Origin: an uncultured virus (IMG/VR IMGVR_UViG_3300042510_001812) | Taxonomy: Duplodnaviria > Heunggongvirae > Uroviricota > Caudoviricetes | IMG/VR virus record: IMGVR_UViG_3300042510_001812 | DNA: 64,000 nt | Direction: 5' to 3' (one strand) | Shown here: piece by piece, positions 1 through 64,000 of the stretch | Numbering within the stretch: position 1 is the first letter of the stretch | How the letters are laid out: each line of letters opens with the position of its first letter | The notes under the pieces: generated by a model | What the model was told of the DNA's origin: nothing | The model's input: only the letters and a program-made list of their open reading frames with translations | Databases searched by the model: none | Position numbers and translations under genes: made by a program

Positions 1-114
1 AACCCCTATTTCATCGGCATAGCGAACAATCTCATTCTTTTGAGCACCCGTAACAGAGAGGGCAATGCCGTACTTGCGGTTAGGGAACTTGGCTAGTTCT
101 CGCTTACGAACCAT
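1..114 (-). CDS. small DNA-binding protein, probable ribbon-helix-helix (runs off window start)
   Basis: Manual translation MVRKRELAKFPNRKYGIALSVTGAQKNEIVRYADEIGV; overlaps the stop of the upstream gene. Confidence 0.45.
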   Translation of the reverse strand, partial: MVRKRELAKFPNRKYGIALSVTGAQKNEIVRYADEIGV

Positions 115-271
115 CCCGAATAACCAAAGCCTTTATATAGTCTGTAAGGGTAAGGTCGACGGCTTCAGCTTGGGCAATAAGGCGTTCTTTAAATGCCCTA
201 TCCACTTTGATGGTTACAGTCGTATTCTCTTTGACTGGGTGGACAACTGGACGCCCCTGATTCCGTTTCAT
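104..271 (-). CDS. ribbon-helix-helix (CopG/Arc-like) protein, 55 aa
   Basis: Manual translation MKRNQGRP...TTVTIKVDRAFKERLIAQAEAVDLTLTDYIKALV fits the RHH pattern; below the ORF-track cutoff. Confidence 0.6.
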   Translation of the reverse strand: MKRNQGRPVVHPVKENTTVTIKVDRAFKERLIAQAEAVDLTLTDYIKALVIRDGS

Positions 272-280
272 AGCCAGATG

Positions 281-421
281 TTAGCGGATAACTAGGTTAT
301 GGATGAGCAGGGCTATATAGGTAACAGAAAGAGCACGAATCCAGAAGGAGGCACGGGAATACGAGATGACGAAAATAGCCGCCAGCCCTATAAGGAAGAA
401 GGTGTATTGGATGATTGACAT
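281..421 (-). CDS. small membrane protein, 46 aa
   Basis: MSIIQYTFFLIGLAAIFVISYSRASFWIRALSVTYIALLIHNLVIR; two hydrophobic segments; AAGG upstream. Confidence 0.45.
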   Translation of the reverse strand: MSIIQYTFFLIGLAAIFVISYSRASFWIRALSVTYIALLIHNLVIR

Positions 422-608
422 AGGTGACCTTTCAGACTGCGAGGGTAACTAGGAGACGAATTGCCCACCAGCATAGCCAGAGGTAGACGGAAATACCGGC
501 AATCCAGAGAAAGGAAACGTATGTCCACTTCCAAAAGACTGAAAAAGAGGCAAAAAACTTGCGCGCGTGCGGGTTTTTCGTTTCAAAATTTTTTTTGTCA
601 GTGCTCAA

Positions 609-1082
609 CTACAAATCCTCCTTTTGTATTGCGTACTTGTCTTGCTCTAGCTTCTGGACCACCTGCTCATACGTCCGTACGAAGACCTCTCTATCGCCAT
701 TGGTGTGCATGTCGTACGAAACTTCCCCTAATTTATTTAGCGTAATTTTTAGGGCCTCATCGAAAGGGGGTCTTTCTGTTTGGGCACCGGAATGTACCTC
801 TTTTAATATCCCCTGAAAAATACCCCAAGCAGAATAGGCATCTAAAAATGGGGGTATTTTATTACGGGTATCTATTGCGGTGCGTCGTACGTCCCCAGGC
901 CTGGGCATGAACTTGGCGTGTGTCGCTAGCTGGATGAAGGCCGACTTGACTTCCTCGTACTCTAAGTCGCGCAGTAACTCATGCCATGCGCTAAAGGTTG
1001 CCTTCTCATCTACTTTCAGTAGCTGTTGGTTGTAGGTGGCGTATGCCTGCCTGACTATCTCGACTGTCTGCTCTTTGGTAAT
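609..1082 (-). CDS. replicative helicase loader/inhibitor (SPP1 G39P-like)
   Basis: Frame stays open upstream of the tracked ATG908: (I)TKEQTVEIVRQAYATY...FSAWHELLRDLEYEEV...KFMPRPGDV resembles the G39P N-domain; probable ATT start overlapping the upstream TGA. Confidence 0.6.
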   Translation of the reverse strand: MTKEQTVEIVRQAYATYNQQLLKVDEKATFSAWHELLRDLEYEEVKSAFIQLATHAKFMPRPGDVRRTAIDTRNKIPPFLDAYSAWGIFQGILKEVHSGAQTERPPFDEALKITLNKLGEVSYDMHTNGDREVFVRTYEQVVQKLEQDKYAIQKEDL

Positions 1083-1495
1083 CAGAATGGTTCCTCGTTT
1101 GTGGTGTCGTCTGATACTAGGGCAAGGAAGCGCTCAATGTGCTCTGAGTCTCGCAGGATGAGTTCTATATCGTTGTACACACGGTTGTTCTTGTTACGGC
1201 CCATGTGGAAGTCTGAGCGAGAGCAGCCGACTATAGCGTCCCTACAGGCGTCTAGTCCATAGTCGTGTATTGCAGCTCCTATAGCTTGTCTGCGCTTCTC
1301 ATCTAGTACTACGCGCTTCTTATTGAACGTCAGCACCCAGAAGTCGAATACTTCTTTTATTTGGTTCTGGTCTACAAGTAAGGACTTCTTGTTCTTACTT
1401 ATTGTTGCAGCACGGGGGCGTTTTTGAGGTCCCCTTTTCTTAGCTGGTTGGGTCATTTCAAAAAGCCTTTCCACCACCGTAATATTTGAAGACAT
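1082..1495 (-). CDS. phage replication initiator-like protein (C-terminal domain type)
   Basis: EVFDFW...RRQAI...SDFHMGRN...DIELILR pattern; AGGGGG SD before ATG1495; adjacent to the loader gene. Confidence 0.5.
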   Translation of the reverse strand: MSSNITVVERLFEMTQPAKKRGPQKRPRAATISKNKKSLLVDQNQIKEVFDFWVLTFNKKRVVLDEKRRQAIGAAIHDYGLDACRDAIVGCSRSDFHMGRNKNNRVYNDIELILRDSEHIERFLALVSDDTTNEEPF

Positions 1496-2093
1496 AGTTC
1501 TCCCCCTTAAAGATTGAATGTTACAAGTTGTATAGGTGAATCTATAGGCTACGGAGAAACATTTTTTCGTGGAAGAATGTTGCGACTCATACTGACTGTG
1601 AGTTGTTGATTTGTTCCACGAAACAAACTGAATTGGAACAGAAAAGCTAAGTGTCCCACTTTGGAAGGGGTACGGGGAAACCTTTTGTTTCCGCAGACCC
1701 ACCAAATACGCCACAATGTAAGCCCTCTGAAAATTTCAGAAAGTTAATCTAGGTGATTCAGTTGTAGGCCTACGTATTTCACTGGGAGCTACCCAGCGGC
1801 ATTTAAGTTAGCAGAGTCTTCCACCACCGTCAACCTCAAAACGAAGATTTTTCAGATTTTTTTTTCGGCCATCTGGTTTGATTTATCCAGAGCCATCTCG
1901 TGACCTGCGCACGGTTCCGCTGCGGGGCTTTAACCTATGATATATTTTACCCTCGATGCCGGAGGGTCCCCCCTTTCTCCTTCTGGTGTCACTCGACCCC
2001 GGGGTTGAGATAAAGCGGGTTAGTAGGTGGCGCGCTTGGTCTCCTCCGGGGTCACTTTTTCCCGGCCTTTCCACCACCGTCATGTAAAAGAAG

Positions 2094-2621
2094 TTATTTT
2101 TTCTTTTTCTTCTTCGGTGTCTGGGGTTTTTCTTCGTTGAAGTCGTCGTCTTCAAACTCATATTCCTCTGATGAAATCATCCGTATGTGCTCCATGGCTA
2201 ACCGGCTGCTCTGCGTGTCAGCTACCTGTTTCCAAAGTTTTCTGGATGGCTTCTTGCTTGATATTTGCACTAGCGCGTACATGCTGGTTTCGAATTCCAG
2301 GAGGTCAGCATCTGATTGACTTACGTCCCAGGACGAATACTCATTGAAAACACCTGAAACCAATAGCGCGTCTAAAGGAATAGCTGCTGCAGTCATGTTC
2401 TGGAACAGCACATAAGGCTGAACTGATTTTGCATCTTCGTCATGCGCGCCGACGATACCCCAGCCAATAATTTGAAATTTGCGTCTGCAGCTCCTGGGAA
2501 AAGTGATTTTTAATTTGCCTTTTCTATCGTCCAGTGCTCCGCCCACGTAGAGAAGATAGGCAAAAAGCGGAGTTAATTGTGGGGTGAGCTGGAGCTCAGA
2601 AGATTCGAAATGGGAAGCCAT
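2094..2621 (-). CDS. hypothetical protein
   Basis: ORF track; SD AAAGG before MASHF; acidic then basic C-terminus. Confidence 0.6.
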   Translation of the reverse strand: MASHFESSELQLTPQLTPLFAYLLYVGGALDDRKGKLKITFPRSCRRKFQIIGWGIVGAHDEDAKSVQPYVLFQNMTAAAIPLDALLVSGVFNEYSSWDVSQSDADLLEFETSMYALVQISSKKPSRKLWKQVADTQSSRLAMEHIRMISSEEYEFEDDDFNEEKPQTPKKKKKK

Positions 2622-2716
2622 AGTAAATTTTCCTTTTTTAGTGTTTTCCCCTCGAGACCAGAACGTTCCGTGAATCTGAGCTCGAGGGAAATCTGTGAAT
2701 TTTTTAACTTTTTTGA

Positions 2717-3352
2717 CTATTCTGCGGCCGGCGCCAGGGGAAGTAAAAACCAATTTCTTTCCCACATGATGCCGATTGACGCGTAACCGATGACGTCGAT
2801 GAAGTTATCCACCACCGATTCGTTTTCTGGAGCCCTGCCATCCTGCAGCAGGTTCTCGAGGCGCGCGACCTTGTCATGCATTCTCACGAGTAGACCGGCG
2901 CGACCGAATCGAGCAATGTTATGGTGCCCATAGTCGCGCTGCTTCTTAACAAGAATCTTTGATATATCATCAACGTGATATGCAAGCTGCTCATCTATTT
3001 CGATAAAGACATTTTTTTTCTCAGCAACAACAGCTGAAGTTCTTCCCAAGATGGCCCAGTACTCTGCCGCCACTTTTCCTGGAATTTCTTTCTTCGACTC
3101 TGGTCCCATCTCGTCGATTAAATAATCGAGATATTCTCTGACGTCTGACATCCGGTCCCACGTGTTGAAAGAATGATTAAAAATCTGAAAAACTGCACGG
3201 CGTGCTGCGTCGTCCCAGGTAGTGGGAGCTTTGCGCCCGTAGACCCAGTCGACCATTTTGACGAGGTCAAGCTGACCATCGGTCATGGTTTCCACCACCG
3301 TCGAATTAATAGGGACGTCAAACTTTGTTTGTTGCATTACAGGTCCTTCCAT
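2717..3352 (-). CDS. DUF1599 / nucleotide-modification-associated domain protein
   Basis: C-terminal KKQRDYG...VRMHDKVARLENL...ESVVDNFIDVIGY motif. Confidence 0.7.
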   Translation of the reverse strand: MEGPVMQQTKFDVPINSTVVETMTDGQLDLVKMVDWVYGRKAPTTWDDAARRAVFQIFNHSFNTWDRMSDVREYLDYLIDEMGPESKKEIPGKVAAEYWAILGRTSAVVAEKKNVFIEIDEQLAYHVDDISKILVKKQRDYGHHNIARFGRAGLLVRMHDKVARLENLLQDGRAPENESVVDNFIDVIGYASIGIMWERNWFLLPLAPAAE

Positions 3353-3765
3353 GTGGGTGGGTTCGACTCACACTCTAGCGTAATTTTGTCATTTAGCAAC
3401 TCCAGGAATTCAACCCATGCTTCATCTTGGAGCCCCGGTGTTAGTTGTTCGATGTAATCGATTTGGTCTTGAATGTATTCCTTGGAGAAAGCGGCCAGGA
3501 TTACATTTGGATTCGAGCACGGAAATAGTACCGGTCCATTCACATTGCCGATTGACGACTCTGGCACGTGGATTGCTTTTATTGCGTAGGCACCATCAGT
3601 AGACACAAATATAACGTTGTGTTCTTTCTGTTCAGTTTCTTCGAGTTCCTCGAGCATTGCTGCGGCGACGTCATCATTTATTCCTGAGGCTGCCAAGGCT
3701 GCAGTTAACTCTTCTTTTCGCTCGAATGGGACTGAAGCTTCAAAGTCATCAAATGGATTTTTCAA
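3337..3765 (-). CDS. hypothetical acidic protein
   Basis: ORF track; GGAGG SD; operon overlap. Confidence 0.65.
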   Translation of the reverse strand: MKNPFDDFEASVPFERKEELTAALAASGINDDVAAAMLEELEETEQKEHNVIFVSTDGAYAIKAIHVPESSIGNVNGPVLFPCSNPNVILAAFSKEYIQDQIDYIEQLTPGLQDEAWVEFLELLNDKITLECESNPPTWKDL

Positions 3766-3889
3766 TTACACCTCCATGGGCTGAGCTCATTGTACTCGCG
3801 CGCATCCCAGATGTTAAGTTTTGTTGTAATAAATAATTAAATGTCAACTGTTTCCGTGAGGCAGCGGATGCCGTACTAATCTCTGCTTT

Positions 3890-4261
3890 ATGGATAACAC
3901 GACAAGATTCAATACCTATGTTAAAGCCCTTTCTCAGTTCGCCGCGCGCGAAGGACATTGCAATGTTCCAGCCATCCATACTGAAATTGTTGAAAATAAT
4001 GATGTCACACTGGGAGCTTGGGTTGGCTATGTTCGCCAGAGACGAAGAAAAAATCAACTTTCTGAAGAGCGCGCGACTGCCATCCAGGCTGTTTCCGGCT
4101 GGCAATGGGGTCCACTGAAGCCTGGTCCTGCTACAGATGCTGATAGAAATTATGAAATTTTGCAGATGCGCGCAGCCGGTTCTTCGCTCCGCCAAATTGC
4201 AGATAAATTTGATTTGAGTCGGCAGCGCGTCCATCAAATTGTTAAAAATATTCAGGTGTAA
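3890..4261 (+). CDS. helicase-associated (HA) domain plus sigma70-region-4-like HTH protein
   Basis: FAAREGHCNVP...LGAWV...QR...LSEER...GWQW (HA domain); SLRQIADKFDLSRQRVHQI (HTH). Confidence 0.75.
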   Translation: MDNTTRFNTYVKALSQFAAREGHCNVPAIHTEIVENNDVTLGAWVGYVRQRRRKNQLSEERATAIQAVSGWQWGPLKPGPATDADRNYEILQMRAAGSSLRQIADKFDLSRQRVHQIVKNIQV

Positions 4262-4451
4262 ACCAGACACCGGGTCGATAGAAAAATTGTCAAAAAAACG
4301 ATTTTTTTCACCATCGGCGGCCGGCCCAGTCTTCTGAGAAAAGTTATTTTTTTGCGCATCTGAGCTGCACGTGAAGTGTTCAAAAAAACTGGAAATCTGA
4401 TATCGCCCAGAACGTGCACACGAGTCAGCCGTCTGGGTATGATTAGAAATC

Positions 4452-4754
4452 ATGAAAAAGAAATCCTTTCCACCACCGTCATATAACGAACGACACGGGT
4501 ACGACCTGTACGACGACACGGAAGACGATGACGACGAATCAAAAAAGAACATTGCTGGCGCGCTCGCCGTTGGGCTCATTGGGCACGCAGCGACAATACT
4601 TTTGTACTCTGTCATCATCAATGGATTGCTTTCAATTGGTCGGGAGTCCCGGGTTTTTGATTGGCAAATTTCGTTTCGCAATTTAGTGACTGCAGTATTT
4701 CTAGTGCAGGCGCTGCGAATTTGGGACAGGGCTATTCGCTCTCGTCAACAATAG
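4452..4754 (+). CDS. membrane protein
   Basis: ORF track; two hydrophobic segments. Confidence 0.55.
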   Translation: MKKKSFPPPSYNERHGYDLYDDTEDDDDESKKNIAGALAVGLIGHAATILLYSVIINGLLSIGRESRVFDWQISFRNLVTAVFLVQALRIWDRAIRSRQQ

Positions 4755-5049
4755 TTAAACGAGGCTGTCTGAACCCACTGGTTGGGTGATTGGCTCTGGA
4801 CATCTCTATGGAGTGAACCATCTCTGTGAGGCTCACCCAAATGCCGTCCAGCGGTAAAGAGAATTTAATTCTTTCTTCCTCTGTAAAGCGCGTTGCGTGG
4901 CTGAGTCTCGTCCAACCAAGTTCGTTATTCCAGTACATGTCAGGAGCGTCATCATCGTGCTCGCTGACACTAAGAATTACGAATTCAAGAGGCTTGTCAA
5001 TCGCCTTGTTCTGAATGAGGGTAAATTTATTCTGCACTGAAAACTCCAT
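4732..5049 (-). CDS. hypothetical protein
   Basis: ORF track; operon with 5027-5215. Confidence 0.6.
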   Translation of the reverse strand: MEFSVQNKFTLIQNKAIDKPLEFVILSVSEHDDDAPDMYWNNELGWTRLSHATRFTEEERIKFSLPLDGIWVSLTEMVHSIEMSRANHPTSGFRQPRLTIVDESE

Positions 5050-5215
5050 CGCAGTAGTCCTGTACTAGTTCTGCAAGTAGACCATCAACAAAGTTTTCTA
5101 CTCTTCCTTCAATCTCACTACCGATGTTCTTCCATTCTTCATCGGTGAGTGGGCCCTCAATCCAGTGTTCAACATCTTCTCTAGTAACTGGTTCAAACTT
5201 TACTTCTTTTTCCAT
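5027..5215 (-). CDS. hypothetical protein
   Basis: Leader CAACTACTAACAAGGAG before ATG. Confidence 0.65.
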   Translation of the reverse strand: MEKEVKFEPVTREDVEHWIEGPLTDEEWKNIGSEIEGRVENFVDGLLAELVQDYCDGVFSAE

Positions 5216-5371
5216 GACTGCTCCTTGTTAGTAGTTGTTAGTAATTCTATATCGAATTTAGTGAATCCCCCCAGCGTTGAAAGGAGGGTAAGGACGCTGA
5301 AGGGATTACACCTGCGCCGATTAAAGCGCATGTCGTGAGGCAAGCCGACACCTGCCCCACGACACTCCTCG

Positions 5372-6910
5372 TTAGATAAGTTCAGTTCCGTTCAGTTCCT
5401 TGTATGTTCGTTTAAACATTTCAGGATAGATACTTACTGCCTTATCGCCAGCCTTTAGTTTTTTCAGTTGGTCAATCGCTTCGTCAACATGAGGCACAAC
5501 AACGATGTTGTTTTTCTTACAGAAGTTAATGCACTGCATGGCAAGAACTGCTTCATAATTGCCACCCGCACCGCACACTCCACCGTCAGTAACCCAAAGA
5601 ATTGGTGACTTAGAAGTTTGCTTCTGCTTCACGCCCCACTCAATTGCAGGGAAGTCAACTCCGTTGCCATATCCAACACTAGGAAGTTGATTAACCATTT
5701 TGCCTTTATGAGAAACAACCCAAAGGTTTGTTGCGTTTGCGTCACCCTTGTCGGTGTACACAGCCACAGTTGCACCCGGAGCGTTCTCAATGATTTTCGT
5801 AAGTTGTTCTCTACTGAATGACATTGAACCACTTCCGTCAATGATTACAACTCCACCAGTGCCACGAATTACCTTGTCAAAGATTCTCATCTGTGGGTCG
5901 GTAATCATTCGGTGCATTCGGCGTGGACGCATTCCCATATTGGAAGCAACACGCTTCTTTCCCAAGTTGCCTCTTGACAACACTGGCATTGGCATAAACT
6001 CAATGTTTAGTTTTTGCCATGACGCAACTCGGTATGTCGCATTGGAACTGGTGATTCCCTTGTAAGGGTTTCCGTCCTCTTTGCCTTGGTCAGTTGGTTT
6101 GATTCCCTTGTTGGAGTGCTTACCAGTACCCTCGTTGGCTTCACCGTCCTCGCCCTCTGCGCCCTCTGATTCCTCACCGTCTTGACCAAGAGCCTTGCGG
6201 AGTTTTGCTTCCTCACGCTCTCTACGAGCCTTTTCTTTTTCCTCTGCTATCTGCTCGGGTGACTTTGCGCAAAGACGGTCAACCCATTCAGCCAGTCGTT
6301 CTGTGTGAACGAATCCCAAAGGGAATAGACCGCTAGTTGGGTCAACTTTTGTTGAGGCAAGGTTGGAGTACTTGTCAGCCTTTTTCATTTCCTTGACTGC
6401 TCGCTTGGAGATATCAAGAAGTATCGCACCCCACTCTCGTTTGTGTCTGCGGATTCCGTTTAGCAATAGTTTGTTGGACGCAGTGCCAGCAGTAGCAACT
6501 GCCATTTGCACAGCACCAGCCCAATCCTCTGTCGCACCAAGTCGTTCACCGTCAGCCGTTTCACCACCGTCTGCAAGGTCGTTCTTAACATCAAACCCTG
6601 CCTTTTGGCAAAGATAGTTAACACGCAATTCCTCAACAACAACCATTGATTCTTGTGTTGCAATTTTGCGTTCAATCCATTTCGACCAATCATCAGCAGG
6701 CGATACTTTTGCGTGAACCATTTCATGCGCACGAATCGCCCGAGCGAGTGAATCATCGTCAGTAGGAACTTTCATTTCCCTTGTAACGATGTTGGTGCAA
6801 GGTTCGCCACGAATTGCACGAACCTCGCCCACCGTCCACACGCCACCGTCCACATCGTTGCGTGAAAGGAACTCGGGTTCAGCCGAGATACGCTTTTTTA
6901 CAGTTTTCAT
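5372..6910 (-). CDS. vWA (MIDAS) domain protein with N-terminal HExxH motif (CobT/ViaA-like partner)
   Basis: HEMVH; IIDGSGSMS MIDAS motif; WVTDG; coupled to the AAA+ gene. Confidence 0.75.
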   Translation of the reverse strand: MKTVKKRISAEPEFLSRNDVDGGVWTVGEVRAIRGEPCTNIVTREMKVPTDDDSLARAIRAHEMVHAKVSPADDWSKWIERKIATQESMVVVEELRVNYLCQKAGFDVKNDLADGGETADGERLGATEDWAGAVQMAVATAGTASNKLLLNGIRRHKREWGAILLDISKRAVKEMKKADKYSNLASTKVDPTSGLFPLGFVHTERLAEWVDRLCAKSPEQIAEEKEKARREREEAKLRKALGQDGEESEGAEGEDGEANEGTGKHSNKGIKPTDQGKEDGNPYKGITSSNATYRVASWQKLNIEFMPMPVLSRGNLGKKRVASNMGMRPRRMHRMITDPQMRIFDKVIRGTGGVVIIDGSGSMSFSREQLTKIIENAPGATVAVYTDKGDANATNLWVVSHKGKMVNQLPSVGYGNGVDFPAIEWGVKQKQTSKSPILWVTDGGVCGAGGNYEAVLAMQCINFCKKNNIVVVPHVDEAIDQLKKLKAGDKAVSIYPEMFKRTYKELNGTELI

Positions 6911-7632
6911 TTTGACAACTTCTCAATCGCAATAGCGTCAAGAATTGACTGCGCCCTGTCACCGAATGTCAACTGGCTTGCTCGCTCGTCACCAAGACCC
7001 TTGCGGAGTTGGTCGTAAGCGATGAATGCTCGCAGTGAGATACGGCGTTCGCCAGCGTCAGCCATACGAACTGCGAACTGGCGCAATTCAGGTGAGAGAC
7101 GAAGCAGAGCGCTCGGGTGTGGTTCGTTGATACGAATCTTGATTGGGAATCGGTCAGTGAGAGCCGTTGGCAATTCGCCCATGTTCTCAACATTGGTGGT
7201 CATGATTGCAGAGAAGCCTGCATTGGGACGGTGAACCCGACCAGTGTCAGGGTGTTCAAAGGAAGCCGATTCAGGTGAATCCAACATCGCCAAGAGCGTT
7301 GCATAAACATCGCCCGAAGCCTTGTCAATTTCGTCCACGATTAAGCGACCGCCCTTAATGCCGTTGCCTGCCCAAGCCTTTAAAGCCGAACCGTCAAGCC
7401 ACTTAGTGCCACCCTTACCGTCAGGTAGGAATGTTCCAGTAACATCCATGTTGGTCATGTCCTCTGTGCAGACCAATCGGAATGCTCCTGCTTCAACATC
7501 GCCGATGTTCATTCCAGCGTATGTCTTGCCGATACCCGAAGGTCCAAAAAGGATTACTCGGTCAACACCGTTGTTGAGAGCGTCCTCTAGGTCTTGCCAG
7601 CACTGTGGCAGTTTGGTTTGTGTAGTAGTCAT
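6907..7632 (-). CDS. MoxR/CbbQ-like AAA+ ATPase
   Basis: Walker A GPSGIGKT, Walker B IVDEIDKA, sensor TTN, ALTDRF. Confidence 0.85.
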   Translation of the reverse strand: MTTTQTKLPQCWQDLEDALNNGVDRVILFGPSGIGKTYAGMNIGDVEAGAFRLVCTEDMTNMDVTGTFLPDGKGGTKWLDGSALKAWAGNGIKGGRLIVDEIDKASGDVYATLLAMLDSPESASFEHPDTGRVHRPNAGFSAIMTTNVENMGELPTALTDRFPIKIRINEPHPSALLRLSPELRQFAVRMADAGERRISLRAFIAYDQLRKGLGDERASQLTFGDRAQSILDAIAIEKLSK

Positions 7633-7903
7633 TTTTCCCTCCTTAAGGGTGTTTGTTTAGTTGTGTCTATCGTACATCACGGAATACCAAATTTCCAAAA
7701 TCACTTGACACCGTGAGGCAGTAGTTACTCTACATCATGCGATACCAAATTTCCAAAATCGCTAGACACTCACATTACCTATAGAGCAATTTTTTGATTT
7801 TCTTGCAGGGGTGTAACAGAGTTTCCCCGGGGCTATGGCTCTCGATTGTTAGGCTGACCTAACACCTGTTGCCGGGGCTTAAGAAAAATGAATGAACCGG
7901 GAG

Positions 7904-8086
7904 CTAGTTGCAACCACAGCAGGCTGAGCAAAAGACAACTTCGCCATGCTCGGTGCAGTCAGCGCGGCGCGACTCACAAATAATGCAATTTTCTGCAGAC
8001 ATGGCAGCCTGCGCACGACGCTCCGCCTTTTTCTCTCCACGGTTCTTGCCTATCTTGTAGACAACATAGCCACCGAGCAAACCCAT
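7904..8086 (-). CDS. small Cys-rich (zinc-finger-like) protein
   Basis: CIIC...C...H...CSAC. Confidence 0.5.
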   Translation of the reverse strand: MGLLGGYVVYKIGKNRGEKKAERRAQAAMSAENCIICESRRADCTEHGEVVFCSACCGCN

Positions 8087-8380
8087 TAAAGGTCGCGCCT
8101 ACTTTTGTATTTTCTTTCAGCACTGATGTCGTCCCACAATAGAAGGACTGCGCCAGCGACTGCGATGATACAGACACTCATGATGATGATGTAACCAGCC
8201 ACCAGTATCCCCTGAAGCATTAGATACCCGACTTCCTATTAGCCTCGTCTTTTGGCTGTTTGCTTCTTTCTGCCCAACAATTCGGACAGAAGTATGCGTT
8301 ATCTATTACATCAGTAAAGCCATCTGTCGTAGTGTCATCATTGCAATCAAAACACTCAATTCCTATTTGGTTGCTGACGG

Positions 8381-8884
8381 TCATTTCATTTCCCTATCAG
8401 CCTTGGCGTCTCGGACTTCCCATAGACCCTTCTTTATCTTTCTGAAGGTAGGAGACTCCTGAACATACTTCAGGGTGGTCGGGTAGGAGAATCCACACTG
8501 CTCCATGAGTTGTTCCGTGGTGTACTGCTCAAAGTGGTGCTGGTTAGCCCATTTCAGGAAGGCGTCCCACTTGTCAGCACGCTTCTCTGTCTTGATTTCA
8601 TCTACGACAGACTCCTCATCTACCTGAATACCGCAGTATTCGCTTGATACATCCGCGATTACAGCGTCAGGGAGCGAGTAGGAGAGCATGGTACGGATAG
8701 GACTGCCCTTTGCTCCGTCACGATTCCACACTTGGAGAACATGTAACGCCCTTGTGTAGTCACTGATACCTTGGGAGACTTCCCGTGGCACGGCGAACTT
8801 GTCCCCGAACTCGTCAATGGCTTCAGCCCAACGAGAGTTGTGGATATCGGTAATGAATGATTCGGTTATTGACTTTTTCAACAT
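8381..8884 (-). CDS. hypothetical protein (possible C-terminal winged helix)
   Basis: First gene after promoter 8923; SD AAGGA. Confidence 0.7.
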   Translation of the reverse strand: MLKKSITESFITDIHNSRWAEAIDEFGDKFAVPREVSQGISDYTRALHVLQVWNRDGAKGSPIRTMLSYSLPDAVIADVSSEYCGIQVDEESVVDEIKTEKRADKWDAFLKWANQHHFEQYTTEQLMEQCGFSYPTTLKYVQESPTFRKIKKGLWEVRDAKADREMK

Positions 8885-9103
8885 AGTAGATACTTCCTTT
8901 CATCACCTATCCTACAACAGGCGATACCAAATTTCCAAAATGAGGGTCTTCCCCCACCGTCAATAAGGGATGGCCCCCCGGAGGTCGTCCAATTTTTTGA
9001 TTTTTTTGAATATTTCAGCTGTTTTTTGAATACTCTATTTGAATACAACCAGGCCCTTCGGCCGAACAGTGCTACTACCCACTATCCGGCCCGAGCCCCG
9101 GTT

Positions 9104-9382
9104 TTACCCTTTTGTTTTTTCGAAAGATTTGTTCCAGGTGTGCGTGTAGTAGTAACTTGCGGTCGTCTTAAGCTTTCCCTCGATGTGAAATTTAACTCGA
9201 AGGTATTCAATAGCCGCCGCTACCTCTTCATCGGTGAAGTCATTATCTGTGTCGTTGCCCCAGTAACCATTTAAAAAATCGCTTTTTGCTGTATCAACAG
9301 CATCTTCACCGGTTGTGGACAGCGTGTAGTAATTCTCCTCAAGAATCTCTGCAATCTGCGCAAGGACATCCATGTCAATCAT
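9104..9382 (-). CDS. hypothetical protein
   Basis: ORF track; ATGA overlap. Confidence 0.6.
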   Translation of the reverse strand: MIDMDVLAQIAEILEENYYTLSTTGEDAVDTAKSDFLNGYWGNDTDNDFTDEEVAAAIEYLRVKFHIEGKLKTTASYYYTHTWNKSFEKTKG

Positions 9383-9792
9383 TGCTTCTCACTTTTCAAC
9401 ATCGTGTACAGGTCGTCTATGACGCCACCAATACTTTCCTCAACTTCAGTGTTGATGTTCTCTTCAATTGTTTCTTCTATCTTTGCTAATCCAGCAACAA
9501 AACCATCCCAAAGGTCATCAAGCATTTCGTGTTCTTCAGGGGTGAATTTCGGACCCATAGGGATATTCCTTATCTCTACTTCTCCATCGCTCATGAGTTC
9601 CATGAGTTCATCTGGAGCAAGAGCCTGACGACGCCTTTCTGAAAAGATTCGTCCGTCTTTATCAAAAAGTCCAGTACTCATTCTGCGATTAGCGTCCTTG
9701 AATACTGAGATTGCCTCGATGATGAGTGTTATCTCTTCAAGGGTGAATCTTTTTTTACTCATTGAAGCGGTTACTCTTTTTTTCCTAGCCAT
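9379..9792 (-). CDS. hypothetical protein
   Basis: ORF track; coupled operon. Confidence 0.65.
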   Translation of the reverse strand: MARKKRVTASMSKKRFTLEEITLIIEAISVFKDANRRMSTGLFDKDGRIFSERRRQALAPDELMELMSDGEVEIRNIPMGPKFTPEEHEMLDDLWDGFVAGLAKIEETIEENINTEVEESIGGVIDDLYTMLKSEKQ

Positions 9793-10010
9793 TACAAGGT
9801 CCTTCCTGAGAACTCAAACCATTCATCATAGGTCATGCCAATAGTTCCGACAAACTCTGCATTCTCATAGAAGTCCATGATAAAGCCCTCATGAGTGATT
9901 CCAATGTTGATGAACTTGGCGTTGACCTCGTCATAGCCACTCGTAAAAACGGTTACATCCTTGCGTGAATGCTGATTGACATCAAATGTCATCTTCTCAT
10001 TGTCGCTCAC
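9792..10010 (-). CDS. hypothetical protein
   Basis: ORF track; coupled operon. Confidence 0.6.
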   Translation of the reverse strand: MSDNEKMTFDVNQHSRKDVTVFTSGYDEVNAKFINIGITHEGFIMDFYENAEFVGTIGMTYDEWFEFSGRTL

Positions 10011-10414
10011 TTGTCACCTGCCTCGTCCAGTCGTCGCTTGATGTTGACCATCTCAGCCAAGTACTCATCAAATGACATTTGGAATGGGAACTCAATACCA
10101 TCAACAATGTTTGAGAACAGGATGTTTCTGTTTTGCATTTGTTGCCAAAGGTCAAGGAATTTGTAGCCAGCACTCAGGTACTGGTCAAACGCTGTGAGCC
10201 ACTCTTCAGCGATACCTACAGATACCCAAGAGTCCTCACCTTCTACCAAGGAGAGCGAACTGCCGTTATCCCAATCAACACCGATACACATAGCGCCAGC
10301 ATTATCGTACGGCTCCCGTGTAACGGTCCCTAGGTCACCCTTGCGAATCCGTGTGTACGGGTCGTTAGTGCGGACCAATTTGATTCTTTCTCCGACAAGT
10401 GTCTTATTCATCAT
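10007..10414 (-). CDS. DUF4314 domain protein
   Basis: GERIKLVRTNDPY...GDLGTV...VDWDNGSSLSLVEGED. Confidence 0.7.
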   Translation of the reverse strand: MMNKTLVGERIKLVRTNDPYTRIRKGDLGTVTREPYDNAGAMCIGVDWDNGSSLSLVEGEDSWVSVGIAEEWLTAFDQYLSAGYKFLDLWQQMQNRNILFSNIVDGIEFPFQMSFDEYLAEMVNIKRRLDEAGDK

Positions 10415-10472
10415 TCTCTCCTTAGTAGTAGTTGAGTACATCCTAGTACGCCCGATACCAAATTTCCAAAAT

Positions 10473-10691
10473 CTAGATTCCCTCTAGAACATCGGAAGGC
10501 TTCACCTTGAGTGCTCCGCAGAGCAGGATGAGTGACTGAAGGCTCGGTGAGAAGTGTCCGTTTTCAATCCGGTTGATGGTCTTGCGCTCGAGCCCCGCCT
10601 TCTTTGCCAACGCATCTTGCGAGAGTTCTCGCTCAATACGCAACTTACGAAGTCGTGCGCTAACCCGTTGTTCTTTCTTTTGGGTATTCAT
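10473..10691 (-). CDS. XRE-family HTH transcriptional regulator
   Basis: LRKLRIERELSQDALAKKAGLERKTINRIENGHFSPSL. Confidence 0.9.
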   Translation of the reverse strand: MNTQKKEQRVSARLRKLRIERELSQDALAKKAGLERKTINRIENGHFSPSLQSLILLCGALKVKPSDVLEGI

Positions 10692-10721
10692 GTTTTCTCC
10701 TTGTTAGGTGTTTGGTTTATT

Positions 10722-11387
10722 TCAGTTTGCACTGAAAATCTGTTGTGCGGTCATGGCTGTATCCATGCCTTCTGCAATCTCAAATGTGAGAGCGTCTTTC
10801 CATTCCGAATACTTTTCGTCAAAGTTCTCGTCGTCGTCGTCGTATTCAGGTTGCCCCTGCATTTCGTGTTCACCTTCTGAAACAATCTCGCCTTTGTGAA
10901 AGACCATGTACCCAGCAAAGAAATCTGCTTCCTCTGTGAAGTGCATGCCAAACACAAGTTCAGGGAATTGTTCGGAGATGTTCTTCATAAGACCAACCGC
11001 AGGGCTCCAAGCACTTTCCCAATACAGCGTTATTGAGTTGCTGTTCTCGTCAAATGTGTCCTCGTCAAAATCAACACGGCAAGCACCCCATTTGGTGTCC
11101 CAGTTCGCATTCGCCCAGTCGTACCAGTCCTTGTGACCGTACTTAGCGAGATTTGACTCTTGTTGCTTGCGGTGTTCTTCTGCCTTCTCTTCACCAACAT
11201 ATCCTGAAACTGTTTCGTGCAGTTCTGTTGGAATTGGGAATAGTTGGTTCATGTCCCATTCTGTTCTGTTCCATTCAGGAATTGCTTTCCACTCTTCAGT
11301 TTGCTCAATGCGAATAGCCTCAATGAACCGCTTCAGTTCCTTGTTGCTTCCACGAACTTCTCCGTATTGGTTGCACCAGTTAGGCAT
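10722..11387 (-). CDS. YubB/DUF1281-like ferredoxin-fold protein
   Basis: MPNWCN...WYDW..ANWDTKW...ESAWSP motifs. Confidence 0.7.
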   Translation of the reverse strand: MPNWCNQYGEVRGSNKELKRFIEAIRIEQTEEWKAIPEWNRTEWDMNQLFPIPTELHETVSGYVGEEKAEEHRKQQESNLAKYGHKDWYDWANANWDTKWGACRVDFDEDTFDENSNSITLYWESAWSPAVGLMKNISEQFPELVFGMHFTEEADFFAGYMVFHKGEIVSEGEHEMQGQPEYDDDDENFDEKYSEWKDALTFEIAEGMDTAMTAQQIFSAN

Positions 11388-11450
11388 TATTTTCTCCCTT
11401 TGTAGTAGTAGGTGATGTAACTATACAGGTACAGATACCAAATTTCCAAA

Positions 11451-11948
11451 TTAGTACCATGCGTCAGACCCGTTGCATTCATTGGCGACCCAGCGCAACC
11501 ACCAAATGGCGTACTTGACTTCCTTGTCCAAGTTCTCCCCGTCTTTGGTTACGGTTCCCATTTCTGTCATACGGTTTTCCATGTCGTCTGCTAGAGCGAG
11601 GCAGGATGATGGTGACTTATATGTACCATCCTCGTTGTCGCCGTAGAACGAATACTCAAAGTCAGGCAGTTCCAGTGCTTCTATTAGATAGTTGCCGTAC
11701 TTCCCTCTGTACCAGCAGTCCGTTCCGAATATGCCAGTAACGCTTCCGTCTTGCAAATCAGTCTTTGACAGGGAGATGAGGTAGGGGCATTTGCCTTCTG
11801 CCTGCGTTGCTCTGCAGTCAATTCGTTTTTCAGATAATCCTGTTTCTTCGTCAACAATGGCTACGCCGTCTTTGTCAAGAATGTCAACTTTTACAGCAGT
11901 GCCAAGACGCTCGCAGGCGTATCGGTGTGGGATGTTGTCTAAGCCCAT
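11451..11948 (-). CDS. hypothetical protein
   Basis: Follows promoter 11991; AAGGAG SD. Confidence 0.7.
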   Translation of the reverse strand: MGLDNIPHRYACERLGTAVKVDILDKDGVAIVDEETGLSEKRIDCRATQAEGKCPYLISLSKTDLQDGSVTGIFGTDCWYRGKYGNYLIEALELPDFEYSFYGDNEDGTYKSPSSCLALADDMENRMTEMGTVTKDGENLDKEVKYAIWWLRWVANECNGSDAWY

Positions 11949-12093
11949 GTGAACTCCTTAGTAGTAGGTGAGTACCACTATAGCGACCGAGATACCAAAT
12001 TTCCAAACTCTTCCACCACCGTCATGATAATGGGTAATACTTGACTCAATCTGAATTATGTGGTACAGCAGACCGGTGGGTGGCCCGAACCGG

Positions 12094-12107
12094 CGAACAC
12101 ATGTTCG
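12094..12107. promoter_or_regulatory. LexA (SOS/Cheo) box
   Basis: CGAAC-ACAT-GTTCG, intergenic. Confidence 0.7.
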
Positions 12108-12159
12108 CTCAGCCCCGGTGCTCATTGTGGCGGCCCGGCCGCCGGGGCTCTATGGTCAA

Positions 12160-12483
12160 TTATTCGTCGTGAGCAATTACCAGGTTGCCGCCAACGATTT
12201 GCCAGCCGTCGTCATGAGTGTTCCAAACAAACGATAAAGCTTCTTTTATTCCATCTAGGTAATAGAACACATCATCATCTAGAACACCGAAGTCGTCCCA
12301 CTGTAGATAGACAGGGTCTTTACTGAATGATAAGTAGTAATGCAACAATTCACCCTCATCAACCCAGTACACCTGTGCGTCCATGCCAACCAGCACGCCC
12401 TCTTCAGCGATTACATATTTCAGGTAATCCTTCAACAATTTCAGAGTAATAAGCGTCTTTCTAATCGTTGCTCTAATCATCAC
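12160..12483 (-). CDS. hypothetical protein
   Basis: ORF track; overlap with upstream stop. Confidence 0.55.
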   Translation of the reverse strand: MMIRATIRKTLITLKLLKDYLKYVIAEEGVLVGMDAQVYWVDEGELLHYYLSFSKDPVYLQWDDFGVLDDDVFYYLDGIKEALSFVWNTHDDGWQIVGGNLVIAHDE

Positions 12484-12800
12484 GCGCTCACTACATCTAT
12501 GAGTTGCACGAATGAATCCAGTGGCTCTGCTTCATCAGGATACGCCCTCATGGCGTCGTCTAGGAACATTTGGTAAGCACCCAAGTCGTCACCTCTGAAG
12601 TAGTGATTCGCTCCACCATCTCCATAGTTCTCTACACGGCATGCAATAATTCCTTTTCTTAGAATTTGTGCCATCCAAGTAATTCCTCTTGAAGTCTCCA
12701 TCTCTTGGATTACCTTGAAGTCGTACAGGCTTGCGATGTCGTCCACCGCAGGCTCTGTCACAAATAATTTCAGTGAGGGTGGAAGTGTTGAGTAAAGCAT
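12480..12800 (-). CDS. hypothetical protein
   Basis: CAACTACTAACAAGGAG leader. Confidence 0.65.
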   Translation of the reverse strand: MLYSTLPPSLKLFVTEPAVDDIASLYDFKVIQEMETSRGITWMAQILRKGIIACRVENYGDGGANHYFRGDDLGAYQMFLDDAMRAYPDEAEPLDSFVQLIDVVSA

Positions 12801-12837
12801 GATTTCTCCTTGTTAGTAGTTGTTTGAATTCTAGTCG

Positions 12838-13356
12838 TCAGCAGATTTGGAATCCACCGCAGTTCTCTAGGAACTCTGCGAACCGCTTGACATTCTCCAC
12901 ATCAAACGGATAAGCGGACAGCCACGATTCCCTAGTGCCAATTCCATCACAGGCATTGCACCAGCCATGAGTGCGACCAGTAAGAATCTGCGCCTCGGGT
13001 GAGAGTTCTTTAGTAGGCATTCCCATTTCCACGCCGACCTCATCATTGCGAATGCCAGTGCACTCACAGAGGTTGCATGCTTCACGGGGAAGCGAGGAAC
13101 GCCATTCGTTGTAGGTCTGTGCGTACTTTTCTACCGTGCCATTTTCAAGGTCTATCTTGAGTGACCAAGCCAATGATTCAGCCAGTGCGTCGTCTAGCCC
13201 GTCACCGTCGTTTGAGTGCCACGATTCGCAACCGCTAGCAATGTCGTCATAGTTGGTGCAGATAAAGTCTGCCAGTGGACGCCACCACCACACATTGTTG
13301 CGGAAGTATTCGCCCTTTTCATTCTTTGGCTTTACGCCATAGACATCCATACCCAT
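12838..13356 (-). CDS. hypothetical protein with DnaJ-like CxxCxGxG motifs
   Basis: CNLCECTG and CNACDGIG; follows promoter 13407. Confidence 0.7.
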   Translation of the reverse strand: MGMDVYGVKPKNEKGEYFRNNVWWWRPLADFICTNYDDIASGCESWHSNDGDGLDDALAESLAWSLKIDLENGTVEKYAQTYNEWRSSLPREACNLCECTGIRNDEVGVEMGMPTKELSPEAQILTGRTHGWCNACDGIGTRESWLSAYPFDVENVKRFAEFLENCGGFQIC

Positions 13357-13449
13357 TTTCTTGCTCCTTGTTAGTAGTAGTTAGGTGACTGAATCTTACA
13401 ATACTGAATACCAAATTTCCAAAATCGAGAAGAGCCCCGCGCTCTCCCT

Positions 13450-13917
13450 TTACGCCTCAACCTTGTCAAACGGGCACTCGGCTACTTGACCGAATACAGC
13501 CTCGTACAGGTCACGCCCGTCTTGCCATTCACTCCAGTCTCCATCTGACGAGATACGGACACAAGAGCCGTAGATTTCTTTCGCCCGAATGAGTATCGCA
13601 GTAACTACAGCGTCATACGGTTTCTGTGCAGTCTTGCAAAAATCAAAGATTTCAGGCTCATCTTTACGCCATTCAACTTGAGTTGGCAGTGCCTTCCAAG
13701 TAAAGGTTTCGTGAGACATATCATCTATGCCGTTGAAACTGAACTCTCCCTCTGTGAACTGTGGTTGAGTTTCGTTCTCTCCACTCCAGTCGCCAAGTTT
13801 TATGCCAATGCTCTGTGCGTGTTCGCAAATAGCCTTAGCGTCTAGTGCGAGTTTGCCGTACATATAGGCAGACCCAGCGTTCTTTCGTGGTCGGTAGTTG
13901 TAATGCGTGTAACCCAT
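13450..13917 (-). CDS. conserved phage hypothetical protein
   Basis: MGYTHY...FCKTAQKPYD...ISSDG; follows promoter variant 13962. Confidence 0.7.
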   Translation of the reverse strand: MGYTHYNYRPRKNAGSAYMYGKLALDAKAICEHAQSIGIKLGDWSGENETQPQFTEGEFSFNGIDDMSHETFTWKALPTQVEWRKDEPEIFDFCKTAQKPYDAVVTAILIRAKEIYGSCVRISSDGDWSEWQDGRDLYEAVFGQVAECPFDKVEA

Positions 13918-13965
13918 AGTTAGTGCCTTTCGTTAGTAGGTAGTAGTACCTTAGCAGACCCAATA

Positions 13966-14169
13966 TCAGATTTCCAATTTTTTCTGTTCGTAGACCATGA
14001 ACTCACCATCACTGTCACGGCTGATTCCAGTCACCCACATAGAGCGACCAATCTGCCCGTAGTCCTCTATTGCGTTCTGAACTTCCTCTACGGCAACGCC
14101 ACAGCACTCGCTGTCGTTTTCAGCTTGCACATCAAGCGTCACCATTACTGTTACTCGGTAGGTGTTCAT
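13966..14169 (-). CDS. hypothetical protein
   Basis: ORF track; TAATG coupling. Confidence 0.55.
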   Translation of the reverse strand: MNTYRVTVMVTLDVQAENDSECCGVAVEEVQNAIEDYGQIGRSMWVTGISRDSDGEFMVYEQKKLEI

Positions 14170-14438
14170 TAGTAGTTACTCCAATCGTAGTTGTCGTTTT
14201 TGTGTGCGATTTCCTCGGAACATACTCCGATTACTTTTAGCGTTTCGCCGTCAATGACACGGCTACATTTCTCACAAAGATAGGTATCGCCGTCCCATTC
14301 TCCGTTGAGTGTTGGCGAGACAATCTCTCCAGTCTTTAGGCAAGAGTAAAAGCCCTCGTAGTTTGGTTGGTTGCCACATAGACACTGAAACCAATCAGTA
14401 GTTCCACCTATGTACTCCTCGTACAGTCGGTTATTCAT
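14169..14438 (-). CDS. Cys-rich hypothetical protein
   Basis: CLCG...CEKC; GAGG SD. Confidence 0.6.
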   Translation of the reverse strand: MNNRLYEEYIGGTTDWFQCLCGNQPNYEGFYSCLKTGEIVSPTLNGEWDGDTYLCEKCSRVIDGETLKVIGVCSEEIAHKNDNYDWSNY

Positions 14439-14676
14439 ACTCAACCTCTGTTCCATAGTCGTGTATGCATTCGCTGTCGTACTCCTCTGCGTGGTCTTCC
14501 ATTGTGCGGAAGTGGCAATTCTCGTTTATCCACTCATAGCGAGCGTCAGCGTCCCACTCATTCCACTCAAACGGAAGTTCCATTCCTTGTGGCATGTCGT
14601 AGTACTTGTAACGGGTGTACTTGACAAGCATGTGCTCATCAACGGTAACGGCAAAGCGTGTAGGTGTAGTAGTCAT
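14431..14676 (-). CDS. hypothetical protein, probably leaderless
   Basis: ATG lies 6 nt after the -10 box of promoter 14697. Confidence 0.6.
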   Translation of the reverse strand: MTTTPTRFAVTVDEHMLVKYTRYKYYDMPQGMELPFEWNEWDADARYEWINENCHFRTMEDHAEEYDSECIHDYGTEVEYE

Positions 14677-15013
14677 GAGTACATAGTAGTACGCTGGATA
14701 CCAAATTTCCAAAGTGCTTTCCGCCACCGTCAAGATAATAGAGGCTTATGGATATCTGTTGGCGATTTTTTTGCTCGCTCCGATTATTGCAAATATTTTT
14801 ATTTTCTTGCAACTTTCTGGGAATTTTCTGGCTAGCCCCGCACGGCGTTCTGGCCGCACCGAGGCCGGGGCTCTTGGGGAAAATAGCTACCTTGTTATTT
14901 AGGTATCCATCAGATAACCGCTATTACCACAACCTGGGCAGTGTTCGGTATCTAATCTAATTTCTAATTGCTCTTCAGTGCTTACTGTTTCGCACCAATT
15001 ACAGATAATCGTT

Positions 15014-15232
15014 TCAGGCGTTTTCATTAGTTGCCCACCGATTTTCGCTGTCATAGAAGCAAGTGTTACATACGAAGCCGTCTAGGTCGTTATCCCAGAC
15101 TGGCTCACTCCCAAAGGTGCGTACGGTCATCTCCATTCCGCATGAGTCGCAATTAGCCCTATCGCCACGAATATGAATTACGCCGTGTACGAGTGGCAGT
15201 GAGTTGATTTTTTCGATATATGCCTCGCTCAT
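15014..15232 (-). CDS. small zinc-finger-like protein
   Basis: CDSC...CNTC. Confidence 0.55.
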   Translation of the reverse strand: MSEAYIEKINSLPLVHGVIHIRGDRANCDSCGMEMTVRTFGSEPVWDNDLDGFVCNTCFYDSENRWATNENA

Positions 15233-15237
15233 GTCGG

Positions 15238-15507
15238 TCACTCCCAAGCCCTATTGAGCAGTATCCCTGCGAATGGGTTGGGGTACTTCACCTCGTCATT
15301 TAGCCAACGCTCACTATCGGAGTGTTGAGTTTCGCAGTCTCGGAATGTCTCAGTGGCGAACGCCTTGTCATCTTTCATGAGGCGCACCAGCAATTTACCA
15401 GTGCCGTCTTCCCAGACATCTAGTTGGTAGGTAGCGTCAATGCCACCGAACGGACCAGCTTGCTCACCGAATACGGATAATTTATGAGTCATCGTTACAG
15501 TGCTCAT
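15238..15507 (-). CDS. hypothetical protein
   Basis: ORF track; TAATG coupling. Confidence 0.6.
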   Translation of the reverse strand: MSTVTMTHKLSVFGEQAGPFGGIDATYQLDVWEDGTGKLLVRLMKDDKAFATETFRDCETQHSDSERWLNDEVKYPNPFAGILLNRAWE

Positions 15508-15797
15508 TACTTACCACCCCTTTCGGAGTAGTAAGCAACGGCTTCGGTCAGTGTGGTGCAGTAGTCACCGCTATAGCGCTCCCAGCCACTAGGGCGAGCC
15601 ACAACGGTCCATACGGCGAACTTGTGGAATGGATTAGTTGGGTTATAGCAGACCGTAATCCATGAAGCGTACGAGTCACCAATTTCACGGTCATTCTTTT
15701 TCGTGAGTGCCAAGACGGTTATTTCAGTGGCGATTACTTCGCCAAGTTTTAGTTCAGCGAATGTTAGGTCCACTGAATTGTCGGTTAGTAGGTACAA
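15507..15797 (-). CDS. hypothetical protein, paralog of 20470-20751
   Basis: TTG start after AAGGGA; shares YASW..C...KF.VWTV.A...SG.YC...RGGK. Confidence 0.7.
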   Translation of the reverse strand: MYLLTDNSVDLTFAELKLGEVIATEITVLALTKKNDREIGDSYASWITVCYNPTNPFHKFAVWTVVARPSGWERYSGDYCTTLTEAVAYYSERGGK

Positions 15798-15988
15798 GGT
15801 ATTCCCTTTCGTAGTAGTTGGGATAGACACTACAACACCGAATACCAAATTTCCAAAATTATTGAGAGCCCCGCAGCACTAGATGCTGGGGTGTGCGGCG
15901 GGGCTTTTCGCACGCATAAAGGAAGCCCTGCCCACCAGTTACGGCAGACAGGGCTTCGGTTGTTCGTAGGGGTGAAAGGGGTAAAGCC

Positions 15989-16429
15989 CTAGAACAAATC
16001 CATTACTGCTTCGGCAAGTGCGCCACGAGCATTACCGTCATCGGTAATTGTCTCATCAGGCGTATCAGAGAAGCGCATAACGCTGGCACAACCGTCTTTG
16101 CTGGCGAACACCACTAGGCGTACACGCCTGCGTTCAGGGTGTTGCGATGGTGGTACTTGGTCATCATCGCTTTGCCCCTCAACAATAGGTGAAGCCCAAC
16201 CGCAAGTAAGTACTGCGATGTAATCGCTTACCTTTGCTACGGCTCGGCTGTCATCGCTATTTAGCAAGTCATAAACATCGCCGTGTTCACCTGCTAGAAC
16301 AAGTGCCACTCTGCCGTCATCGGTTTCGTTGATAGAAAAGAACATTGCCTGCTTTAGGTCAAAGTCCCCGTTTAGTTCGTCAGATATTGCCTTTTCGGCT
16401 GTCTCTGCCTTATGTAGTAAATCGCTCAT
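15989..16429 (-). CDS. conserved hypothetical protein
   Basis: GWA...PPSQHPERRRVRL motif; follows promoter 16487. Confidence 0.7.
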   Translation of the reverse strand: MSDLLHKAETAEKAISDELNGDFDLKQAMFFSINETDDGRVALVLAGEHGDVYDLLNSDDSRAVAKVSDYIAVLTCGWASPIVEGQSDDDQVPPSQHPERRRVRLVVFASKDGCASVMRFSDTPDETITDDGNARGALAEAVMDLF

Positions 16430-16703
16430 CGGTAGTTCCTTTCGGTAGTAGTTGATTAGATAAGCACCACTCACATTACTACCCCCGATACCAAATTTCC
16501 AAAATACGGGTAGCCCATACAAGAGCCCCGCTGAACTAATCTCTTGGGGTGAACGAACTAGAGCAAGCGAGAAGCCGGGGCTTATCAAAAAGAATTGCCG
16601 AGTTTGATATCGAGTTGTACAACCTTTGGGTACAGATAAGAGCCGTAGAGGAAAGTAACGCCGAGTTCACTGCCGACAATTTACGCAAGAGTTTCAGGGT
16701 AAT

Positions 16704-16742
16704 AAAAAGAGAGGGCTAGAGATTTCTCTCTAACCCCCTCTC
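16704..16742 (-). terminator. intrinsic terminator
   Basis: GC hairpin plus U tract on minus strand after 16758-17156. Confidence 0.7.
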
Positions 16743-16757
16743 GGTAGGTGGATAGGA

Positions 16758-17156
16758 CTAGACCGCTTCGGCGGTTTCGGTAACTGCGCCTTCGGCAAGG
16801 TCACGGATAACGATACGGGTGTAAGCCGTTGGCTTCACACACGCAGTTTCCACTTCCTCACTGATATCGCCAGCCTTACGAGCCTTATCAAAAGCCTTCG
16901 GCTCAACGGCAGTCTTGGTGACTGCGCCGAACACTTTGGCATTGACAAGTTCTGAAAGTGTTGCGACATCAAAGTTGCGACGAATTGCCTCAACAAGTTG
17001 GACACACTTGTCGTTCGCTTCCCAAGAGTTCACGCCTGCTTCGGCGTACGCTTCGGAAAGCAATTCCTTCGCAACAGCGACGGCTTTCTCGGCAGAAGCG
17101 AGAGCCTCAACGGCACTCACATACTGGCGAGCAACGGCAGAAAGTTGCTTAGACAT
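16758..17156 (-). CDS. hypothetical Ala-rich protein
   Basis: Single-gene cassette: promoter 17210, AAGGGGG SD, terminator. Confidence 0.75.
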   Translation of the reverse strand: MSKQLSAVARQYVSAVEALASAEKAVAVAKELLSEAYAEAGVNSWEANDKCVQLVEAIRRNFDVATLSELVNAKVFGAVTKTAVEPKAFDKARKAGDISEEVETACVKPTAYTRIVIRDLAEGAVTETAEAV

Positions 17157-17353
17157 ATTTATTCACCCCCTTAGGTGTCTGTAGTAGTTGATACCACTAT
17201 ACACCCCACGATACCAAATTTCCAAAATCGCTTGACGCCATACAGAGCCCCGCCCTTGCCATTGCTTGGTTGAGTTGCGGGGCTGTGAACGTGCGCGAAA
17301 AAAAGAGGGGCAGGTTTCCCCACCCCTCTCTCCTTTTCAGTAGCCAGTTGTGA

Positions 17354-17785
17354 CTAGAGGTACTCCGACACCGACTTGAGAGTAGATGCGTTCACATACT
17401 CCTGCTCGGTCATCTTGAGGACACGGATTGCCTGCTTGATTTCCGTTGTCTCGCGCTCGTACCTGTGGTCAGGATACGCCTCAGGGCATTGAGGTTCTGT
17501 CGGAAGTGCCGTCTTTGGCAACTCCATAGTGACTTGGAACTCCGCTGTCTTGCTCTTTGAGTTGTTGCTGGAACTGCTGTACCAACGGTTACGGCTTGCG
17601 TCAGTCACTACGCCTTTGCTCTTGACGAGTTTGAGGATAGCCAAGTTGTAGGCTTCCTTTGCTTTCTCGTAGAGAGCCTGCTCTTTTTCTTGATTGGCAA
17701 AACGCTGTTCACGCTCGGTCAATGCTTTCTCTAGTGATGAGATGAGCGTACTCACTTTCACCTTTACGGATATGGACTTACTCAT
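17354..17785 (-). CDS. hypothetical protein
   Basis: Single-gene cassette: promoter 17840. Confidence 0.75.
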   Translation of the reverse strand: MSKSISVKVKVSTLISSLEKALTEREQRFANQEKEQALYEKAKEAYNLAILKLVKSKGVVTDASRNRWYSSSSNNSKSKTAEFQVTMELPKTALPTEPQCPEAYPDHRYERETTEIKQAIRVLKMTEQEYVNASTLKSVSEYL

Positions 17786-17951
17786 TATGCCCTGCCTTTC
17801 GTAGTAGTTGATTGGGGCACTAATGACATTACTACACCCGATACCAGATTTCCAAAGCCCTTTCCGCCACCGTCACCTAAAGACGGATACTTGACAAACC
17901 ACCTCGCACCTGCTAGTGCACCGATTTTTTTCGGCGATTTTTTTGGTGGGG

Positions 17952-17965
17952 CGAACATATGTTCG
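17952..17965. promoter_or_regulatory. LexA (SOS/Cheo) box
   Basis: CGAAC-ATAT-GTTCG, intergenic. Confidence 0.7.
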
Positions 17966-18066
17966 GTCAGCCCCGCAGTACCAGTAGCGAAGCGGGGCTC
18001 TGTGAAAAAAATAGGCCTAGAGCGGAAAGCCCCAGGCCCATTCTGTCTCTAGCTCTTTTTCGAGCG

Positions 18067-18471
18067 TCAGTCTCTCCACTCGGTAATGACTGGCGTCAAG
18101 TCCATGCTCTCTCTGCTGTTGGTTATCATGACGCCCAATTCCAAGTCATGCGAAGCCTCTAGAGCCATGTTGGCGAAGTGCTCTGTCATGAAGTCGCTCG
18201 GAACATTGGTGTCATAGCCTTCATTATCAGCGATACCGACCAGCACGGCGTCACCAGCAAGAACCCTGCGGAACAACAAAGACGTGATGTTGTTTGTCGG
18301 CAAGTCAATGAGCAAGCCTTCGTCATGGACATAGGCAGTAACGCCCATTTCCCAATCGTTCACGCAGTCAAACCAGCCACCGACTAGTTCCTGAATAACG
18401 GTGTGTGCGCCGTCACGAGGTAACTCAATAGCGGTTACTTCACCGCTTGTCTTTACAAGTACTGCTTTCAT
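18067..18471 (-). CDS. DUF3846 domain protein
   Basis: IQELVGGWFD...YVHDEGLL.DLPTN...LAGDAVLVG. Confidence 0.75.
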   Translation of the reverse strand: MKAVLVKTSGEVTAIELPRDGAHTVIQELVGGWFDCVNDWEMGVTAYVHDEGLLIDLPTNNITSLLFRRVLAGDAVLVGIADNEGYDTNVPSDFMTEHFANMALEASHDLELGVMITNSRESMDLTPVITEWRD

Positions 18472-18578
18472 TTTTTCCCTCTTTCGTAGTAGTTGATTAG
18501 ATATTACAGGAACGGATACTAAATTTCCAAAACCAAATGGTTGTGGTTATCGGTAAGGACAACCACAACCAAATTTGG

Positions 18579-18743
18579 TTAGTGGACTAAATTACTTTCA
18601 GGAACAATCGCAAGTGGGTCGAATTTCCCCGAACCATTTACTCGAACCATGTAACGTAGGTGATTGTCGTAACCAACAACCACGCCACTGAATGCGTTGC
18701 CGTGACCGTCACGGAACGTAATCGGCGAACCCTCGTCTTTCAT
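18579..18743 (-). CDS. small hypothetical protein, 54 aa
   Basis: Manual translation MKDEGSPITFRDGHG...; promoter 18785 and AAGGGG SD. Confidence 0.6.
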   Translation of the reverse strand: MKDEGSPITFRDGHGNAFSGVVVGYDNHLRYMVRVNGSGKFDPLAIVPESNLVH

Positions 18744-18923
18744 AAGCACCCCTTTCGTTGAGTTGTTAGTACCCTATCAGACCCGATACCAAATTTCCAA
18801 AATAACGATAGCCCCGCAGTTGCTGCTACCAATTACCGCTGCGTACTGATTACTCCCGGGGCTTATATGTAACAGAGATTCGACCCCCACTATTACGGAA
18901 GAGGTCGGTGGTAATTGGGTGGA

Positions 18924-19145
18924 CTAGCTACTGTTCTTTAGTGCCCTGACCATTCGCTGTATTTTTTTAGCAGCAGGGCTATCAATTTGCGTCACGCAAT
19001 AACCCAGCTCGTCTAGCTTGTCAAAAAAGCCCCACCAATCTATTTTCTCCTCATTGGCATACCAATCGTCATACAGCGACTCCACTAGCTCAATGCAGGT
19101 GTCGGTAATGTCGCTCGCTTCAACAATGTTCACTGACTCACTCAT
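18924..19145 (-). CDS. hypothetical protein
   Basis: ORF track; TAATG coupling. Confidence 0.55.
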   Translation of the reverse strand: MSESVNIVEASDITDTCIELVESLYDDWYANEEKIDWWGFFDKLDELGYCVTQIDSPAAKKIQRMVRALKNSS

Positions 19146-19336
19146 TACGCCCCTACTTCCTGTTGCGCGGTAAGAGATTTGCCATACCTGTTGTATGTAC
19201 CGTTTCGTGTGTGCTGACCTACTTCGCATAGGAAGTACATAGTCTCGCCATTGGTCATTACTTCCATATCTACAATATGAGCCAGTGTTTCTTTGCCGTT
19301 CAAGCTGAACGACACTAGTTGGTCTAGTTCAAACAT
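19145..19336 (-). CDS. hypothetical protein
   Basis: Follows promoter 19379; AAGGGG SD. Confidence 0.65.
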   Translation of the reverse strand: MFELDQLVSFSLNGKETLAHIVDMEVMTNGETMYFLCEVGQHTRNGTYNRYGKSLTAQQEVGA

Positions 19337-19496
19337 TGCTATCCCCTTTCATTTGGATACCCCCACTCTATATCACTGGATACCAAATTTCCAAAATCAT
19401 ATTCAGCCCCGCTTCATCCGGTCGCCGCAATTCTTTTTGCCGCAATGCCCGGGGCTATTGAAATGGAACGCGCCGCATATTTTGTTTTTATACGCG

Positions 19497-19531
19497 AAAA
19501 AGCCCACCGCACATTTCGCACGGTGGGCTTT
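19497..19531 (-). terminator. intrinsic terminator
   Basis: AGCCCACCG...CGGTGGGCT hairpin plus U tract. Confidence 0.75.
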
Positions 19532-19548
19532 ACTCGAATTGCTGTTAC

Positions 19549-19677
19549 TTACTTAGACTGCTGATTTACTCGAAGCTTGTTCGCTAACCCTGTTGGGAAG
19601 CCAACCTCGCCTCGTTGCACAACGCCAGTGTTCGACGCTGGTTTGCGCTTTTTCTTTGGCTTGTTGCTCTCGTTCAT
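19549..19677 (-). CDS. small basic peptide, 42 aa
   Basis: MNESNKPKKKRKP...; lies between promoter 19721 and a terminator. Confidence 0.45.
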   Translation of the reverse strand: MNESNKPKKKRKPASNTGVVQRGEVGFPTGLANKLRVNQQSK

Positions 19678-19766
19678 ATTCACCCCCAATCCCTTTCGTA
19701 AGAGCAACACTACAGCATGAGATACCAAATTTCCATTGCGCAGCGGGGCTTCGTTGCAGCAAGCAT

Positions 19767-19961
19767 TTATCGCTGCGTAATTATTTGTGAGACATGAACG
19801 ACAAATGATTCACCCATGTACTCAACTCGAGCAAGTTGTTGCTGCATGTCGTGATAGCCAACAAAAACAACCGCAGCATGCCCTGTTGTTTTTCTACTTG
19901 TTTTCTTTTCTTTGTGGTATCCGAATGACACTGGCACAAAAACTAATTCACCGCTTTGCAT
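19767..19961 (-). CDS. hypothetical protein
   Basis: AAGGA SD before MQSGE. Confidence 0.5.
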   Translation of the reverse strand: MQSGELVFVPVSFGYHKEKKTSRKTTGHAAVVFVGYHDMQQQLARVEYMGESFVVHVSQIITQR

Positions 19962-20031
19962 TTTTTTCCTTTCGATAGATTCCTTTTTCAAATAGTGGTT
20001 TCTGTTGCCAAGTACCACTGGACTCCGTTTG

Positions 20032-20268
20032 TTAGACGGTGATGGTTCCACCTTCCCAAATGCCTCGGGTGCGGTGTCCTACCAGTGGATACTCATAGTT
20101 GAGGTATCCAAGTGGCAAGTCCGCAGCGAAGCGAGTGGTCGTGATGACGGTCGCCATGTCAATGCCACAGCGCTCCAAGTCACGCACAAAGGACAGAATC
20201 AGGTGTGTGTAAACCACACGCTGACGAGTCATCTGTCCATCGTGGAACTGAAGAATGCTCTTTTTCAT
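20032..20268 (-). CDS. hypothetical protein
   Basis: Follows promoter 20335. Confidence 0.6.
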   Translation of the reverse strand: MKKSILQFHDGQMTRQRVVYTHLILSFVRDLERCGIDMATVITTTRFAADLPLGYLNYEYPLVGHRTRGIWEGGTITV

Positions 20269-20469
20269 ATTCACCCCCTTTCAAAGAAGCGTGGTTCGAG
20301 TGGTTCTCGAACGCTGCACCACATTACTACGCTCGATACCAAATTTCCAAAATAGAAGCAGCTCGATTTAGCCCCGCAGCACACGTTGGTAGACAAAAAG
20401 AATAACGGGGCTTACGTACAAGAAAAGCGACCCGAAGGTCGCTCTTCCCGAACTTTCCGACTTGCTGAA

Positions 20470-20751
20470 CTACTTGCCACCTCGTGACTCGTAGTGCTTC
20501 ACAGCGTCAACGATTGACGTGCAGTAGTTTCCGCTCTCACGCACCCAGCCGTAGTCCTCGGTCGCAATCACTGTCCACACTACGAACTTCGCGTGTGGGT
20601 CGTTTGTGACTTCGCAGATGGCAACCCATGATGCGTAGATGATACCGACCATGCGGTCTGATTTTTTCGTGCATGCAATCACTCGCACACCCGCTGCGAT
20701 TTCCTCGCCGAACTTCAACTCACTTGCTTCGGTCACCTTGATGGTATCCAT
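20470..20751 (-). CDS. hypothetical protein, paralog of 15507-15797
   Basis: Single-gene cassette; shared motifs with 15507-15797. Confidence 0.75.
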   Translation of the reverse strand: MDTIKVTEASELKFGEEIAAGVRVIACTKKSDRMVGIIYASWVAICEVTNDPHAKFVVWTVIATEDYGWVRESGNYCTSIVDAVKHYESRGGK

Positions 20752-20849
20752 GTCGTTCCCCTTTCGTGGGCTTGTTTTTATGACAACCACATCTTAGTAC
20801 ACGTGATACCAAATTTCCAAAATGGTCAGAGCGAAAATGAGCCCCGGCT

Positions 20850-21014
20850 TTACTCCTCGTCGCCTTCATGCTCGTAATCCGATGGGCAATAGTCATACCT
20901 ATCAGGGTTTGCTCTGTACTCCTCACGGTACTCCTCTGTTGTCTTGCCAGTACGGCAGGCTTCTGCTTCCTGCTTCATCTCGTGCATGAGGTTGGTGTCT
21001 AGGTAATTGGTCAT
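20850..21014 (-). CDS. small acidic protein
   Basis: GGGAG SD before MTNYLD. Confidence 0.5.
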   Translation of the reverse strand: MTNYLDTNLMHEMKQEAEACRTGKTTEEYREEYRANPDRYDYCPSDYEHEGDEE

Positions 21015-21181
21015 CGCATACTCCCTGCGTACATTCTGTCCTGCAGGTCTGCATGGTGATAATCGCACAATGAGACAGTGATAATGCCACTTTCGTACTG
21101 ACGTACAGTGCCACCGCATTTATCTGCGCTGTCTGCATTGGTGTTGAGTTCTCTACATTGAGTTGTTGGTGTATTCACTGG

Positions 21182-21559
21182 TTATTCCTTTCCGATTAGA
21201 ACTTTATTGCAATTCTTGATTGCCGTAATGCACTGGTTGATAAGTGACGTAAACGCCCTGTACGACATGACGCTATCTCGTTCGTCGTATCGTGCACACT
21301 CTAAATCCTGTTTACGCCACAGCAATTCTTTTTTCAGAGCTTTTATAGCGTCAATAGATACATCTACGGCAACGGTGTTGTTTAGTCCACGCTTTACAAC
21401 TATACGGCGTGGTGCAATAACAAACTCTGCGAACGCTTTTGTATCATCGTCCATTTCCTCACCCGATGCTATTTGGCGTTCTACGTCCTCACAGCGAGGC
21501 GTCATATCACCATCTATGACACTAGAGAACCTAATCTCGAATACTTGTTTTGTTTCCAT
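21182..21559 (-). CDS. hypothetical protein
   Basis: Follows promoter 21603. Confidence 0.65.
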   Translation of the reverse strand: METKQVFEIRFSSVIDGDMTPRCEDVERQIASGEEMDDDTKAFAEFVIAPRRIVVKRGLNNTVAVDVSIDAIKALKKELLWRKQDLECARYDERDSVMSYRAFTSLINQCITAIKNCNKVLIGKE

Positions 21560-21736
21560 TTCGTTATCCCCTTTCATTGGATATGTACATATTACTAAAC
21601 GAGATACCAAATTTCCAAATCACACAATAAGCCCCGGTATCCGGACGCCGCTTACCGGGAATGAAGCGGGGCTCTCGGCCAAATAAGTGGCGCAGGTTTC
21701 CCCACGCCACCTAATCTGTTGGACTAACTTCGCTAA

Positions 21737-22033
21737 CTAATCGGCGTCGTAATAGTCTTCAGGATTGTCGCACCATGCGTCTAGGTGGTGGGATTGAATG
21801 ATTGCCCATGCAGGCGCACTTGTCTTACCCTTCCACGACACACCTTCAGGCAGTTCAATGAGTTCATCGCCACTGAACGTTGCGTTGTAACTGTCAATGG
21901 CGTTCAAGCACACTGGGACCATTGACAACGGCACTGGTGGATAGTGATTACTTTGCAGGTGGATTGCTAGGGCGTTATCTAGTGATATGCCCATGTCGTT
22001 ATCGGCTAATTCTTGCGCTAACTGATTACCCAT
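21737..22033 (-). CDS. hypothetical protein
   Basis: HLQSNHYPPVP motif; long structured leader. Confidence 0.7.
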   Translation of the reverse strand: MGNQLAQELADNDMGISLDNALAIHLQSNHYPPVPLSMVPVCLNAIDSYNATFSGDELIELPEGVSWKGKTSAPAWAIIQSHHLDAWCDNPEDYYDAD

Positions 22034-22303
22034 GATTGCCCCCTTCAGGACTGTAGTAGTGAAGTTGGTGGGAGCCTGTCGGGAGACATTTCCATCCCCC
22101 GATTAGCGTTATTGGACACTCTTCAGTCCCACCAACAATGAATACTTTACAACACTGGATACCAAATTTCCAAAGTGCGACTGGCCACCCCTGCGCCTTC
22201 AAGAGCGTGGTTTAAGCCCCGCGTATCAACTGGCTTGAGTATTGGAATGCCGGGGCTATCTGACTAAAAAGTCGAGCAACCGATTGGCTGCCCGACTTTT
22301 GTT

Positions 22304-22480
22304 TCAGTCGATTTGGATTTTGTCAAACACTTCGGCTCGAGCATTGAGCATCGCCCAATGAAAAGCGTCCATGAAAATCTGCTGCTTCTCTGCCGACCGA
22401 AACTCTCGCTCGGCGTGGGCCCGAGCCTCGGCGGTCTTAACCGCCAAGAGCCCGACCCACCAGTTGGCCTTCTCGTTCAT
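22304..22480 (-). CDS. hypothetical protein
   Basis: ATGA overlap with upstream gene. Confidence 0.5.
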   Translation of the reverse strand: MNEKANWWVGLLAVKTAEARAHAEREFRSAEKQQIFMDAFHWAMLNARAEVFDKIQID

Positions 22481-22701
22481 TGGATTTTGTACAACTCGTA
22501 AATCCAACCCGTGCCGCCGCCGTAGGTGTACCTCTCGCCGATGCTGCTCTTCATGGCGTCAAGCGCGCTGTCGAGCATGAACCAAGCATCCTCTTCGTAC
22601 GTCTCGTCCTCGGCGTTCCTGATTGCCTCGGTGAACAACTCGAGTTGGACCTTCACCTCCTCGATTATTTCCTTGACTGTCTTCACCTTTTCTGCTTCCA
22701 T
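22477..22701 (-). CDS. hypothetical protein
   Basis: Follows promoter 22768. Confidence 0.6.
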   Translation of the reverse strand: MEAEKVKTVKEIIEEVKVQLELFTEAIRNAEDETYEEDAWFMLDSALDAMKSSIGERYTYGGGTGWIYELYKIQ

Positions 22702-22990
22702 GACTTTCCCCTTTTCTCGAATGTTCCACGTGGAACATTTCCTTACGAGACCAATACTAGTACACCCGATACCAAATTTCCAAATTCAAACACAGCCCCG
22801 CAAAAGTTTTTTTCATTTAACATACAGATGACATACAGGTAACATACAAATTTTCAGCAGCAGAAGGGTATGCGGGGCTATTTTGGGCAAAAAATAAACC
22901 ACACCAAAACTCTACGCAATTTGAAAGGGGTAAAACGCGGAGTAATGGTGTGGTTATTTATTAGTAGGTATTTCTACCCACTAAAACTTG

Positions 22991-23281
22991 CTACACAATA
23001 CGAGAGTGTAGTGGTGTCTCAATGTAGATGGTAGGTCGGTCTGAGAACTTGTCCTCAAATACTCCGAGCAAGTATGGTGCTACTTCCTCGTTGTACCCAT
23101 CTGCGATACCGCAAGCCTGTGACTTGGATAGACATGGTAGGTCACGGTAGAGAAAGTCTGAACCATCTCCAGTTGGTGACTGAAAGTAAATGCGTACTGC
23201 CCATTCTGTAGTTACTCCAAACTCTTTCATGAGTTGTTTTACTACTTCGGCACTAACAATAGAACCTTTTCCCGATTTCAT
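22991..23281 (-). CDS. hypothetical protein
   Basis: TAATG coupling. Confidence 0.6.
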   Translation of the reverse strand: MKSGKGSIVSAEVVKQLMKEFGVTTEWAVRIYFQSPTGDGSDFLYRDLPCLSKSQACGIADGYNEEVAPYLLGVFEDKFSDRPTIYIETPLHSRIV

Positions 23282-23529
23282 TACTTGCCTACCTTTCCAG
23301 TAGTGAGTGTTTGTTCTAGCACTAGCCAAGAGTGACCAGTACTTGTGTTTGCGTGTATTTGGAAACTGTAAGTGTTGTAGTCGCCTACGCTCTCCCAGTA
23401 CTCCAAAGCCTCGTCAGTTGCCAACCAAGCCTCACACTCTTTACGAGTGTCAGCCTCAAACGCTGGCGTGTCGCTATCTGGTAGACAGCCTGCGCTAGCC
23501 CACCAAACCTGATAAATCGTATGTTTCAT
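23281..23529 (-). CDS. hypothetical protein
   Basis: Follows promoter 23594. Confidence 0.6.
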   Translation of the reverse strand: MKHTIYQVWWASAGCLPDSDTPAFEADTRKECEAWLATDEALEYWESVGDYNTYSFQIHANTSTGHSWLVLEQTLTTGKVGK

Positions 23530-23736
23530 AATTTCCCCTTTCCGAGAAACTTACGGAGATACTTTCCCCGTTGAGATAGATAGTACTACCCCTGATACCA
23601 AATTTCCAAAATCACTTTTTACGCTTTATTACTGCGTAGATATAGGTAAAGATAACGCCACTAAGAAACCCAATGACCAATCCTTGTACATACATAACTA
23701 CTTCCACGATTTTCCCTTTCCGTTGTAGGTGATACT

Positions 23737-23765
23737 AAATTACAGGCCTGTAGTGATTATGTCAA
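23737..23765 (-). promoter_or_regulatory. canonical sigma70/SigA-type promoter
   Basis: TTGACA-N17-TAATTT in the slot normally held by the phage motif. Confidence 0.7.
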
Positions 23766-23867
23766 GGATTTCGATACAGCCCCGCGTTTCCGGCTGCGCC
23801 GCTCTAGCCCCCGGGGCTTTGCTCTAGAAAGAGAGTAGCAACCGTTGTGGTCACTACTCCCTTCCGA

Positions 23868-24176
23868 CTAGCAGGTGAAGTAATCGTATAGATACTGACG
23901 AGCCTCGTCAGAGAGTGCGTCCTCGTCAAGTACGAGATACTTCCCAGAGCCATTGCAATCATCACAGCGCTCGTCATAGAGCCCTGAGATGTAGTTCTCA
24001 CGGAACTCGTCATCTTGCTCATTCCACTCGTCAGCCGAATATGCGCCGAACCTGTTGGAGTGACCACCAGAGCCACGACAAAGGTCGCAGATAGCCCATT
24101 CCTCATGAATAGAGCAACGTCCTATCTCCTCGTCAGCAATCGCCTGACGAATAATCTCAGCATGAGTAGTTTTCAT
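23868..24176 (-). CDS. DnaJ-like zinc-finger protein
   Basis: CDLCRGSG and CDDCNGSG. Confidence 0.7.
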   Translation of the reverse strand: MKTTHAEIIRQAIADEEIGRCSIHEEWAICDLCRGSGGHSNRFGAYSADEWNEQDDEFRENYISGLYDERCDDCNGSGKYLVLDEDALSDEARQYLYDYFTC

Positions 24177-24361
24177 AAAATAACCCCTTTTCTAGTAGTT
24201 CCCAATAGTTTATTACACGAGATACTAAGTTTCCAAAATACTGGTGGCACACCCAGTCACATAGAGCATGGGTCAAGCCCCGCATTTGAGTGTTGTTGTA
24301 GGTAGAGCCGGGGCTATCGAAAAGTTTTAGCCAGGTGAACAGGCTAAAACCATCTTGCAGC

Positions 24362-24532
24362 TCATTCGTAATCAAGCCCATCCATAAAGGCTTCGTTGTC
24401 CGAATACCACGCAAGGTCGTCTTCCTGTATGAGGTGACCATCTAGTGTGTACTCTCCGTCGTCCCACGGATTGAGCTTGGCCTCGCGGCGCTCTGCTTGC
24501 TTTGCTGTTTCGTATTGCTCGTTGTTGTCCAT
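24362..24532 (-). CDS. small acidic protein, 56 aa, probably leaderless
   Basis: MDNNEQYETAKQ...; ATG lies 6 nt after the -10 box of promoter 24553. Confidence 0.6.
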   Translation of the reverse strand: MDNNEQYETAKQAERREAKLNPWDDGEYTLDGHLIQEDDLAWYSDNEAFMDGLDYE

Positions 24533-24720
24533 GCCTCAAATTTACAACATGAGATACCAAATTTCTAAAATCAAGAGGGGTCGAATGGACAAGATGAGCT
24601 GGCCGCCTTTCGCAATCAGTAGCCCCGGCTATCCGGTAATCCAGTAGGAGCGGCGGGGCTGATGAAAAATTTTAGGGGTGTAACAAGGTTTTATTCCCTG
24701 TTACACCCCCAACGGGGGGA

Positions 24721-25038
24721 TTAGAACTCGTAGGAGTAGTAGTACCTGCGACCACTCAAGTGAAGGACAGCCCAACTATCCAAGGAGTCGCCAACCTGAA
24801 CCCACCTTCCGTTTTTACGGAGTGTAAAGCAAGTGGTTGGGTTGTTTGGGTTTGGTGTAATTTCCCAGTCGTTACTGTAAGGCTTCGCACCTTCGGCTGG
24901 CTTGACATCATCTTGCTGAACAATAATTTTCTTGCCATTTTCGCTAACGAAAACAATCGTTACTGAGTGGGTGTCCACTCCATTGCTAACGTGTGCGCCG
25001 TTTCCGACTACTGGCTTCGTTCTTTCTTTGGTTTCCAT
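24721..25038 (-). CDS. hypothetical protein
   Basis: Single-gene cassette: promoter 25088. Confidence 0.7.
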   Translation of the reverse strand: METKERTKPVVGNGAHVSNGVDTHSVTIVFVSENGKKIIVQQDDVKPAEGAKPYSNDWEITPNPNNPTTCFTLRKNGRWVQVGDSLDSWAVLHLSGRRYYYSYEF

Positions 25039-25118
25039 TGTGTCCCCTTTCGTGGAACTCGTTTACAAATGAAACATTACAGCATGAGATACCAAATTTC
25101 CAAAATAGAACGAACAGG

Positions 25119-25132
25119 CGAACAGGTGTTCG
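25119..25132. promoter_or_regulatory. LexA (SOS/Cheo) box
   Basis: CGAAC-AGGT-GTTCG, 13 bp upstream of promoter motif 25088-25105. Confidence 0.7.
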
Positions 25133-25243
25133 GTCTTTATGGGTTAGCCCCGGTATACCGGCAGACTACGACGGGGCTTTGCTCTAGAAAGAGAGTGTTA
25201 CCGTTTCTGGTAACACCCTCTTTGATTATGGTGAGCCAGCTGG

Positions 25244-25501
25244 CTAGAGCGAGCTCGCCATGCGACAGGTCTTGCGATACTGGCCTTTGGCAGCCTCAAT
25301 CATGAGAGCCCATGCAGCCTCGTCAGGGCAGACAGCGAGCACAAGCAGCTGGAAGTTCTCCATGCCGAAATTCTTGTGAGTGCGGCGAGCCTTACGGAGT
25401 GCTGCGTCTTGGGGGTTCTTGGTAGCAGCGTCAAAAATATACAGCTGCTCATAGACAGACGGGTCAAACCCGTCAGACCAAAGGATACGGACAGTGAACA
25501 T
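25244..25501 (-). CDS. hypothetical protein
   Basis: Single-gene cassette: promoter 25549. Confidence 0.65.
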   Translation of the reverse strand: MFTVRILWSDGFDPSVYEQLYIFDAATKNPQDAALRKARRTHKNFGMENFQLLVLAVCPDEAAWALMIEAAKGQYRKTCRMASSL

Positions 25502-25567
25502 ATAAACCCCTTTCATGGGTGGTAGGTACCCCAAACATTACAGTACGAGATACCAAATTTCCAAAAG

Positions 25568-25581
25568 CGAACACTTGTTCG
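25568..25581. promoter_or_regulatory. LexA (SOS/Cheo) box
   Basis: CGAAC-ACTT-GTTCG, abutting promoter motif 25549-25566. Confidence 0.75.
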
Positions 25582-25738
25582 CATAGCCCCGGCTACTGAC
25601 TTATGGAAGCACTTTCTGTTTCCATTAGGTGAAGCCGAATATCAAGAAGCAAGTCCTGCATTTCGCTTGACGCCACAAGTTCACGGCTAGAGATATTGAC
25701 TAGCGCCTTATCAAGAAGTGTGATTATTTCTTTTTCGT

Positions 25739-25921
25739 TCATTGTGGGCAGTCCTCGTATGGGTTGGGGTTTCCTTCATTGTCCTCGCAAGAACAGAAGC
25801 CGAATAATTCTACTTGAGTTTCGTGAGTGAGTTCAGTCAAGTCCTCGTATGACGGGGAGCCCCGTAGTTCCTCTATCACTAAACTCCAAAAGTCTACGAA
25901 AAGTTTCTCTTGTGAGTTCAC
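25739..25921 (-). CDS. hypothetical protein
   Basis: AAGGGAG SD, GTG start. Confidence 0.55.
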   Translation of the reverse strand: MNSQEKLFVDFWSLVIEELRGSPSYEDLTELTHETQVELFGFCSCEDNEGNPNPYEDCPQ

Positions 25922-25943
25922 TTCTTGCTCCCTTTCGTTGTGA

Positions 25944-26621
25944 TTATGGATTTGACCTTGTGTATGGGTTCACCCAAGTTCCGTTAGCCCTGAAGTATCC
26001 TGAAACATAACTGTTTCGTGGCAAGCCGTTCACTTTTGACGGAACTCCATAACAGATACCCACACAACTACTAGCGCTCGGAACTGCTATGGAAGGCACT
26101 CTTGTCGCTGGATTGATAACTGGATAACCCGCTGGTTTAATTCTTGTAGTAGTTCCGTATGTATTCCAAGAAATTGGTGGAAGGGTAATTGGAGATTGCT
26201 GTGGGTTGAAGTTGATTGGTGGAAGGGCAATTGGTTTCCAAGTACTTGGCGTCCAAGAAATTGGTGGGATAGTAATCGGCGTGTATGGACCGTATCCACC
26301 AAAAGAAACTGGCAGAGTTATGGTTGGGGCGATTACTGGTGATGCAACTGGGACAACTATCGGAACGGTTGTGGTTGGGATTGTTGTGGTTGTAGCGTTC
26401 GGCATAGGTGCAACAAAAGAAACATTTCCACTTACTGCTATGTACTTTACAAAATTACACTTTTCGTCAAATAGCGGAGCCATTCCTGTTGGGTATGGTT
26501 TATTGGTAGACCAAAAAGACAACATAATAGGGTGGCAGTCAGTAGTCGCTTTTGCTTGACTGGCAAAAGATAGCGCCACTCCAGTTACTAAAACTACGAG
26601 TGCTGTCTTTAGTGCTTTCAT
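25944..26621 (-). CDS. secreted Pro/Thr-rich protein
   Basis: Signal peptide (..QAKA); repeated ITLPPISW; C-terminal YVSGYFRANGTWVNPYTRS. Confidence 0.7.
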   Translation of the reverse strand: MKALKTALVVLVTGVALSFASQAKATTDCHPIMLSFWSTNKPYPTGMAPLFDEKCNFVKYIAVSGNVSFVAPMPNATTTTIPTTTVPIVVPVASPVIAPTITLPVSFGGYGPYTPITIPPISWTPSTWKPIALPPINFNPQQSPITLPPISWNTYGTTTRIKPAGYPVINPATRVPSIAVPSASSCVGICYGVPSKVNGLPRNSYVSGYFRANGTWVNPYTRSNP

Positions 26622-26711
26622 TACTTATCCCCTTTCTAAGGGCTTGTTGTTGTCTCTATCGTAGGGCAACGGATACCAAATTTCAAAATCCACAAATAGC
26701 CCCGGTGGGTG

Positions 26712-27044
26712 CTATGCGCACTCTTCCATTACTTCGCCACCATCAGTTATGCGCAACTCGCAAGCGTTGTGTGTCGGTAGGTAGATGGTGTCGCCAATAG
26801 TAAGTGTCGTTCCGTACAACTCAACGAGCCTATCCACTACTTCCATAGTGTTGCCCTCGCACTTTGTACGGGCTATCCAATAGAGAGTGTCGCCACTTTC
26901 TATTTTGACAGGCGTTCCGTCACAAAAGAACTCGCTGTCTTTCGTGTTCTGTCTGTCTAAGTATCCAAATGCGAATACTGACGCAAGTGTTATTGCGATA
27001 GTGATAAGCACTGTCTTTGCTGTTCGGTAGGTGTTCTCGTTCAT
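26712..27044 (-). CDS. membrane-anchored LysM domain protein
   Basis: N-terminal TM; IESGDTLYWIA...LTIGDTIYLP. Confidence 0.75.
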   Translation of the reverse strand: MNENTYRTAKTVLITIAITLASVFAFGYLDRQNTKDSEFFCDGTPVKIESGDTLYWIARTKCEGNTMEVVDRLVELYGTTLTIGDTIYLPTHNACELRITDGGEVMEECA

Positions 27045-27049
27045 TGTGT

Positions 27050-27508
27050 TTATCGCCCTTCCCATAGCAGGTCTGTTTTTATATACACGACAATTCGTTT
27101 CACTCCGAACCCGAATAGAACTCCATAAAACAAGACAAAGAAAATTAGCGGATTTGTTGGGACATTGTTTCGTAAAAAAGATGTATGTTCACCATAACCA
27201 TAGATTGCTTCCATAGTTCTGTTGTACGAGATGTAGTAACCATAGGAATAGTCTCGTTCATTGTACAGAACCTCAGTGCATTGCTCCCCAGTTCCGTATG
27301 TTTCTCCACATACCTCTCCGAATACAGGCGTTGCGTTCGGATTGTAGTCCTCATTTACTACCCATTCGGTGTCAAACATTTTGTCCACAGTGAAAGTGGA
27401 AATACTGATTACGCCAAACAAACAAGCAACACAGACCACTGCTAAAGGTATGGATTTTCTTACTAGTGGTATTTGTTTCTTTGCTGTTCGGTAGATGTTT
27501 TCGTTCAT
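27050..27508 (-). CDS. two-TM membrane protein
   Basis: Follows promoter 27549; two hydrophobic segments. Confidence 0.65.
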   Translation of the reverse strand: MNENIYRTAKKQIPLVRKSIPLAVVCVACLFGVISISTFTVDKMFDTEWVVNEDYNPNATPVFGEVCGETYGTGEQCTEVLYNERDYSYGYYISYNRTMEAIYGYGEHTSFLRNNVPTNPLIFFVLFYGVLFGFGVKRIVVYIKTDLLWEGR

Positions 27509-27660
27509 TGCTCTCCCTTTCAGTAGGTAACTAAATCATATCCGAGCCAATACCAAATTTCAACGACCCCAAGGCGGGGCTATTTCGAGTTAGCGTGCAA
27601 TTTGGAAATCTGGTATCACGGATAGTACGATTTACTTGTCCACGAGAAAAGGGGAAAGAA

Positions 27661-27783
27661 ATGAAAGTATCATCACACACGAAAACTAAGTGCGTAGAGT
27701 GCGGTCGGGTATTTGACCTGCTAGACGAGGAACAGGCAAATGAGTTTTTCTACGGTCACGATTGCGAAGAGGGGGGTGAATAA
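27661..27783 (+). CDS. small zinc-finger peptide
   Basis: CVECG...HDC; plus-strand promoter 27601 and AAGGGG SD. Confidence 0.6.
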   Translation: MKVSSHTKTKCVECGRVFDLLDEEQANEFFYGHDCEEGGE

Positions 27784-27950
27784 TGAGCAAGAACATTATC
27801 TGCCCTACTTGTAGTGGCTTTATTCCGAACGGACATACGCCAGGTATGTACCCAGGTGCTATTTCACGTAAAGACAACAAAACAGAGATTTGTTCGCAAT
27901 GCGGTGAAGATGAGGCAATGGAAGATTTTTTCCGTATGATGAGCAAATGA
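27783..27950 (+). CDS. small zinc-finger protein
   Basis: Manual translation CPTC...PGAISRKDNKTEICSQCG; coupled at both ends. Confidence 0.65.
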   Translation: MSKNIICPTCSGFIPNGHTPGMYPGAISRKDNKTEICSQCGEDEAMEDFFRMMSK

Positions 27951-28318
27951 GCGAAACACCTAACAAGCCACAAGACATATTCGTAGGCAACACTTACGAG
28001 CAATGGAAAGAAATCGGCGAACAGCGAAACTGGGAAAGCGGGGCTAAAAGCGCAACTCGGCAGGAAATACAGGAAGCACTAGAGGAGTTAGGTGAAACTA
28101 CCTTGCTTATGGACGGGTTTGACGAAGCCTTTATTGGTTGGTCACGCCGTATCAATGAGCCACTACTCGCCGTCTATTCATATGACGCACTAATCAAGGT
28201 TTGTGTTGAGCGAGACGGTATGGATTTTGAGGAAGCCGTTGAGTATGTGGACTACAATGTCGTAGGTGCTTGGATTGGCGAACAGACACCAATAATCGTT
28301 ATGCCCTTTATCCACTAA
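27947..28318 (+). CDS. conserved phage hypothetical protein
   Basis: DGFDEAFIG...EEAVEYVDYNVVGAWIGEQTP. Confidence 0.75.
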   Translation: MSETPNKPQDIFVGNTYEQWKEIGEQRNWESGAKSATRQEIQEALEELGETTLLMDGFDEAFIGWSRRINEPLLAVYSYDALIKVCVERDGMDFEEAVEYVDYNVVGAWIGEQTPIIVMPFIH

Positions 28319-28336
28319 TTTACTATCGGAGAAAAA

Positions 28337-28654
28337 GTGACATCAGTAGCAGTGAGAGTAAGCGCACCACCGAGAGGCGATTTGCCTTGTACTGGCAGGC
28401 AAGATTTGTTTTATGGCAAGTACGCCGAAAGACCTGAAGCACGATTGCGCCGTGAAGAAAAAGCCAAAAAAGTTTGCGCTACTTGTTCGCAGGCGACTAC
28501 CTGCCGTGATTACGCCCGTAGTAATGGCGAAGTGTTTGGTATTTGGGGCGGAGAAACAGAAATGGAGAGATATAGCGCAGGATTTATGTTGTCAGTACCA
28601 CCCCACCTGTCACGGAGAGTTGTTACTATGAAAGAAAGATATGGGAACTTATAA
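28337..28654 (+). CDS. whiB: WhiB family transcriptional regulator
   Basis: C...AKKVCATC....C.DYA...GIWGG.TE.ER. Confidence 0.9.
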   Translation: MTSVAVRVSAPPRGDLPCTGRQDLFYGKYAERPEARLRREEKAKKVCATCSQATTCRDYARSNGEVFGIWGGETEMERYSAGFMLSVPPHLSRRVVTMKERYGNL

Positions 28655-28865
28655 CGATTTCCTCGCCACGATTTCTATTTACTACGAGACACAACTTGTA
28701 GCAGGTGGCGATTTGCGCTATGGACAAATGTATATGAGCCATCTTTGGGAAGTAAAGCCCCGCATAGCAGAGAAGCTAAGCAACTCTTTACTTGACCCAT
28801 TTCATAGAGACAACTGCCCACCTAAAGTACACGAGTTTGTGGAAAGTCTTTGGTCTAGCGAATAG
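28641..28865 (+). CDS. hypothetical protein
   Basis: ORF track; LRYGQ...DPFH. Confidence 0.6.
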   Translation: MGTYNDFLATISIYYETQLVAGGDLRYGQMYMSHLWEVKPRIAEKLSNSLLDPFHRDNCPPKVHEFVESLWSSE

Positions 28866-29004
28866 GACAGCAAGACGAGCGACGAGGTTTCTGAATAACC
28901 CGTGAAGGCTTTGGTTCAGCCTCTTTTTTCTTCTTTTTTTCGTCATCAGCCATACAACAAGAATACACCTTGTGTTTGGAGCTGAGCCCCGCTAACATTT
29001 CGGT

Positions 29005-29202
29005 ATGAGTATGCCCCCACTTTATACCTGCATCGTTTGCAACGGCGCAATTGACCCGAACTCGTCGCAGTCCTTGAGACTGGCAACGGTGTGGCTAAAG
29101 AGCAGTGGGAAGACAGTCCACGCAGTAGAGACAGAGATGTATCGCTATAGGCACGGCTTTTGTAGTCTCGGACCCAACTTTGAGCAGGACAGTTTGTTCT
29201 AG
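29005..29202 (+). CDS. small Cys/His protein
   Basis: CIVC...HGFC. Confidence 0.5.
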   Translation: MSMPPLYTCIVCNGAIDPNSSQSLRLATVWLKSSGKTVHAVETEMYRYRHGFCSLGPNFEQDSLF

Positions 29203-29390
29203 CCAAGCCTCATTGCGCCAATTGTTTGGTTAGTTTCACCAAGTGTCTTGCCAGCCGTATTGTTTGTGACGGCAACCCGAGCGTCAAGGTTATTGAGTAT
29301 GACCTGAACTTGGTCAAGTTTCCGATTTATTTCCTCAACCGAGTTCATTACCGACTTCATTGCTTGTTCTAAAGATGCTTCTATTTCCAT
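29199..29390 (-). CDS. small coiled-coil protein
   Basis: ORF track. Confidence 0.4.
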   Translation of the reverse strand: MEIEASLEQAMKSVMNSVEEINRKLDQVQVILNNLDARVAVTNNTAGKTLGETNQTIGAMRLG

Positions 29391-29420
29391 ATCGCCTAGC
29401 CTAGCAAGTATGATGAGCAA

Positions 29421-31343
29421 GTGCGACTTTACCTTGACCACGACTTATTAGCCCTTGACTTTCCGTATGACCCAGCACAAGTTGCTGAAGTCAAGTCAAT
29501 AGCCGGGGCTACATGGGACAAGGTGGACAAACTTTGGAAAGCACCCGTAGCCTCAATTGACGAGGTGCGAGCATTTGCTATGAAGCATGAGTTTCAGATA
29601 ACAGACGAAGTGCTTAGGTTTACAGCCCCAAAGAGAGCGTCACGAAAAGGCGTTTATCTCAAAGGCGACTGGACTTACATCCAATTCCCTTACGACAAGG
29701 TTGTGCTCAAAGCAGTAAAGCAAATAGCAGGGGTTACTTGGGATAACAAAGAGATGGCATGGAGAGCGCCACTCACCTCAACATCTGAAGCAATTGCGTG
29801 GGCTAACTCGTTTGGGGTGCTTGTATCGCCCGAAGTACACGGTGTATCTGCCTCGATAACCAAGAAACTAGATGAACTAAAGGAAGCCTCACGCTCAACT
29901 GACGCTGATATAGAAGTGCCTTCACTACAAGGAACGTTATTGCCTTACCAAAGAGCAGGCGTGGAGTATGCGTCTAAAGCCCGTAGAAGTTTTATCGCTG
30001 ACGAGATGGGACTTGGAAAGACGATACAAGCGATAGCGACACTGGAATATTCGTCAAAAGATAGCGAAGTGTACCCAGCAGTAATTGTCTGCCCCCCTTC
30101 ACTTGTACTCAACTGGAAGTCAGAGTGGAACAGATGGTTGCCTAACAGGAGGGTTGCCGTTGTGACCAACCGTAGAGACATGCCAGAGCCCCGTTCGTAT
30201 GATGTGCTCGTTGTCGGCTACTCAAACATCTCTCACTGGGAAAAGCAACTACTTGCGCATAACTCTTATGTATTTGATGAGAGTCACTACGCAAAAAGCC
30301 CAACGGCACAACGTACTAAGTCGGCTATAAAGATGGCAAAGAGCGCACCTAAACACGGGATAGTCCTATGCCTCACTGGGACACCCGTAACGAATAGACC
30401 AGCAGAGTACGCCAGCCAACTAGACATAATCGGGAAACTGAAAGAGTTTGGTGGGTTGTGGGGATTTTATAGAAGGTATTGTTCAGCCTTCCAAGATAGG
30501 TTCGGTCAATGGAATATCAGCGGTCACTCGCACCTTGATGAACTAAACGACAGGCTTCGTGGTACTTGCTATATAAGACGAACTAAGTCGCAGGTACTTA
30601 CAGAACTCCCACCGGTTATACACAGCACCCTTGTTGTTCAGGGAACTGATGCGGGGCTCAAGGAGTATCGTAAGGCAGAACAAGACATAATAAAGTACAT
30701 AACCGACAGAGCAAAAGAGATAGCAATAGAACTCGGGGAGAGCCCGTACTCGGCAGCCGTTGTGGCGAGAATAAAAGCAGAAAGCAACGAACACCTCGTC
30801 AAACTGTCAGTACTTAGACGGCTTGCTGCGAAAGCCAAAATGCCAATGGTTGAGGAGTGGGTGCAGTCACGCATTGATGATGGCAAGAAAGTCGTAATCG
30901 CAGCGCACCATAGAGACGTTGTAGATGAACTCGCACGAAAGTTTGGCAACCTTCGCATTCAGGGCGGCATGTCGGTTGAGGAAGTGGAAGCACAAAAGGC
31001 ACGCTTTCAGAACGAACCCGTAGAGACAGCGCCCGTCATTGTGTTGTCTATTCAGGCAGCCAAGACTGGTCACACACTCACAGCCTCACAAGACATACTT
31101 TTCGTAGAACTTCCGTACACGCCAGCAGACCTAGACCAAACTTATTCACGCCTTCATCGCATTGGTCAGACTGGAAGCGTTACGACTACTTACATGCTGG
31201 TTGACGGGACTATTGACGAGGAAATCTATGCGCTCATAGAAAAGAAGCGCAAGGTAGTGAACGCTTCGGTTGAGGGGGGAGAGTTCGCAGCAGGTGGTAA
31301 CGCAACGCAGTTGGTACTTGACTTGCTCAACAGACATCGATAG
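29421..31343 (+). CDS. SNF2-family helicase with N-terminal HARP-like repeats (SMARCAL1-like)
   Basis: ADEMGLGKT, DESH, LTGTP, RLHRIGQ; two N-terminal FPYD...I.G.TWD...W.AP repeats. Confidence 0.9.
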   Translation: MRLYLDHDLLALDFPYDPAQVAEVKSIAGATWDKVDKLWKAPVASIDEVRAFAMKHEFQITDEVLRFTAPKRASRKGVYLKGDWTYIQFPYDKVVLKAVKQIAGVTWDNKEMAWRAPLTSTSEAIAWANSFGVLVSPEVHGVSASITKKLDELKEASRSTDADIEVPSLQGTLLPYQRAGVEYASKARRSFIADEMGLGKTIQAIATLEYSSKDSEVYPAVIVCPPSLVLNWKSEWNRWLPNRRVAVVTNRRDMPEPRSYDVLVVGYSNISHWEKQLLAHNSYVFDESHYAKSPTAQRTKSAIKMAKSAPKHGIVLCLTGTPVTNRPAEYASQLDIIGKLKEFGGLWGFYRRYCSAFQDRFGQWNISGHSHLDELNDRLRGTCYIRRTKSQVLTELPPVIHSTLVVQGTDAGLKEYRKAEQDIIKYITDRAKEIAIELGESPYSAAVVARIKAESNEHLVKLSVLRRLAAKAKMPMVEEWVQSRIDDGKKVVIAAHHRDVVDELARKFGNLRIQGGMSVEEVEAQKARFQNEPVETAPVIVLSIQAAKTGHTLTASQDILFVELPYTPADLDQTYSRLHRIGQTGSVTTTYMLVDGTIDEEIYALIEKKRKVVNASVEGGEFAAGGNATQLVLDLLNRHR

Positions 31344-31393
31344 CCCCGGCCTATCGTTTTAGAAATTTGGTATTTGGCTTGCTAAGCTTGCGT

Positions 31394-31610
31394 TGCCGCA
31401 AGGCACGAAGCGAAAGGGGCAAAAGAAACTAGGTATTCCTCCTGCAGGGGGCTTTATTAACGAAGTCGGCATGGCGACCGACAGGCCTAGGTTCTCCCTC
31501 TAGCCGAGAGAAGGCAAGGATACGCGAGGTGGCGTGTGTACACACGGCAGCCAAAAGGCAGTGCCCGAAAGGGACGCTTGAACCATCTCGCTAAGTCCTT
31601 GCTCTTTTTT
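31394..31610 (+). ncRNA. candidate structured non-coding RNA (~215 nt), family unknown
   Basis: Own promoter (31357-31388); multiple nested stems with GCAA/GAAA tetraloops; ends in a U tract; no convincing ORF. Confidence 0.65.
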
Positions 31611-31627
31611 CGGTTTTGTGGCGGGGC

Positions 31628-32050
31628 TTACTCGGCTTCTTTGGTTGGGACTCTGCCCATCAGTTCGTCAGCAATTAGTTTTGCGTACTTTCTGCGCAGT
31701 TTCCAGACTTTTTGGTTCATTTCAGCCATTGCGTCAGTCGTTCGTGCCTTCTTTATGCTGTCGCTGTCAAACACGCCGTACTTCTTGAACAAGATGTCGT
31801 CAATGTCATTGTTTTCTATCATTATGTCCGTAATCCAATGGCCCCGCTTGTCAATGCTAAGCAGAAGTTCGCAAAGACCTTCAAATCCGAACTCGTTATA
31901 GACACGATTGGTAACTAAGTCACAGAAATGCGCACGATACATCGTTTCTGCTTCAGCGGTGTGGCTCATAAACTCACTCAGCCATACGGCAAGCTCTTCT
32001 TTTGACGGAATATCGCCGTCTTCACTGTCAAACTCAAAGTCGTCTTCCAT
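31628..32050 (-). CDS. hypothetical acidic protein
   Basis: ORF track. Confidence 0.7.
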   Translation of the reverse strand: MEDDFEFDSEDGDIPSKEELAVWLSEFMSHTAEAETMYRAHFCDLVTNRVYNEFGFEGLCELLLSIDKRGHWITDIMIENNDIDDILFKKYGVFDSDSIKKARTTDAMAEMNQKVWKLRRKYAKLIADELMGRVPTKEAE

Positions 32051-32106
32051 TAGCCTGCCTTCCGTTACGCCGGGGCTCTAGTAATCAATGATACTTGTGC
32101 TAACTG

Positions 32107-33132
32107 TCAAGCCAGCGACAGAATAACTTCCTGCGCTAATACTTTCTTTTGCGTAACCCACGAGTTGTTGTTCATTGAGGCAAGCGCCCGTTCATCAGCC
32201 TTAGCGTCACGATAATGGTCTAGGTACTCGGCGATTGCGTTGTAAGCACTCCACCCGTTGTACCCGTAGCCACCTGCATTTCGTTCGTTGTCGTACACTC
32301 CACGAACCAATGCCACTACTCCGTCACGATTTTTCTTTTGTCTCTCCGTACCGTTCATTTCGTTCGGGAATACCTTGTCAAGTATCGTGGCGAGTTGCGC
32401 ACTTCGCGGTGGAACGTTGATAGCAAGCAACCGGTTGGCTGTAAGTTGGAACGACTTAGCCCACTCTGTTGATATTTCTAGGACTTTTTGCGCTTCCTCA
32501 ATGGCGTTATCAGCGTTACGAGTGTGTCGTGCCGTGAATACCCTACGGGCAGACGATTGACCTGCGATTACCGTGTTTTTGCATACTGCTCGTATCGAGG
32601 TATTAGCAAAGGTGATAGCCGTCTTACCGTCGTGACCATTGCGAACCAGTAGGTAACGGTCTATCTTGTCATTGATACCGGTTGGGTCTATGACGAGTTG
32701 CCCCAAGTCAAGGGAACTAAAGAACTCTCTGCCTTCGTCAAGTACGCCACAAGTGTCTACAACTGCGTCACCCTTAGAAGCGCCGACTATTGCAAGTGCG
32801 TAGTCCAAGCACTCACGGTTTTGCTGTACGACATAGCGTGTGCCTACCGTAGCCAGCCCGTCAAAGGTGCCATCAGGGTTCACTCTCACGGTTGCTCGGC
32901 TGTCCTCAATAACGATTGGCGTGCCATCAGGGTTTCTGATTAGGTTGCCATCAGTATCAACGACTGCGACTTTAGTAGTGACGACATCAAAGTCTGCTTG
33001 CGCCGCCTGAAGCATTGCCTCTGCTGTCTGTAGTCCCTTCATAGGAACTCCTAGACGATGCCACGGCACTTCACGGTCTGCGTAAGCCATTTTCGCTACG
33101 CCCTTAGTGTCTACCTCTAACCCGTGTGCCAT
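32107..33132 (-). CDS. DUF932 domain protein
   Basis: MAHG...VPWHRLG...RY..QN...NGHDG...IRAVCKNT...RHT...W.AYNA..EY.DH. Confidence 0.85.
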   Translation of the reverse strand: MAHGLEVDTKGVAKMAYADREVPWHRLGVPMKGLQTAEAMLQAAQADFDVVTTKVAVVDTDGNLIRNPDGTPIVIEDSRATVRVNPDGTFDGLATVGTRYVVQQNRECLDYALAIVGASKGDAVVDTCGVLDEGREFFSSLDLGQLVIDPTGINDKIDRYLLVRNGHDGKTAITFANTSIRAVCKNTVIAGQSSARRVFTARHTRNADNAIEEAQKVLEISTEWAKSFQLTANRLLAINVPPRSAQLATILDKVFPNEMNGTERQKKNRDGVVALVRGVYDNERNAGGYGYNGWSAYNAIAEYLDHYRDAKADERALASMNNNSWVTQKKVLAQEVILSLA

Positions 33133-33232
33133 TTTCGTCTTGCCTTCCTATGCCTCTAGTTAGATTTATCTAAAGGCAAGCATACACTCTGCCCTCTTAC
33201 CGCTAGAGCAAGTGGCTATAAGCCCCGGCTTT

Positions 33233-33511
33233 TCACTTCGCTTTGTCGTCTACGAATTCGGTATAAGCCTTCACCGCTTCATCGGGTGCGCCGTCTACTA
33301 GGTACTGATACATAACGCCTGCGAGGTCACGCCACTTACCGTCACTAAGTATCTTTTCAGTAATTGTGTAGCCTTCGTGTTCGGTTGCCCAACTAATTGA
33401 GTGGGGCTGTAACTTGTGTAGGTGCGCTACTGCTTCGTAGTAAGTGCTGAAACTCTCAAGCACTGCGCCGTCTCTCGCTACTTCGTAACTAATCTGCGCT
33501 TCTGTGTTCAC
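33233..33511 (-). CDS. hypothetical protein
   Basis: GTGA overlap. Confidence 0.55.
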   Translation of the reverse strand: MNTEAQISYEVARDGAVLESFSTYYEAVAHLHKLQPHSISWATEHEGYTITEKILSDGKWRDLAGVMYQYLVDGAPDEAVKAYTEFVDDKAK

Positions 33512-33780
33512 TTGTCAAACCTCACTTCTTGGGATACTTGGATAACTTGTCCGTACTTGGCTACTAGGTCATCAGTCGCTTTCAGTGTGTTGCCGTGACA
33601 CCACTTGACTGCTAAGCCACTTAGGGTATCGCCTTCCTGAACGATTACTCGGTCAATATCACAACGATAATTTTCATCACCTCGCATTGAGATAATCATT
33701 GCGATAATCGTCACGAGGAATACGAGTGGGAGTGTAATCAGGTCACGCTTGCTTGGTCGGTTTGTGTAGTGGTTGTTCAT
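33508..33780 (-). CDS. membrane-anchored LysM domain protein, paralog of 26712-27044
   Basis: TM; VQEGDTLSGLA..C.GNT...D.LV..YG. Confidence 0.7.
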   Translation of the reverse strand: MNNHYTNRPSKRDLITLPLVFLVTIIAMIISMRGDENYRCDIDRVIVQEGDTLSGLAVKWCHGNTLKATDDLVAKYGQVIQVSQEVRFDK

Positions 33781-33808
33781 TGTCTGCCCCTTTCAGTAGG
33801 TACTAATT

Positions 33809-33837
33809 ACATTAGGGTAGTTTGTGACAAAGGTCAA
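33809..33837 (-). promoter_or_regulatory. canonical sigma70/SigA-type promoter
   Basis: TTGACC-N17-TAATGT; same AATCCTTGAC context as 23765. Confidence 0.65.
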
Positions 33838-33991
33838 GGATTTCCGAGCCTTATGGGCATTGGGTTATACCCGTAGGGCTACCCGTAGGCACTGCGCCAA
33901 CCTCATAAGCATTTGTAGGTGGCAAGGTGAGTGTGCTACCACCACCTATGCCGGGGCTTCGAGCTGTGTTGTTCTCGGCTTTGGGGTTAGG

Positions 33992-34780
33992 TTACTTCTT
34001 GACGGTGCGCTTCTTTGGTGGCGACTTCTTTTTGACTGACTTCTTTGGCGCTACCTTCACTGGCGCTAGCGATATGGATACGCCTGCGCTCGCTACTACT
34101 GGGATAGTGGTTGTGGTAGTGGTCGCTGGCTCGGTTGCTACTGGCTCACTCTCTACTACTGGCTCGCTCGCTGTCACTGGCTCGGCTGTCTCGGATATGG
34201 GTGCTGTCGTAGTGGTGGTAGTAGGGCTAGTCGTAGTCGTAGTGGTTGTCGTAGTCACTGGGATAGTCGTAGTCGTAGTAGTTGTGGTCGTTGTAGGCGT
34301 AGTTGTAGTTGTGGTCGTAGGTATCACTCTGTTTACTGTTCCGTCACAGGCGATAGCACAGTCTCCATTAGTGACTACTGGGTTACTACTTGCGCCAATC
34401 AACTGATACACAGCACTACGGGCGAGGGCGATATCTATTCCGTCACGCCATAGGGCAAGCATAAAGTTGGGGCGATAGCCGTTGCCACCTGAACCACTGC
34501 CAATTCCAACGCCGACATACTCACACACTGCGAACCATTGGTGCGCTTTCGCTATGGCGATACCTAGCGAACGGTGACCACCATTGGAATAGGTGACTAG
34601 ACGCTCAAACGCTTCAGTGCCTACTTCGGTGTCAATAATTGTTAGTAGTGTCGGTTGTTGTGACGAGGGTGCTTCTATCGGTTCAGTACACTCGCTTGCC
34701 TTCGCTTCGGTGATAGTGACAAGGGGTAGCGATAGCGATAGGGCTAGGGCTAATGCTGTAAGTGTTCGTGTTCGCTTCAT
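33992..34780 (-). CDS. secreted Thr-rich low-complexity protein
   Basis: Signal peptide, long poly-Thr tract, Lys-rich tail. Confidence 0.7.
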   Translation of the reverse strand: MKRTRTLTALALALSLSLPLVTITEAKASECTEPIEAPSSQQPTLLTIIDTEVGTEAFERLVTYSNGGHRSLGIAIAKAHQWFAVCEYVGVGIGSGSGGNGYRPNFMLALWRDGIDIALARSAVYQLIGASSNPVVTNGDCAIACDGTVNRVIPTTTTTTTPTTTTTTTTTTIPVTTTTTTTTTSPTTTTTTAPISETAEPVTASEPVVESEPVATEPATTTTTTIPVVASAGVSISLAPVKVAPKKSVKKKSPPKKRTVKK

Positions 34781-34837
34781 AGTAACTCTCTCTCGGTACG
34801 GGCTACCCGTAAGGCTACCCGTGGCATTGGAATTTTT

Positions 34838-35194
34838 TCACTTTTTTTCGCTTATCCACTCACCACCACTAGCGAACACTGTCTCTCCCTCATTGGTGAA
34901 ACTCCAAGCGTAATCGCAACAAGGCTTCTGCTGATAGGGGCTAGGGTGTGCGCCTTTCTCTAATGACTTCGCTAGTAGTGGAAATGTCTCTAGTAACTTG
35001 ACGATACAAGCGTGGCACATATTCCACGATTTAGGTTCACTATCAGACATTAGAAACTCAAGGTTGTCGGTGAAACCACCATAGAAACCAAACGCTTCAT
35101 AGGGCAAGCACCAACCACTGTCTAGTGTTGTTGCTGTCGGGTGACTTGTCTTGCTCACTTCGCCACAAGCGTCACACTTCACTGCGTTGCTCAT
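34838..35194 (-). CDS. Cys-rich hypothetical protein
   Basis: CDAC...GFYGGFTD...CHAC. Confidence 0.65.
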   Translation of the reverse strand: MSNAVKCDACGEVSKTSHPTATTLDSGWCLPYEAFGFYGGFTDNLEFLMSDSEPKSWNMCHACIVKLLETFPLLAKSLEKGAHPSPYQQKPCCDYAWSFTNEGETVFASGGEWISEKK

Positions 35195-35484
35195 AGTGCG
35201 TACTCTCCACGCTTACGGCGATAGTGCGATACGAATTCGTCACTGTCATAGTCACAAGGTGACCACACTATGTCGGCTTCACTAAAGGTATGGTCAAGGT
35301 GCAGACGGACTATCACATAGTCAAAGGCGTCGTATGCGTTGTCAGCGATGAACCTGATGCAACCTACGAGGGTAGAGCGATACTCAAAGTGTTCAGGTAA
35401 GTCATAGCGACACATACTCCAAGCGTCACCATACGAGGGACACTCAACCACTGCGTACCTGCGTCGGTCTTTCTCGATAGTCAT
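35191..35484 (-). CDS. hypothetical protein, probably leaderless
   Basis: ATG lies 6 nt after TACACT of promoter 35505. Confidence 0.6.
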   Translation of the reverse strand: MTIEKDRRRYAVVECPSYGDAWSMCRYDLPEHFEYRSTLVGCIRFIADNAYDAFDYVIVRLHLDHTFSEADIVWSPCDYDSDEFVSHYRRKRGEYAL

Positions 35485-35632
35485 AGGGCAAGTGTACCTA
35501 GTGTGATACCAAATTTCCAAAGACGGACTACCCGTATGTCACCCGTGCGCCTTGCGTCAGTCATACTCTCTCAACTTCAGTGCGACATAGATGAGGGCGA
35601 CACCTGCTAGGCACATCAACTCAAGCGCTGCC

Positions 35633-35821
35633 TCACCGCTCATCGTCACTTCCTAGCGTGAACTTAGGCATAACGAATAGCGTGTTGCCCATGCGGTAGG
35701 CGTTACGGCTTGCGTTGTACTGTGCGTCAGGGAATAGACGAACTAAGTCGATGGCTGTCAGTGGCGTGTCGCTTAGGTGAACGACATGACGTAGGTGCTT
35801 CACTGCGACTACCTCAACCAA
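35633..35821 (-). CDS. hypothetical protein
   Basis: ORF track. Confidence 0.45.
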   Translation of the reverse strand: MVEVVAVKHLRHVVHLSDTPLTAIDLVRLFPDAQYNASRNAYRMGNTLFVMPKFTLGSDDER

Positions 35822-36003
35822 GTTGGGTCGAGCTTTTTTGTGACCTCTAACGAATACATTGCTTCACGCTCTGACACGACTACTTCGTGAGAGTGCTTTG
35901 CTTTGTCACGAATGTTCTGTGCGACTTCATTCGCTTTCTGCTCTGTCTCGTAGAACCCTGCGACGTCGTTTCTGTTAGGTCGAAGAATGGTTACTTGATA
36001 CAT
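35809..36003 (-). CDS. hypothetical protein
   Basis: Follows promoter 36045; AAGGGG SD. Confidence 0.6.
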   Translation of the reverse strand: MYQVTILRPNRNDVAGFYETEQKANEVAQNIRDKAKHSHEVVVSEREAMYSLEVTKKLDPTWLR

Positions 36004-36191
36004 CGTTATCCCCTTTCATGAGATACGGTAAGCCTACTACATCGGATACCAGATTTCCAAAGCGCGTAACGCGTTGCGAATATGGTACGAAGTCGACTTC
36101 CAGAGTGTCATGCGGGGCTCTTTCCGGCACTACACCACACCGGTGGGCAGTCGTATTCCAAATTTTTAAGCTCGCCGTATTTCAACTAGAT

Positions 36192-36824
36192 TTATCTAAA
36201 GCGGCTCTTAGAGACCTTCTTCTTGCCTTTTGCTGCCTCATAGGCCGCCATGTCGTCTATTGGCGTTACAAGCTCTCCTATGCTCGTCCAGTCCGCCTGT
36301 GCTCCTAAGTGCATGACCGCTGTCTTGACTTCCCAGCGCATCTCAGCATCGAATGCAATGTCTAATAGTTTGATATGCAACTTGTTGAGGTCGTATATGG
36401 TCATCGGTGATGAGTCGCCATACCTGAAGTGTTCTCTGAGTGCTGCAGATAGCTCTGCGTAGTTTCCGTCAACATGAATGATGTCTTCAGGCTTTGTGAT
36501 GTTTGTAGCTATGTAGCCATATGGCTCTTCCATCAAATTGAGAAACGTCCGCATGAGTTCTCTCATTTTTTGGGTCCCAAAACCGGCTTCTTCTAACTGT
36601 CCAAGGAGCAATACAATGAAGCATCCTTCATAGGTGAAGCTTCTGTCATAGCCTGAGACACCTGTCTGTATGTAGGCAGGGGGGATAAACCCTTCTTTAA
36701 TCCAGTTATCGAAAGTCTTGTACTGAGTTTCGGTGTAAAAGGAGAGCTCTTGCAGTGTGAGTGTAAGAGTTTGTTTCTTTTGTAGATGGAGAGCTTTTAT
36801 TCTCTCTGTGTCCATAAGTGCCAT
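36192..36824 (-). CDS. MerR-like HTH protein
   Basis: LTLQELSFYT...FDNWIKEGFIPP...SGYDRSFT...LEEAGF. Confidence 0.65.
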   Translation of the reverse strand: MALMDTERIKALHLQKKQTLTLTLQELSFYTETQYKTFDNWIKEGFIPPAYIQTGVSGYDRSFTYEGCFIVLLLGQLEEAGFGTQKMRELMRTFLNLMEEPYGYIATNITKPEDIIHVDGNYAELSAALREHFRYGDSSPMTIYDLNKLHIKLLDIAFDAEMRWEVKTAVMHLGAQADWTSIGELVTPIDDMAAYEAAKGKKKVSKSRFR

Positions 36825-37019
36825 TGTGTTGTTCCTCTAGGTGTAAATATAACAGAAGACGTGGCAAACCAGGATAAATTTAACTGAAAGTTGGCGCCGT
36901 TTTTGTGCCAGTTTGAATTGCTGACTGGCTATAAACACATAGCAGGCTGTTAATGCTGTTTAAATTTATCCAATAGAGGGGCCAAAATAAAAAAATCGCG
37001 GGGAAAGCCTTCGCCTAGA

Positions 37020-37406
37020 TTACAAGTCCCCGCCGTTTCGTTTTAATTTATCCAGAACTCTGAACTCAGCAAGGGATTTTGACTTGTATCCATTCGCTGT
37101 CATTCTGGCATTCATAGCATCGTGTTCTTGTTTCTTTCTTGCTTGCCCTGTCAGCTGTAGAACATGCTCTCCATAGAGCGTGAGCCTGTATCGCTCTTTT
37201 CCTTTTGCTCCAGCAACCTCTAGGCAACCACTTTTTTCTAGATGCTTGAACGACTCCTCAACATGGTTGGTGTAGTCCCTTCTGTTGAGCTGGAAATTGC
37301 GGTAGTCCGCACGAGTAAACCAGCCCTTTTTCATCTTTGCATAACACATGACAACATAGGCTTGACTGCCTTGTTTGATTGGTTTTCTGTTTGGCAATTG
37401 GTTCAT
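37020..37406 (-). CDS. hypothetical protein (possible winged helix)
   Basis: ORF track; LEKSGCLE...YRLT. Confidence 0.6.
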   Translation of the reverse strand: MNQLPNRKPIKQGSQAYVVMCYAKMKKGWFTRADYRNFQLNRRDYTNHVEESFKHLEKSGCLEVAGAKGKERYRLTLYGEHVLQLTGQARKKQEHDAMNARMTANGYKSKSLAEFRVLDKLKRNGGDL

Positions 37407-37437
37407 GAGCGTGAACTGTATCTACCGTTTTAGAAAA

Positions 37438-37854
37438 TCACAAGCTTTCTTCAGTGTCTTTTGTCTCTTTATTTACTTCTGAATACTTGGCGTAGTGAAG
37501 CGTTGATGCTGCATACTCCGGATTTAGCGTCTTGTACCATCCGCCAATAGACTTCATGAGAACCCCGGGATTACCGGTTGCTTCGCATGTCTTTGCGGCA
37601 ATTTCCTCATACTTTGAAATAATGTCATGAAGGCGTCTTGGCTCATAGCATGTTTCTGAAGGTTTTACGTAGTACCGCAACTCTCCAAATTTTTCCTTTA
37701 CTTGGAGGATTTTGTAGTGTGGGTCAAATAGTGATAGTTCTCTGTCGCAGTCGATTACTAGCTGATACCAGCCCTCGTCAACTTGGATTACCTGCGTCCA
37801 CCCTGAAGCAATCTTCTGCTTTATCTTCTCTATCTGTGACTGCGTCTCATTCAT
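37438..37854 (-). CDS. conserved phage hypothetical protein
   Basis: GWYQLV...QVKEKFGELRYY motif. Confidence 0.7.
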   Translation of the reverse strand: MNETQSQIEKIKQKIASGWTQVIQVDEGWYQLVIDCDRELSLFDPHYKILQVKEKFGELRYYVKPSETCYEPRRLHDIISKYEEIAAKTCEATGNPGVLMKSIGGWYKTLNPEYAASTLHYAKYSEVNKETKDTEESL

Positions 37855-38004
37855 CTCGTGTTGTCTTCTCGTCCAGTATCTTGGCGCATATGTTACAGAA
37901 TACTACTCCGGCCTTTTGGTTTCCGAGGAAAGTCTGCCAGTTCTCGCACTTGTGAGGGGTTTTTGATTTAAACCAATACCAAATGTGCAGAATGTAGTCC
38001 ATGC

Positions 38005-38478
38005 TCAACCCTGCTTTGTGAAGATGTCAGCACAGCAGTATGCGCCTAGATTCATTGTCAATGTACCAAAACCAATCGGAATCGATATTTCAACATACAT
38101 GGCATTTTTATCACCGACCCCACACAGGTCGCATCCACTTGAGTCGGCCATTAGGAGTGGCAAGAAACCACTCAAGCATTCATAACAACATCCCACGCCT
38201 ATTGATGGGGCGAATATGTGCCTGAATGTCGGAGTTGTGGTTGCGAAATGGGGACAAAATTTATCAATCTTGTTTAGCAGCTTTCCCAGACTTTCTGTTC
38301 TTTTAGCAGAAAAATCAGTATGGCTTATTCCCTTGAAGCCGTGTGGTTCTAAGGTCTCTGTTGTCTCATCGAACGTTTTTAGTTGCGCTTCAAATAGTTT
38401 ACGCACGAAATCATGCTGCTCCTGTTCGTTTGCAAATTTTTTGATTTCTGGTTTTGATTTTCTGTATCTTGGTTGCAT
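38005..38478 (-). CDS. Cys-rich hypothetical protein
   Basis: AAGGAG SD; several CxxC. Confidence 0.6.
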   Translation of the reverse strand: MQPRYRKSKPEIKKFANEQEQHDFVRKLFEAQLKTFDETTETLEPHGFKGISHTDFSAKRTESLGKLLNKIDKFCPHFATTTPTFRHIFAPSIGVGCCYECLSGFLPLLMADSSGCDLCGVGDKNAMYVEISIPIGFGTLTMNLGAYCCADIFTKQG

Positions 38479-38518
38479 ATTTCTCCTTAGTAGGTTTGTT
38501 CAGTATTTAGGCTACGAC

Positions 38519-38746
38519 CTAGCAGTGTTTTTCATATGCACGGTGAGCGATTCTGTTTACCTGGTCACTCAACTCGTCAGCAACGCTTCCGGGATTGTCC
38601 CAGCCAAGCTCATCCATGAGCATGTCAAAAAGCTCGGCAACAGCTCGTTCTAGTAAGATAACCTGCTTTTCTGGTGACTTCGGAATAGGACCCAACTTGT
38701 ATATTCCGGACTCCCATGCTCTGGGTGATGTACGTGTAAATTTCAT
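38519..38746 (-). CDS. hypothetical protein
   Basis: AAGGAG SD. Confidence 0.6.
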   Translation of the reverse strand: MKFTRTSPRAWESGIYKLGPIPKSPEKQVILLERAVAELFDMLMDELGWDNPGSVADELSDQVNRIAHRAYEKHC

Positions 38747-38773
38747 TTCTTCTCCTTTTTTGATTTATCCTAG

Positions 38774-38836
<63 letters not shown>

Positions 38837-38846
<10 letters not shown>

Positions 38847-39601
38847 TCTTTTGCAAATTCCATAGATGTTTTGATTAGCCTGGAAAACTGTTCTATGCTC
38901 ATCCAGCTTAAACTTATCTTTTGATTGCAAAAATCATTCAATACTCGGTAGCCGAGTTCTTTATCCGACTCCCACCAGGGTGTATCAATTGCTTCTTTTG
39001 AAAAAACACACTCCTTGGGCCCCCATGATGAAAAATCGTTATAGAAAACTCTTACATTCAACAATATTGTTGGGGGGAATTTACGATAAATCTGCCAGCG
39101 AAATTCATCGTTGCTCGACTCGTTTAAATTACAGGAGTGGCACAACAACCCTCGTATAAGTCCGCTTTCGTGGCAGTGGTCCATTACGATTTTAGAGTCT
39201 TCGAATCCGCACATCGCACAGCGGTTTTCTTGCCAGCCCCATAGCTCGTCCAAACCTTCCGAGCCCTCTAATAGCGAAGCTTTTTGGTCCCATCTTTCAG
39301 TATTGTGCTGCCATTGCAAATAAGCTGGTTGCGGTCGGTCGGTCGGTCGAAGATGTCCAGCATGTTTAAACTTTTTTTCTGTTTCATACAACCCTGCCAT
39401 TGCACTATAATTCGAGTAATCACCCAATGAGGAAATACGGTTTTTATTTTTTTCCCTATGCTGCAAAGCCTCAAATAAGCTTGCTTCTTTTTTAGTTCTA
39501 AAAGTTTTAGCGATTTGCTTTCCGCTCGTATCGCGATACTTAACTTGATAGGAGGTTCCCCGTTTACCTACGCGCTTGTGGATACTCATTTCAGTTTTCA
39601 C
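38837..39601 (-). CDS. endonuclease VII-family (His-Me) nuclease with N-terminal AP2/integrase-arm-like domain; probable homing endonuclease
   Basis: CAMCG...MDHCHESGLIRGLLCHSCN; N-terminal SYQVKYRDTSGKQIAKTFRTKKEA. Confidence 0.75.
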
Positions 39602-39630
39602 CTTTTCTCACTGAGTTGCAGGCCCTTCAC

Positions 39631-39921
39631 TTATAAGTCTCTTGGCGGTATCGGCATCCCACCACCAGCCATTTTTAGAAATGTCTTTTCGTCAATAACC
39701 TCAAACGACCATGCATCCTGGGTGAAGCCATTATTTATTTCGTGCGGCCTTCTATCGATTAGCGACACTAGCCTGCATCTGACTAATTTCCCACCGATTT
39801 TTGAATTGACGTACCACGTCTTAACCGGGTCTCTGGTTTGCCAAATTACATAGATGCAGGTATCTGTTTTACCGGCTTTAGTTATTTCCCCAATTGTGCC
39901 TTTTTGCGACATGCCCTTCAC
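39631..39921 (-). CDS. hypothetical protein
   Basis: ORF track. Confidence 0.5.
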   Translation of the reverse strand: MKGMSQKGTIGEITKAGKTDTCIYVIWQTRDPVKTWYVNSKIGGKLVRCRLVSLIDRRPHEINNGFTQDAWSFEVIDEKTFLKMAGGGMPIPPRDL

Positions 39922-40502
39922 CCTCCCTTGTTATTTTTTTGCTGCTTTGCACAGGTCGGCCCAATTCCAGCAGCAATACTCTGTGGGTCATCCAGAACTT
40001 TTCCACATACGCAGCAAATACCGGTATTTTTACCAATCTTGATGATTCCTTCTTCTGTGAGCTTTATAAAATTTCCATTGGCTACATTGGTGAAGAAGTC
40101 ATCTCGCGCACTCCGCGAGTAGCCATTCTTGACTTCGAACCAGGTGGGCGAATCAATACGGCGCTTTCTCAAAGAGCGAGACTTAAAGTCACCCTCTACC
40201 ACCCATGACAACTTATAAATTTCTTTATTTATACCGTCCATGTAGATACCGTTTTCCACAGATACACCACTTGGGTCATAAAACTTATCAACTTTTTTCC
40301 GCATCTTAATGGCGGACTGAAGTTGCTTTTCTGTAAAACCACTGTAAGTCACGTAATACTCGGAGAGGCTCTGAGCGAAATCAGACCACTTCTGTTCTTT
40401 CAGCCATTCATACATGTTTTCATTTTTTTTTAAACCGTTACTTACCGGTCTCTGTACGTGTCTATTGCTTAAACGGCTTCCACCGCTTTTACCGTAACTC
40501 AT
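39918..40502 (-). CDS. DUF6011-like zinc-finger protein
   Basis: CCVCGKVLDDPQSIAAGIGPTCA. Confidence 0.7.
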   Translation of the reverse strand: MSYGKSGGSRLSNRHVQRPVSNGLKKNENMYEWLKEQKWSDFAQSLSEYYVTYSGFTEKQLQSAIKMRKKVDKFYDPSGVSVENGIYMDGINKEIYKLSWVVEGDFKSRSLRKRRIDSPTWFEVKNGYSRSARDDFFTNVANGNFIKLTEEGIIKIGKNTGICCVCGKVLDDPQSIAAGIGPTCAKQQKNNKGG

Positions 40503-40603
40503 ATGGCCCCAATGCTTTAATTAGATAGTTTATTTTTATTGAAATAGTTTTAGACAGTGCACTGTACCAAGAATTTTTGTACAAATCAACTTTTCCAGCA
40601 TTG

Positions 40604-40678
40604 TGCCCCTGGTTGGAATTGAACCAACGTGGACCGCTACGGTTTCTACACCTTATAAGAGTGAGCCGATACAGGGGC
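40604..40678 (-). tRNA. atypical tRNA-like gene, UAU (Ile) anticodon, D-arm absent, long variable arm
   Basis: Acceptor GCCCCTG/CAGGGGC, T-arm GTTGG-TTCAATT-CCAAC, loop CTTATAA, variable hairpin ACCG-TAG-CGGT. Confidence 0.6.
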
Positions 40679-40863
40679 GAGCATCATCGTGCTAACCCCC
40701 GTATTCGACCCGTAAAAAACATTAGTTTGGTTGGTTCCCGTCTTCTATCTGAATGGGTGTTTCTTCTTCTTCTAAATCTTCATACCACTCTACAAATGAA
40801 TCTGCTCCATTTGTCATCCCTGGTCTTTCAATGTTCACAGATTTTCTTACCCACTTTCGCTTT

Positions 40864-41136
40864 TCATCCACGTCGTCGCGTCCTGTGGTTTGTTACGGCA
40901 GAAGCATATTTTTCTGCGTAATTTGGTTCAGAGTGCTCCATCATTACTACATCGTAAAGCTCGTCAGCTAAGTCGCGCTCTTTTTGATAATCATTTCGCC
41001 AGTTATCCCTGTCTAGGCGAAGTAATACGTTGTTATCACGCAATGCTTTTATTTCGTTTATCACCGTTTGAGCAAATGGGCTTGGACTCTTTTTGAGTTC
41101 TTCGATGATGTCTAATTGGTCTTCTTCTGCAGACAC
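40864..41136 (-). CDS. hypothetical coiled-coil protein
   Basis: ORF track. Confidence 0.55.
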   Translation of the reverse strand: MSAEEDQLDIIEELKKSPSPFAQTVINEIKALRDNNVLLRLDRDNWRNDYQKERDLADELYDVVMMEHSEPNYAEKYASAVTNHRTRRRG

Positions 41137-41140
41137 TTTT

Positions 41141-41599
41141 CTATCCTTGTTCGTCGTATCTCTGGTTAATCATCATGTCTTGGACATCTTCTGGCATAAG
41201 TAGAAAACCTTTTGCTGGATTGTCCGCACCACCAAGGTTTATCTTATTAGAGCTATTGAATCTTTCCGGGAATGCTCGCAGGTATCTTTTTAGGCGAGGT
41301 ACAGAAATGACAATGAAAGCTCCCTCGGGAGAGAAAATGTAAACCCACCATTTAGCAGTGGTTATGTTTATCCCGCTTTTATTCCAGACCTGCACGCCGT
41401 TCACGTCTCTGTATCCGCGTGGGTTTTGGTCTGTTTCAACAACCATTCTCCCGTTGCGGTATCTATCACTCTTCACTTCAAACGAACCATCTGACAGGTC
41501 GTCAAGAAATGTTGATACAAGAGACTCACCCTGTTGCCCGTAGGCTAGGTCTTTTTTAAAATCAAATTTTCGTGCTGGAATATCAAACTCTGCGGCCAT
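41141..41599 (-). CDS. putative PD-(D/E)xK nuclease-like protein
   Basis: FKKDLAYGQQGE...FEVKSD...VVE. Confidence 0.55.
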   Translation of the reverse strand: MAAEFDIPARKFDFKKDLAYGQQGESLVSTFLDDLSDGSFEVKSDRYRNGRMVVETDQNPRGYRDVNGVQVWNKSGINITTAKWWVYIFSPEGAFIVISVPRLKRYLRAFPERFNSSNKINLGGADNPAKGFLLMPEDVQDMMINQRYDEQG

Positions 41600-41636
41600 G
41601 AATCAATCATGCCAGCGTTAAAACTCGTTTGCAACC

Positions 41637-42350
41637 TTAGTTTTTATATACTCGCCAGTTTCCGAGCTTGCCCTGAGAGTTGTCCATAATCCATTTTGCA
41701 AAAATAACGTTGCATCGGACATCTTTGAGACCACTCATGCGATTTTCTACGGCGTCTTTTCCGCAAACATCAGCAACTCGCGACTTCCATGATGAGTTGA
41801 TTTGGAGAAGTCCAGTATCGTACGATTTATCCTTATTCAGGGCATAAGTCATGTTCCCGTTGGCATCCCACCTAGCGTTTTGAGCAGCTGGATTACAGCC
41901 GCTTTCGCGCCATGCAATATATGAAAAAACCTCAACCGGCAGGAGCCCTACTTCCTCGAAAAGAGGTTCCCACATTGGGCATCGCTTCGCTTGGTCTCCA
42001 GGAATGTTGTAAACAGCACTCATTGGGGGTTCTGGAACATTGCTCACAGGGAGATTTAGTGATTGGAGCTTTTCAATGTGCCTGCGACGGGTTATGGAAC
42101 CGTAATCGCCGTCAACCCTGACGCTTCCAATCGTTCTTTGCAGATTTTTGACTCGCTCACTCTTCTCTCCGAAGGAGTAATTGTCCAATAAAACCTGCTT
42201 GTTTTTGGCCTCTTCCATTCTGTCTGGAGAAACAACAGAGACAGCCGGTAGAGGTGCCAGCATGGCTACCTCCGCCTTTGTCCCACCTGGGATTGAAATC
42301 CCCAAGGCTCCAAAAAGTATAGAAATAGACCATCCTGTGATTTGCTTCAA
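41637..42350 (-). CDS. lytic transglycosylase (SLT-like) with peptidoglycan-binding domain
   Basis: Signal peptide; VKNLQ..VDGDYG; IAWRESGC...DTGLLQIN. Confidence 0.8.
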   Translation of the reverse strand: MKQITGWSISILFGALGISIPGGTKAEVAMLAPLPAVSVVSPDRMEEAKNKQVLLDNYSFGEKSERVKNLQRTIGSVRVDGDYGSITRRRHIEKLQSLNLPVSNVPEPPMSAVYNIPGDQAKRCPMWEPLFEEVGLLPVEVFSYIAWRESGCNPAAQNARWDANGNMTYALNKDKSYDTGLLQINSSWKSRVADVCGKDAVENRMSGLKDVRCNVIFAKWIMDNSQGKLGNWRVYKN

Positions 42351-42488
42351 TGTTTTTCTCCTGAACTCGGCGGATAGGGCAACAGGCTTTAGTAAATAGC
42401 CTGCCTATGTCAGTATCGGGTACTTCAATATTACCAAATTATTAGGCAATAGCAACTTCAGCGATAGTTTAACTCTTGACGAGTGGCT

Positions 42489-42758
42489 CTAATCCCCAAT
42501 AACCGTACGGTCTTGAAGGCCTGTCATAAATTTCTCAAAATCTTTTAGATTTACTGAGGTTTTGAATGAATTTTCGGACTCAATATCATAAATATCAAGA
42601 TTCATTGATTGAACAAGAACGCTTGCAATATCTCCACAGTCATTTGATGCGTCATCAATTTCCTCTTCGCTCATGTCGTCGTCTATATAGAAGTACAGAA
42701 GCACTCCAGCAATGTGTTCGACGAGGTTCAGGCGTGCTTCATCTTTTGTTGTTGTCAT
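42489..42758 (-). CDS. hypothetical acidic protein
   Basis: ORF track, internal ATG start. Confidence 0.55.
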   Translation of the reverse strand: MTTTKDEARLNLVEHIAGVLLYFYIDDDMSEEEIDDASNDCGDIASVLVQSMNLDIYDIESENSFKTSVNLKDFEKFMTGLQDRTVIGD

Positions 42759-42841
42759 GGGTTGCATCCTATCAGCGGTGGTGATAAAGTTGCAATCGCT
42801 GAAGTCACCCGACCTCGGCATACGTAAACCAAGGAGAAGAA

Positions 42842-43318
42842 ATGAACCCGGCACCAACGGTGATTATCGGTAACGTTACGGCGGAACCAGAACTCACCTT
42901 CACATCAAACGGACAGGCACGCCTGTCATTTTCAGTAGCTGCAAACTATGTTTGGTACGACCAGGCAGGCGAAAAGCAGGAAAAGGTTTCCTTTTTCAAC
43001 ATCGTCGCATGGCGCTACACAGCCGAGAATGCTGCAAAGACACTGGAAAAGGGAATTGGTGTAATCGTAACAGGACGCCTTGAACAGCGTTCATGGGACG
43101 ACAAAGAGACAGGCCAAAAGCGTTCAACAGTCGAAGTTATTGCAGATGAAATTGCAATTAACACTCGCAGTGTTGAAACTGTTGTCCGTCGCACCAAGCA
43201 GGACGGTGGTCAAGCGCAGGGCGGTTCATCCGCTCCGGCACAGCGCCGCTCAAAGCCAGCAGCATCAAATCGTCAGCCAGTAGGCGTTGGCGTAGATGGT
43301 GAATCAGAACCATTCTGA
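42842..43318 (+). CDS. ssb: single-stranded DNA-binding protein
   Basis: IIGNVTAEPEL...KGIGVIVTGRLEQRSW; acidic EPF tail. Confidence 0.95.
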   Translation: MNPAPTVIIGNVTAEPELTFTSNGQARLSFSVAANYVWYDQAGEKQEKVSFFNIVAWRYTAENAAKTLEKGIGVIVTGRLEQRSWDDKETGQKRSTVEVIADEIAINTRSVETVVRRTKQDGGQAQGGSSAPAQRRSKPAASNRQPVGVGVDGESEPF

Positions 43319-43339
43319 TTCTTGCCCTTTAAATAAATA

Positions 43340-43385
43340 AAACCCTCGTTAATTTCGTGCAGAGACGCGAAGACGAGGGTTTTTT
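43340..43385 (+). terminator. intrinsic terminator after ssb (probably bidirectional)
   Basis: AAACCCTCGT...ACGAGGGTTTTTT. Confidence 0.7.
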
Positions 43386-43570
43386 TATATCCTTTTTAAA
43401 CCATGCAGTATTTTTGTAAGTTCATCGCCATCAAACGGAATTGCATAAGCGTCGACATAGTTTTTGGCATCCAACAGCATGTCTATGACTTCTGCCACTG
43501 GGACCGAAGACTTAGGGTCTTTAACTAATTGACCTGAAAGCCTTTGTAGGTGGGTTTCTATAGAGTCCAT
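43385..43570 (-). CDS. hypothetical protein
   Basis: ORF track. Confidence 0.5.
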   Translation of the reverse strand: MDSIETHLQRLSGQLVKDPKSSVPVAEVIDMLLDAKNYVDAYAIPFDGDELTKILHGLKRI

Positions 43571-43680
43571 GAGTTAAGTATAAACACAAAAAATATCCTT
43601 ACAGAGGTTGTCAATGCATTTTTTAGTTATTAATATCTAAGTCAACCTACAAATAGACGGACATAAAGGAGTTATTACTA

Positions 43681-43890
43681 ATGTCTGAATACAATAAACT
43701 CAAGAACAGCGGCCTTGGTCGTGGTCGTCCAAAACTCAATGAAGAAGAGCGCATTTTGCGGAAGCAGATGAACTCAGTGCGCCAAGAAGCTCGCAGACGA
43801 GCGCATCTTGTGCTTCAGCATCGTCATCAGGATGAGTACAATAAGATTTTTGAAGAAGAATTCAAATCTCTTAGCAAAAAGAGCCGTTAG
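43681..43890 (+). CDS. small basic protein with AT-hook-like GRGRPK
   Basis: AAGGAG SD; upstream TTGTCA-N17-TAATAT (43608-43636). Confidence 0.7.
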   Translation: MSEYNKLKNSGLGRGRPKLNEEERILRKQMNSVRQEARRRAHLVLQHRHQDEYNKIFEEEFKSLSKKSR

Positions 43891-43989
43891 TTTTATTTCT
43901 GCTCCTGGAAGTCTTTATCGACTTCCGGGGGCGGAACATCATGAACTAGTTCGCCAGTTTTAAATCTTAGAATAAGGGGCGGAGGTTCT

Positions 43990-44190
43990 TCAGGGGTACT
44001 CAATGTTGCCACTTTTCATTGAGCCTCTACCCTTTTTTGAGGGCTTCATAACTTTTGACTTTGATTTTCCATATTGAGATTCTAACCATTCGTCAAAGTC
44101 GTCTACTTCTCCCTGGCTTGAAATCACATATTTTTCGTATTGTTTTATAAGCCCAACGAGCTCGTCGTCTTCTTCGTCAAATCTTGGCAT
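43990..44190 (-). CDS. hypothetical protein
   Basis: ORF track. Confidence 0.55.
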   Translation of the reverse strand: MPRFDEEDDELVGLIKQYEKYVISSQGEVDDFDEWLESQYGKSKSKVMKPSKKGRGSMKSGNIEYP

Positions 44191-44192
44191 TT

Positions 44193-44702
44193 CTATCTGG
44201 ACCTTCTTGCTCTTCTTCCAGCTTTTGCCGCTCTCATGGTGTTTGGAACGAATTGTTTTCCTTTTTTACTTCCAGCAATCTTTTTTCTATTTGTCGCTGC
44301 TTTTTGTGCTGGAGTTAATTTCTCCCAAGCTGCTGCAGGGAGATACCTGCGCATTCCGTCTGGTCGGTTTGCTGGTTTACCATCGCTAGTTGTCCATTTT
44401 TCTTTTGTCCATTTTTTCAAGGACCGTTGAGTCTTGCTTAATCCACCGCGATATCCGCCGCCAGCTTTCCTGTATCGAACGGCAAGAAGTTGAGCCTTCC
44501 GAGCAGACCATTGACCTGGCTTCCCGCCTTCAGAACCGGCAAGGATGCGGGATTTAATTCTTTCCCTTAGTTCGGGTTTGGTGTATGAATTCTTGGCTGA
44601 CTTTTCCATGAATTCTGAATCAACACCAGCTAAAAATTCCCCAACAGCAAGCTCAACCCAATCAGGGCCGTAGTTCGTTGATTTGTCTTGTCTGCTCGCC
44701 AT
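44193..44702 (-). CDS. DUF5872-like basic protein
   Basis: YTKPELRERIK...GGKPGQWSARKAQ...GGGY. Confidence 0.7.
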   Translation of the reverse strand: MASRQDKSTNYGPDWVELAVGEFLAGVDSEFMEKSAKNSYTKPELRERIKSRILAGSEGGKPGQWSARKAQLLAVRYRKAGGGYRGGLSKTQRSLKKWTKEKWTTSDGKPANRPDGMRRYLPAAAWEKLTPAQKAATNRKKIAGSKKGKQFVPNTMRAAKAGRRARRSR

Positions 44703-44756
44703 TGATGTCTCCGCTTAAAATAATACGCGATAAAAAAGCGGATTAGTGTTAAGTGT

Positions 44757-45056
44757 TTATTGCAGTCTTTGACCGCATTTTAGACAAGTGACAGACCACG
44801 GATAACGCCTAACTGATGGGTGCTCGCACTCAAGAAGGGTCTTTGCCTTTGCATTCAACACATCGCGTATCCAGGCCGACATTGTTTTTCCATCAACCGC
44901 AGCAGCTTTTCTCCAGCGCTCTCTTACCTCATCTGTTGTTCTGATTAGGACGGATGTATTTGTCGGTCCCTCGTCTTCTTTTTCTAGTGGTCTTACTGAC
45001 AGGTCTGTCGAGTCAGCGACGGCCTTCATTGCTGCTTCAAGGTTGCTGTCACTCAT
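44757..45056 (-). CDS. ribbon-helix-helix-like protein
   Basis: VLIRTTDEVRERWRKAAAVDGKTMSAWIRDVLN. Confidence 0.65.
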   Translation of the reverse strand: MSDSNLEAAMKAVADSTDLSVRPLEKEDEGPTNTSVLIRTTDEVRERWRKAAAVDGKTMSAWIRDVLNAKAKTLLECEHPSVRRYPWSVTCLKCGQRLQ

Positions 45057-45693
45057 TTGTTTCCTCTTCGATTGTTTCTTCCTCTGTAGATACTATCTCA
45101 GCATCAACGATGTCGGCCTCGCCAAGCATTTGTCTCACGGCACTTTCCGGCAGGACACCCGACATTCCCATTAGTTGAAGAAGCTGTCTTGCTTCAGACT
45201 CTGGGTCGAAAGTGTTGCCTATCTGCTTCAACTGCTCCGAGCCAGCAAGTGTGGCCTTTATTGTCTCGCTGGTTTTATTCCCAACATCCATCTGAACGCT
45301 GATATTGGTTTGGTCCATGCCTAGAAGTTTTGTGCGCCTATCCATGATGGATAGAACCTGTTGTATTGCCTTTAAGTCTGGTTCAACGGCAACTTCTGTT
45401 CCGTCATCCATCACCTGTCTTCTATGCTGGGTTAATGGCCAAATTGCCTGCTGAAGACTATCTAGTCTTTCAAGCTCAAGCCGAAGAACTTCTGGATAAG
45501 CCATCAGTGTCTCACGGTTCATTTTCTCTAACTGACGAGATATTGCCTTAGACACGGCGCTCGTTGTCATTCCAAAACGCCTTGCTATCTCGGACGTTGA
45601 GGTCCCAGCTTGACGAAGTTTAAATATCCGCATGTCTCTTTCACCAAGAAACTCACGCGTAGCAATTTTATTGCTTTTGTCTTCGCTCATCAC
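45049..45693 (-). CDS. HTH protein, terminase small subunit-like
   Basis: LRQAGTSTSEIARRFG...ELERLD.L...IMDRRTKLLG. Confidence 0.6.
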   Translation of the reverse strand: MMSEDKSNKIATREFLGERDMRIFKLRQAGTSTSEIARRFGMTTSAVSKAISRQLEKMNRETLMAYPEVLRLELERLDSLQQAIWPLTQHRRQVMDDGTEVAVEPDLKAIQQVLSIMDRRTKLLGMDQTNISVQMDVGNKTSETIKATLAGSEQLKQIGNTFDPESEARQLLQLMGMSGVLPESAVRQMLGEADIVDAEIVSTEEETIEEETNE

Positions 45694-45707
45694 CCTATCT
45701 TAGTGAC

Positions 45708-47537
45708 TTATTTGTCAACTTTCATGAACTCAATCACTTCGAACGGGAATACCTTGCCTCGCTTGATTTTCAATGGCCACTGACGCTGGTCACGCGCCCC
45801 TCTAAAGTGTCGAACGTCGTAAACATATGGTTCGTTAGCTGTTGGGTCTGGTTGAAGAGAAATACCAAACTCCGGCCAGCGTGACCATACGGCAGAACCA
45901 AAAGGGCGCAACTCTCTTGTGTTCAGGGTCGTCCCAAGTGGTGCGTGGTGTTCAAGCCAAAGGGCGCATCCATAAACGGTTCTAATAGTGTCTAGATATT
46001 TGGCGACCTCAACAGCAATCGCTTCCGAGGTCCTGCCGCCTGGGTCAACGAATGCTTTATACAAAGGACCCATGACCAAAATGTCGGGCTTGACTCTCTC
46101 AATCGCTTCCTCAAGAATCAATCTGTCTTCTGGCTTCAAAAGGTCCATTCCAGACGGCTTTGTTAAAACCTCTCCATAAACTCTTGCGACATGTCCACGA
46201 CGCATTGCTTGCGTAAGAATTGCAGAAGAGGCTCTTCTGATAATCCGTTCAGGGTTTTCAAGGTCAACTGTCAACGTGACTACAGGCTTCATCTGCCCAT
46301 ACGTAAAAGGATGAATGCCAGCAGCAGCACAAAGCGCAACTTGGCGCGCGAGCATCGTTTTGCCAACACCTTCGGCAGCAACAACGATTACTCTTTCTCC
46401 ACGTTCAAGAAGACCAGGAATAACCCAATCGTATGATTCATCAACTTGCTCTTCAATGAAATCATTCCATTGAACTAGTCTGCCTGGGTCCGTGATTTGT
46501 TTTGATGTAGTTGCCGAAAGAATCATCGACATTTTTGAAACCATCTGGCCAGGACTTAAATCATCTCTTCCAAATAGGTCTTGAATTTTAATCAGGGCGG
46601 AATCAAATATTGACTCCTTTTTCTCTTCAACTGGTTCATTCTCTTCTTGAATGTCATGCTCAATGTTTTCTACTTGTTCAATTTCATTTTCTTCTGGTGG
46701 TGAAAAGGCAGAAAGACTATCGAATGTTCCGCCAGATGAAAGGTGGTCAGTGATGTCTTTCGTATCTGGACAAATCCACACCTGCGCATCACAGCCAGCA
46801 GCAGTAAGAACTTTTAAAATCCTAGAAGCATGTTCTCTACCAGGAACGTCATTGTCTGCAACAATGTCTATAACCGCACCAGCCAAGGCTTCGGTGTGAA
46901 TATCGAGCCAGTGTCCTGCACCGCCAGGCATGGTGGTGGCTACATATCCAAGAGAGGTAAGTGTGTCGGCGTCTTTTTCCCCCTCAACAACCCAAATTGG
47001 AGTACCCTCCGCTTTCGCGGCAATAACAGCAGGGAGATTGTAGAGAATTTTAGGAACATCAGAAAGAGAGTATGACCACTCACCATTCTCGAGAGGTTTG
47101 CGTTGTCTGAATGTTTTTACACCATCTTGATTTACATATCTAACCTTTTGAAATAAAAGTTCACCAGATTCATTTAGGTAATCATAAGAACAGACAAATT
47201 TTAACTGCTCTTTGGTAATCGGTTTTGGCGATTGTTGCTGAACTGAAGCTTGTTTATCTTTTTTGATAATCGGTTTTTCGTAAATCGTGCTAGTTCCATT
47301 TTGAGGCATTATGTCAGCAATCGTTAGTCCGACTGCAGCACAAATTTCTCCAGCATCACAACCATTACCACGATGGCAGTGGACTAGAACTCTTCCATCA
47401 TTTCCCTCGCTGACTGAAAGAGATGGATTGTTATCGTCGTTTCTACACGGGCAACGAGCCATGAAGTTTCCACCGCTTTGCCTGACACCATCTAGTCTGT
47501 CAAGAAAGCTCTGAACGATTGGGCCTGGGGAAGTCAT
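45708..47537 (-). CDS. DNA primase/helicase (Zn finger, TOPRIM, RecA-like AAA_25)
   Basis: CPC..D..PSLSV; VVEGEKDA; ADND; AAEGVGKT. Confidence 0.9.
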   Translation of the reverse strand: MTSPGPIVQSFLDRLDGVRQSGGNFMARCPCRNDDNNPSLSVSEGNDGRVLVHCHRGNGCDAGEICAAVGLTIADIMPQNGTSTIYEKPIIKKDKQASVQQQSPKPITKEQLKFVCSYDYLNESGELLFQKVRYVNQDGVKTFRQRKPLENGEWSYSLSDVPKILYNLPAVIAAKAEGTPIWVVEGEKDADTLTSLGYVATTMPGGAGHWLDIHTEALAGAVIDIVADNDVPGREHASRILKVLTAAGCDAQVWICPDTKDITDHLSSGGTFDSLSAFSPPEENEIEQVENIEHDIQEENEPVEEKKESIFDSALIKIQDLFGRDDLSPGQMVSKMSMILSATTSKQITDPGRLVQWNDFIEEQVDESYDWVIPGLLERGERVIVVAAEGVGKTMLARQVALCAAAGIHPFTYGQMKPVVTLTVDLENPERIIRRASSAILTQAMRRGHVARVYGEVLTKPSGMDLLKPEDRLILEEAIERVKPDILVMGPLYKAFVDPGGRTSEAIAVEVAKYLDTIRTVYGCALWLEHHAPLGTTLNTRELRPFGSAVWSRWPEFGISLQPDPTANEPYVYDVRHFRGARDQRQWPLKIKRGKVFPFEVIEFMKVDK

Positions 47538-47926
47538 TGCGCTTCTCGCAGAGCCTTCTTTATTGCTGCATCCTTAAGACGATAGTTGCCCTTATACGCA
47601 AATCCATTGGCGTTTCTTCTTCCAATCCCTGGAAGGAAAATTCTTGCTTCGCGTGATAAAAGAATTCCCCTATCGCTTCTCATCATTGCGCGTTCGGCTT
47701 CTGTTTTTCCTCCCCAAATACCGATTGGTTCATGGCGAAGTGAGTACTCAAGACAGTGCTCTCTAGATGCACATGAATCGCAAAGCTCAATCGCTTCCTT
47801 TATATCCGCTCTGAATTTGAGCCACTGTTCTCTTGGTAAACCCTTTTCAATTACTGGGAACCATTTATCGACGTCGTGTCCTTTGCAATTTCCCTCTGCT
47901 GGTGGCGCATCGTGGTTTGGCAACAA
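47534..47926 (-). CDS. whiB: WhiB family transcriptional regulator
   Basis: C...WFP...CDSC....CLEYSL...GIWGGKTEAER. Confidence 0.9.
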   Translation of the reverse strand: MLPNHDAPPAEGNCKGHDVDKWFPVIEKGLPREQWLKFRADIKEAIELCDSCASREHCLEYSLRHEPIGIWGGKTEAERAMMRSDRGILLSREARIFLPGIGRRNANGFAYKGNYRLKDAAIKKALREAQ

Positions 47927-47935
47927 TTCAACTCC

Positions 47936-48358
47936 TTACGTCGGATTAGGTTTGGTTATCCTAGCGACGTCGGATGAAGAAAGAAATACCAGAGCGTGTT
48001 TTACTACAAGATTTCCTGAGATGTCCGTAGCGACAATATCGATTGCTTCTAATGGTATTTTAAACCTTGAAGCAATTGCTGCTTTCATTTTGCTTATATC
48101 AATTTCTTCTTCAACAAATTTAACATTGTCATCAATGTCTGTTGGAATGGCTCCGGCGGTAAGAGCCTTCATTTCGCCATCTTTTTCTACAGCGCGAAGA
48201 CACCATGCACAGGCTAATTTTGGGGTTGATGCAGCACGCGCACGTGTTTCAGTGTGTCCACAGGAAAGCAAGTGTCGGTATTCGACTTTTCCCCAAGCAC
48301 CCTCGCGAGTGATTTGAACCACGTCTTGGCGTGGTGCTTTGCGATGTTCAGTTGTCAC
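47936..48358 (-). CDS. hypothetical protein
   Basis: LSCGH...CAWC. Confidence 0.65.
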   Translation of the reverse strand: MTTEHRKAPRQDVVQITREGAWGKVEYRHLLSCGHTETRARAASTPKLACAWCLRAVEKDGEMKALTAGAIPTDIDDNVKFVEEEIDISKMKAAIASRFKIPLEAIDIVATDISGNLVVKHALVFLSSSDVARITKPNPT

Positions 48359-48385
48359 AACCCACCATTATGGTGGAAGAAGAAG

Positions 48386-48649
48386 TTACTTCGAGAGACG
48401 TCTGAAAAGCTTTCGCAGCCACTTCTTTGCGCCACGAGCATCAACTGATACTTGCGCTGGAATGCTGTCGATTAACTTCTCAATTTTGTCTGCATGCTCT
48501 GCTACTTGCTTCGCTGCAATTTCTTCAATGAAGTCTTCTGCTTTTGCAAAAGTGCTTTTTGGAGCAGCCTTCTTCGCAGGAGCCTTTTTAGCTGGCGCCT
48601 TTTTAGCAGGAGCTTTCTTTGCTGTTGTCTTTTTCTTTGCTGTTGCCAT
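48386..48649 (-). CDS. histone H1-like (AKKAP repeat) protein
   Basis: Tandem AKKAP repeats. Confidence 0.65.
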   Translation of the reverse strand: MATAKKKTTAKKAPAKKAPAKKAPAKKAAPKSTFAKAEDFIEEIAAKQVAEHADKIEKLIDSIPAQVSVDARGAKKWLRKLFRRLSK

Positions 48650-48731
48650 GTCCTTGACTTTATCAAACCATTTGCCCCCGTAGTGGAACCACCTCCCCCG
48701 TTGGTGGCAGGGTTGGACCTAGGCTGTTCGT

Positions 48732-49379
48732 GTGGAAGGCTCTTATGACAACGATTATAGTAAAATTGCTCTTGCTATAACTGCCGCCCAATTAGCAAAA
48801 TCTACGAGCGTAAAAGAATTTGGAATTGGTGAGGATTTATCAATTAATTTCTTTGGCTGGGAAGAGGACAGATTGGCCATCGTCTGCCAGATGAGGCAGG
48901 ACATGATGAAGATTGACCCAGAAGAGCGTTTGGCGCGCTGTACGGAGCTCTGTGCTGTTCTGAGGCGATACTGGGGCGTCTCGTCCATAACAATGGTTGC
49001 TGAGGGCTACTGCTCTGCAAACATGACTGAGACAGAGGGGTTATCCCTATCCGATGCGTTTCTTGATGCCTCAAAACCGGTAAAAGAGTGCATCACTGTA
49101 ACCAACGTAACCTTGGATGAAAAGGCTGTTTCTGACGGTGGTTTTGTGACGACGATTATTGCCGTTCCTTATGCCTACGAGCTAGGAAGGACGCTGAAGT
49201 GGTTTGACACCCTCATTTACACGAATGGAGGGGGAAAGAACTTCAGGAACTCCAAATACCCTCAGTCCATGAGGCGAGCTTTAAAGAATAAGGTTGTAGA
49301 TGACCTGCCAGACGAAGCGTACGAGGAGCTAATAGGTCTTATTAATTCAAATGGATTTCATATACAGGAATTTTATTAA
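48732..49379 (+). CDS. hypothetical protein
   Basis: ORF track. Confidence 0.7.
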   Translation: MEGSYDNDYSKIALAITAAQLAKSTSVKEFGIGEDLSINFFGWEEDRLAIVCQMRQDMMKIDPEERLARCTELCAVLRRYWGVSSITMVAEGYCSANMTETEGLSLSDAFLDASKPVKECITVTNVTLDEKAVSDGGFVTTIIAVPYAYELGRTLKWFDTLIYTNGGGKNFRNSKYPQSMRRALKNKVVDDLPDEAYEELIGLINSNGFHIQEFY

Positions 49380-49395
49380 AGTATAATTATTACAA

Positions 49396-49734
49396 ATGCC
49401 ATTTTACGATAACTCATATGACGACATGTACGGTCGTTCGCGCAATCTGTTCGACAACGTCACAATTCTGCCAGCTGATAGGACTCCGTGCCTTGTTTGC
49501 GGCCACCCAACCGGGGACTGTGCTGGGGATAACTCCTCTCACACGAGAATAGCTGGATTCGGAATGATTGATTCGCTCAAGGCTATTCAAACTTTTTTGG
49601 TTGAAGAAGACATACACGAAGAGAGACAGATAACACCTTCAATAAAAACAAAAGTTCTGTTGCATAAGAAGGGTAAACAGATACCATATGCCGAAGCCGA
49701 GAGGCTTGGGTTAATTAAAAGCTGGACAAACTAA
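49396..49734 (+). CDS. hypothetical protein
   Basis: CLVCGHPTGDC. Confidence 0.65.
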   Translation: MPFYDNSYDDMYGRSRNLFDNVTILPADRTPCLVCGHPTGDCAGDNSSHTRIAGFGMIDSLKAIQTFLVEEDIHEERQITPSIKTKVLLHKKGKQIPYAEAERLGLIKSWTN

Positions 49735-49826
49735 GAGCAAAGTTACTACGACTTTAGACCCTTTCAGTATTCTCGGTTAAGTTAAAATCGATACCTACTC
49801 AAATCACTATCACAACAGGAAAAATC

Positions 49827-51752
49827 ATGACTTCGCTTGACCAATCATTCGTGGATTCGTATTCTCTAAAACAAGCTCCTTGGGGCTTCAACGGTATGGG
49901 GGAAATTGTATTTCTTCGTACATACAGTCGCAAGAAAGAAGATGGGAATAACGAGAGTTGGCCAGAAACATTGCAGCGTGTTATCAATGGCGCAATGGAA
50001 GTCGGAGTCGAGTACACGAAAGAAGAAGCAGAGGCATTGTTTGACCACTGCTTTAATCTTCGCTGTTCGTTTTCGGGTCGCTCCCTTTGGCAACTTGGAA
50101 CTCCGCTTGTTCAGAAGTTCAATGCAACATCGTTGAATAACTGCTACTTCACCAATATCGAAAAGATTGAAGACTTTGAACTCTTGTTTGAATATTTGAT
50201 GCTTGGCGGTGGCGTTGGCTTTTCTGTTGAGCGTTCAAAGATTCACGACCTGCCAAAAGTTAAGTCTGGTGTAACAATTACTCACGAACGTTCCAACGAT
50301 GCAGACATCATTGTTCCTGACTCACGTCAAGGATGGAAGCGTCTTCTTCATGCGGTGTTGAAGTCATATTTCGACACGGGTAAGTCTTTCTCGTACTCAA
50401 CAGTTCTTATTCGCGAATATGGTGCACCGTTGAAGACATTTGGCGGTACCGCATCTGGTCCTGGAGCACTAATTGATGGAATCGCGGATATTGCGAAAGT
50501 AATGCAGAACCGTGAGGGAAAGAAACTCCGTTCGATTGATGTGCTCGATATCTGTAACATCATTGGTCGTATTGTCGTCTCTGGTTCATCACGTCGTTCA
50601 GCACAGATTGCAATGGGCGACCCGGATGACGTTCTTTTCCTTCGTGCAAAAAATTGGGCATCTGGGAATATTCCAGCATGGAGAGCAAACTCAAACAACT
50701 CCATCTATGCCGACCACTACGACGAAATCATGACCGAACTCTGGAAGGGTTACGACGGAACAGGTGAGCCTTACGGCTTGTTGAATCGTCGTCTTGCTCG
50801 CAAGTTCGGAAGACTCGGTGAGGCTAAGGCTGACAACTCAATTGAGGGTTTCAATCCATGCGCCGAAATTGCACTAGCAGACGGAGAGTCGTGCAACTTG
50901 GCGACAATCTTTTTGCCAAACGTGGAGTCCCTGGAGCAATTCAAGGAAATCTCGCGCTTGCTCTACAAGACGCAAAAGCAAATCACTCGCATGGCTTATC
51001 CGTACGAAAAAACAACAAACATTGTGAGCAAGAACGCGCGACTCGGACAGTCAGTAACTGGAATCCTCCAGTGTTCAGAAGAGCAGGTTTCTTGGTTGTC
51101 ACCAGCATACGAGTACTTGCAGGAATTTGATAAGCAGTATTCTGCAGAGCGTGGATGGCCAGCGTCGGTTCGTTTAACAACGGTTCAGCCATCAGGAACG
51201 CTTTCGTTGCTTCCTGGAGTAACTCCTGGAATTCACCCTGCATTTGCTCCGTTCTATGTGAGACGTGTTCGCTTCGGTTCGTCTGACCCACTCGTTGAGG
51301 CATGTCGCAAGCGTGGATACAAGATTCAGTGGGACATTGGAATCGACGGCAGAGAAGACCACACTCGTTACGTTGTGGATTTCCCATGCATGTCGCCAGA
51401 GGGTTCAACGCTTGCTTCAGCAATGACTGCTGTGCAACAACTTGAATGGGTTAAGAAGATGCAAACTGAATGGGCCGATAATGCCGTTTCGGTTACCGTC
51501 TACTACCGAAAAGAAGAGCTCGGAGAAATTCAAGAATGGCTCTCGAAGAACTACGACAAGAGCGTGAAGTCGGTTTCGTTCTTGCTTCACGTAGACCACA
51601 ACTTCTCGTTGCCCCCATACGAAGAAATCACCAAGGAGGAGTACAACAAGATGCTCGCCAAAGTTGATTTCTCCACTCCATTGCAAGATGTAACTTTTAT
51701 GGGTGATTTGGACCTCGACAATTGCGCAACAGGTGCTTGTCCGATAAAGTAA
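49827..51752 (+). CDS. nrdJ: class II (adenosylcobalamin-dependent) ribonucleotide reductase
   Basis: RTYSR, NNC, RRSA, NPCAE, CNL, TVQPSGT, C-terminal CATGACPIK; no beta subunit nearby. Confidence 0.92.
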   Translation: MTSLDQSFVDSYSLKQAPWGFNGMGEIVFLRTYSRKKEDGNNESWPETLQRVINGAMEVGVEYTKEEAEALFDHCFNLRCSFSGRSLWQLGTPLVQKFNATSLNNCYFTNIEKIEDFELLFEYLMLGGGVGFSVERSKIHDLPKVKSGVTITHERSNDADIIVPDSRQGWKRLLHAVLKSYFDTGKSFSYSTVLIREYGAPLKTFGGTASGPGALIDGIADIAKVMQNREGKKLRSIDVLDICNIIGRIVVSGSSRRSAQIAMGDPDDVLFLRAKNWASGNIPAWRANSNNSIYADHYDEIMTELWKGYDGTGEPYGLLNRRLARKFGRLGEAKADNSIEGFNPCAEIALADGESCNLATIFLPNVESLEQFKEISRLLYKTQKQITRMAYPYEKTTNIVSKNARLGQSVTGILQCSEEQVSWLSPAYEYLQEFDKQYSAERGWPASVRLTTVQPSGTLSLLPGVTPGIHPAFAPFYVRRVRFGSSDPLVEACRKRGYKIQWDIGIDGREDHTRYVVDFPCMSPEGSTLASAMTAVQQLEWVKKMQTEWADNAVSVTVYYRKEELGEIQEWLSKNYDKSVKSVSFLLHVDHNFSLPPYEEITKEEYNKMLAKVDFSTPLQDVTFMGDLDLDNCATGACPIK

Positions 51753-51759
51753 TTGGCAT

Positions 51760-51833
51760 GCGTCGGTAGCTCAATCGGATAGAGCAACAGACTTCTAATC
51801 TGTAGGCTGTAGGTTCGATTCCTACCCGACGCG
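51760..51833 (+). tRNA. tRNA-Arg(UCU)
   Basis: Cloverleaf; ACAGA-CTTCTAA-TCTGT. Confidence 0.95.
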
Positions 51834-51857
51834 CACAGTTAGTATTAGTTAGACCAC

Positions 51858-51947
51858 GGAATGGTGGCAGAGAGGCTTATTGCACCTGTCTTGAAAACAG
51901 GAGTCCGTTTGCGCGGACCGGGGGTTCAAATCCCTCCCATTCCTCCA
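51858..51947 (+). tRNA. tRNA-Ser(UGA)
   Basis: Long variable arm; CCTGT-CTTGAAA-ACAGG; encoded CCA. Confidence 0.95.
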
Positions 51948-51948
51948 C

Positions 51949-52024
51949 GCCCTTGAAGCATAATCGGCCATGCACCTCACTTGTAATGAGGAGATAGTGG
52001 GTTCAAATCCCACCAAGGGCTCCA
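51949..52024 (+). tRNA. tRNA-Thr(UGU)
   Basis: CCTCA-CTTGTAA-TGAGG; encoded CCA. Confidence 0.9.
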
Positions 52025-52045
52025 ATGAGGTAGAATTTAGCCCCT

Positions 52046-52846
52046 ATGGGCATAACGATTTACAGGAACCAGCGAATCGGTGAAATACCGTCAACTCCAG
52101 CCACGTCCATTATTGACGACTCTGTTACCCCGGACAGCGTGAAAGTCCTAGAGGAATACGGCTCCATTCTTGGTCATCCTGTTTCGTACGCCCAGGAGCA
52201 AAATGGAAGATTAATCCAAAATCTTGTTCCAGTTCATAAGACTGAATATCAGCAGATATCAACGTCATCGAAAGTTGAGCTGGAGATGCACACGGAGTCA
52301 TCATTCCATCCGTACAGACCTTCATACGTCCTTCTTCTTTGCTTGCGCGGCGATGATGCAGTGGCAACCACCTACGCTGATGATTTCGACATCGTTCCAA
52401 GATTAAGTCAAGAGGCAATTTCTATACTTCAAAAAGAATGGTTTACAACTCAGATTGACCAGAGTTTTAGGTCAGATGGGCAGCCAGATATCGATGTTCG
52501 GACAGCGATACTTGAAGAAACGAATAGGGACGCTAATCCAGGATGGAAAATAACTTATGACTCATGGTTTATGAAAGCCATTGGAGACGGAAGTGATGAA
52601 TCTCGCTCCCAGGCGGAGAGGGCGCTCCAGGAGATGCGCGATGCGGTAAATTCCTCCACAAAAGAAATTATTCTAAAGACTGGTGATTTACTAGTGATAA
52701 ATAATGACTGCACTGTGCATGGCAGAAAGCCGTTTCAACCACGATATGACGGAACAGATAGGTGGGTTCAAAGGATGCTTGTTGTGCGCGAAATGCCACC
52801 ACCGGAGCACGTCAATGGGCACATGATTATCACGGAGTTTAACTAA
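52046..52846 (+). CDS. TauD/clavaminate-synthase-like Fe(II)/2OG dioxygenase (AsnO/VioC-like)
   Basis: HTE metal motif, LLCLR, GDLLVINN...HGR...RWVQR. Confidence 0.85.
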   Translation: MGITIYRNQRIGEIPSTPATSIIDDSVTPDSVKVLEEYGSILGHPVSYAQEQNGRLIQNLVPVHKTEYQQISTSSKVELEMHTESSFHPYRPSYVLLLCLRGDDAVATTYADDFDIVPRLSQEAISILQKEWFTTQIDQSFRSDGQPDIDVRTAILEETNRDANPGWKITYDSWFMKAIGDGSDESRSQAERALQEMRDAVNSSTKEIILKTGDLLVINNDCTVHGRKPFQPRYDGTDRWVQRMLVVREMPPPEHVNGHMIITEFN

Positions 52847-52848
52847 TA

Positions 52849-53145
52849 ATGGATTTTGACGTGATGTTCGAACCAAGATATGACCTTTATCAGGTCGCAA
52901 TTTTTCAGTCCAGATACAGCGGAATATACGAAGGTGGAGATTGGTTCGCGATTGCCAATTTTAAGAGTTTCGAAGAAACAGGAATTTCAGAATACGTATT
53001 CGGCGATGACTGCGATGCTGTGGATTTTTGGATGTCTGAAAAATCAGAAATGATTGGAGTTGGTAGTACTCCAGACGCTGCAGTCAAAAACCTCTACGAA
53101 AGATATACGACTAAGGGTGGACCTACTCAAACATCTTCGGATTAA
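52849..53145 (+). CDS. hypothetical protein
   Basis: RYSGIYEGG.W motif. Confidence 0.65.
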   Translation: MDFDVMFEPRYDLYQVAIFQSRYSGIYEGGDWFAIANFKSFEETGISEYVFGDDCDAVDFWMSEKSEMIGVGSTPDAAVKNLYERYTTKGGPTQTSSD

Positions 53146-53492
53146 TAAAGGTCATTTTGTCCCACATCCTCTTCAACATAGGAATCGAAGCTGCGGAGAC
53201 AAATAGTGCAATAGCAATAGCGGTTATCAATGGGTTGTTTTTCCCAATTTTTAGCTTATTTACATTCATGATTGGTCCCATCTATTTTAGAGATACTATC
53301 CACAGGTTCATCTTATAATAAGATTGCACGCCATAATGTACGTTATGTTCTTCATAGTTTTAATCTTAGCAACAGCAGCAGTTTTATCAGCGCACAGATT
53401 CGTCATGAGCTCAGTGGAGTCCTACGATGGTTATGGGACGGGCACTTTTCGTGAGTGGCAGCAATTCGAGAGGGAAAAGCTCAACTTCTAAG

Positions 53493-54101
53493 CTATTTAA
53501 CGTATATCCCGATACGTTCTAATTCTGTTCCTTCGTCACTGATAAATCTGTAGCCTTCTGGCTTCGGGTCTGGCTCATCTTTCCATGCCGGTATCATCGA
53601 CGTGTTTCCGTGAGAAAAATCTGGATTTTCTCTCAGGTGGATTTCAATGAGTTTCCCGCCTATGAATTCGCAGTTGATTGTTCTGTACTGAAGTGGGATT
53701 AATCCTATGAACTGGGGAAGAGGATGCCACTTATCTGTTTTTTCCCATTTGGTGAATCTTTGATAGGGGCGCTCTGGGTGCTTTGTCCCGACTGTTTTGA
53801 GGATTGGCTGATACCCCTTGTAGTCGATGCTTAGGTGTTCGCCTTCGAAGACCTCACACCAGAACTCGCCTGGATGAAGAAGTTCTGTAGTTTTTTCTTC
53901 TATGTATATTTTTCTTGCCTTTTCGCCCATCCCCTCGATGTTCATTACGGGCTTAACAAAGTACTCACCTGGTTCCGGAACTGGAGTTCCTCGTGGACCA
54001 CACTTGTGTCCAGAAAGCCTAGAAACAATTAGCTTGTCGAATATCCATAGGTGTTTTGGGTCGCAGTTAAGCCAGGCTTTGGCTTCTAGTGATTGTTCCA
54101 C
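53493..54101 (-). CDS. ATP-grasp-like phage protein
   Basis: FVKPVMN..GMG...FWCEVFEGEHLSIDY...INCEFIGGKLIEIHLR. Confidence 0.55.
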   Translation of the reverse strand: MEQSLEAKAWLNCDPKHLWIFDKLIVSRLSGHKCGPRGTPVPEPGEYFVKPVMNIEGMGEKARKIYIEEKTTELLHPGEFWCEVFEGEHLSIDYKGYQPILKTVGTKHPERPYQRFTKWEKTDKWHPLPQFIGLIPLQYRTINCEFIGGKLIEIHLRENPDFSHGNTSMIPAWKDEPDPKPEGYRFISDEGTELERIGIYVK

Positions 54102-54103
54102 AT

Positions 54104-54349
54104 TTACGGCTCAATGAAGATGCACTCACCAGGGCATTCTTCGGCGGCTTCAATGACGTCAGGAAGTCTTTCGTCTGCGAAAGATGCCATTCCCTCTGCT
54201 CCCTCTGGGTTCCCCACAGCGGCCGCATAAATCTTGTCCCCTTCTTTTACATACGCAAGACCGTCTGGCATCATGTGAAAAACATCTGGGGCTATCTCTG
54301 CGCATAGTCCATCTCCAGTACATAAGTCTTGGTCAATCCATACTCTCAT
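54104..54349 (-). CDS. ferredoxin (actinobacterial single-cluster type)
   Basis: VWIDQDLCTGDGLC...APDVF...AAEECPGECI. Confidence 0.9.
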   Translation of the reverse strand: MRVWIDQDLCTGDGLCAEIAPDVFHMMPDGLAYVKEGDKIYAAAVGNPEGAEGMASFADERLPDVIEAAEECPGECIFIEP

Positions 54350-54744
54350 TACTTAAATTCAGTCCAAGTTTTATCGCCAACGCCAAAATACTCTCTAGCG
54401 TAACCAGATTGAATAATATCCCTGTTAAGGCAGGCTGTTGTTGGGTCGTCTATTTTGTCTGAGCTATAAATTCTTGCAAGAACACGTCCGTACTTGTCAT
54501 TCTTGTCTGGAATCGTGTTAACAAAAACCCACTTATGATTTGTTAGCCAATCTTTGGTAAATGACTTAGCCTTTAACCCCAATGCTTTTTCTGCAAGGTC
54601 TTTCGTTCTTGATTCAGGAGTATTGACTCCATACAAGCGAACACGAATCTTGTGATGCACACTAAACCCCAAGTCGACCATCAGGTCCACGGTGTCGCCG
54701 TCTACAACATTAAGGACCGTAGCACCATACCAAAATCGCTCCAT
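54349..54744 (-). CDS. thermonuclease (SNase-like)
   Basis: VVDGDTVD...RVRLYGVNTPE...DKYGRVLA. Confidence 0.9.
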   Translation of the reverse strand: MERFWYGATVLNVVDGDTVDLMVDLGFSVHHKIRVRLYGVNTPESRTKDLAEKALGLKAKSFTKDWLTNHKWVFVNTIPDKNDKYGRVLARIYSSDKIDDPTTACLNRDIIQSGYAREYFGVGDKTWTEFK

Positions 54745-56279
54745 CAGAAGTCTCTTATATTGCGATTTTTGCCTGAAGTCCGTTTTGGTGCTGGTGGTCC
54801 AGCTTGCGGCAACGGCTTAAATATAGCGTCTGCTGCTTGACCTTTACGCGGTAGTTCGATTGGTTTCACTCTTGGTCCGCCACCAGGGCTTTGTGGTCCC
54901 TTGTCAATACTGTCTGGGCGTCTACGGTCTTCTGCGCTCGTGGGGCGACGTGAATCAGTTTGACCTCTTCTTGTCGCTGCATCTGTTGCGCCAACGCCAC
55001 GATTTGCTCTTGACCTATCGGCTGAATCAGGTCTCCTGTTGGGTGCTGAACGGTCTGTTCTGTCAGCGCCTCGTCTATCGTCAGCACTTGTTGGTCTACG
55101 TGAATCAGTTTGTCCACGACGAGTTGCGGCATCTGATGCCTGTGGGGTTCCACGATTTGCTTGAACACGCTCTGCCGAGTCGATACGACGAGCTGGTGGA
55201 GAATTATCAACTCTGTCTGCTGGCTTTCTGTCTGCAGCAGATGAGCGCTGTGCCTGACCGGTAAGTCTGTCGCTTTGCGCTTGGTTTCTTCTATCTCTCG
55301 CTGCATCAGTATTTGCTCTGCCGATTTGAGCTTGTGCCTCAGCTCCGGAACGAACAGTTTGCTTATCGAAAGCAGCGCGTGCTCGAGCTCTAGCATCTCT
55401 TTCTTTCTTTGAACGGTTTGCTACATCCCTGTTTGGCTTGATGCCCTGAGAGGCCAGTTGTCCACGTACGAACTTTCTACGACGCTTCTCGTAATCAGAA
55501 TTGCTTTGTCGCTTGTACGGAACTCGCTGTTCATCTGGCGTACCATCAAAAATCATTCCGTCGCCGTCACTGTCAACTGCGTCTAGCGAACCTTGTGCTG
55601 TTGCGCCAATTGTCCCACCGCGCTGCTGACCGATGGTCTGTCCTTGAAGTTGCTTTTCTTCTACTGATTCAGAACCATCTTTTTTCTTTGTATTCTGGTA
55701 TCTCTCAAGAAGTCTCTTGCCCTTAGCGGCAAGCTTCGCTGCATCTTCTGCATTCTTTGGAACTCTTTCGCCCCACGCCGCAGCAGAAAGCGCTAAACGT
55801 GTTGCTCTACCTTTTTCATCAACCATTGGGCCTGATGGATTCGTAAAAAATCTTGTAAGAAATGAACCTTTGCGACGCATCTTTTCCGGGGTGTCAGCAG
55901 CGCCCTTTACTCCTGGCTTTAGGTTTGAGCCTTCTGTTCTGTTGAAGTGCGCTCTTCCAGCTGCTGTCAAACCACCCTTTGGGTCTTTTAGTTTTTGCTT
56001 TGCTGATTTCTCATCTACCGGAACGCAGTTTGGAACCATCTTTCCGGCCTTGCTTCTCTTCATCCCGATTTGCTTATAACCGTCCCAGCACGGACTGTCT
56101 GATGCTTTTGTTTCGTTGTCCTCGAAAGAGTCAAAATCATCCGAGTAATTATCAAACACTTTTGACGAGAAGTACTCGTCATATATAGGCATTAATTCTT
56201 CGTCATCTACTTCTGATACCACTTCAACCTTGAGATTGAGCAATTCTTCGAAAAGTTGGTCGTCATCTATTTCGTTCAT
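54744..56279 (-). CDS. multi-module head-region protein (DUF6321-like segment, Arg-rich repeats)
   Basis: CWDGYKQ..VPNCVP; DPKGGLTAAGR...RKGSF; DAATRRGQTDSRRPTSA occurs twice. Confidence 0.7.
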   Translation of the reverse strand: MNEIDDDQLFEELLNLKVEVVSEVDDEELMPIYDEYFSSKVFDNYSDDFDSFEDNETKASDSPCWDGYKQIGMKRSKAGKMVPNCVPVDEKSAKQKLKDPKGGLTAAGRAHFNRTEGSNLKPGVKGAADTPEKMRRKGSFLTRFFTNPSGPMVDEKGRATRLALSAAAWGERVPKNAEDAAKLAAKGKRLLERYQNTKKKDGSESVEEKQLQGQTIGQQRGGTIGATAQGSLDAVDSDGDGMIFDGTPDEQRVPYKRQSNSDYEKRRRKFVRGQLASQGIKPNRDVANRSKKERDARARARAAFDKQTVRSGAEAQAQIGRANTDAARDRRNQAQSDRLTGQAQRSSAADRKPADRVDNSPPARRIDSAERVQANRGTPQASDAATRRGQTDSRRPTSADDRRGADRTDRSAPNRRPDSADRSRANRGVGATDAATRRGQTDSRRPTSAEDRRRPDSIDKGPQSPGGGPRVKPIELPRKGQAADAIFKPLPQAGPPAPKRTSGKNRNIRDF

Positions 56280-56330
56280 TTCACAATTCTCCCATATTTT
56301 TATTGGTTTGAAGGACAATAAATGATAACA

Positions 56331-56864
56331 CTAGCCAGCGTCAACAATCATGTGAATCCTATGAGTGGAGCCGCCATTGTCAACCTTGTGGACTCTGTTT
56401 GTGTTATCTATCACCCAAATCTCCCCTGGTTTTAAATTCTTGGAAATGCCACCAACCGTAAAAGAACATAGACCGTTTGTAACAATTGGTATGTGTATTC
56501 TGTGGGTGTTTCGGTGCACCACCCCCTGGTCTTTGTGTGGTTTGATAATCCCACCAGGGTTCATCCTTGTCAACATTGAGGACTTTTCCGACACTTGACC
56601 GATGTGTTCTCTGGCGATTTCGCAGACTTTCATTATATCCGAACTGAATTGTTCGTAATGTTTGTGTTTTTCTGGACTTGAGTCATTTGACTTCGGAGAA
56701 TACTTCAACGGGATTGTCTCGGTGTGGTAGCTGGCTTGCCCCATTGTGTTTTTTCTACCCTCATATTCACTCCAATCTAGGTCATTGAAGGATAAAACCT
56801 TATTCAATAGGTTTTGAAAGTCGGGGAAAACTCCAATATACCTAAATGCTTCATTTTCTTTCAT
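56331..56864 (-). CDS. aspartyl/asparaginyl beta-hydroxylase-family 2OG-Fe(II) oxygenase
   Basis: PGGIIKPHKD...RIHIPI...GEIWVIDN...H.V.N...RIH. Confidence 0.85.
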   Translation of the reverse strand: MKENEAFRYIGVFPDFQNLLNKVLSFNDLDWSEYEGRKNTMGQASYHTETIPLKYSPKSNDSSPEKHKHYEQFSSDIMKVCEIAREHIGQVSEKSSMLTRMNPGGIIKPHKDQGVVHRNTHRIHIPIVTNGLCSFTVGGISKNLKPGEIWVIDNTNRVHKVDNGGSTHRIHMIVDAG

Positions 56865-56880
56865 GAAATCATCCTGTATA

Positions 56881-56918
56881 AAAAAAGAAACCCCCGGTTT
56901 TTAGGCCGGGGGTTTCTT
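56881..56918 (-). terminator. intrinsic terminator after capsid gene
   Basis: AAGAAACCCCCGG hairpin plus U tract. Confidence 0.85.
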
Positions 56919-56938
56919 GACTTACTTTTTGACTTTGA

Positions 56939-58315
56939 TTATGCGCCTGGTGCAGCGTCAAAATCAATCGAAACGAACGCTTCTGGACGCTTAACAGCGA
57001 GAGCAAGTCTCTGTTCTGCAAGAATCACGATTGCGTTGCGCACGAAGAAGTCTGAGTGCTGTTCCGAAATTCGGATTGAAGCCTGCTCGCGGTCGTACAG
57101 CTGTGCAGCAGTACCGAAGGCACCGACGAGGCCGGTTCCTTCTGTCATTGCTGGAGTGTCGATAACTGGCATTCTCCAAACGCGTGGCTCGCCACCCATT
57201 GCAACCGAAACTGCGATGAGGTATTGACCCTGCTCGTCCTTCGTCAACTCGATGTCTTCCCAGTCGTTCGGGTGCAATACAACGCCCGATGGCTCGTAGT
57301 AAGCCAAGAACGAGAGTGTTGCAGCGCGACGAATTGCATCAGCCTTGGTGTCTGCTACTGGAGCAGTTGCACCGTCTGACCATGCGTATGTCTGGATGTT
57401 TGGTGTGTTCAAAACGCCCAAGAGGTTCTCGCCAGCGCCATCGCCGTTAAGAATTTGGTTGTCTTCCAACAAACGAAGGCCGTACATCAATTCGTTGTCG
57501 ATGATTGAACGCAGCTGTGGCTCATCGGCAAGGACGTTGCGGTGTGCAGCTTCCCAGTGTGCCAATGTGCGAACAGGAGCCTGCTCACCAACGAATGAGA
57601 ATGATGACTGTGGCTTCAACGCAAATGCGCTGTTTCCACCGTTACGCTCTGCAATTGTTGATGCTGAGTTAACACCAGCAGCGTAGCCGTAACCCTCCTG
57701 GATAGGAGTGGTGAAGCCGAGCTGACGGAAGTACTCAATAACAGCAGCAGTTGTTGTGCGAACTGGGAACAAGTCACGAACACGCTTGGTGCGCATTGGC
57801 TGTGTAATCATCGCATCGCGCTGTACTGAACCAAACGAGCCAAGACGGCTGTTTGCTACGTCAGTTCCAGGGATTGCTGAGTAAACATCCTTTACGTTGT
57901 ATGAACCAGATGTGAATGAAGCCTTTACCTGCCATGGTGCAACCATGTTTGCGCCGTTGCGGCCGTTTGCGAGGGTCTTGAATTCTGCTGAGTCCAAGAA
58001 CATTTCGCCGATTGACTTGATTTCACGGCTTGAAAGCTGTGCAACTTCTGCACTTGCTGCAGCGAATGAACCTGCAACACTCTCAGCTGGCTGTGAAGCC
58101 CAAGAATCAACGCTGTTCATCGTCTGCATACCGTCGATGAGGCTCTTGATTTCCTTGATGTCTGACATGTTCTTGTCGAACGCTGTCTTCTGCTCAGGGG
58201 TGACGACAACTGTGCCGTCTTCTACACGGAATGAATCCGCAATGGCCTTATTATCGGCCATCTTTCCACGAAGTGCACCTTGCAGTTCGTTTAATCTTGA
58301 ATTGTCTTGCGACAT
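56939..58315 (-). CDS. major capsid protein (HK97 fold)
   Basis: VRDLFPV...LAHW...L.DEPQLRSII...EDNQILNGDG...NAIVILAEQRLALAVKRPEAFV. Confidence 0.92.
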   Translation of the reverse strand: MSQDNSRLNELQGALRGKMADNKAIADSFRVEDGTVVVTPEQKTAFDKNMSDIKEIKSLIDGMQTMNSVDSWASQPAESVAGSFAAASAEVAQLSSREIKSIGEMFLDSAEFKTLANGRNGANMVAPWQVKASFTSGSYNVKDVYSAIPGTDVANSRLGSFGSVQRDAMITQPMRTKRVRDLFPVRTTTAAVIEYFRQLGFTTPIQEGYGYAAGVNSASTIAERNGGNSAFALKPQSSFSFVGEQAPVRTLAHWEAAHRNVLADEPQLRSIIDNELMYGLRLLEDNQILNGDGAGENLLGVLNTPNIQTYAWSDGATAPVADTKADAIRRAATLSFLAYYEPSGVVLHPNDWEDIELTKDEQGQYLIAVSVAMGGEPRVWRMPVIDTPAMTEGTGLVGAFGTAAQLYDREQASIRISEQHSDFFVRNAIVILAEQRLALAVKRPEAFVSIDFDAAPGA

Positions 58316-58463
58316 GTTTTGCTCCTATTGGAATTGTTTGAGGGTTGGATTATTTACTTCGTGGCTTAGGTAAGCACCCAGCCCTAGTTATATAAAGTAA
58401 CAGAGATTTACACCTTTTAGTGGAACTACTTTATTTGCAAATAAAAGTGTGTAAATGATTAAT

Positions 58464-59183
58464 TTAATCTTCTGTCAGTTCTTCTTGGATTGATTTTTTT
58501 CTTTTTAGTTTTCCTAGCTCTTCTCGTAAAACTGTTCTGATTACATTTCTTTCTTGCGCAGCTCTTCCTCTTCGTCCAAGCGAAGTTGTGCCAGCTAAAC
58601 GGGCGTAATCACTCATGTTTGTGCACGGCATCCAAACTGCCCTGCCAGTTTTGGATATTCTTCTGCTTATCCCAATACACCCCATTTGACGCGAACGAGC
58701 ACGAGCTGATTCCGGGTCAGTAAAAACATCTGGGTCATTGTCTCTAACGTATTGAGGACCAGTCATTGCCGCTTTTGCCATGCTCGCGCCAAACATGTTC
58801 ATTGTTGGGCCGCCAGAAACGGTAGAACCACTTGATACGGATGAGCCAATAGCTTGAGGTGGCGCGAACTGGTTTGGACCAGAAGTTATGCCAGGACCAG
58901 AGCCGTTTATCCCCTGTATTGGTCTTTCTTGAAGTTTTTCCCAGCCGTTTCTTTTTTTCTTACGCTTCTTGCGACCGACTTCTTCTCTTTCAAGACGCCC
59001 TTCGACCGATGACTTCTCTTTCCATTTAGAAGTTTCTGCTCTGTTGGAAATTCGCTCTAAAGAATCCATTGAAGCACAAGGCATCCAATTCCCGTCTTCG
59101 TCTTTATGTGCCCCTCTGCATCCAATCATTTCTGCAACACGAAGCGCTTCCATCTTTTTGACTAATTCTTTTTGCTTAGCCAT
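58464..59183 (-). CDS. head-region hypothetical protein with two GC.G...WMPC modules
   Basis: Repeated WMPC motif. Confidence 0.7.
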   Translation of the reverse strand: MAKQKELVKKMEALRVAEMIGCRGAHKDEDGNWMPCASMDSLERISNRAETSKWKEKSSVEGRLEREEVGRKKRKKKRNGWEKLQERPIQGINGSGPGITSGPNQFAPPQAIGSSVSSGSTVSGGPTMNMFGASMAKAAMTGPQYVRDNDPDVFTDPESARARSRQMGCIGISRRISKTGRAVWMPCTNMSDYARLAGTTSLGRRGRAAQERNVIRTVLREELGKLKRKKSIQEELTED

Positions 59184-59184
59184 T

Positions 59185-59910
59185 CTAGAATCGCTTCAGT
59201 CTTTGCTCTATGGCCTTGCTTATTCTTGTGCCATGGCTTAATTCTTGATTTTCAGATAGTGATTTAACTCTTCTTAACGAGCGGTTGCTTGTACAGCCAA
59301 TTTCTGACTTCTCGTCAATAAACCGAGATATCTTTCTCGACATGCCAAATCCTGCTGATTCTTGAATTTTCATAGATTCAAAAGATTGCTTGTATTCTGA
59401 GCGTTGGTCGATAAATTTTCCAGATTTAGTATCGATTGAGACTTTTTTGCTTTTCGCCTCTTTTATTAAAGAAATCTTTTTAATCTTATTTTTGAAAGAT
59501 TTTGCTCTGTAATCGAACTTTGAGAACTCTGATGAAGTTTTATCCACTTTTTCTAATTTAGTCTCAATTTCTGAATTCTTGTTAATTATGGTTCTGCCAA
59601 CAAAAACGGTTTTTGAAGCAAAAGTCTTCTTAATCACCTTTTCGGCGAATTCATTCAATTCTATTTTCTTTGACAATGTTTTATCAATAATCGATTTTGC
59701 CGCATTATCGCTAATAGACCTGAATGCAGTTGATTCAGTCCATTCTGGAGCTTTTATGTCAGCTTCTGAAGCAAATGTCTTTTGTGCGTGCTCGGCCCAA
59801 TCTGAACCCATTTCATGGAATCCGTAGAAAGACAAAGAATCATCACTTTTCACAACTAGCGCAAATGGAGTATCTCTGACCACATCTTTAATTACGAGTA
59901 TTTCAGGCAT
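59185..59910 (-). CDS. hypothetical Lys-rich protein
   Basis: ORF track; operon. Confidence 0.65.
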   Translation of the reverse strand: MPEILVIKDVVRDTPFALVVKSDDSLSFYGFHEMGSDWAEHAQKTFASEADIKAPEWTESTAFRSISDNAAKSIIDKTLSKKIELNEFAEKVIKKTFASKTVFVGRTIINKNSEIETKLEKVDKTSSEFSKFDYRAKSFKNKIKKISLIKEAKSKKVSIDTKSGKFIDQRSEYKQSFESMKIQESAGFGMSRKISRFIDEKSEIGCTSNRSLRRVKSLSENQELSHGTRISKAIEQRLKRF

Positions 59911-61933
59911 CTGTTCCACCTTTTAGCATTTCAACAATATTCCTCTTGCTGTTAGAGAGGGTTTCTAGTCTGTTTTTGTACAAAGTTTCAACTATCGACA
60001 AGTGGGTCTTTTCTCCAGCAGAGAGCCCATCTTTTTCAAATCGACTACGTAGCTCGTTCATCTTAAAAGAGCGCGCTCTCTTAAGCAGCGCTTCAATATG
60101 CTTCCTATATGCAACCTGTTGGTCTTGCTTTAAGTTGTTGTAATATTCGGAGTACCTAGCACCGTTTGAGCCTTGGTAAAACCCAGCGATAGTCATTTTT
60201 GCTCTCTTGGATATCTGAATCTTGTCAAGGTCAACCAACCCAGACGTCACGTTCTGTGCGAGCATCGGCACTGCGCCTTCGGGTGTTGTTAATGGATAGA
60301 TTGAAGAACTAGGTCTATCTCTTTGGTCTGTCAAGAAATCAGAGACCATTATCGCTGCAACGTCTTCTGGTTTTAGGTCGGAGAACTTTACGTCAGGGCT
60401 AAACGTTGCACCCTTTAGCGCTGTTTCAACATCTTCTCGGATGTATCTTCTCTTATCTGACGGCTTGTCAGCAAAGATTACGTCTGGAGACTGCAAACCT
60501 AGATGTTGTTGTAAATCAGATGCAAATCTTTCAGCCAGGTGTTGATACTTCTTTGGTGATGAATACAGGAAATACTTATCTGCGCCAATTGTGAGAAGAG
60601 ACTGGTTGTTCGCAAGTTTTCTCTCTTGTATAAGCTTACTGTTCGCCAACAGCTTTGGCATTATTTCTGCTGAGACCATAGATATTGAGCCACCTGCAGA
60701 AACATGTTCAATTGCAGCTTCAAGAGAGGTTATCTTCTTCCCGGTTTGAGCAGTTGATGAAGACTGTCTTGCAACAGTCCCACTTTCTCCTGCAGTGGCT
60801 TTTGGTCTTCTTTTGCCAGAGAAAGCCTCAGTCGCCCAACGGAATTTTCCTTTTACTATTTCATTTGGATTTTTGATTCCTATAAAGTTTTCCGAGTATC
60901 TAATTCCATCGCCCGTTTCGTCTGCAACCATCTTTAGCTTGGATGCAGGGTCAGATGTTGACTGCGACTCAATTGCTGTATTGACAGTGCGACCAAGTTT
61001 TCTTCTCTCACCAACTGAAAGCTTTCTTGCCTTCTCTAGCGTGATTGTGGAGCTACCGGGGAGAACATAGATAAGCGACTTAACGCCAGTATTGGATAGA
61101 AGGCCAAGTTCGTCATTGCCGATGTCGTCTGGGGAGAGAGCGGAAAGGATGTATGTTGCGCCTTCCATGTCTCTGTTATCGGGGATTGCTCTTAGCACCT
61201 TTGCGGGAACTACTGGCTCTAGAACAAAACCATCTCTTCTGACCATTCTTGTGGCCTTGCCGTTGTACCCACCAATTTCTGAAACCATACCCTTTACTTG
61301 CTCTGCAGCGGAACGTGGGTTGTCAAGTGAAACTTTTGGAATCTGTGGCTTGCGTGATTCGATTAAACCCCCGGGTAAATCACCAGGGGTCAGAGGCTTC
61401 CCTGTTACGGGTTCTGGTTTTGCAGGGCCACGTCCTGCGCGTCGCAAAGCAGCAACAAGCATTCTTAGCGGAGATGGAATATCAAAAAGTTTTGCTCCAC
61501 ACGTGGATAAACGCGAGTCAGTAAATCTTCCACCGTATTGGTATCCTTCTGGACACCTGTAGCCACGATTCTGCCCTGGCTTTGAGCCACCGACACCACC
61601 AGGTTTCCCGGGTGTAAGAGTTCTGTAGATTGCAGAGCGGACAGGGGAGCGGATTGGGTCAGAGTCTCCAGGGATTGCAATGCTCCTCAGAGTAGAACCA
61701 ATCCGTGAAGCTTTTGTTTGTATCTCTACGGAGTCGAATGCGCTCTTTCTGAGAATCCTGTCTGTCCCATTACGCTTGGACAAAGCCTTGAATGACACTA
61801 CATTTTCAGAAAGCTTTATTCTTGAGCGCGCAATATTATGCAGATTCTTTGCATCAATATCTGCAATTACGATACGCGCGACAACTACGGCACGCCCAGG
61901 ACAGCATGGCAATGAGCCATCAATTTCACTCAT
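59903..61933 (-). CDS. large head-region hypothetical protein
   Basis: RCPEGYQYGGRFTD..LSTCG module; exact start uncertain. Confidence 0.7.
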   Translation of the reverse strand: MSEIDGSLPCCPGRAVVVARIVIADIDAKNLHNIARSRIKLSENVVSFKALSKRNGTDRILRKSAFDSVEIQTKASRIGSTLRSIAIPGDSDPIRSPVRSAIYRTLTPGKPGGVGGSKPGQNRGYRCPEGYQYGGRFTDSRLSTCGAKLFDIPSPLRMLVAALRRAGRGPAKPEPVTGKPLTPGDLPGGLIESRKPQIPKVSLDNPRSAAEQVKGMVSEIGGYNGKATRMVRRDGFVLEPVVPAKVLRAIPDNRDMEGATYILSALSPDDIGNDELGLLSNTGVKSLIYVLPGSSTITLEKARKLSVGERRKLGRTVNTAIESQSTSDPASKLKMVADETGDGIRYSENFIGIKNPNEIVKGKFRWATEAFSGKRRPKATAGESGTVARQSSSTAQTGKKITSLEAAIEHVSAGGSISMVSAEIMPKLLANSKLIQERKLANNQSLLTIGADKYFLYSSPKKYQHLAERFASDLQQHLGLQSPDVIFADKPSDKRRYIREDVETALKGATFSPDVKFSDLKPEDVAAIMVSDFLTDQRDRPSSSIYPLTTPEGAVPMLAQNVTSGLVDLDKIQISKRAKMTIAGFYQGSNGARYSEYYNNLKQDQQVAYRKHIEALLKRARSFKMNELRSRFEKDGLSAGEKTHLSIVETLYKNRLETLSNSKRNIVEMLKGGTDA

Positions 61934-62591
61934 AGTCCCCACCACAGCACTCTGCAGACTTGCGACCTTCTGGAATCTCAAACTTCATGGTCTCGCCATT
62001 TTCGTCTTCGCCTTCCATTTCCCAGTTTTTGTCGTCTCTTAGGAATTCAGAGAACTTTGGCTCCATCTCGATGAAGTCGCGCAAGACGCTAAAAGCATGG
62101 AGAATGTCTGATTCGGTTACAACGTCCTTTGGGTTATTCCCATCGGCGCTCTTAAACTCATGAAAGAATACATCGTCTTCGTAATGTGAATCATTGAGAG
62201 ACTTTTTCACAGTGCGCTTTGCTGCTCTACGCAGATGACTTGAAAATTCAGAATTTGACCAGTTTCTTTTCTTCAATTTTCCGCGGCAGTTCTTCATGCC
62301 TGGATGATGGCATCCCTCATTTGGCCAAAGACCAGTTGTTTCATGATGCAACCATGCACAAATATTGTTCAATGGGTATAGCTCTGGGTGGTTTGCAAGA
62401 ATCACTCTACAACGACGGAATCCGCCTGGCTTACGCATGATTGGTCGCCAGTAACGCAAAAGTCGTTCTAGGTTTCCACGACGAGGGCCGTATCCACGGA
62501 GCAGGTCGCCAGTGACTAGCTCTTGAGGGATTATTCCGCCAAGAGGGTCGAGTTTCACTTCGTTATTTTCGAATTCAGAACTCATTGCCAT
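61926..62591 (-). CDS. head-region hypothetical protein
   Basis: LLRYW...PGGFRRC...CAWLHHE.TG.WP. Confidence 0.7.
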   Translation of the reverse strand: MAMSSEFENNEVKLDPLGGIIPQELVTGDLLRGYGPRRGNLERLLRYWRPIMRKPGGFRRCRVILANHPELYPLNNICAWLHHETTGLWPNEGCHHPGMKNCRGKLKKRNWSNSEFSSHLRRAAKRTVKKSLNDSHYEDDVFFHEFKSADGNNPKDVVTESDILHAFSVLRDFIEMEPKFSEFLRDDKNWEMEGEDENGETMKFEIPEGRKSAECCGGDYE

Positions 62592-63009
62592 CCTCGTGTT
62601 TATTTGCGGAATTGTCTACCTTATAATCTACCATTTTAATGAGACTCTTATTATTTATAAAGTCAATTGCTCGTGCATTCTTCTTTTCGAGTTTCACTTT
62701 TGTTTCACCAACTGTTGACAGTGTTGTTATACCCTCAAGAACTTCTTTTTCTATTTCGACATCTTTCTTGATGAATGTCTCATACCATTTCCCCTTTGTT
62801 GGATTCTTGGGAGCATCCCATAGAGAACGATGAAACTTGGTGTTTCTAATCTTGTTTAATCCTTGTGCCTTTGACGCCCACGAAAAGAAGTAAATCTTTA
62901 CAGAGGAGCCATCTGGTCTTACGATTGCTCCATCCTTTTCTCCAGCCTTTGCGTCTACGTCGTAATAGACCTTGTTCCCGTCGTATGTTCCAACAAGTAC
63001 AGCTTTCAT
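62575..63009 (-). CDS. hypothetical protein
   Basis: ORF track; operon. Confidence 0.65.
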   Translation of the reverse strand: MKAVLVGTYDGNKVYYDVDAKAGEKDGAIVRPDGSSVKIYFFSWASKAQGLNKIRNTKFHRSLWDAPKNPTKGKWYETFIKKDVEIEKEVLEGITTLSTVGETKVKLEKKNARAIDFINNKSLIKMVDYKVDNSANKHEDGNEF

Positions 63010-63011
63010 AA

Positions 63012-63998
63012 TTAGTCGACCATCAAATCTAATTGCCCGCTTTTTCTGATGCTGTCAAGTGTTTTCTTTAGTTCTGCTTCAACTTCTGCATCGATGTTTC
63101 TCTTAAGTATCTCATCAACCCTGGTTGTTGGGCTGGCTGTTTTATCATACGAACGAGGATTCTCGATATTCATGCCTTGTGGGTGAGCGAACTTGACGTA
63201 GCCGATTCCCATTCCTTCATACTTCTCTTTAATCTTCTTAGCAGCACGATACTCCTTGAGCTTTACCATGCTTACCGTATTTAATGGTTTGCCCCCAGAT
63301 ATTGAATAGAAGTAGGCAACCTCTTCTGGCGTGAATCCAAGTTTCTCAAGCTTTGATGCAAGCGACCTATCGTTCACAACATCCGAGATGTCTTCAGACT
63401 CTGCAACCTTTGCAACCTTTGTGTACGGGTAGTGAATTCCCTCTACTTCGCTCTTCTTGAATCCACCAAGAATCTGGGCCTCAAATGGCTCGTGACCTCT
63501 AGTCGACGAGTCAACAGCGCCAACTGGCGCCATTCTGCCATTTTCATCCATTGATGCATTGACAGAGGAGAAGTTCTTGTCCATCTTTGCTCCTAGAAGA
63601 TGAAGCATCGCTTCGGTGTTCTGTTTCTTTGAAGAAATCCCATCAGCATTCATGATTGCGTCGGCGATGTCATCAGGGTCGTTGGAGTTCATCGCTACTG
63701 GTCTGTGCGCCGACTGTAGGGCCTCTCCGCGTCCGTATGCAGTGCGATTAGACACTTCTGGCTTGAGGATTACCTCTATCTCCCCTAGCGCCGTAAGACC
63801 GTCTCCCACAATGTCATTGTCGCCAACCTCAAAGATTGCATCGCTTCCGATATTGCCCTTGCCCGACGCGGCTACTCTTCTCTTCTTTTCTTCATTGTGT
63901 GAACGATGCACAACGTATCCGCTGACAGGCTTGGCTGAGTTTGGAGTTGATTTGCTAATGCCAATCCTGCTGTTGTACTCATCTCTAAATACATCTGA
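63012..63998 (-). CDS. C-terminal part of a large protein (start beyond window)
   Basis: Frame open to the window end; GEIEVILKPEV..RT...EAQILGG. Confidence 0.7.
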   Translation of the reverse strand, partial: SDVFRDEYNSRIGISKSTPNSAKPVSGYVVHRSHNEEKKRRVAASGKGNIGSDAIFEVGDNDIVGDGLTALGEIEVILKPEVSNRTAYGRGEALQSAHRPVAMNSNDPDDIADAIMNADGISSKKQNTEAMLHLLGAKMDKNFSSVNASMDENGRMAPVGAVDSSTRGHEPFEAQILGGFKKSEVEGIHYPYTKVAKVAESEDISDVVNDRSLASKLEKLGFTPEEVAYFYSISGGKPLNTVSMVKLKEYRAAKKIKEKYEGMGIGYVKFAHPQGMNIENPRSYDKTASPTTRVDEILKRNIDAEVEAELKKTLDSIRKSGQLDLMVD

Positions 63999-64000
63999 TG

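Follow-up and report, generated by a model that had tools for sequence, protein, structure and literature searches.

A putative early-promoter design in a freshwater actinophage-like myovirus and its counterpart upstream of a sigma gene in acIV actinobacteria

The window, which is the whole stretch of 64,000 nucleotides analyzed here, belongs to a freshwater actinophage-like myovirus of roughly 160 kb. It holds a rigid repeated element that, judged from its sequence, behaves as the promoter design of about 33 small early genes of this lake phage. A preliminary description had proposed that the conservation within the spacer exceeds the need of a housekeeping sigma factor and that a phage factor, either a MotA-like activator or a repressor, binds there.

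The element and the genes behind it

We scanned the window for TTGGAAATTTGGTATC with up to 3 mismatches and obtained 34 matches. Dinucleotide shuffles of the window gave a mean of 0.60 matches and a maximum of 4, and none of the 100 shuffles reached 34. TAnnnT lay exactly 8 nt past the block in 33 of the 34 matches. The 33 copies of (at)T-TTGGAAATTTGGTATC-N8-TAnnnT, for which chance predicts 0.6, span positions 7669-36063 and agree with the number first reported. All are placed in intergenic fashion, 31 on the minus strand and two (27599-27631 and 31356-31388) on the plus strand. The rest of the 160-kb genome contained no copy; a genome-wide scan at no more than one mismatch returned 29 matches, all within the window at genome positions 78,864-107,241, and zero in the control. 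The block had 0 mismatches in 19 copies, 1 in 10, 2 in 2 and 3 in 2. Block positions 1, 3-6, 9 and 12-14 and the T, A and T of the hexamer were each invariant (33/33), and a T preceded the block at position -1 in 30 of the 33. A -35-like TTG lies 18 nt 5' of the hexamer. The earlier figure of 18 conserved bp is roughly right (17-19 bp), as are the 8 free nt, although these are not wholly free, showing a weak GTGTnG preference.

The copies with the exact block are all on the minus strand, at 7727-7759 and 19365-19397 (hexamer TAGAGT), 8909-8941 and 10440-10472 (TAGGAT), 11420-11452, 11977-12009 and 17196-17228 (TATAGT), 14683-14715 and 23580-23612 (TACTAT), 16473-16505, 20321-20353, 25074-25106 and 25535-25567 (TAATGT), 18771-18803 (TAGGGT), 20791-20823 (TAAGAT), 21589-21621 (TAATAT), 22144-22176 (TAAAGT), 22754-22786 (TAGTAT) and 35491-35523 (TACACT). 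Variant blocks on the same strand are found at 7669-7701 (attTTGGAAATTTGGTATT, TACGAT), 13393-13425 and 15827-15859 (both ending in TATT, with TAAGAT and TAGTGT), 13948-13980 (type B, TTGGAAATCTGATATT, TAAGGT), 17826-17858 (TTGGAAATCTGGTATC, TAATGT), 18501-18533 (TTGGAAATTTAGTATC, TAATAT), 19707-19739 (ATGGAAATTTGGTATC, TAGTGT), 24207-24239 (TTGGAAACTTAGTATC, TAAACT), 24539-24571 (TTAGAAATTTGGTATC, TAAATT), 26658-26690 (TTTGAAATTTGGTATC, TACGAT, also readable as TTGAAA-N17), 27535-27567 (GTTGAAATTTGGTATT, TATGAT) and 36031-36063 (TTGGAAATCTGGTATC, TAGGCT), the last being first of the series in the direction of transcription. The plus-strand copies are TTGGAAATCTGGTATC with TACGAT at 27599-27631, back-to-back with 27535-27567, and TTAGAAATTTGGTATT-tggcttgc-TAAGCT at 31356-31388, 3' of which no clear ORF was found in this phage. 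The remaining one of the 34 matches is a decayed copy, CTGGAAATCTGATATC with CGTGCA in place of the hexamer; it lies at 4389-4404 (+) upstream of an ORF at 4452-4754 (+) and is kept in the relatives G002 and G007.

Several putative transcription units can be assigned. The copies at 7669-7701 (proximal) and 7727-7759 (distal, 58 nt upstream) form a tandem pair, also present in G002 and G007, that would drive an AAA ATPase gene (6907-7632). The copy at 10440-10472 would drive 10007-10414, that at 18501-18533 a DUF3846 gene (18067-18471), and that at 11420-11452 first 10722-11387 and then a Cro/CI-type HTH gene (10473-10691, minus strand; PF01381, 1e-14). The plus-strand copy at 27599-27631 would drive an operon of two small Zn-ribbon-like ORFs, a WhiB-like gene (28337-28654, plus strand; PF02467, 1.4e-12) and an SNF2 helicase gene (29421-31343). 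The WhiB-like product is a candidate sigma-A-region-4 adaptor.

The promoter reading is well supported by the sequence. Besides the fixed hexamer distance, 31 of the 33 copies have a Shine-Dalgarno sequence and a start codon downstream of the hexamer, the median distance being 30 nt. At 14683-14715 and 35491-35523 the ATG lies 6 nt past the hexamer, as expected if transcription begins about 7 nt downstream and the mRNA has no leader; the spacing of the latter is kept in the sister phage G448. The two classical TTGAC(A/C)-N17-TAnnnT promoters reported in equivalent slots were also found. Both lie on the minus strand, and each has downstream of it a leader and a Shine-Dalgarno sequence like those behind the repeated element: TTGACA-N17-TAATTT at 23737-23765, and TTGACC-N17-TAATGT at 33809-33837, which would drive 33508-33780, 33233-33511 and a DUF932 gene (32107-33132). 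G/C-rich arms (CGGGGCT or GCCCCG) occur within 70 nt upstream of 21 of the 33 copies, and hairpin enrichment near the copies is modest (mean -13.4 vs. -11.2 kcal/mol, p=0.015).

Block variants among related phages

In the sister phage G448, TTGTAAATCTGATATC occurs 30 times and the type found in this phage (G000) not at all. Three block positions have switched between the two at 20/20, 16/20 and 19/20 orthologous promoters, the copy at 17826-17858 being among those with an ortholog. Over the 20 pairs the block is 95-100% identical except at idx3 (0%), idx8 (20%), idx11 (5%) and idx15 (75%), and the three fixed hexamer letters (T, A and T) are 100% identical, whereas the upstream flank (53%), the N8 (57%) and the hexamer interior (70-75%) have diverged. 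G001 and G002 retain the G000 block with T as its final base. Ten lineage-specific 16-nt blocks were recognized, every one at the N8-TAnnnT distance; in G450, for example, 46 copies of its own block compare with 0-1 in 20 shuffles. The relatives show strong purifying selection on the block and a concerted switch, and the proposal that more than a housekeeping sigma factor reads it gains support from them.

The two sister phages are mosaic, and gene replacements are flanked by conserved promoters. Their tail-fibre genes are 34-63% identical, and the block type differs too. The HTH protein (95.8%), both WhiB-like proteins and the MarR-like protein fall within 92-97% identity. Many small early proteins of no assigned function have a G448 version that has diverged further than the G001 one; examples are the products of 20470-20751, 17354-17785, 12480-12800 and 10007-10414.

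A counterpart in acIV actinobacteria

The pattern TGGAAATTTGGTATY-N8-TANNNT had 49 matches in 185,579 species genomes. One was in an acIV MAG, at an intergenic site 110 nt upstream of a sigma-70/ECF-type gene, on a contig with no similarity to the phage. G029, G047 and G040 have the site in the same position, and so do metagenome contigs whose sigma identity is as low as 62%. Genomes of a freshwater acIV clade of actinobacteria each contain exactly one such combination of block, spacing and hexamer, upstream of the ECF-like sigma gene; even the loosened pattern TGKAAAT-N16-TANNNT revealed no second site in the host genomes. Judged from the shared element, the WhiB genes and the GC content alone (about 47% in the phage, 48.9% in the host contig), these bacteria are probably the hosts of the phage.

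The host sites fall into types A (GGAAATTTGGTAT), B (GGAAATCTGATAT) and C (GTAAATCTGATAT). Type A is the phage type of G000, G001 and G006, and type C that of G448. Type B corresponds to single copies in G000 and G448 and on one relative's contig; the copy at 13948-13980 matches host sites L277 and L280. What the hosts keep of the block is positions 2-7, GGAAAT or GTAAAT, without the TT of the -35-like TTG (dinucleotides: TT, CT, CC, CT, CT and CG). In addition, the N8 of the phage copy at 31356-31388 equals that of host sites L273-L276 at 8/8 and of the G011 host site at 7/8, and a host species without the block has this N8 as well, in its homologous intergenic region. The blocks of other phage lineages were not found in the host genomes, the L216 type being absent from 46 relatives, nor did any lineage block lie upstream of the more distant sigma orthologs. 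Orthologs at 31-48% identity have a conserved TGnTATACT proximal promoter instead of the site.

Of 58 genomes of the genus, 13 were found to carry the sigma gene, at identities ranging between 91% and 31%. Its neighbors have a conflict flavor (Nudix/NrtR-like, ARPP-1 PF20208, DSPc, HD and deacetylase-like), and PADLOC found no known defence system beside it. The recognition helix RRETVSR is invariant, and its flanking residues are GQ...KL in type A hosts vs. GK...N/S/I L in type B and C hosts.

What reads the block

No sigma, RNA polymerase, MotA or AsiA homolog was detected in the phage by PHROGs on 195 called proteins or Pfam on 120, and a sigma HMM run over all six-frame ORFs found no phage sigma factor. 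The recognizable DNA-binding proteins, the HTH protein included, do not track the specificity switch. A necessarily phage-encoded reader, as the preliminary description suggested, is not supported, while its proposal of a promoter with an extra reader is; the element also co-varies in the putative hosts.

Our favored explanation, held tentatively, is that these are early promoters served by the host RNA polymerase and that their -36 to -21 block binds a specificity factor which phage and host have in common. Each element stands ahead of a small gene or short operon, and the hexamer would be read by host polymerase with a primary-type sigma factor, transcription starting about 7 nt past it. A sequence-specific factor would dock on the 16-19 bp block, at about -39 to -21, and permit or enhance initiation, acting like a class II or MotA-type activator or like a sigma-region-4 adaptor. 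Copies of the promoter would have spread across the early region as terminator-promoter-leader cassettes, and all of them would have been re-tuned when the phage changed host.

We lean slightly towards a host-encoded reader exploited by the phage, which could be an activator controlling the ECF-like sigma gene or, less likely, the sigma factor itself. The reasons are that factor specificity appears shared, given the host copy and the matching variants; that the sister phages differ in block and tail fibres while their recognizable DNA-binding proteins are nearly the same; that the phage searches found no sigma factor or polymerase; that early promoters need a reader already present at injection; and that the copy at 31356-31388 has the host-site N8. 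Against this, it is odd that a factor with a single chromosomal target should serve 33 phage promoters, private lineage-specific blocks are typically a mark of phage-encoded systems, and the blocks of other lineages are absent from the host genomes searched.

The main alternative, possible but less probable than the shared factor, is a phage-encoded reader that is made from the classical promoters or by basal firing, or is injected with the DNA. Block and reader would then be a private phage system, and the host copy an infection alarm that turns on an alternative sigma factor only in the presence of the phage early transcription factor. Blocks are particular to each lineage, which is also the pattern of phage-encoded polymerases and activators, and each host genome has exactly one site, which looks factor-dependent because the TT of the TTG is missing. 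The conflict-flavored neighborhood and the patchy, fast-diverging sigma gene would suit an alarm. The sister phages are mosaic, and any of the many small early proteins that have diverged in G448 could be the reader. However, no one protein stands out, and the recognizable DNA-binding proteins do not follow the A-to-C switch, which went together with replacement of the tail fibres. For the phage, altering 30 promoters in order to evade a single host site would be a poor strategy, and the PADLOC result gives the alarm no known defence partner.

It is unlikely that the host ECF-like sigma factor reads the whole promoter, in which case the host copy would be autoregulatory and host core enzyme carrying this alternative sigma factor would transcribe the phage early genes. 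Autoregulated ECF sigma promoters are known, with -35 boxes resembling GGAAAT, and the sole host site fronts a sigma gene. The host-kept positions 2-7 presumably resemble the ECF -35 elements GGAAC, TGnAAC and GGAAAT; the residues beside the helix differ between type A and type B/C hosts, and the sigma factor evolves fast within the genus. Nevertheless, TAnnnT with invariant T, A and T is the signature of a primary-type sigma factor, with no conserved CGT- or GTT-type -10, and no other host promoter, hence no regulon, with the same -35/-10 pair was seen in the host genomes. The orthologs at 31-48% identity do without the site, one or two evolutionary events underlie the helix co-variation, and the phage retains TTG and has classical promoters in equivalent slots.

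Still less probable is the earlier repressor option, in which primary sigma alone fires and a phage repressor on -29 to -21 shuts the early genes off together. The TTG-N18-TAnnnT core could suffice alone, a Cro/CI-type HTH gene lies within the promoter region, and the two classical promoters would escape shut-off. Cluster A mycobacteriophages likewise have stoperators, tens of asymmetric 13-bp repressor sites in one orientation across an actinophage genome, but these are not tied to a -10, whereas here 33/33 sites have TAnnnT at a fixed 8 nt. A pure operator is hard to reconcile with the host copies, in which the block persists without the -35 TTG, an activator-dependent signature that would be senseless at a purely repressing site. 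Furthermore, the block is asymmetric, and the HTH gene is present in 2 of the 5 relatives' records searched, though all carry blocks.

We consider it improbable that there is no dedicated reader and that recombination or gene conversion among cassettes read by primary sigma alone explains both conservation and concerted change. The layout does resemble the PeSL (promoter-early stem-loop) cassettes of the T4-type phages phi1 and RB49, as described in PMC2839356: many near-identical strong early promoters with stem-loops in a plastic region of small ORFan genes, and sister phages that differ by genes swapped between cassettes. Unlike the present lineage-specific -35/spacer block, with its concerted switch and co-varying host counterpart, PeSL promoters conform to the host sigma-70 consensus and require no additional reader. 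Gene conversion would also homogenize the N8 and the hexamer interior, yet both vary; it gives no account of a host copy co-varying at the same three positions, and the hairpin enrichment is modest.

A promoter of an unrecognized phage-encoded or virion-borne RNA polymerase is the least probable reading: as in the T7 group, where polymerase/promoter pairs have long, rigid promoters that change specificity from one related phage to another by a few positions altered in every copy, the element is long, rigid and lineage-specific, and the head module encodes giant uncharacterized proteins of 3563 and 2184 aa, but Pfam, PHROGs and PDB sequence searches found no polymerase signature, the family of the 2184-aa protein does not conserve its DxDGD-like motif, residues 1000-1560 of this protein have a mono-ADP-ribosyltransferase-like predicted fold (pLDDT 75, Foldseek E 2.7e-5), and TTG plus TAnnnT suit the host enzyme, the host using the element too.

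The T4 middle promoters with MotA/AsiA likewise combine a primary-sigma-type TAnnnT -10 with a box at a fixed distance near -30 and a dedicated activator (PMC5780444). In contrast, no MotA/AsiA homolog was found here, a -35-like TTG is retained, the genes are small and early-type and not of a middle class, and the box differs per lineage. The element also resembles the T4 early promoters, which carry more information than host promoters, and T4 injects the ADP-ribosyltransferase Alt (PMC5780444); the giant head-module protein with the predicted ADP-ribosyltransferase-like fold could be injected as Alt is. What is new in the present system is the link to the putative host: a phage early-promoter design is mirrored in the host, with variants that change in step.

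Predicted promoters between the small genes of the phage

The IMG/VR record is 160,449 bp long with a terminal repeat of 127 bp, and the window is part of it. We searched the window with TTGGAAATTTGGTATC at three or fewer mismatches and obtained 34 matches, compared with 0.6 in dinucleotide shuffles. All but one (33/34) lay within 7669-36063 with TAnnnT exactly 8 nt further on, which confirmed the repeat of 33 copies with a hexamer at fixed distance (33/33) claimed in the preliminary description. Nineteen of these copies had no mismatch to TTGGAAATTTGGTATC, ten had one, two had two and two had three; the strand is minus for 31 and plus for two. Genome-wide, the 29 copies with at most one mismatch all fell within the window. 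The 34th match (4389-4404, plus strand) has CGTGCA at the place of the hexamer; it is a decayed copy, though it is retained in two relatives too.

Position counts over the 33 copies revealed conservation up to three bases further upstream of the 16-nt block (a-t-T), a slight leaning to GTGTnG within the 8-nt gap (N8), and an invariant T, A and T in the hexamer. The 18 conserved bp proposed earlier are thus approximately upheld (17-19 bp), but the gap is not wholly free. The -35-like TTGGAA of the phage copies matches TTGACA at 4/6 positions and is placed 18 nt from the hexamer. In its -10, TAnnnT in 33/33 copies, the element resembles a primary-sigma promoter. Both classical promoters named in the preliminary description were present. 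TGGTATC as an extended -10 and boxes of the sigma-54, SigB or SigF type were rejected against the position counts. A generic sigma-70 and terminator scan was uninformative (19 promoter-like sites vs. 23.6 expected).

The copies are located between small genes and are oriented like the next gene. By our own crude gene calls, most small genes in 7600-36100 are without a family match. A Shine-Dalgarno sequence and a start codon follow at a median of 30 nt past the hexamer in 31/33 copies. At 14683-14715 and 35491-35523, an ATG opening a long ORF stands 6 nt past the hexamer, with the same spacing in the sister phage G448. Since this leaderless layout works only with an RNA start about 7 nt after the hexamer, it argues for the promoter reading, and on these sequence features the 33 copies are predicted promoters. 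G/C-rich arms (CGGGGCT or GCCCCG) occur at most 70 nt upstream in 21/33 copies; the hairpin enrichment upstream is modest (mean -13.4 vs. -11.2 kcal/mol in the control, p=0.015).

Several further arrangements were observed in this region. Tandem copies 58 nt apart precede an AAA ATPase gene (7669-7759), a layout also present in the related phages G002 and G007, and divergent copies stand back to back 31 nt apart at 27535-27631. In this phage, no clear ORF follows the plus-strand copy at 31356-31388, which comes just after the helicase gene; reading from this copy (31356-31627, plus strand) runs antisense into the 3' end of the gene at 31628-32050, and behind its ortholog in the related phage G001 and in G448 there is a small, different ORF. 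A C/A-rich leader motif, (C)AACTACTAC, was found in 13/33 leaders and in 26/400 control windows (e.g. 10405-10440 and 17160-17195), and ribosome sites of the GAAAGG/AAGGAG type lie downstream of it in 27/33 leaders after promoter copies. A second repeat, GACGGTGG(C/T)GGAA at one or no mismatch, has 10 copies in window 1469-17862, all on the minus strand and usually after TTAT or ATAT. Four of them (8949, 12011, 14719, 17862) precede a motif promoter by 5-10 nt, and others stand directly before start codons (3290, 4468).

Selection and switching of the block among related phages

The IMG/VR relatives are 80-88% identical over aligned DNA. In G001 and G002, nearly every copy ends with T, not C; across the 23 orthologous promoter pairs of the G001/G002 comparison, the block is 91-100% identical and its last position 26%. 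G448 is nearer to this phage than G001 is for most proteins, and it carries 30 copies of TTGTAAATCTGATATC and zero of the local type. Among 20 orthologous pairs with G448, the block is 95-100% identical save at three positions, where 20, 16 and 19 pairs disagree; identity in these pairs is 53% in the upstream flank, 57% in the gap and 70-75% inside the hexamer. Both ortholog sets (20 and 23 pairs) keep the hexamer's T, A and T at 100%. Judged from these alignments, every block position is under purifying selection and the specificity changed in concert; recombination alone, as a source of homogenisation, would have evened out the gap and the hexamer interior too. Between the conserved promoters, many small genes are absent or replaced in G448.

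We used the SNF2 helicase encoded among the promoters as a query and obtained 56 related loci at 98-57% protein identity. The 16-nt block is particular to each lineage and always 8 nt from TAnnnT: TTGTAAATCTGATATC, TTGGTTTCTGATATnG, TTTGTATCTGTCCTGT, TAGACATCTGTTGTAG, TTGTCGGnTnnGGGTG, GTTGTTTTTACCnCTT and others. A lineage block of the form TTGTCGG-N4-GGGTGGG also occurs. TTG or the near-consensus TAGACA occurs in 7/10 lineage blocks. The complete genome of a distant relative, G450, contains 46 copies over 31 kb, compared with 0-1 in shuffles. The lineage of the viral loci L223 and L224 has a further repeat, GCTATCTTTATT, with about 20 copies in 12 kb, besides its block at N8-TAnnnT.

Three variants of the block were distinguished. 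Type A is carried by this phage, G001/G002 and the related phage G006, and type C by G448 and its close relatives. Type B is represented by one copy each in this phage (13948-13980) and G448, and is also found on a relative's contig. On contigs from two sequencing runs of other samples (X22 and X23), the promoters orthologous to those at window 15834 and 21666 have a type C block and an intermediate type B block.

The element at a sigma gene of putative host genomes

The pattern TGGAAATTTGGTATY-N8-TANNNT was searched in one genome each of 185,579 species and gave 49 single matches, with a chance level of about 35 by our estimate. One of the 49 was in a MAG titled acIV actinobacterium, on a contig (GC 48.9%) in which neither blastn nor tblastx found similarity to the phage. 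The site is intergenic and points to an ORF of the sigma-70/ECF superfamily, divergent from a Nudix/NrtR-like gene. The ORF scored 47.3 bits against TIGR02937 (cut-off 42.9; residues 109-263; sigma70-ECF model, regions 2 and 4 only), and its Pfam region 4 matches were below the gathering score.

The sigma orthologs of three further species (86-91% identity) have the element at the same place and spacing, as CTGGAAATTTGGTATT-N8-TACCAT, CCGGAAATCTAGTATT-N8-TACCCT and CTGTAAATCTGATATT-N8-TACTAT. The putative host genome G040 has the same T, C and A as the type C phages at the three switched positions. On metagenome contigs, type A was found on four (L273-L276) and type B, GGAAATCTGATAT, at 81% and 62% sigma identity. 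At 62% identity, gap and flanks bear little resemblance to the others, and the element is therefore of long standing in these bacteria and under selection there. The host sites fall into types A, B and C, as the phage copies do. The host copies are without the TT of the -35-like TTG, and the positions directly before TA vary among them (TT, CT, TT). The phage copy at 31356-31388 shares its N8 with the host site at 8/8 positions for L273-L276 and at 7/8 for the putative host genome G011, and its orthologs in G001 and G448 have a similar gap. This shared 8-nt gap points to direct sequence kinship of the phage copy and the host element. We infer that the hosts of the phage are acIV actinobacteria; the phage DNA occurs in lake-water metagenome runs.

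Sigma orthologs at 31-48% identity have no element but a conserved TGnTATACT promoter beside the start codon instead; the gap sequence TGGCTTGT is present in one of them, where block and hexamer are missing, and none of the lineage blocks was found upstream of these orthologs. The L216-type lineage block was not found in 46 relatives of G011. Strict and loosened patterns (TGKAAAT-N16-TANNNT) gave one site per genome only in 4-5 host genomes. In an order-wide sample of 401 genomes, G011 alone had an exact match, and there were 19 one-mismatch matches compared with 10 in the control. The sigma gene is patchy and fast-evolving in the genus (13/58 genomes, 91-31% identity) and was found in 2/151 genomes at the family level. 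Its neighbourhood is conflict-flavoured, with Nudix/NrtR-like, ARPP-1 (PF20208), DSPc, HD_4, deacetylase-like and TY-Chap1 genes. A 270-aa neighbour gene was rejected as the specific factor, being present in 34/58 genomes. At the start of the Nudix/NrtR-like gene there is a perfect inverted repeat, ATAAACG-CA-CGTTTAT, conserved genus-wide (11880-11900 of L160, contig G011:C36), which is probably the operator of the Nudix/NrtR-like regulator.

Phage proteins and the proposed reader of the block

The phage has the myovirus genes for sheath, tube, baseplate, large terminase and major capsid protein. Its capsid protein is closest, within the phage collection, to those of Gordonia, Brevibacterium and Streptomyces phages (35-53% identity), and megablast against this collection gave no match. 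Identity with the Microcystis phage Ma-LMM01 was rejected, given these actinophage relatives of the capsid and, as far as the accessible part of the published account describes them, different promoters and a different early region (PMC5780444). The phage encodes two WhiB-like proteins, one Cro/CI-type HTH protein, one MarR-like protein, many 2OG-Fe(II) oxygenases and four tRNAs, which are the only Rfam matches in the window.

We found no sigma factor, RNA polymerase, MotA or AsiA among 195 called proteins with PHROGs or 120 proteins with Pfam, and a profile of the host sigma detected no sigma homolog in the six-frame ORFs of the phage and the fetched relatives. The only match to this profile was a sigma-region-4-like HTH (E 0.0012) at the N-terminus of an ORF at 45049-45570 (minus strand), which extends upstream of the called start; in our judgement, the remainder looks like a small-terminase-type coiled-coil protein. 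PDB sequence searches with three giant proteins gave no RNA polymerase signal, and those of 1496 and 3563 aa had no matches suggesting one. In the 3563-aa protein (G000:C1:33055-43746; L011:1055-11746), a head-protease-like part is joined by a UvrD/helicase part and an ArdC-type anti-restriction domain. The third, a 2184-aa head-module protein whose gene has its last part in window 63012-64000 (minus strand), was rejected as a hidden virion RNA polymerase, its DxDGD-like motif being unconserved in the family; an HExxH motif occurs elsewhere in the family. The predicted fold of residues 1000-1560 (mean pLDDT 75) is like that of mono-ADP-ribosyltransferases, with a C3/iota-type region at G000:C1:48355-50037 (L011:16355-18037; Foldseek E 2.7e-5), and the protein may be a candidate injected enzyme in the manner of T4 Alt. 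In the ESM Atlas, two conserved early proteins fell into unnamed clusters only.

We compared the phage element with known systems. Closest in architecture are the PeSL cassettes of T4-type phages, with which the phage shares a repeated early promoter, a plastic ORFan region and genes differing between close relatives. As described in the accessible part of the PeSL account (PMC2839356), PeSL promoters equal the host consensus, whereas the phage blocks are lineage-specific and underwent the three-position concerted switch. Closest in logic are the MotA-dependent promoters of T4: the phage box lies at -36..-21 with a fixed N8 before a sigma-70-type -10, but the phage retains a -35-like TTG, and neither MotA nor AsiA was found. 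Given these differences, the element belongs to neither class.

Three features argue for a primary-type sigma at the core: the hexamer's T, A and T never vary, the phage copies retain TTG, and classical promoters stand in equivalent slots. The block would then need a second reader. The preliminary description had proposed a phage factor. The second reader is upheld by the lineage blocks and the concerted switch, but the searches with PHROGs and Pfam speak against a MotA/AsiA pair.

We lean, with less than even confidence, to a reader that would be host-encoded: an activator or, less likely, the ECF-like sigma. The element is in use by the host, the host gap sequence looks ancestral in bacteria, and the early promoters require a reader at injection. 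Furthermore, G448 and this phage have different block types and diverged tail-fibre genes (34-63% identity), yet their recognisable DNA-binding proteins are 92-97% identical. A phage-encoded reader, with the host site serving as an alarm, is possible but rather doubtful. It would fit the private, lineage-specific blocks, which are typical of phage systems, the single host site without a -35-like TT, the many small early proteins that differ between the sister phages, and the patchy, fast-evolving sigma gene among conflict-flavoured genes. In such an arrangement, which we regard as unlikely though conceivable, the host would keep one copy of the phage early promoter before an alternative sigma gene, silent until the phage reader arrives; a sigma-controlled response from the conflict-type gene island would follow, and types A, B and C would chase each other. 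We place on a par with this the mirror account, that the phage copied a host promoter and exploits a host factor, from which the host would escape by re-tuning factor and site.

That the sigma itself is the reader, an alternative form of the host-encoded case, is the least likely of the three and improbable. Type A hosts differ from type B/C hosts in residues beside the recognition helix of the sigma, a difference resting on one or two events, but the -10 is of the wrong type, with the conserved CGT- or GTT-type -10 of ECF promoters, 16-17 nt past an AAC-type -35, absent from the phage position counts and the host sites, and no regulon was visible with the strict or loosened patterns. The remaining probability is divided among three options: an operator, the lack of any reader, and a polymerase of the phage. 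The repressor-operator option of the preliminary description, a stoperator-like array, fares poorly, as 33/33 phage sites are tied to TAnnnT and an HTH gene is present in 2/5 relatives' records. The comparisons with ECF boxes, T7, stoperators and Alt draw partly on general background.

No account of a phage promoter class with a counterpart before a host sigma gene came up in the literature searched. For the early transcription of phages of abundant uncultured freshwater actinobacteria, the element supplies a promoter class with sharp limits and naturally occurring variants in specificity, in which three single-base switches recur 20-30 times. It ties a 160-kb metagenomic phage family to a putative host by sequence and is a rare case of a phage cis-element that co-varies with a counterpart in the putative host. 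It allows a direct test of what reads early promoters of phages and of whether hosts detect or starve these promoters. Both possible answers would be novel: a phage reliant on a host alternative-sigma circuit, or a host alarm wired to the phage promoter code.

What the first reader, a model, noticed from the sequence alone, without database searches (positions are those of the whole stretch)
31357..31610. A promoter copy drives a ~215-nt highly structured candidate ncRNA instead of a gene
Seen: plus-strand motif (31357-31374), N8, TAAGCT, then hairpin TGCC-GCAA-GGCA. Domain 1 is closed by AGAAACTAGG/CCTAGGTTCT (31424-31495) and encloses CCTCC-TGCA-GGGGG and GTCGG/CCGAC hairpins. Domain 2 is closed by GCAAGGA/TCCTTGC and GCGAGGTGG/CCATCTCGC (31514-31602) and encloses CGTGT-GTAC-ACACG, GCC-AAAA-GGC and CCC-GAAA-GGG. 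A U tract follows. An SD-like AAAGGGG has no start codon after it. I do not recognise the family. Inference: an early phage RNA (decoy, antitoxin mimic, sponge or ribozyme).
Basis: partly seen in the sequence, partly recalled or inferred. Interest (0 to 1): 0.8.

Follow-up and report, generated by a model that had tools for sequence, protein, structure and literature searches.

The report
Orphan folded RNA in phage cassette
A large uncultured lake phage carries, behind one copy of its repeated early promoter, a tightly folded RNA gene of about 215 letters where its relatives carry small protein genes; a distantly related phage group keeps the same RNA shape, but what the RNA does is still a guess.

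Summary
Window 31358-31372 is one of 31 copies of a promoter-like motif. 30 of the 31 lead into an ORF; this copy does not. It leads into about 215 nt that fold far better than shuffles (z -4.58) and end in a U tract.

In 56 related phage loci the same slot holds small protein genes or is empty, and none holds this stretch.

A homolog lies in a second group of WhiB-encoding phages: six contigs, identical there, 77% identity over 178 nt. It also sits behind that group's own repeated promoter-like motif. Of 43 shared base pairs, 9 changed on both sides and none broke. Column shuffles gave consensus energy z -6.1, and 9 of 1000 reached 9 such pairs.

Substitutions show no codon rhythm. Domain 2 keeps a GAAA loop and an 11-nt-receptor-like internal loop. 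Nothing in Rfam matches.

Two more lineages are known only from read-through ORF calls.

Verdict: a real, accessory, horizontally shared structured ncRNA of a new family. Its function is inferred only. There is no transcript evidence. This scan flagged the same stretch before on near-identical DNA.

The parts
31342..31348 (+). Left AGCCCCG arm bracketing the cassette, just after the helicase stop codon at 31341-31343
   Evidence: AGCCCCG occurs 57 times in the window against 4.1 expected, mostly as inverted pairs next to promoter copies. The pair 31342(+)/31622(-) encloses this cassette.
31358..31372 (+). Copy of the repeated promoter-like motif (-35 region); 1 mismatch to TTTGGAAATTTGGTA
   Evidence: 31 copies in the window against 0.17 expected. 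30 of the 31 lead into an ORF.
31383..31388 (+). -10-like hexamer TAAGCT (TAnnnT), 10 nt after GGTA as in the other copies. The inferred start of the RNA is near 31395.
   Evidence: Alignment by eye of the copies printed. The TSS is inferred, not measured.
31396..31407 (+). Leader hairpin TGCC-GCAA-GGCA, shared with the protein-coding cassettes of relatives
   Evidence: blastn finds only query positions 3-66 (promoter plus this hairpin) in relatives.
31413..31419 (+). SD-like AAAGGGG relic of the cassette leader with no start codon after it. In the MFE fold it pairs with the linker at about 31496-31500.
   Evidence: Relatives have GAAAGGGGG plus ATG/GTG at this place.
31424..31495 (+). Domain 1. 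The closing helix 31424-31433/31486-31495 encloses hairpin CCUCC-UGCA-GGGGG (31438-31451), a 13-nt single strand CUUUAUUAACGAA (31452-31464), and hairpin GUCGG-CAUGGCGA-CCGAC (31465-31482).
   Evidence: The closing helix and the GUCGG/CCGAC helix each carry 3 pairs changed on both sides against L058. The CCUCC hairpin and the 8-nt loop are invariant.
31496..31513 (+). Variable linker between the domains
   Evidence: Poorly conserved in alignment A3. Lineage-specific pairings appear.
31514..31602 (+). Domain 2, a four-way junction. Outer helix 31514-31520/31596-31602; receptor-like internal loop UAC (31521-31523) / UAAG (31592-31595); helix 31524-31532/31583-31591; hairpins at 31533-31546 and 31550-31559; GAAA-capped hairpin at 31564-31573.
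   Evidence: The outer helix has 3 double and 2 single compensatory changes. The inner helices, the GAAA loop and the receptor are conserved. The receptor configuration occurs once in 2 x 160,449 nt.
31603..31610 (+). U tract (TCTTTTTT) after the outer helix of domain 2; the likely 3' end in this lineage
   Evidence: It is absent after the L058 copy. The simple terminator scan did not flag it because the enclosed loop is large.
31622..31628 (-). Right AGCCCCG arm (CGGGGCT on the plus strand), overlapping the end of the convergent 140-aa ORF 31628-32050(-)
   Evidence: The flank shared with relatives resumes at TGTGGCGGGG.

Best explanation
Window 31355-31611 is a self-contained non-coding RNA gene. 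One copy of the phage's repeated host-type promoter most likely starts a transcript near 31395. The transcript would run about 215 nt to the U tract at 31603-31610.

The conserved core is about 31424-31602, roughly 180 nt, and folds into two multi-helix domains. Domain 2 is a four-way junction. One arm ends in a GAAA tetraloop and the stem carries an 11-nt-receptor-like internal loop, which points to a compact, tertiary-stabilised fold.

The unit sits in a swappable cassette slot, bracketed by AGCCCCG/CGGGGCT arms, between an SNF2 helicase gene and a convergent gene. Related phages hold small protein genes or nothing in that slot. It is therefore an accessory payload, not a core function.

The same RNA has been exchanged with, or inherited alongside, a second group of WhiB-encoding lake phages and kept under selection for its shape.

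Inferred function: a trans-acting early RNA that works through its three-dimensional shape. It would bind a host or phage protein, or less likely a small ligand, as part of host takeover or counter-defence.

Shown: the sequence features, the absence of an ORF, the variability of the slot, and conservation of the structure with compensatory changes. Inferred: transcription, its timing, the RNA ends, the tertiary contact and the binding role.

The 0.65 is for the whole statement. I put the existence of a selected structured RNA at about 0.85 and the binding/decoy role at about 0.35.
For: 1. Promoter context. 31 motif copies in the window against 0.17 expected. 30 of 31 lead into an ORF, and only this one does not.

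2. Fold. Plus strand z -4.58, 0 of 200 shuffles as good. Minus strand z -2.37.

3. Slot variability. In 56 loci that encode the neighbouring helicase at 52-99% identity, blastn finds only the first ~66 nt of the query, i.e. promoter and leader hairpin. The slots I read hold one or two small ORFs (L002-L005, L008-L016, L024-L029, L036-L043, L056) or nothing (L006, L007, L017). The covariance model finds no copy in any of the 56 loci, nor in five whole relatives' records.

4. Homolog elsewhere. Six contigs L058-L063 are identical in this stretch. Within the 8.1-kb locus L058, only 4000-4174 matches anything in the 160-kb genome: 77% over 178 nt, equal to window 31432-31605. That copy lies between two copies of a different repeated promoter-like motif, which occurs 20 times in 8.1 kb against 0.07 expected.

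5. Structure conservation. 43 consensus pairs: 9 changed on both sides, 2 on one side, 0 broken. Partner-slid controls gave 0-2 double changes. Column shuffles gave consensus MFE -56.85 against -31.0 +/- 4.2, with 0 of 1000 as low; double changes averaged 3.3 +/- 1.9, with 9 of 1000 reaching 9.

6. Strand. Folded alone, L058 gives z -3.32 on the plus strand and z -0.85 on the minus strand. The plus strand is also favoured in the consensus fold, -56.85 against -43.45.

7. Not coding. Substitutions per codon position are about 11/11/10 in every frame of the 116-nt ungapped block. A 1-nt indel sits inside domain 2.

8. Tertiary motif. The window has GCUAAG/UACGC and L058 has GCUAAG/UAUGC. [quoted passage not shown] This configuration occurs once in both strands of the genome, with the GAAA hairpin inside it.

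9. Further lineages, seen only as ORF calls that read through the element. P0017 (4 contigs) has flanks matching this same slot. All 37 of the 43 pairs it covers stay compatible with pairing, and one forced change turns a G-C into a G.U. P0001/P0012 (7 + 2 contigs) match 28 of 31 residues of the L058 reading of domain 2 and run into a downstream gene with no BLASTP similarity to L058's.
Against: 1. No transcript evidence. No RNA run is listed among the holders, so transcription, RNA ends and timing are inferred.

2. Only two distinct DNA sequences of the element could be aligned, so covariation rests on one pairwise comparison.

3. The blunter test was weak. Each sequence's own MFE structure was transferred to the other. 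That gave 13 of 27 changed pairs kept (p about 0.22) and 14 of 24 kept (p about 0.02). Many single-sequence MFE pairs are lineage-specific.

4. The RNAalifold structure was chosen to fit both sequences, which favours the pair counts.

5. The U tract is absent in the second group, and the 5' leaders differ, so the transcript ends are not conserved.

6. The closest relatives lack the element, and an allele with a protein-coding cassette occurs in a lake sample that also holds this one (table 7). So it is dispensable.

7. No shared neighbour gene or partner protein was found. The one candidate ORF also occurs in a relative that lacks the RNA.

8. Gene callers did call ORFs across the element in three other lineages (L058's 63 aa; P0001; P0017).
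Confidence: 0.65

Rival explanations
1. It is a structured RNA gene, but it acts as a small-ligand aptamer or as a ribozyme rather than as a binder or decoy of a macromolecule.
For: A multi-helix junction, an invariant internal loop, and single-stranded blocks kept in both lineages: the 13-nt joiner, the 8-nt loop CAUGGCGA, and YUGAA at the junction. A GAAA/receptor pair. These are properties that Weinberg et al. 2017 list as typical of riboswitches and ribozymes (PMC5737381, passages).
Against: In the window there is no downstream gene on the same strand to regulate. In L058 a promoter-like copy stands between the element and the next gene. No known riboswitch or ribozyme class in Rfam matches either copy, even at E up to 10. 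In the window a U tract follows directly, which Weinberg et al. consider at odds with self-cleavage.
Confidence: 0.12
2. It is a cis-acting element, not a trans-acting product. It could be a terminator or insulator between convergent genes, an RNA-stability module, or a DNA-level recombination or replication site of the cassette system.
For: It lies between convergent genes and, in the window, ends in a helix plus U tract. It is bracketed by AGCCCCG arms, which mark cassette borders all over the early region. Gains and losses in relatives happen exactly at these borders.
Against: The second group has no U tract and no convergent gene. Empty-slot relatives manage without it. About 180 nt with 8 helices and a tertiary motif is far more than a terminator needs. 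G.U pairs and the plus/minus asymmetry of folding argue for RNA of one strand, not for a DNA cruciform.
Confidence: 0.1
3. It is a non-functional leftover: a recombination scar or decaying fragment that happens to fold well and was copied between phages recently.
For: It is absent from the closest relatives. The SD-like leader without a start codon looks like a broken protein cassette. Few lineages are known. The single-sequence transfer test of covariation was weak.
Against: Roughly one aligned position in three to four differs between the two DNA lineages: 68% identity over the 193 aligned columns of A3, 77% over the 178-nt blastn match. Despite that, 0 of 43 consensus pairs are broken and 9 are doubly compensated. 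It is the only homologous stretch in an otherwise unrelated 8-kb neighbourhood. In the P0017 lineage the reading across the element is better kept than its flanks: 44 of 48 residues against about 60% (my count). Both copies sit in register behind a promoter-like motif.
Confidence: 0.07
4. It encodes a small protein: the frame reading GIPPAGGF..., which is open for 63 aa in L058 and 141 aa in P0017.
For: ORFs were called over it in three lineages. That frame keeps GIPPAGGF.N..GMAT.RP between the window and L058. A 23-nt stretch of it equals part of a membrane-protein gene in a Nitrospirota MAG.
Against: In the window this frame has two stops and no start codon behind the SD-like run. In this frame, 15 changed codons are non-synonymous and 2 synonymous, and substitutions fall 11/11/10 on the three codon positions. 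A 1-nt indel shifts the frame inside domain 2. The L058 ORF has no hit beyond read-through calls among 5.8 billion and 1.84 billion proteins. The MAG match covers only the hairpin: 15.6 bits, model positions 17-68.
Confidence: 0.04

Closest known systems
Orphan complex-fold bacterial RNA motifs followed by intrinsic terminators (DUF3800-I, drum, FuFi-1, skipping-rope; Weinberg et al. 2017, PMC5737381, passages read)
   Same: A multi-helix RNA with highly conserved nucleotides. It is not in a 5' UTR. In the window it is followed by a helix plus U tract. Its function is unknown, with 'sophisticated biochemical function' suspected.
   Different: No sequence or structure match. The best Rfam hit is DUF3800-VII at 16.8 bits against a gathering score of 36.2 (E 1.8), for the window copy only. 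The genome has no DUF3800 gene, and no protein is associated with the RNA across lineages. The RNA sits in a phage promoter cassette.
PeSL cassettes (promoter-early stem-loops) of T4-type phages (Arbiol et al. 2010, PMC2839356, abstract read; Comeau et al. 2014, PMC4122927, search listing only)
   Same: Many copies of one sigma70-like promoter plus stem-loops flank small non-essential genes. Insertions, deletions and replacements between close relatives happen at these units.
   Different: A different phage group (WhiB-encoding, presumably infecting Actinobacteria) and different motifs. Promoter and terminator activity were not tested here. The payload of this cassette is an RNA rather than an ORF.
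Abundant early non-coding RNAs from the Pleft promoter of Cluster A mycobacteriophages (L5, D29, StarStuff; PMC5712189, abstract and passages read)
   Same: A phage of Actinobacteria, an early-promoter-driven stable transcript without a conserved ORF, and no known function. That paper reports toxicity to the host.
   Different: No homology: the best model score on the D29 right end is 3.1 bits. Those RNAs come from a ~500-bp region at the genome end that is shared across Cluster A. This one is an optional cassette.
GAAA tetraloop / 11-nt receptor modules (canonical CCUAAG/UAUGG; bioRxiv 10.1101/2024.03.11.584472, passages read). That they occur in group I and II introns and in RNase P RNA is recalled, not checked.
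   Same: A GAAA-capped hairpin and an internal loop that matches the receptor except for a flipped closing pair. The window also has the U9C variant that was studied in that paper.
   Different: No other intron or RNase P features, and no Rfam match. Docking was not tested.
phi29 pRNA
   Same: A phage RNA of about 170 nt made from an early promoter. It has two domains and acts through its shape.
   Different: As I recall it, pRNA is an essential part of the packaging motor and is kept by all relatives. This RNA is missing from the closest relatives.

Membership tests
Rfam DUF3800-VII (RF02967) | Covariance-model score at or above the gathering score of 36.2 bits | tested here: not met
   16.8 bits, E 1.8, for the window copy. 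The L058 copy gives no hit at E up to 10.
Rfam DUF3800-VII (RF02967) | Association with a gene encoding a DUF3800 domain | tested here: not met
   PF12686 gives no match at E up to 0.1 in the 160,449-bp genome; the controls ring in 7 of 14 genomes.
Any Rfam 15 family (4227 models) | A match at the family's gathering score | tested here: not met
   The whole window gives only 4 tRNAs, none in this region.
tRNA / tmRNA | Recognised by ARAGORN or by the Rfam tRNA model | tested here: not met
   4 tRNA genes elsewhere in the window, none at 31350-31620.
PeSL-like promoter/stem-loop cassette system | Many copies of one sigma70-like promoter in front of small genes | tested here: met
   31 copies against 0.17 expected; 30 lead into ORFs. 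Promoter activity was not measured.
PeSL-like promoter/stem-loop cassette system | Stem-loops next to the promoters that terminate transcription | tested here: inconclusive
   There are 57 AGCCCCG copies, mostly as inverted pairs 30-50 nt apart beside promoter copies. Whether they terminate was not tested.
PeSL-like promoter/stem-loop cassette system | Gene gain, loss and replacement between close relatives at the cassette borders | tested here: met
   At 93-98% helicase identity the slot holds ORF A, ORF B or nothing (both ORFs in tandem at 87%); in this genome it holds the RNA. The flanks resume at the AGCCCCG/CGGGGCT arms.
GAAA tetraloop / 11-nt receptor tertiary module | A GAAA loop closing a helix, conserved among homologs | tested here: met
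   CCC-GAAA-GGG is present in the window and in L058. The P0017 and P0001 readings (R-K-G) are compatible with it.
GAAA tetraloop / 11-nt receptor tertiary module | The receptor internal loop CCUAAG/UAUGG | tested here: met
   L058 has GCUAAG/UAUGC, with the closing pair flipped. The window has GCUAAG/UACGC, i.e. also U9C, a variant studied in the paper cited. The configuration is unique in both strands of the genome.
GAAA tetraloop / 11-nt receptor tertiary module | The loop actually docks into the receptor | not testable with these tools
   This needs chemical probing or a solved structure.
Cluster A mycobacteriophage Pleft ncRNA | Sequence or structure homology to the right-end transcribed region | tested here: not met
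   Model R1 on D29 47500-49127 scores at best 3.1 bits, E 0.35. blastn of the element against 50,697 phage records gives no match.
Intrinsic (Rho-independent) terminator at the 3' end | A G+C-rich helix directly followed by a U tract, conserved in the family | tested here: not met
   It is present in the window (31596-31610), and the P0017 reading is compatible with it. It is absent in L058.

The most novel reading that the evidence does not exclude
Phage early-gene cassettes can carry RNAs as interchangeable payloads alongside small proteins. This one would be an RNA-based counter-defence or takeover factor with a compact tertiary fold. It could be an aptamer-like sponge for a host immune signalling nucleotide, or a shape decoy for a host RNA-binding or RNA-cutting defence protein. 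It would be passed between distantly related lake phages that presumably infect Actinobacteria.
Probability: 0.12. Interest if true: 0.85.

Novelty: new variant of a known kind. Interest (0 to 1): 0.6.

Why it matters
Accessory early genes of phages are where host-takeover and anti-defence functions are found, and they are almost always read as small proteins. Here one slot is filled in some phages by a protein gene and in others by a shape-conserved RNA that is also found in a second phage group. This suggests that structured RNAs belong to the same exchangeable pool and are missed by protein-centred annotation.

The RNA is small, about 180 nt. It has a recognisable tetraloop-receptor module and invariant loops, so it suits probing, structure determination and pull-downs.

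It also gives a concrete handle on the biology of large uncultured lake phages; their WhiB genes suggest, but do not show, Actinobacteria as hosts.

Tried and rejected
**Pattern scans that found nothing new**
- A 24-nt exact stretch of domain 2 in viral contigs: 0 hits.
- A tetraloop/receptor gapped pattern: 0 hits. It was too strict, because L058 has AGATATG where I required GGATAYG.
- Two blocks shared by both lineages: only the same six contigs.
- A loop-only pattern: 20 stretches. 6 were the known contigs. The other 14 scored nothing with the model.
- The gene upstream of the L058 copy: only the same six contigs.

**Metagenome scan.** The single 'relative', L081, is spurious. The larger collection was therefore not really searched.

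**Genome-contig scan.** One hit, L088, lies inside a coding gene of a Nitrospirota MAG. It matches only the hairpin and I rejected it as a homolog.

**False hits.** L064-L068 are coding regions of an unrelated protein.

**Phage record collection.**
- blastn of the element and of 8 kb around it: no match.
- tblastn of P0001: no match.

**Relatives' whole records.** DNA and model searches of G001-G004, G005 and G011 gave nothing. The best was 9.2 bits, E 0.93.

**Sequencing runs.**
- No RNA holder is listed.
- The four laid DNA runs showed no variant inside the element, so there was no population variation to use.

**Partner protein by co-occurrence.**
- G000 ORFs were compared with five group-2 contigs and with the RNA-less relative G001.
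- One 53-aa ORF (window 37847-38008, minus strand) fitted the pattern.
- It also occurs in RNA-less G004, so I rejected it.

**Other searches**
- The small proteins that fill the slot in relatives have no Pfam family and only weak PHROG hits.
- The minus-strand ORF of L058 has no relatives.

**Literature.** Searches for a described family (listings only) turned up none. That is weak evidence that it is not in print.
Full report
**What the window is.** The window is part of a 160,449-bp virus record with direct terminal repeats. It encodes a WhiB-like regulator at 28337-28654, an SNF2-type helicase at 29421-31343, a DUF932 protein, a primase/helicase, a class II ribonucleotide reductase and an HK97-type capsid protein, plus four tRNAs. 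The exact stretch occurs in contigs of 20 lake or freshwater DNA runs. WhiB suggests an actinobacterial host; that is an inference.

**The observation.**
- The motif TTTGGAAATTTGGTA occurs 31 times in the window at up to 2 mismatches, against 0.17 expected. 29 copies are on the minus strand between 7.6 and 36 kb; 2 are on the plus strand, at 27601 and 31358.
- Each copy is followed after 10 nt by a TAnnnT hexamer (my reading).
- 28 of 31 copies are followed within 140 nt by an SD-like run, a start codon and an ORF of at least 40 aa. Two more have an ATG 37 nt from the motif start, with ORFs of 81 and 97 aa. The copy at 31358 is the only one without a gene.
- The RNA that this copy would make folds at -96.8 kcal/mol. 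That is z -4.58, with 0 of 200 shuffles as good. The opposite strand gives z -2.37.

**The slot is a swappable cassette.** The helicase has relatives in 56 IMG/VR loci at 52-99% identity.
- blastn of window 31340-31625 against these loci finds only query positions 3-66, the promoter and leader hairpin. Nothing of the structured part matches.
- I read the slot in the 18 closest loci. 15 hold small ORFs behind a promoter copy or variant, the leader hairpin and the SD GAAAGGGGG: 11 hold a 58-61-aa ORF, 2 a ~75-aa ORF, and 2 hold both. Three loci (L006, L007, L017) have an empty slot.
- More distant loci hold these or yet another small ORF.
- None of these small proteins has a Pfam family.
- The flanks shared with the window resume at AGCCCCG on the left and CGGGGCT on the right. 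That heptamer occurs 57 times in the window against 4.1 expected, mostly as inverted pairs beside promoter copies.
- This is the logic of the PeSL cassettes of T4-type phages (PMC2839356, abstract), here with other motifs.
- One lake contig joins the terminator of the ORF cassette to the right flank at 31617. So the ORF and RNA alleles coexist in nature (table 7).

**Homologs.**
- Exact and gapped DNA patterns failed at first.
I gave the stop-free pseudo-translation of 31433-31591 to the search for related loci, which scans six degenerate patterns at once.
- That search found six contigs, L058-L063 (20-69 kb, 30-41% complete), identical in this stretch. It also returned five false hits in a coding gene.
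- These phages also encode WhiB. They share a minority of genes with the window phage at 25-89% identity. Their fragments hold no homolog of the helicase.
- Within the 8.1-kb locus L058, the only similarity to the whole 160-kb genome is L058:4000-4174 against window 31432-31605: 77% over 178 nt. This holds for blastn and tblastx.
- In L058 the element lies between two copies of that group's own repeated motif, GGGAAYGTAAAATGAT. The motif occurs 20 times in 8.1 kb against 0.07 expected, all on the same strand. There is no U tract after the element.
- There is one copy per genome in both groups.

**Structure conservation.**
- RNAalifold on the two sequences gives 43 pairs in 8 helices. 9 pairs changed on both sides, 2 on one side, and none is broken.
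- The double changes fall three each in three helices: the domain-1 closing helix, the GUCGG/CCGAC helix (AGUGG/CCACU in L058), and the domain-2 outer helix (GCAAGGA/UCCUUGC against ACGGAGA/UCUCUGU).
- The other five helices are invariant and say nothing either way.
- Sliding the 3' partners by 1-3 columns leaves 0-2 double changes and 38-47% of cells paired.
- I shuffled alignment columns within conservation classes. The consensus energy is -56.85 against -31.0 +/- 4.2 (z -6.1, 0 of 1000 as low). Double changes are 9 against 3.3 +/- 1.9 (9 of 1000 reach 9).
- A blunter test transferred each sequence's own MFE structure to the other. It was weak: 13 of 27 changed pairs kept (p about 0.22) and 14 of 24 kept (p about 0.02). 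Many single-sequence pairs, such as the U tract paired with the purine-rich linker, are lineage-specific.
- The plus strand is favoured. L058 gives z -3.32 on the plus strand and -0.85 on the minus strand. The consensus energy is -56.85 against -43.45.

**Not coding.**
- The window has stops in all six frames.
- In the 116-nt ungapped block, substitutions fall about 11/11/10 on the three codon positions in every frame, with 2-6 synonymous against 13-16 non-synonymous codon changes.
- A 1-nt indel lies inside domain 2.

**Tertiary motif.**
- The internal loop between the two stacked helices of domain 2 reads GCUAAG/UACGC in the window and GCUAAG/UAUGC in L058.
- The canonical 11-nt GAAA-tetraloop receptor is CCUAAG/UAUGG. 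[quoted passage not shown]
- A GAAA-capped hairpin is conserved in the same junction.
- I searched both strands of the genome for UAYG...CUAAG with three flanking pairs on each side. It occurs once, here, with the GAAA hairpin inside. Docking itself is untested.

**Two more lineages, seen only through gene calls.**
- The 63-aa ORF that L058 happens to have across the element found P0001 and P0012 (105 aa; 7 + 2 contigs). These read through domain 2, matching 28 of 31 residues of the L058 reading. They continue through a TAYAAY-type motif into a 63-aa gene with no BLASTP similarity to the gene downstream in L058.
- A search without a word index found P0017 (141 aa, 4 contigs). Its ends align to the window's helicase end and to the antisense of the convergent gene, so it comes from the same slot in a more distant helicase-group phage.
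- Across the element, P0017 matches the window reading in 44 of 48 residues (my count). It is window-like in domain 1 and L058-like in the middle of domain 2.
- All 37 of the 43 pairs that P0017 covers remain compatible with pairing. One forced change turns a G-C into a G.U.
- The DNA of these contigs could not be fetched.

**Comparison with known families.**
- At gathering score, Rfam finds only the tRNAs in the window.
- At E up to 10, the window copy gives DUF3800-VII at 16.8 bits (gathering 36.2, E 1.8). The L058 copy gives nothing.
- The genome has no DUF3800 gene.
- The model scores 3.1 bits on the right end of mycobacteriophage D29, where Cluster A phages make abundant early non-coding RNAs.
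- So this is a member of no described family that I could test.
- By properties it resembles the orphan complex-fold RNAs with 3' terminators of Weinberg et al. 2017. By context it resembles the early phage non-coding RNAs of actinophages and the payloads of PeSL-type cassettes.

**Mechanism.**
- Shown: a promoter-like copy with no ORF behind it; a fold far better than chance; structure kept through compensatory change in two DNA lineages and compatible in two more; and neighbours that differ between lineages.
- Inferred: early transcription from about 31395; an end at the U tract in this lineage; a compact fold locked by the tetraloop-receptor contact; and action in trans by binding a protein, as part of host takeover or counter-defence.
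- The accessory, exchangeable nature of the cassette argues against a core role such as packaging or replication.
- No partner gene emerged. The one ORF shared with group 2 but missing from the RNA-less relative G001 also occurs in RNA-less G004.

**Limits.**
- There are no RNA data.
- Only two alignable DNA sequences exist, and the four laid runs showed no variation inside the element.
- The supplements of the cited papers were not read.
- This scan flagged the same stretch twice before on near-identical DNA. I used those notes as leads and re-derived the results here.

Noticed in passing
window 1900-36200 (e.g. 12111/12143, 15867/15899, 31342/31622): The heptamer AGCCCCG occurs 57 times against 4.1 expected. 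Most copies form inverted pairs 30-50 nt apart, next to the promoter copies, like stem-loops that frame each small early gene.
   Followed up: partly
window 7685-36061: An array of 31 copies of TTTGGAAATTTGGTA, each followed 10 nt later by TAnnnT, in front of small genes. The usual SD is GAAAGGGG. Two copies (14713 and 35521) have an ATG only 37 nt from the motif start, which may mean leaderless or near-leaderless transcripts.
   Followed up: partly
L058 1-8138: The second phage group has its own repeated promoter-like motif, GGGAAYGTAAAATGAT (20 copies in 8.1 kb, all on one strand), in front of small genes. This is a parallel cassette architecture built on different words.
   Followed up: partly
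L002 6011-6193; L008 6008-6232; L016 2951-3148 and 3178-3405; L037 1187-1414: Three unrelated families of small proteins (about 60-76 aa, acidic or Cys-rich) occupy the same slot in relatives, singly or in tandem. None has a Pfam family.
   Followed up: partly
L088 2966-3023 (Nitrospirota MAG contig): A 23-24-nt exact match to the CCUCC-UGCA-GGGGG hairpin region lies inside a membrane-protein gene. There it encodes GIPPAGGF, which I recall as a motif of NADH dehydrogenase / antiporter subunits; that was not checked. I read the match as chance.
   Followed up: yes
window 37847-38008 (-): A 53-aa ORF squeezed between two larger genes. It is 67% identical to an ORF in the second phage group and 71% identical to one in relative G004. 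It is absent from the close relative G001. This looks like another mobile small gene.
   Followed up: partly
window 31617 (run X19): One lake contig joins the terminator sequence of the ORF-type cassette to the right flank. So the RNA allele and a protein allele of the slot coexist in one sample.
   Followed up: no
L058 3946-3960 and about 4060-4075: In the second group, the 5' leader (CACAGGUGG) is perfectly complementary to the linker between the two domains (CCACCUGUG). This closes domain 1 with a long helix. In the window, the weaker equivalent uses the SD-like AGGGG.
   Followed up: partly
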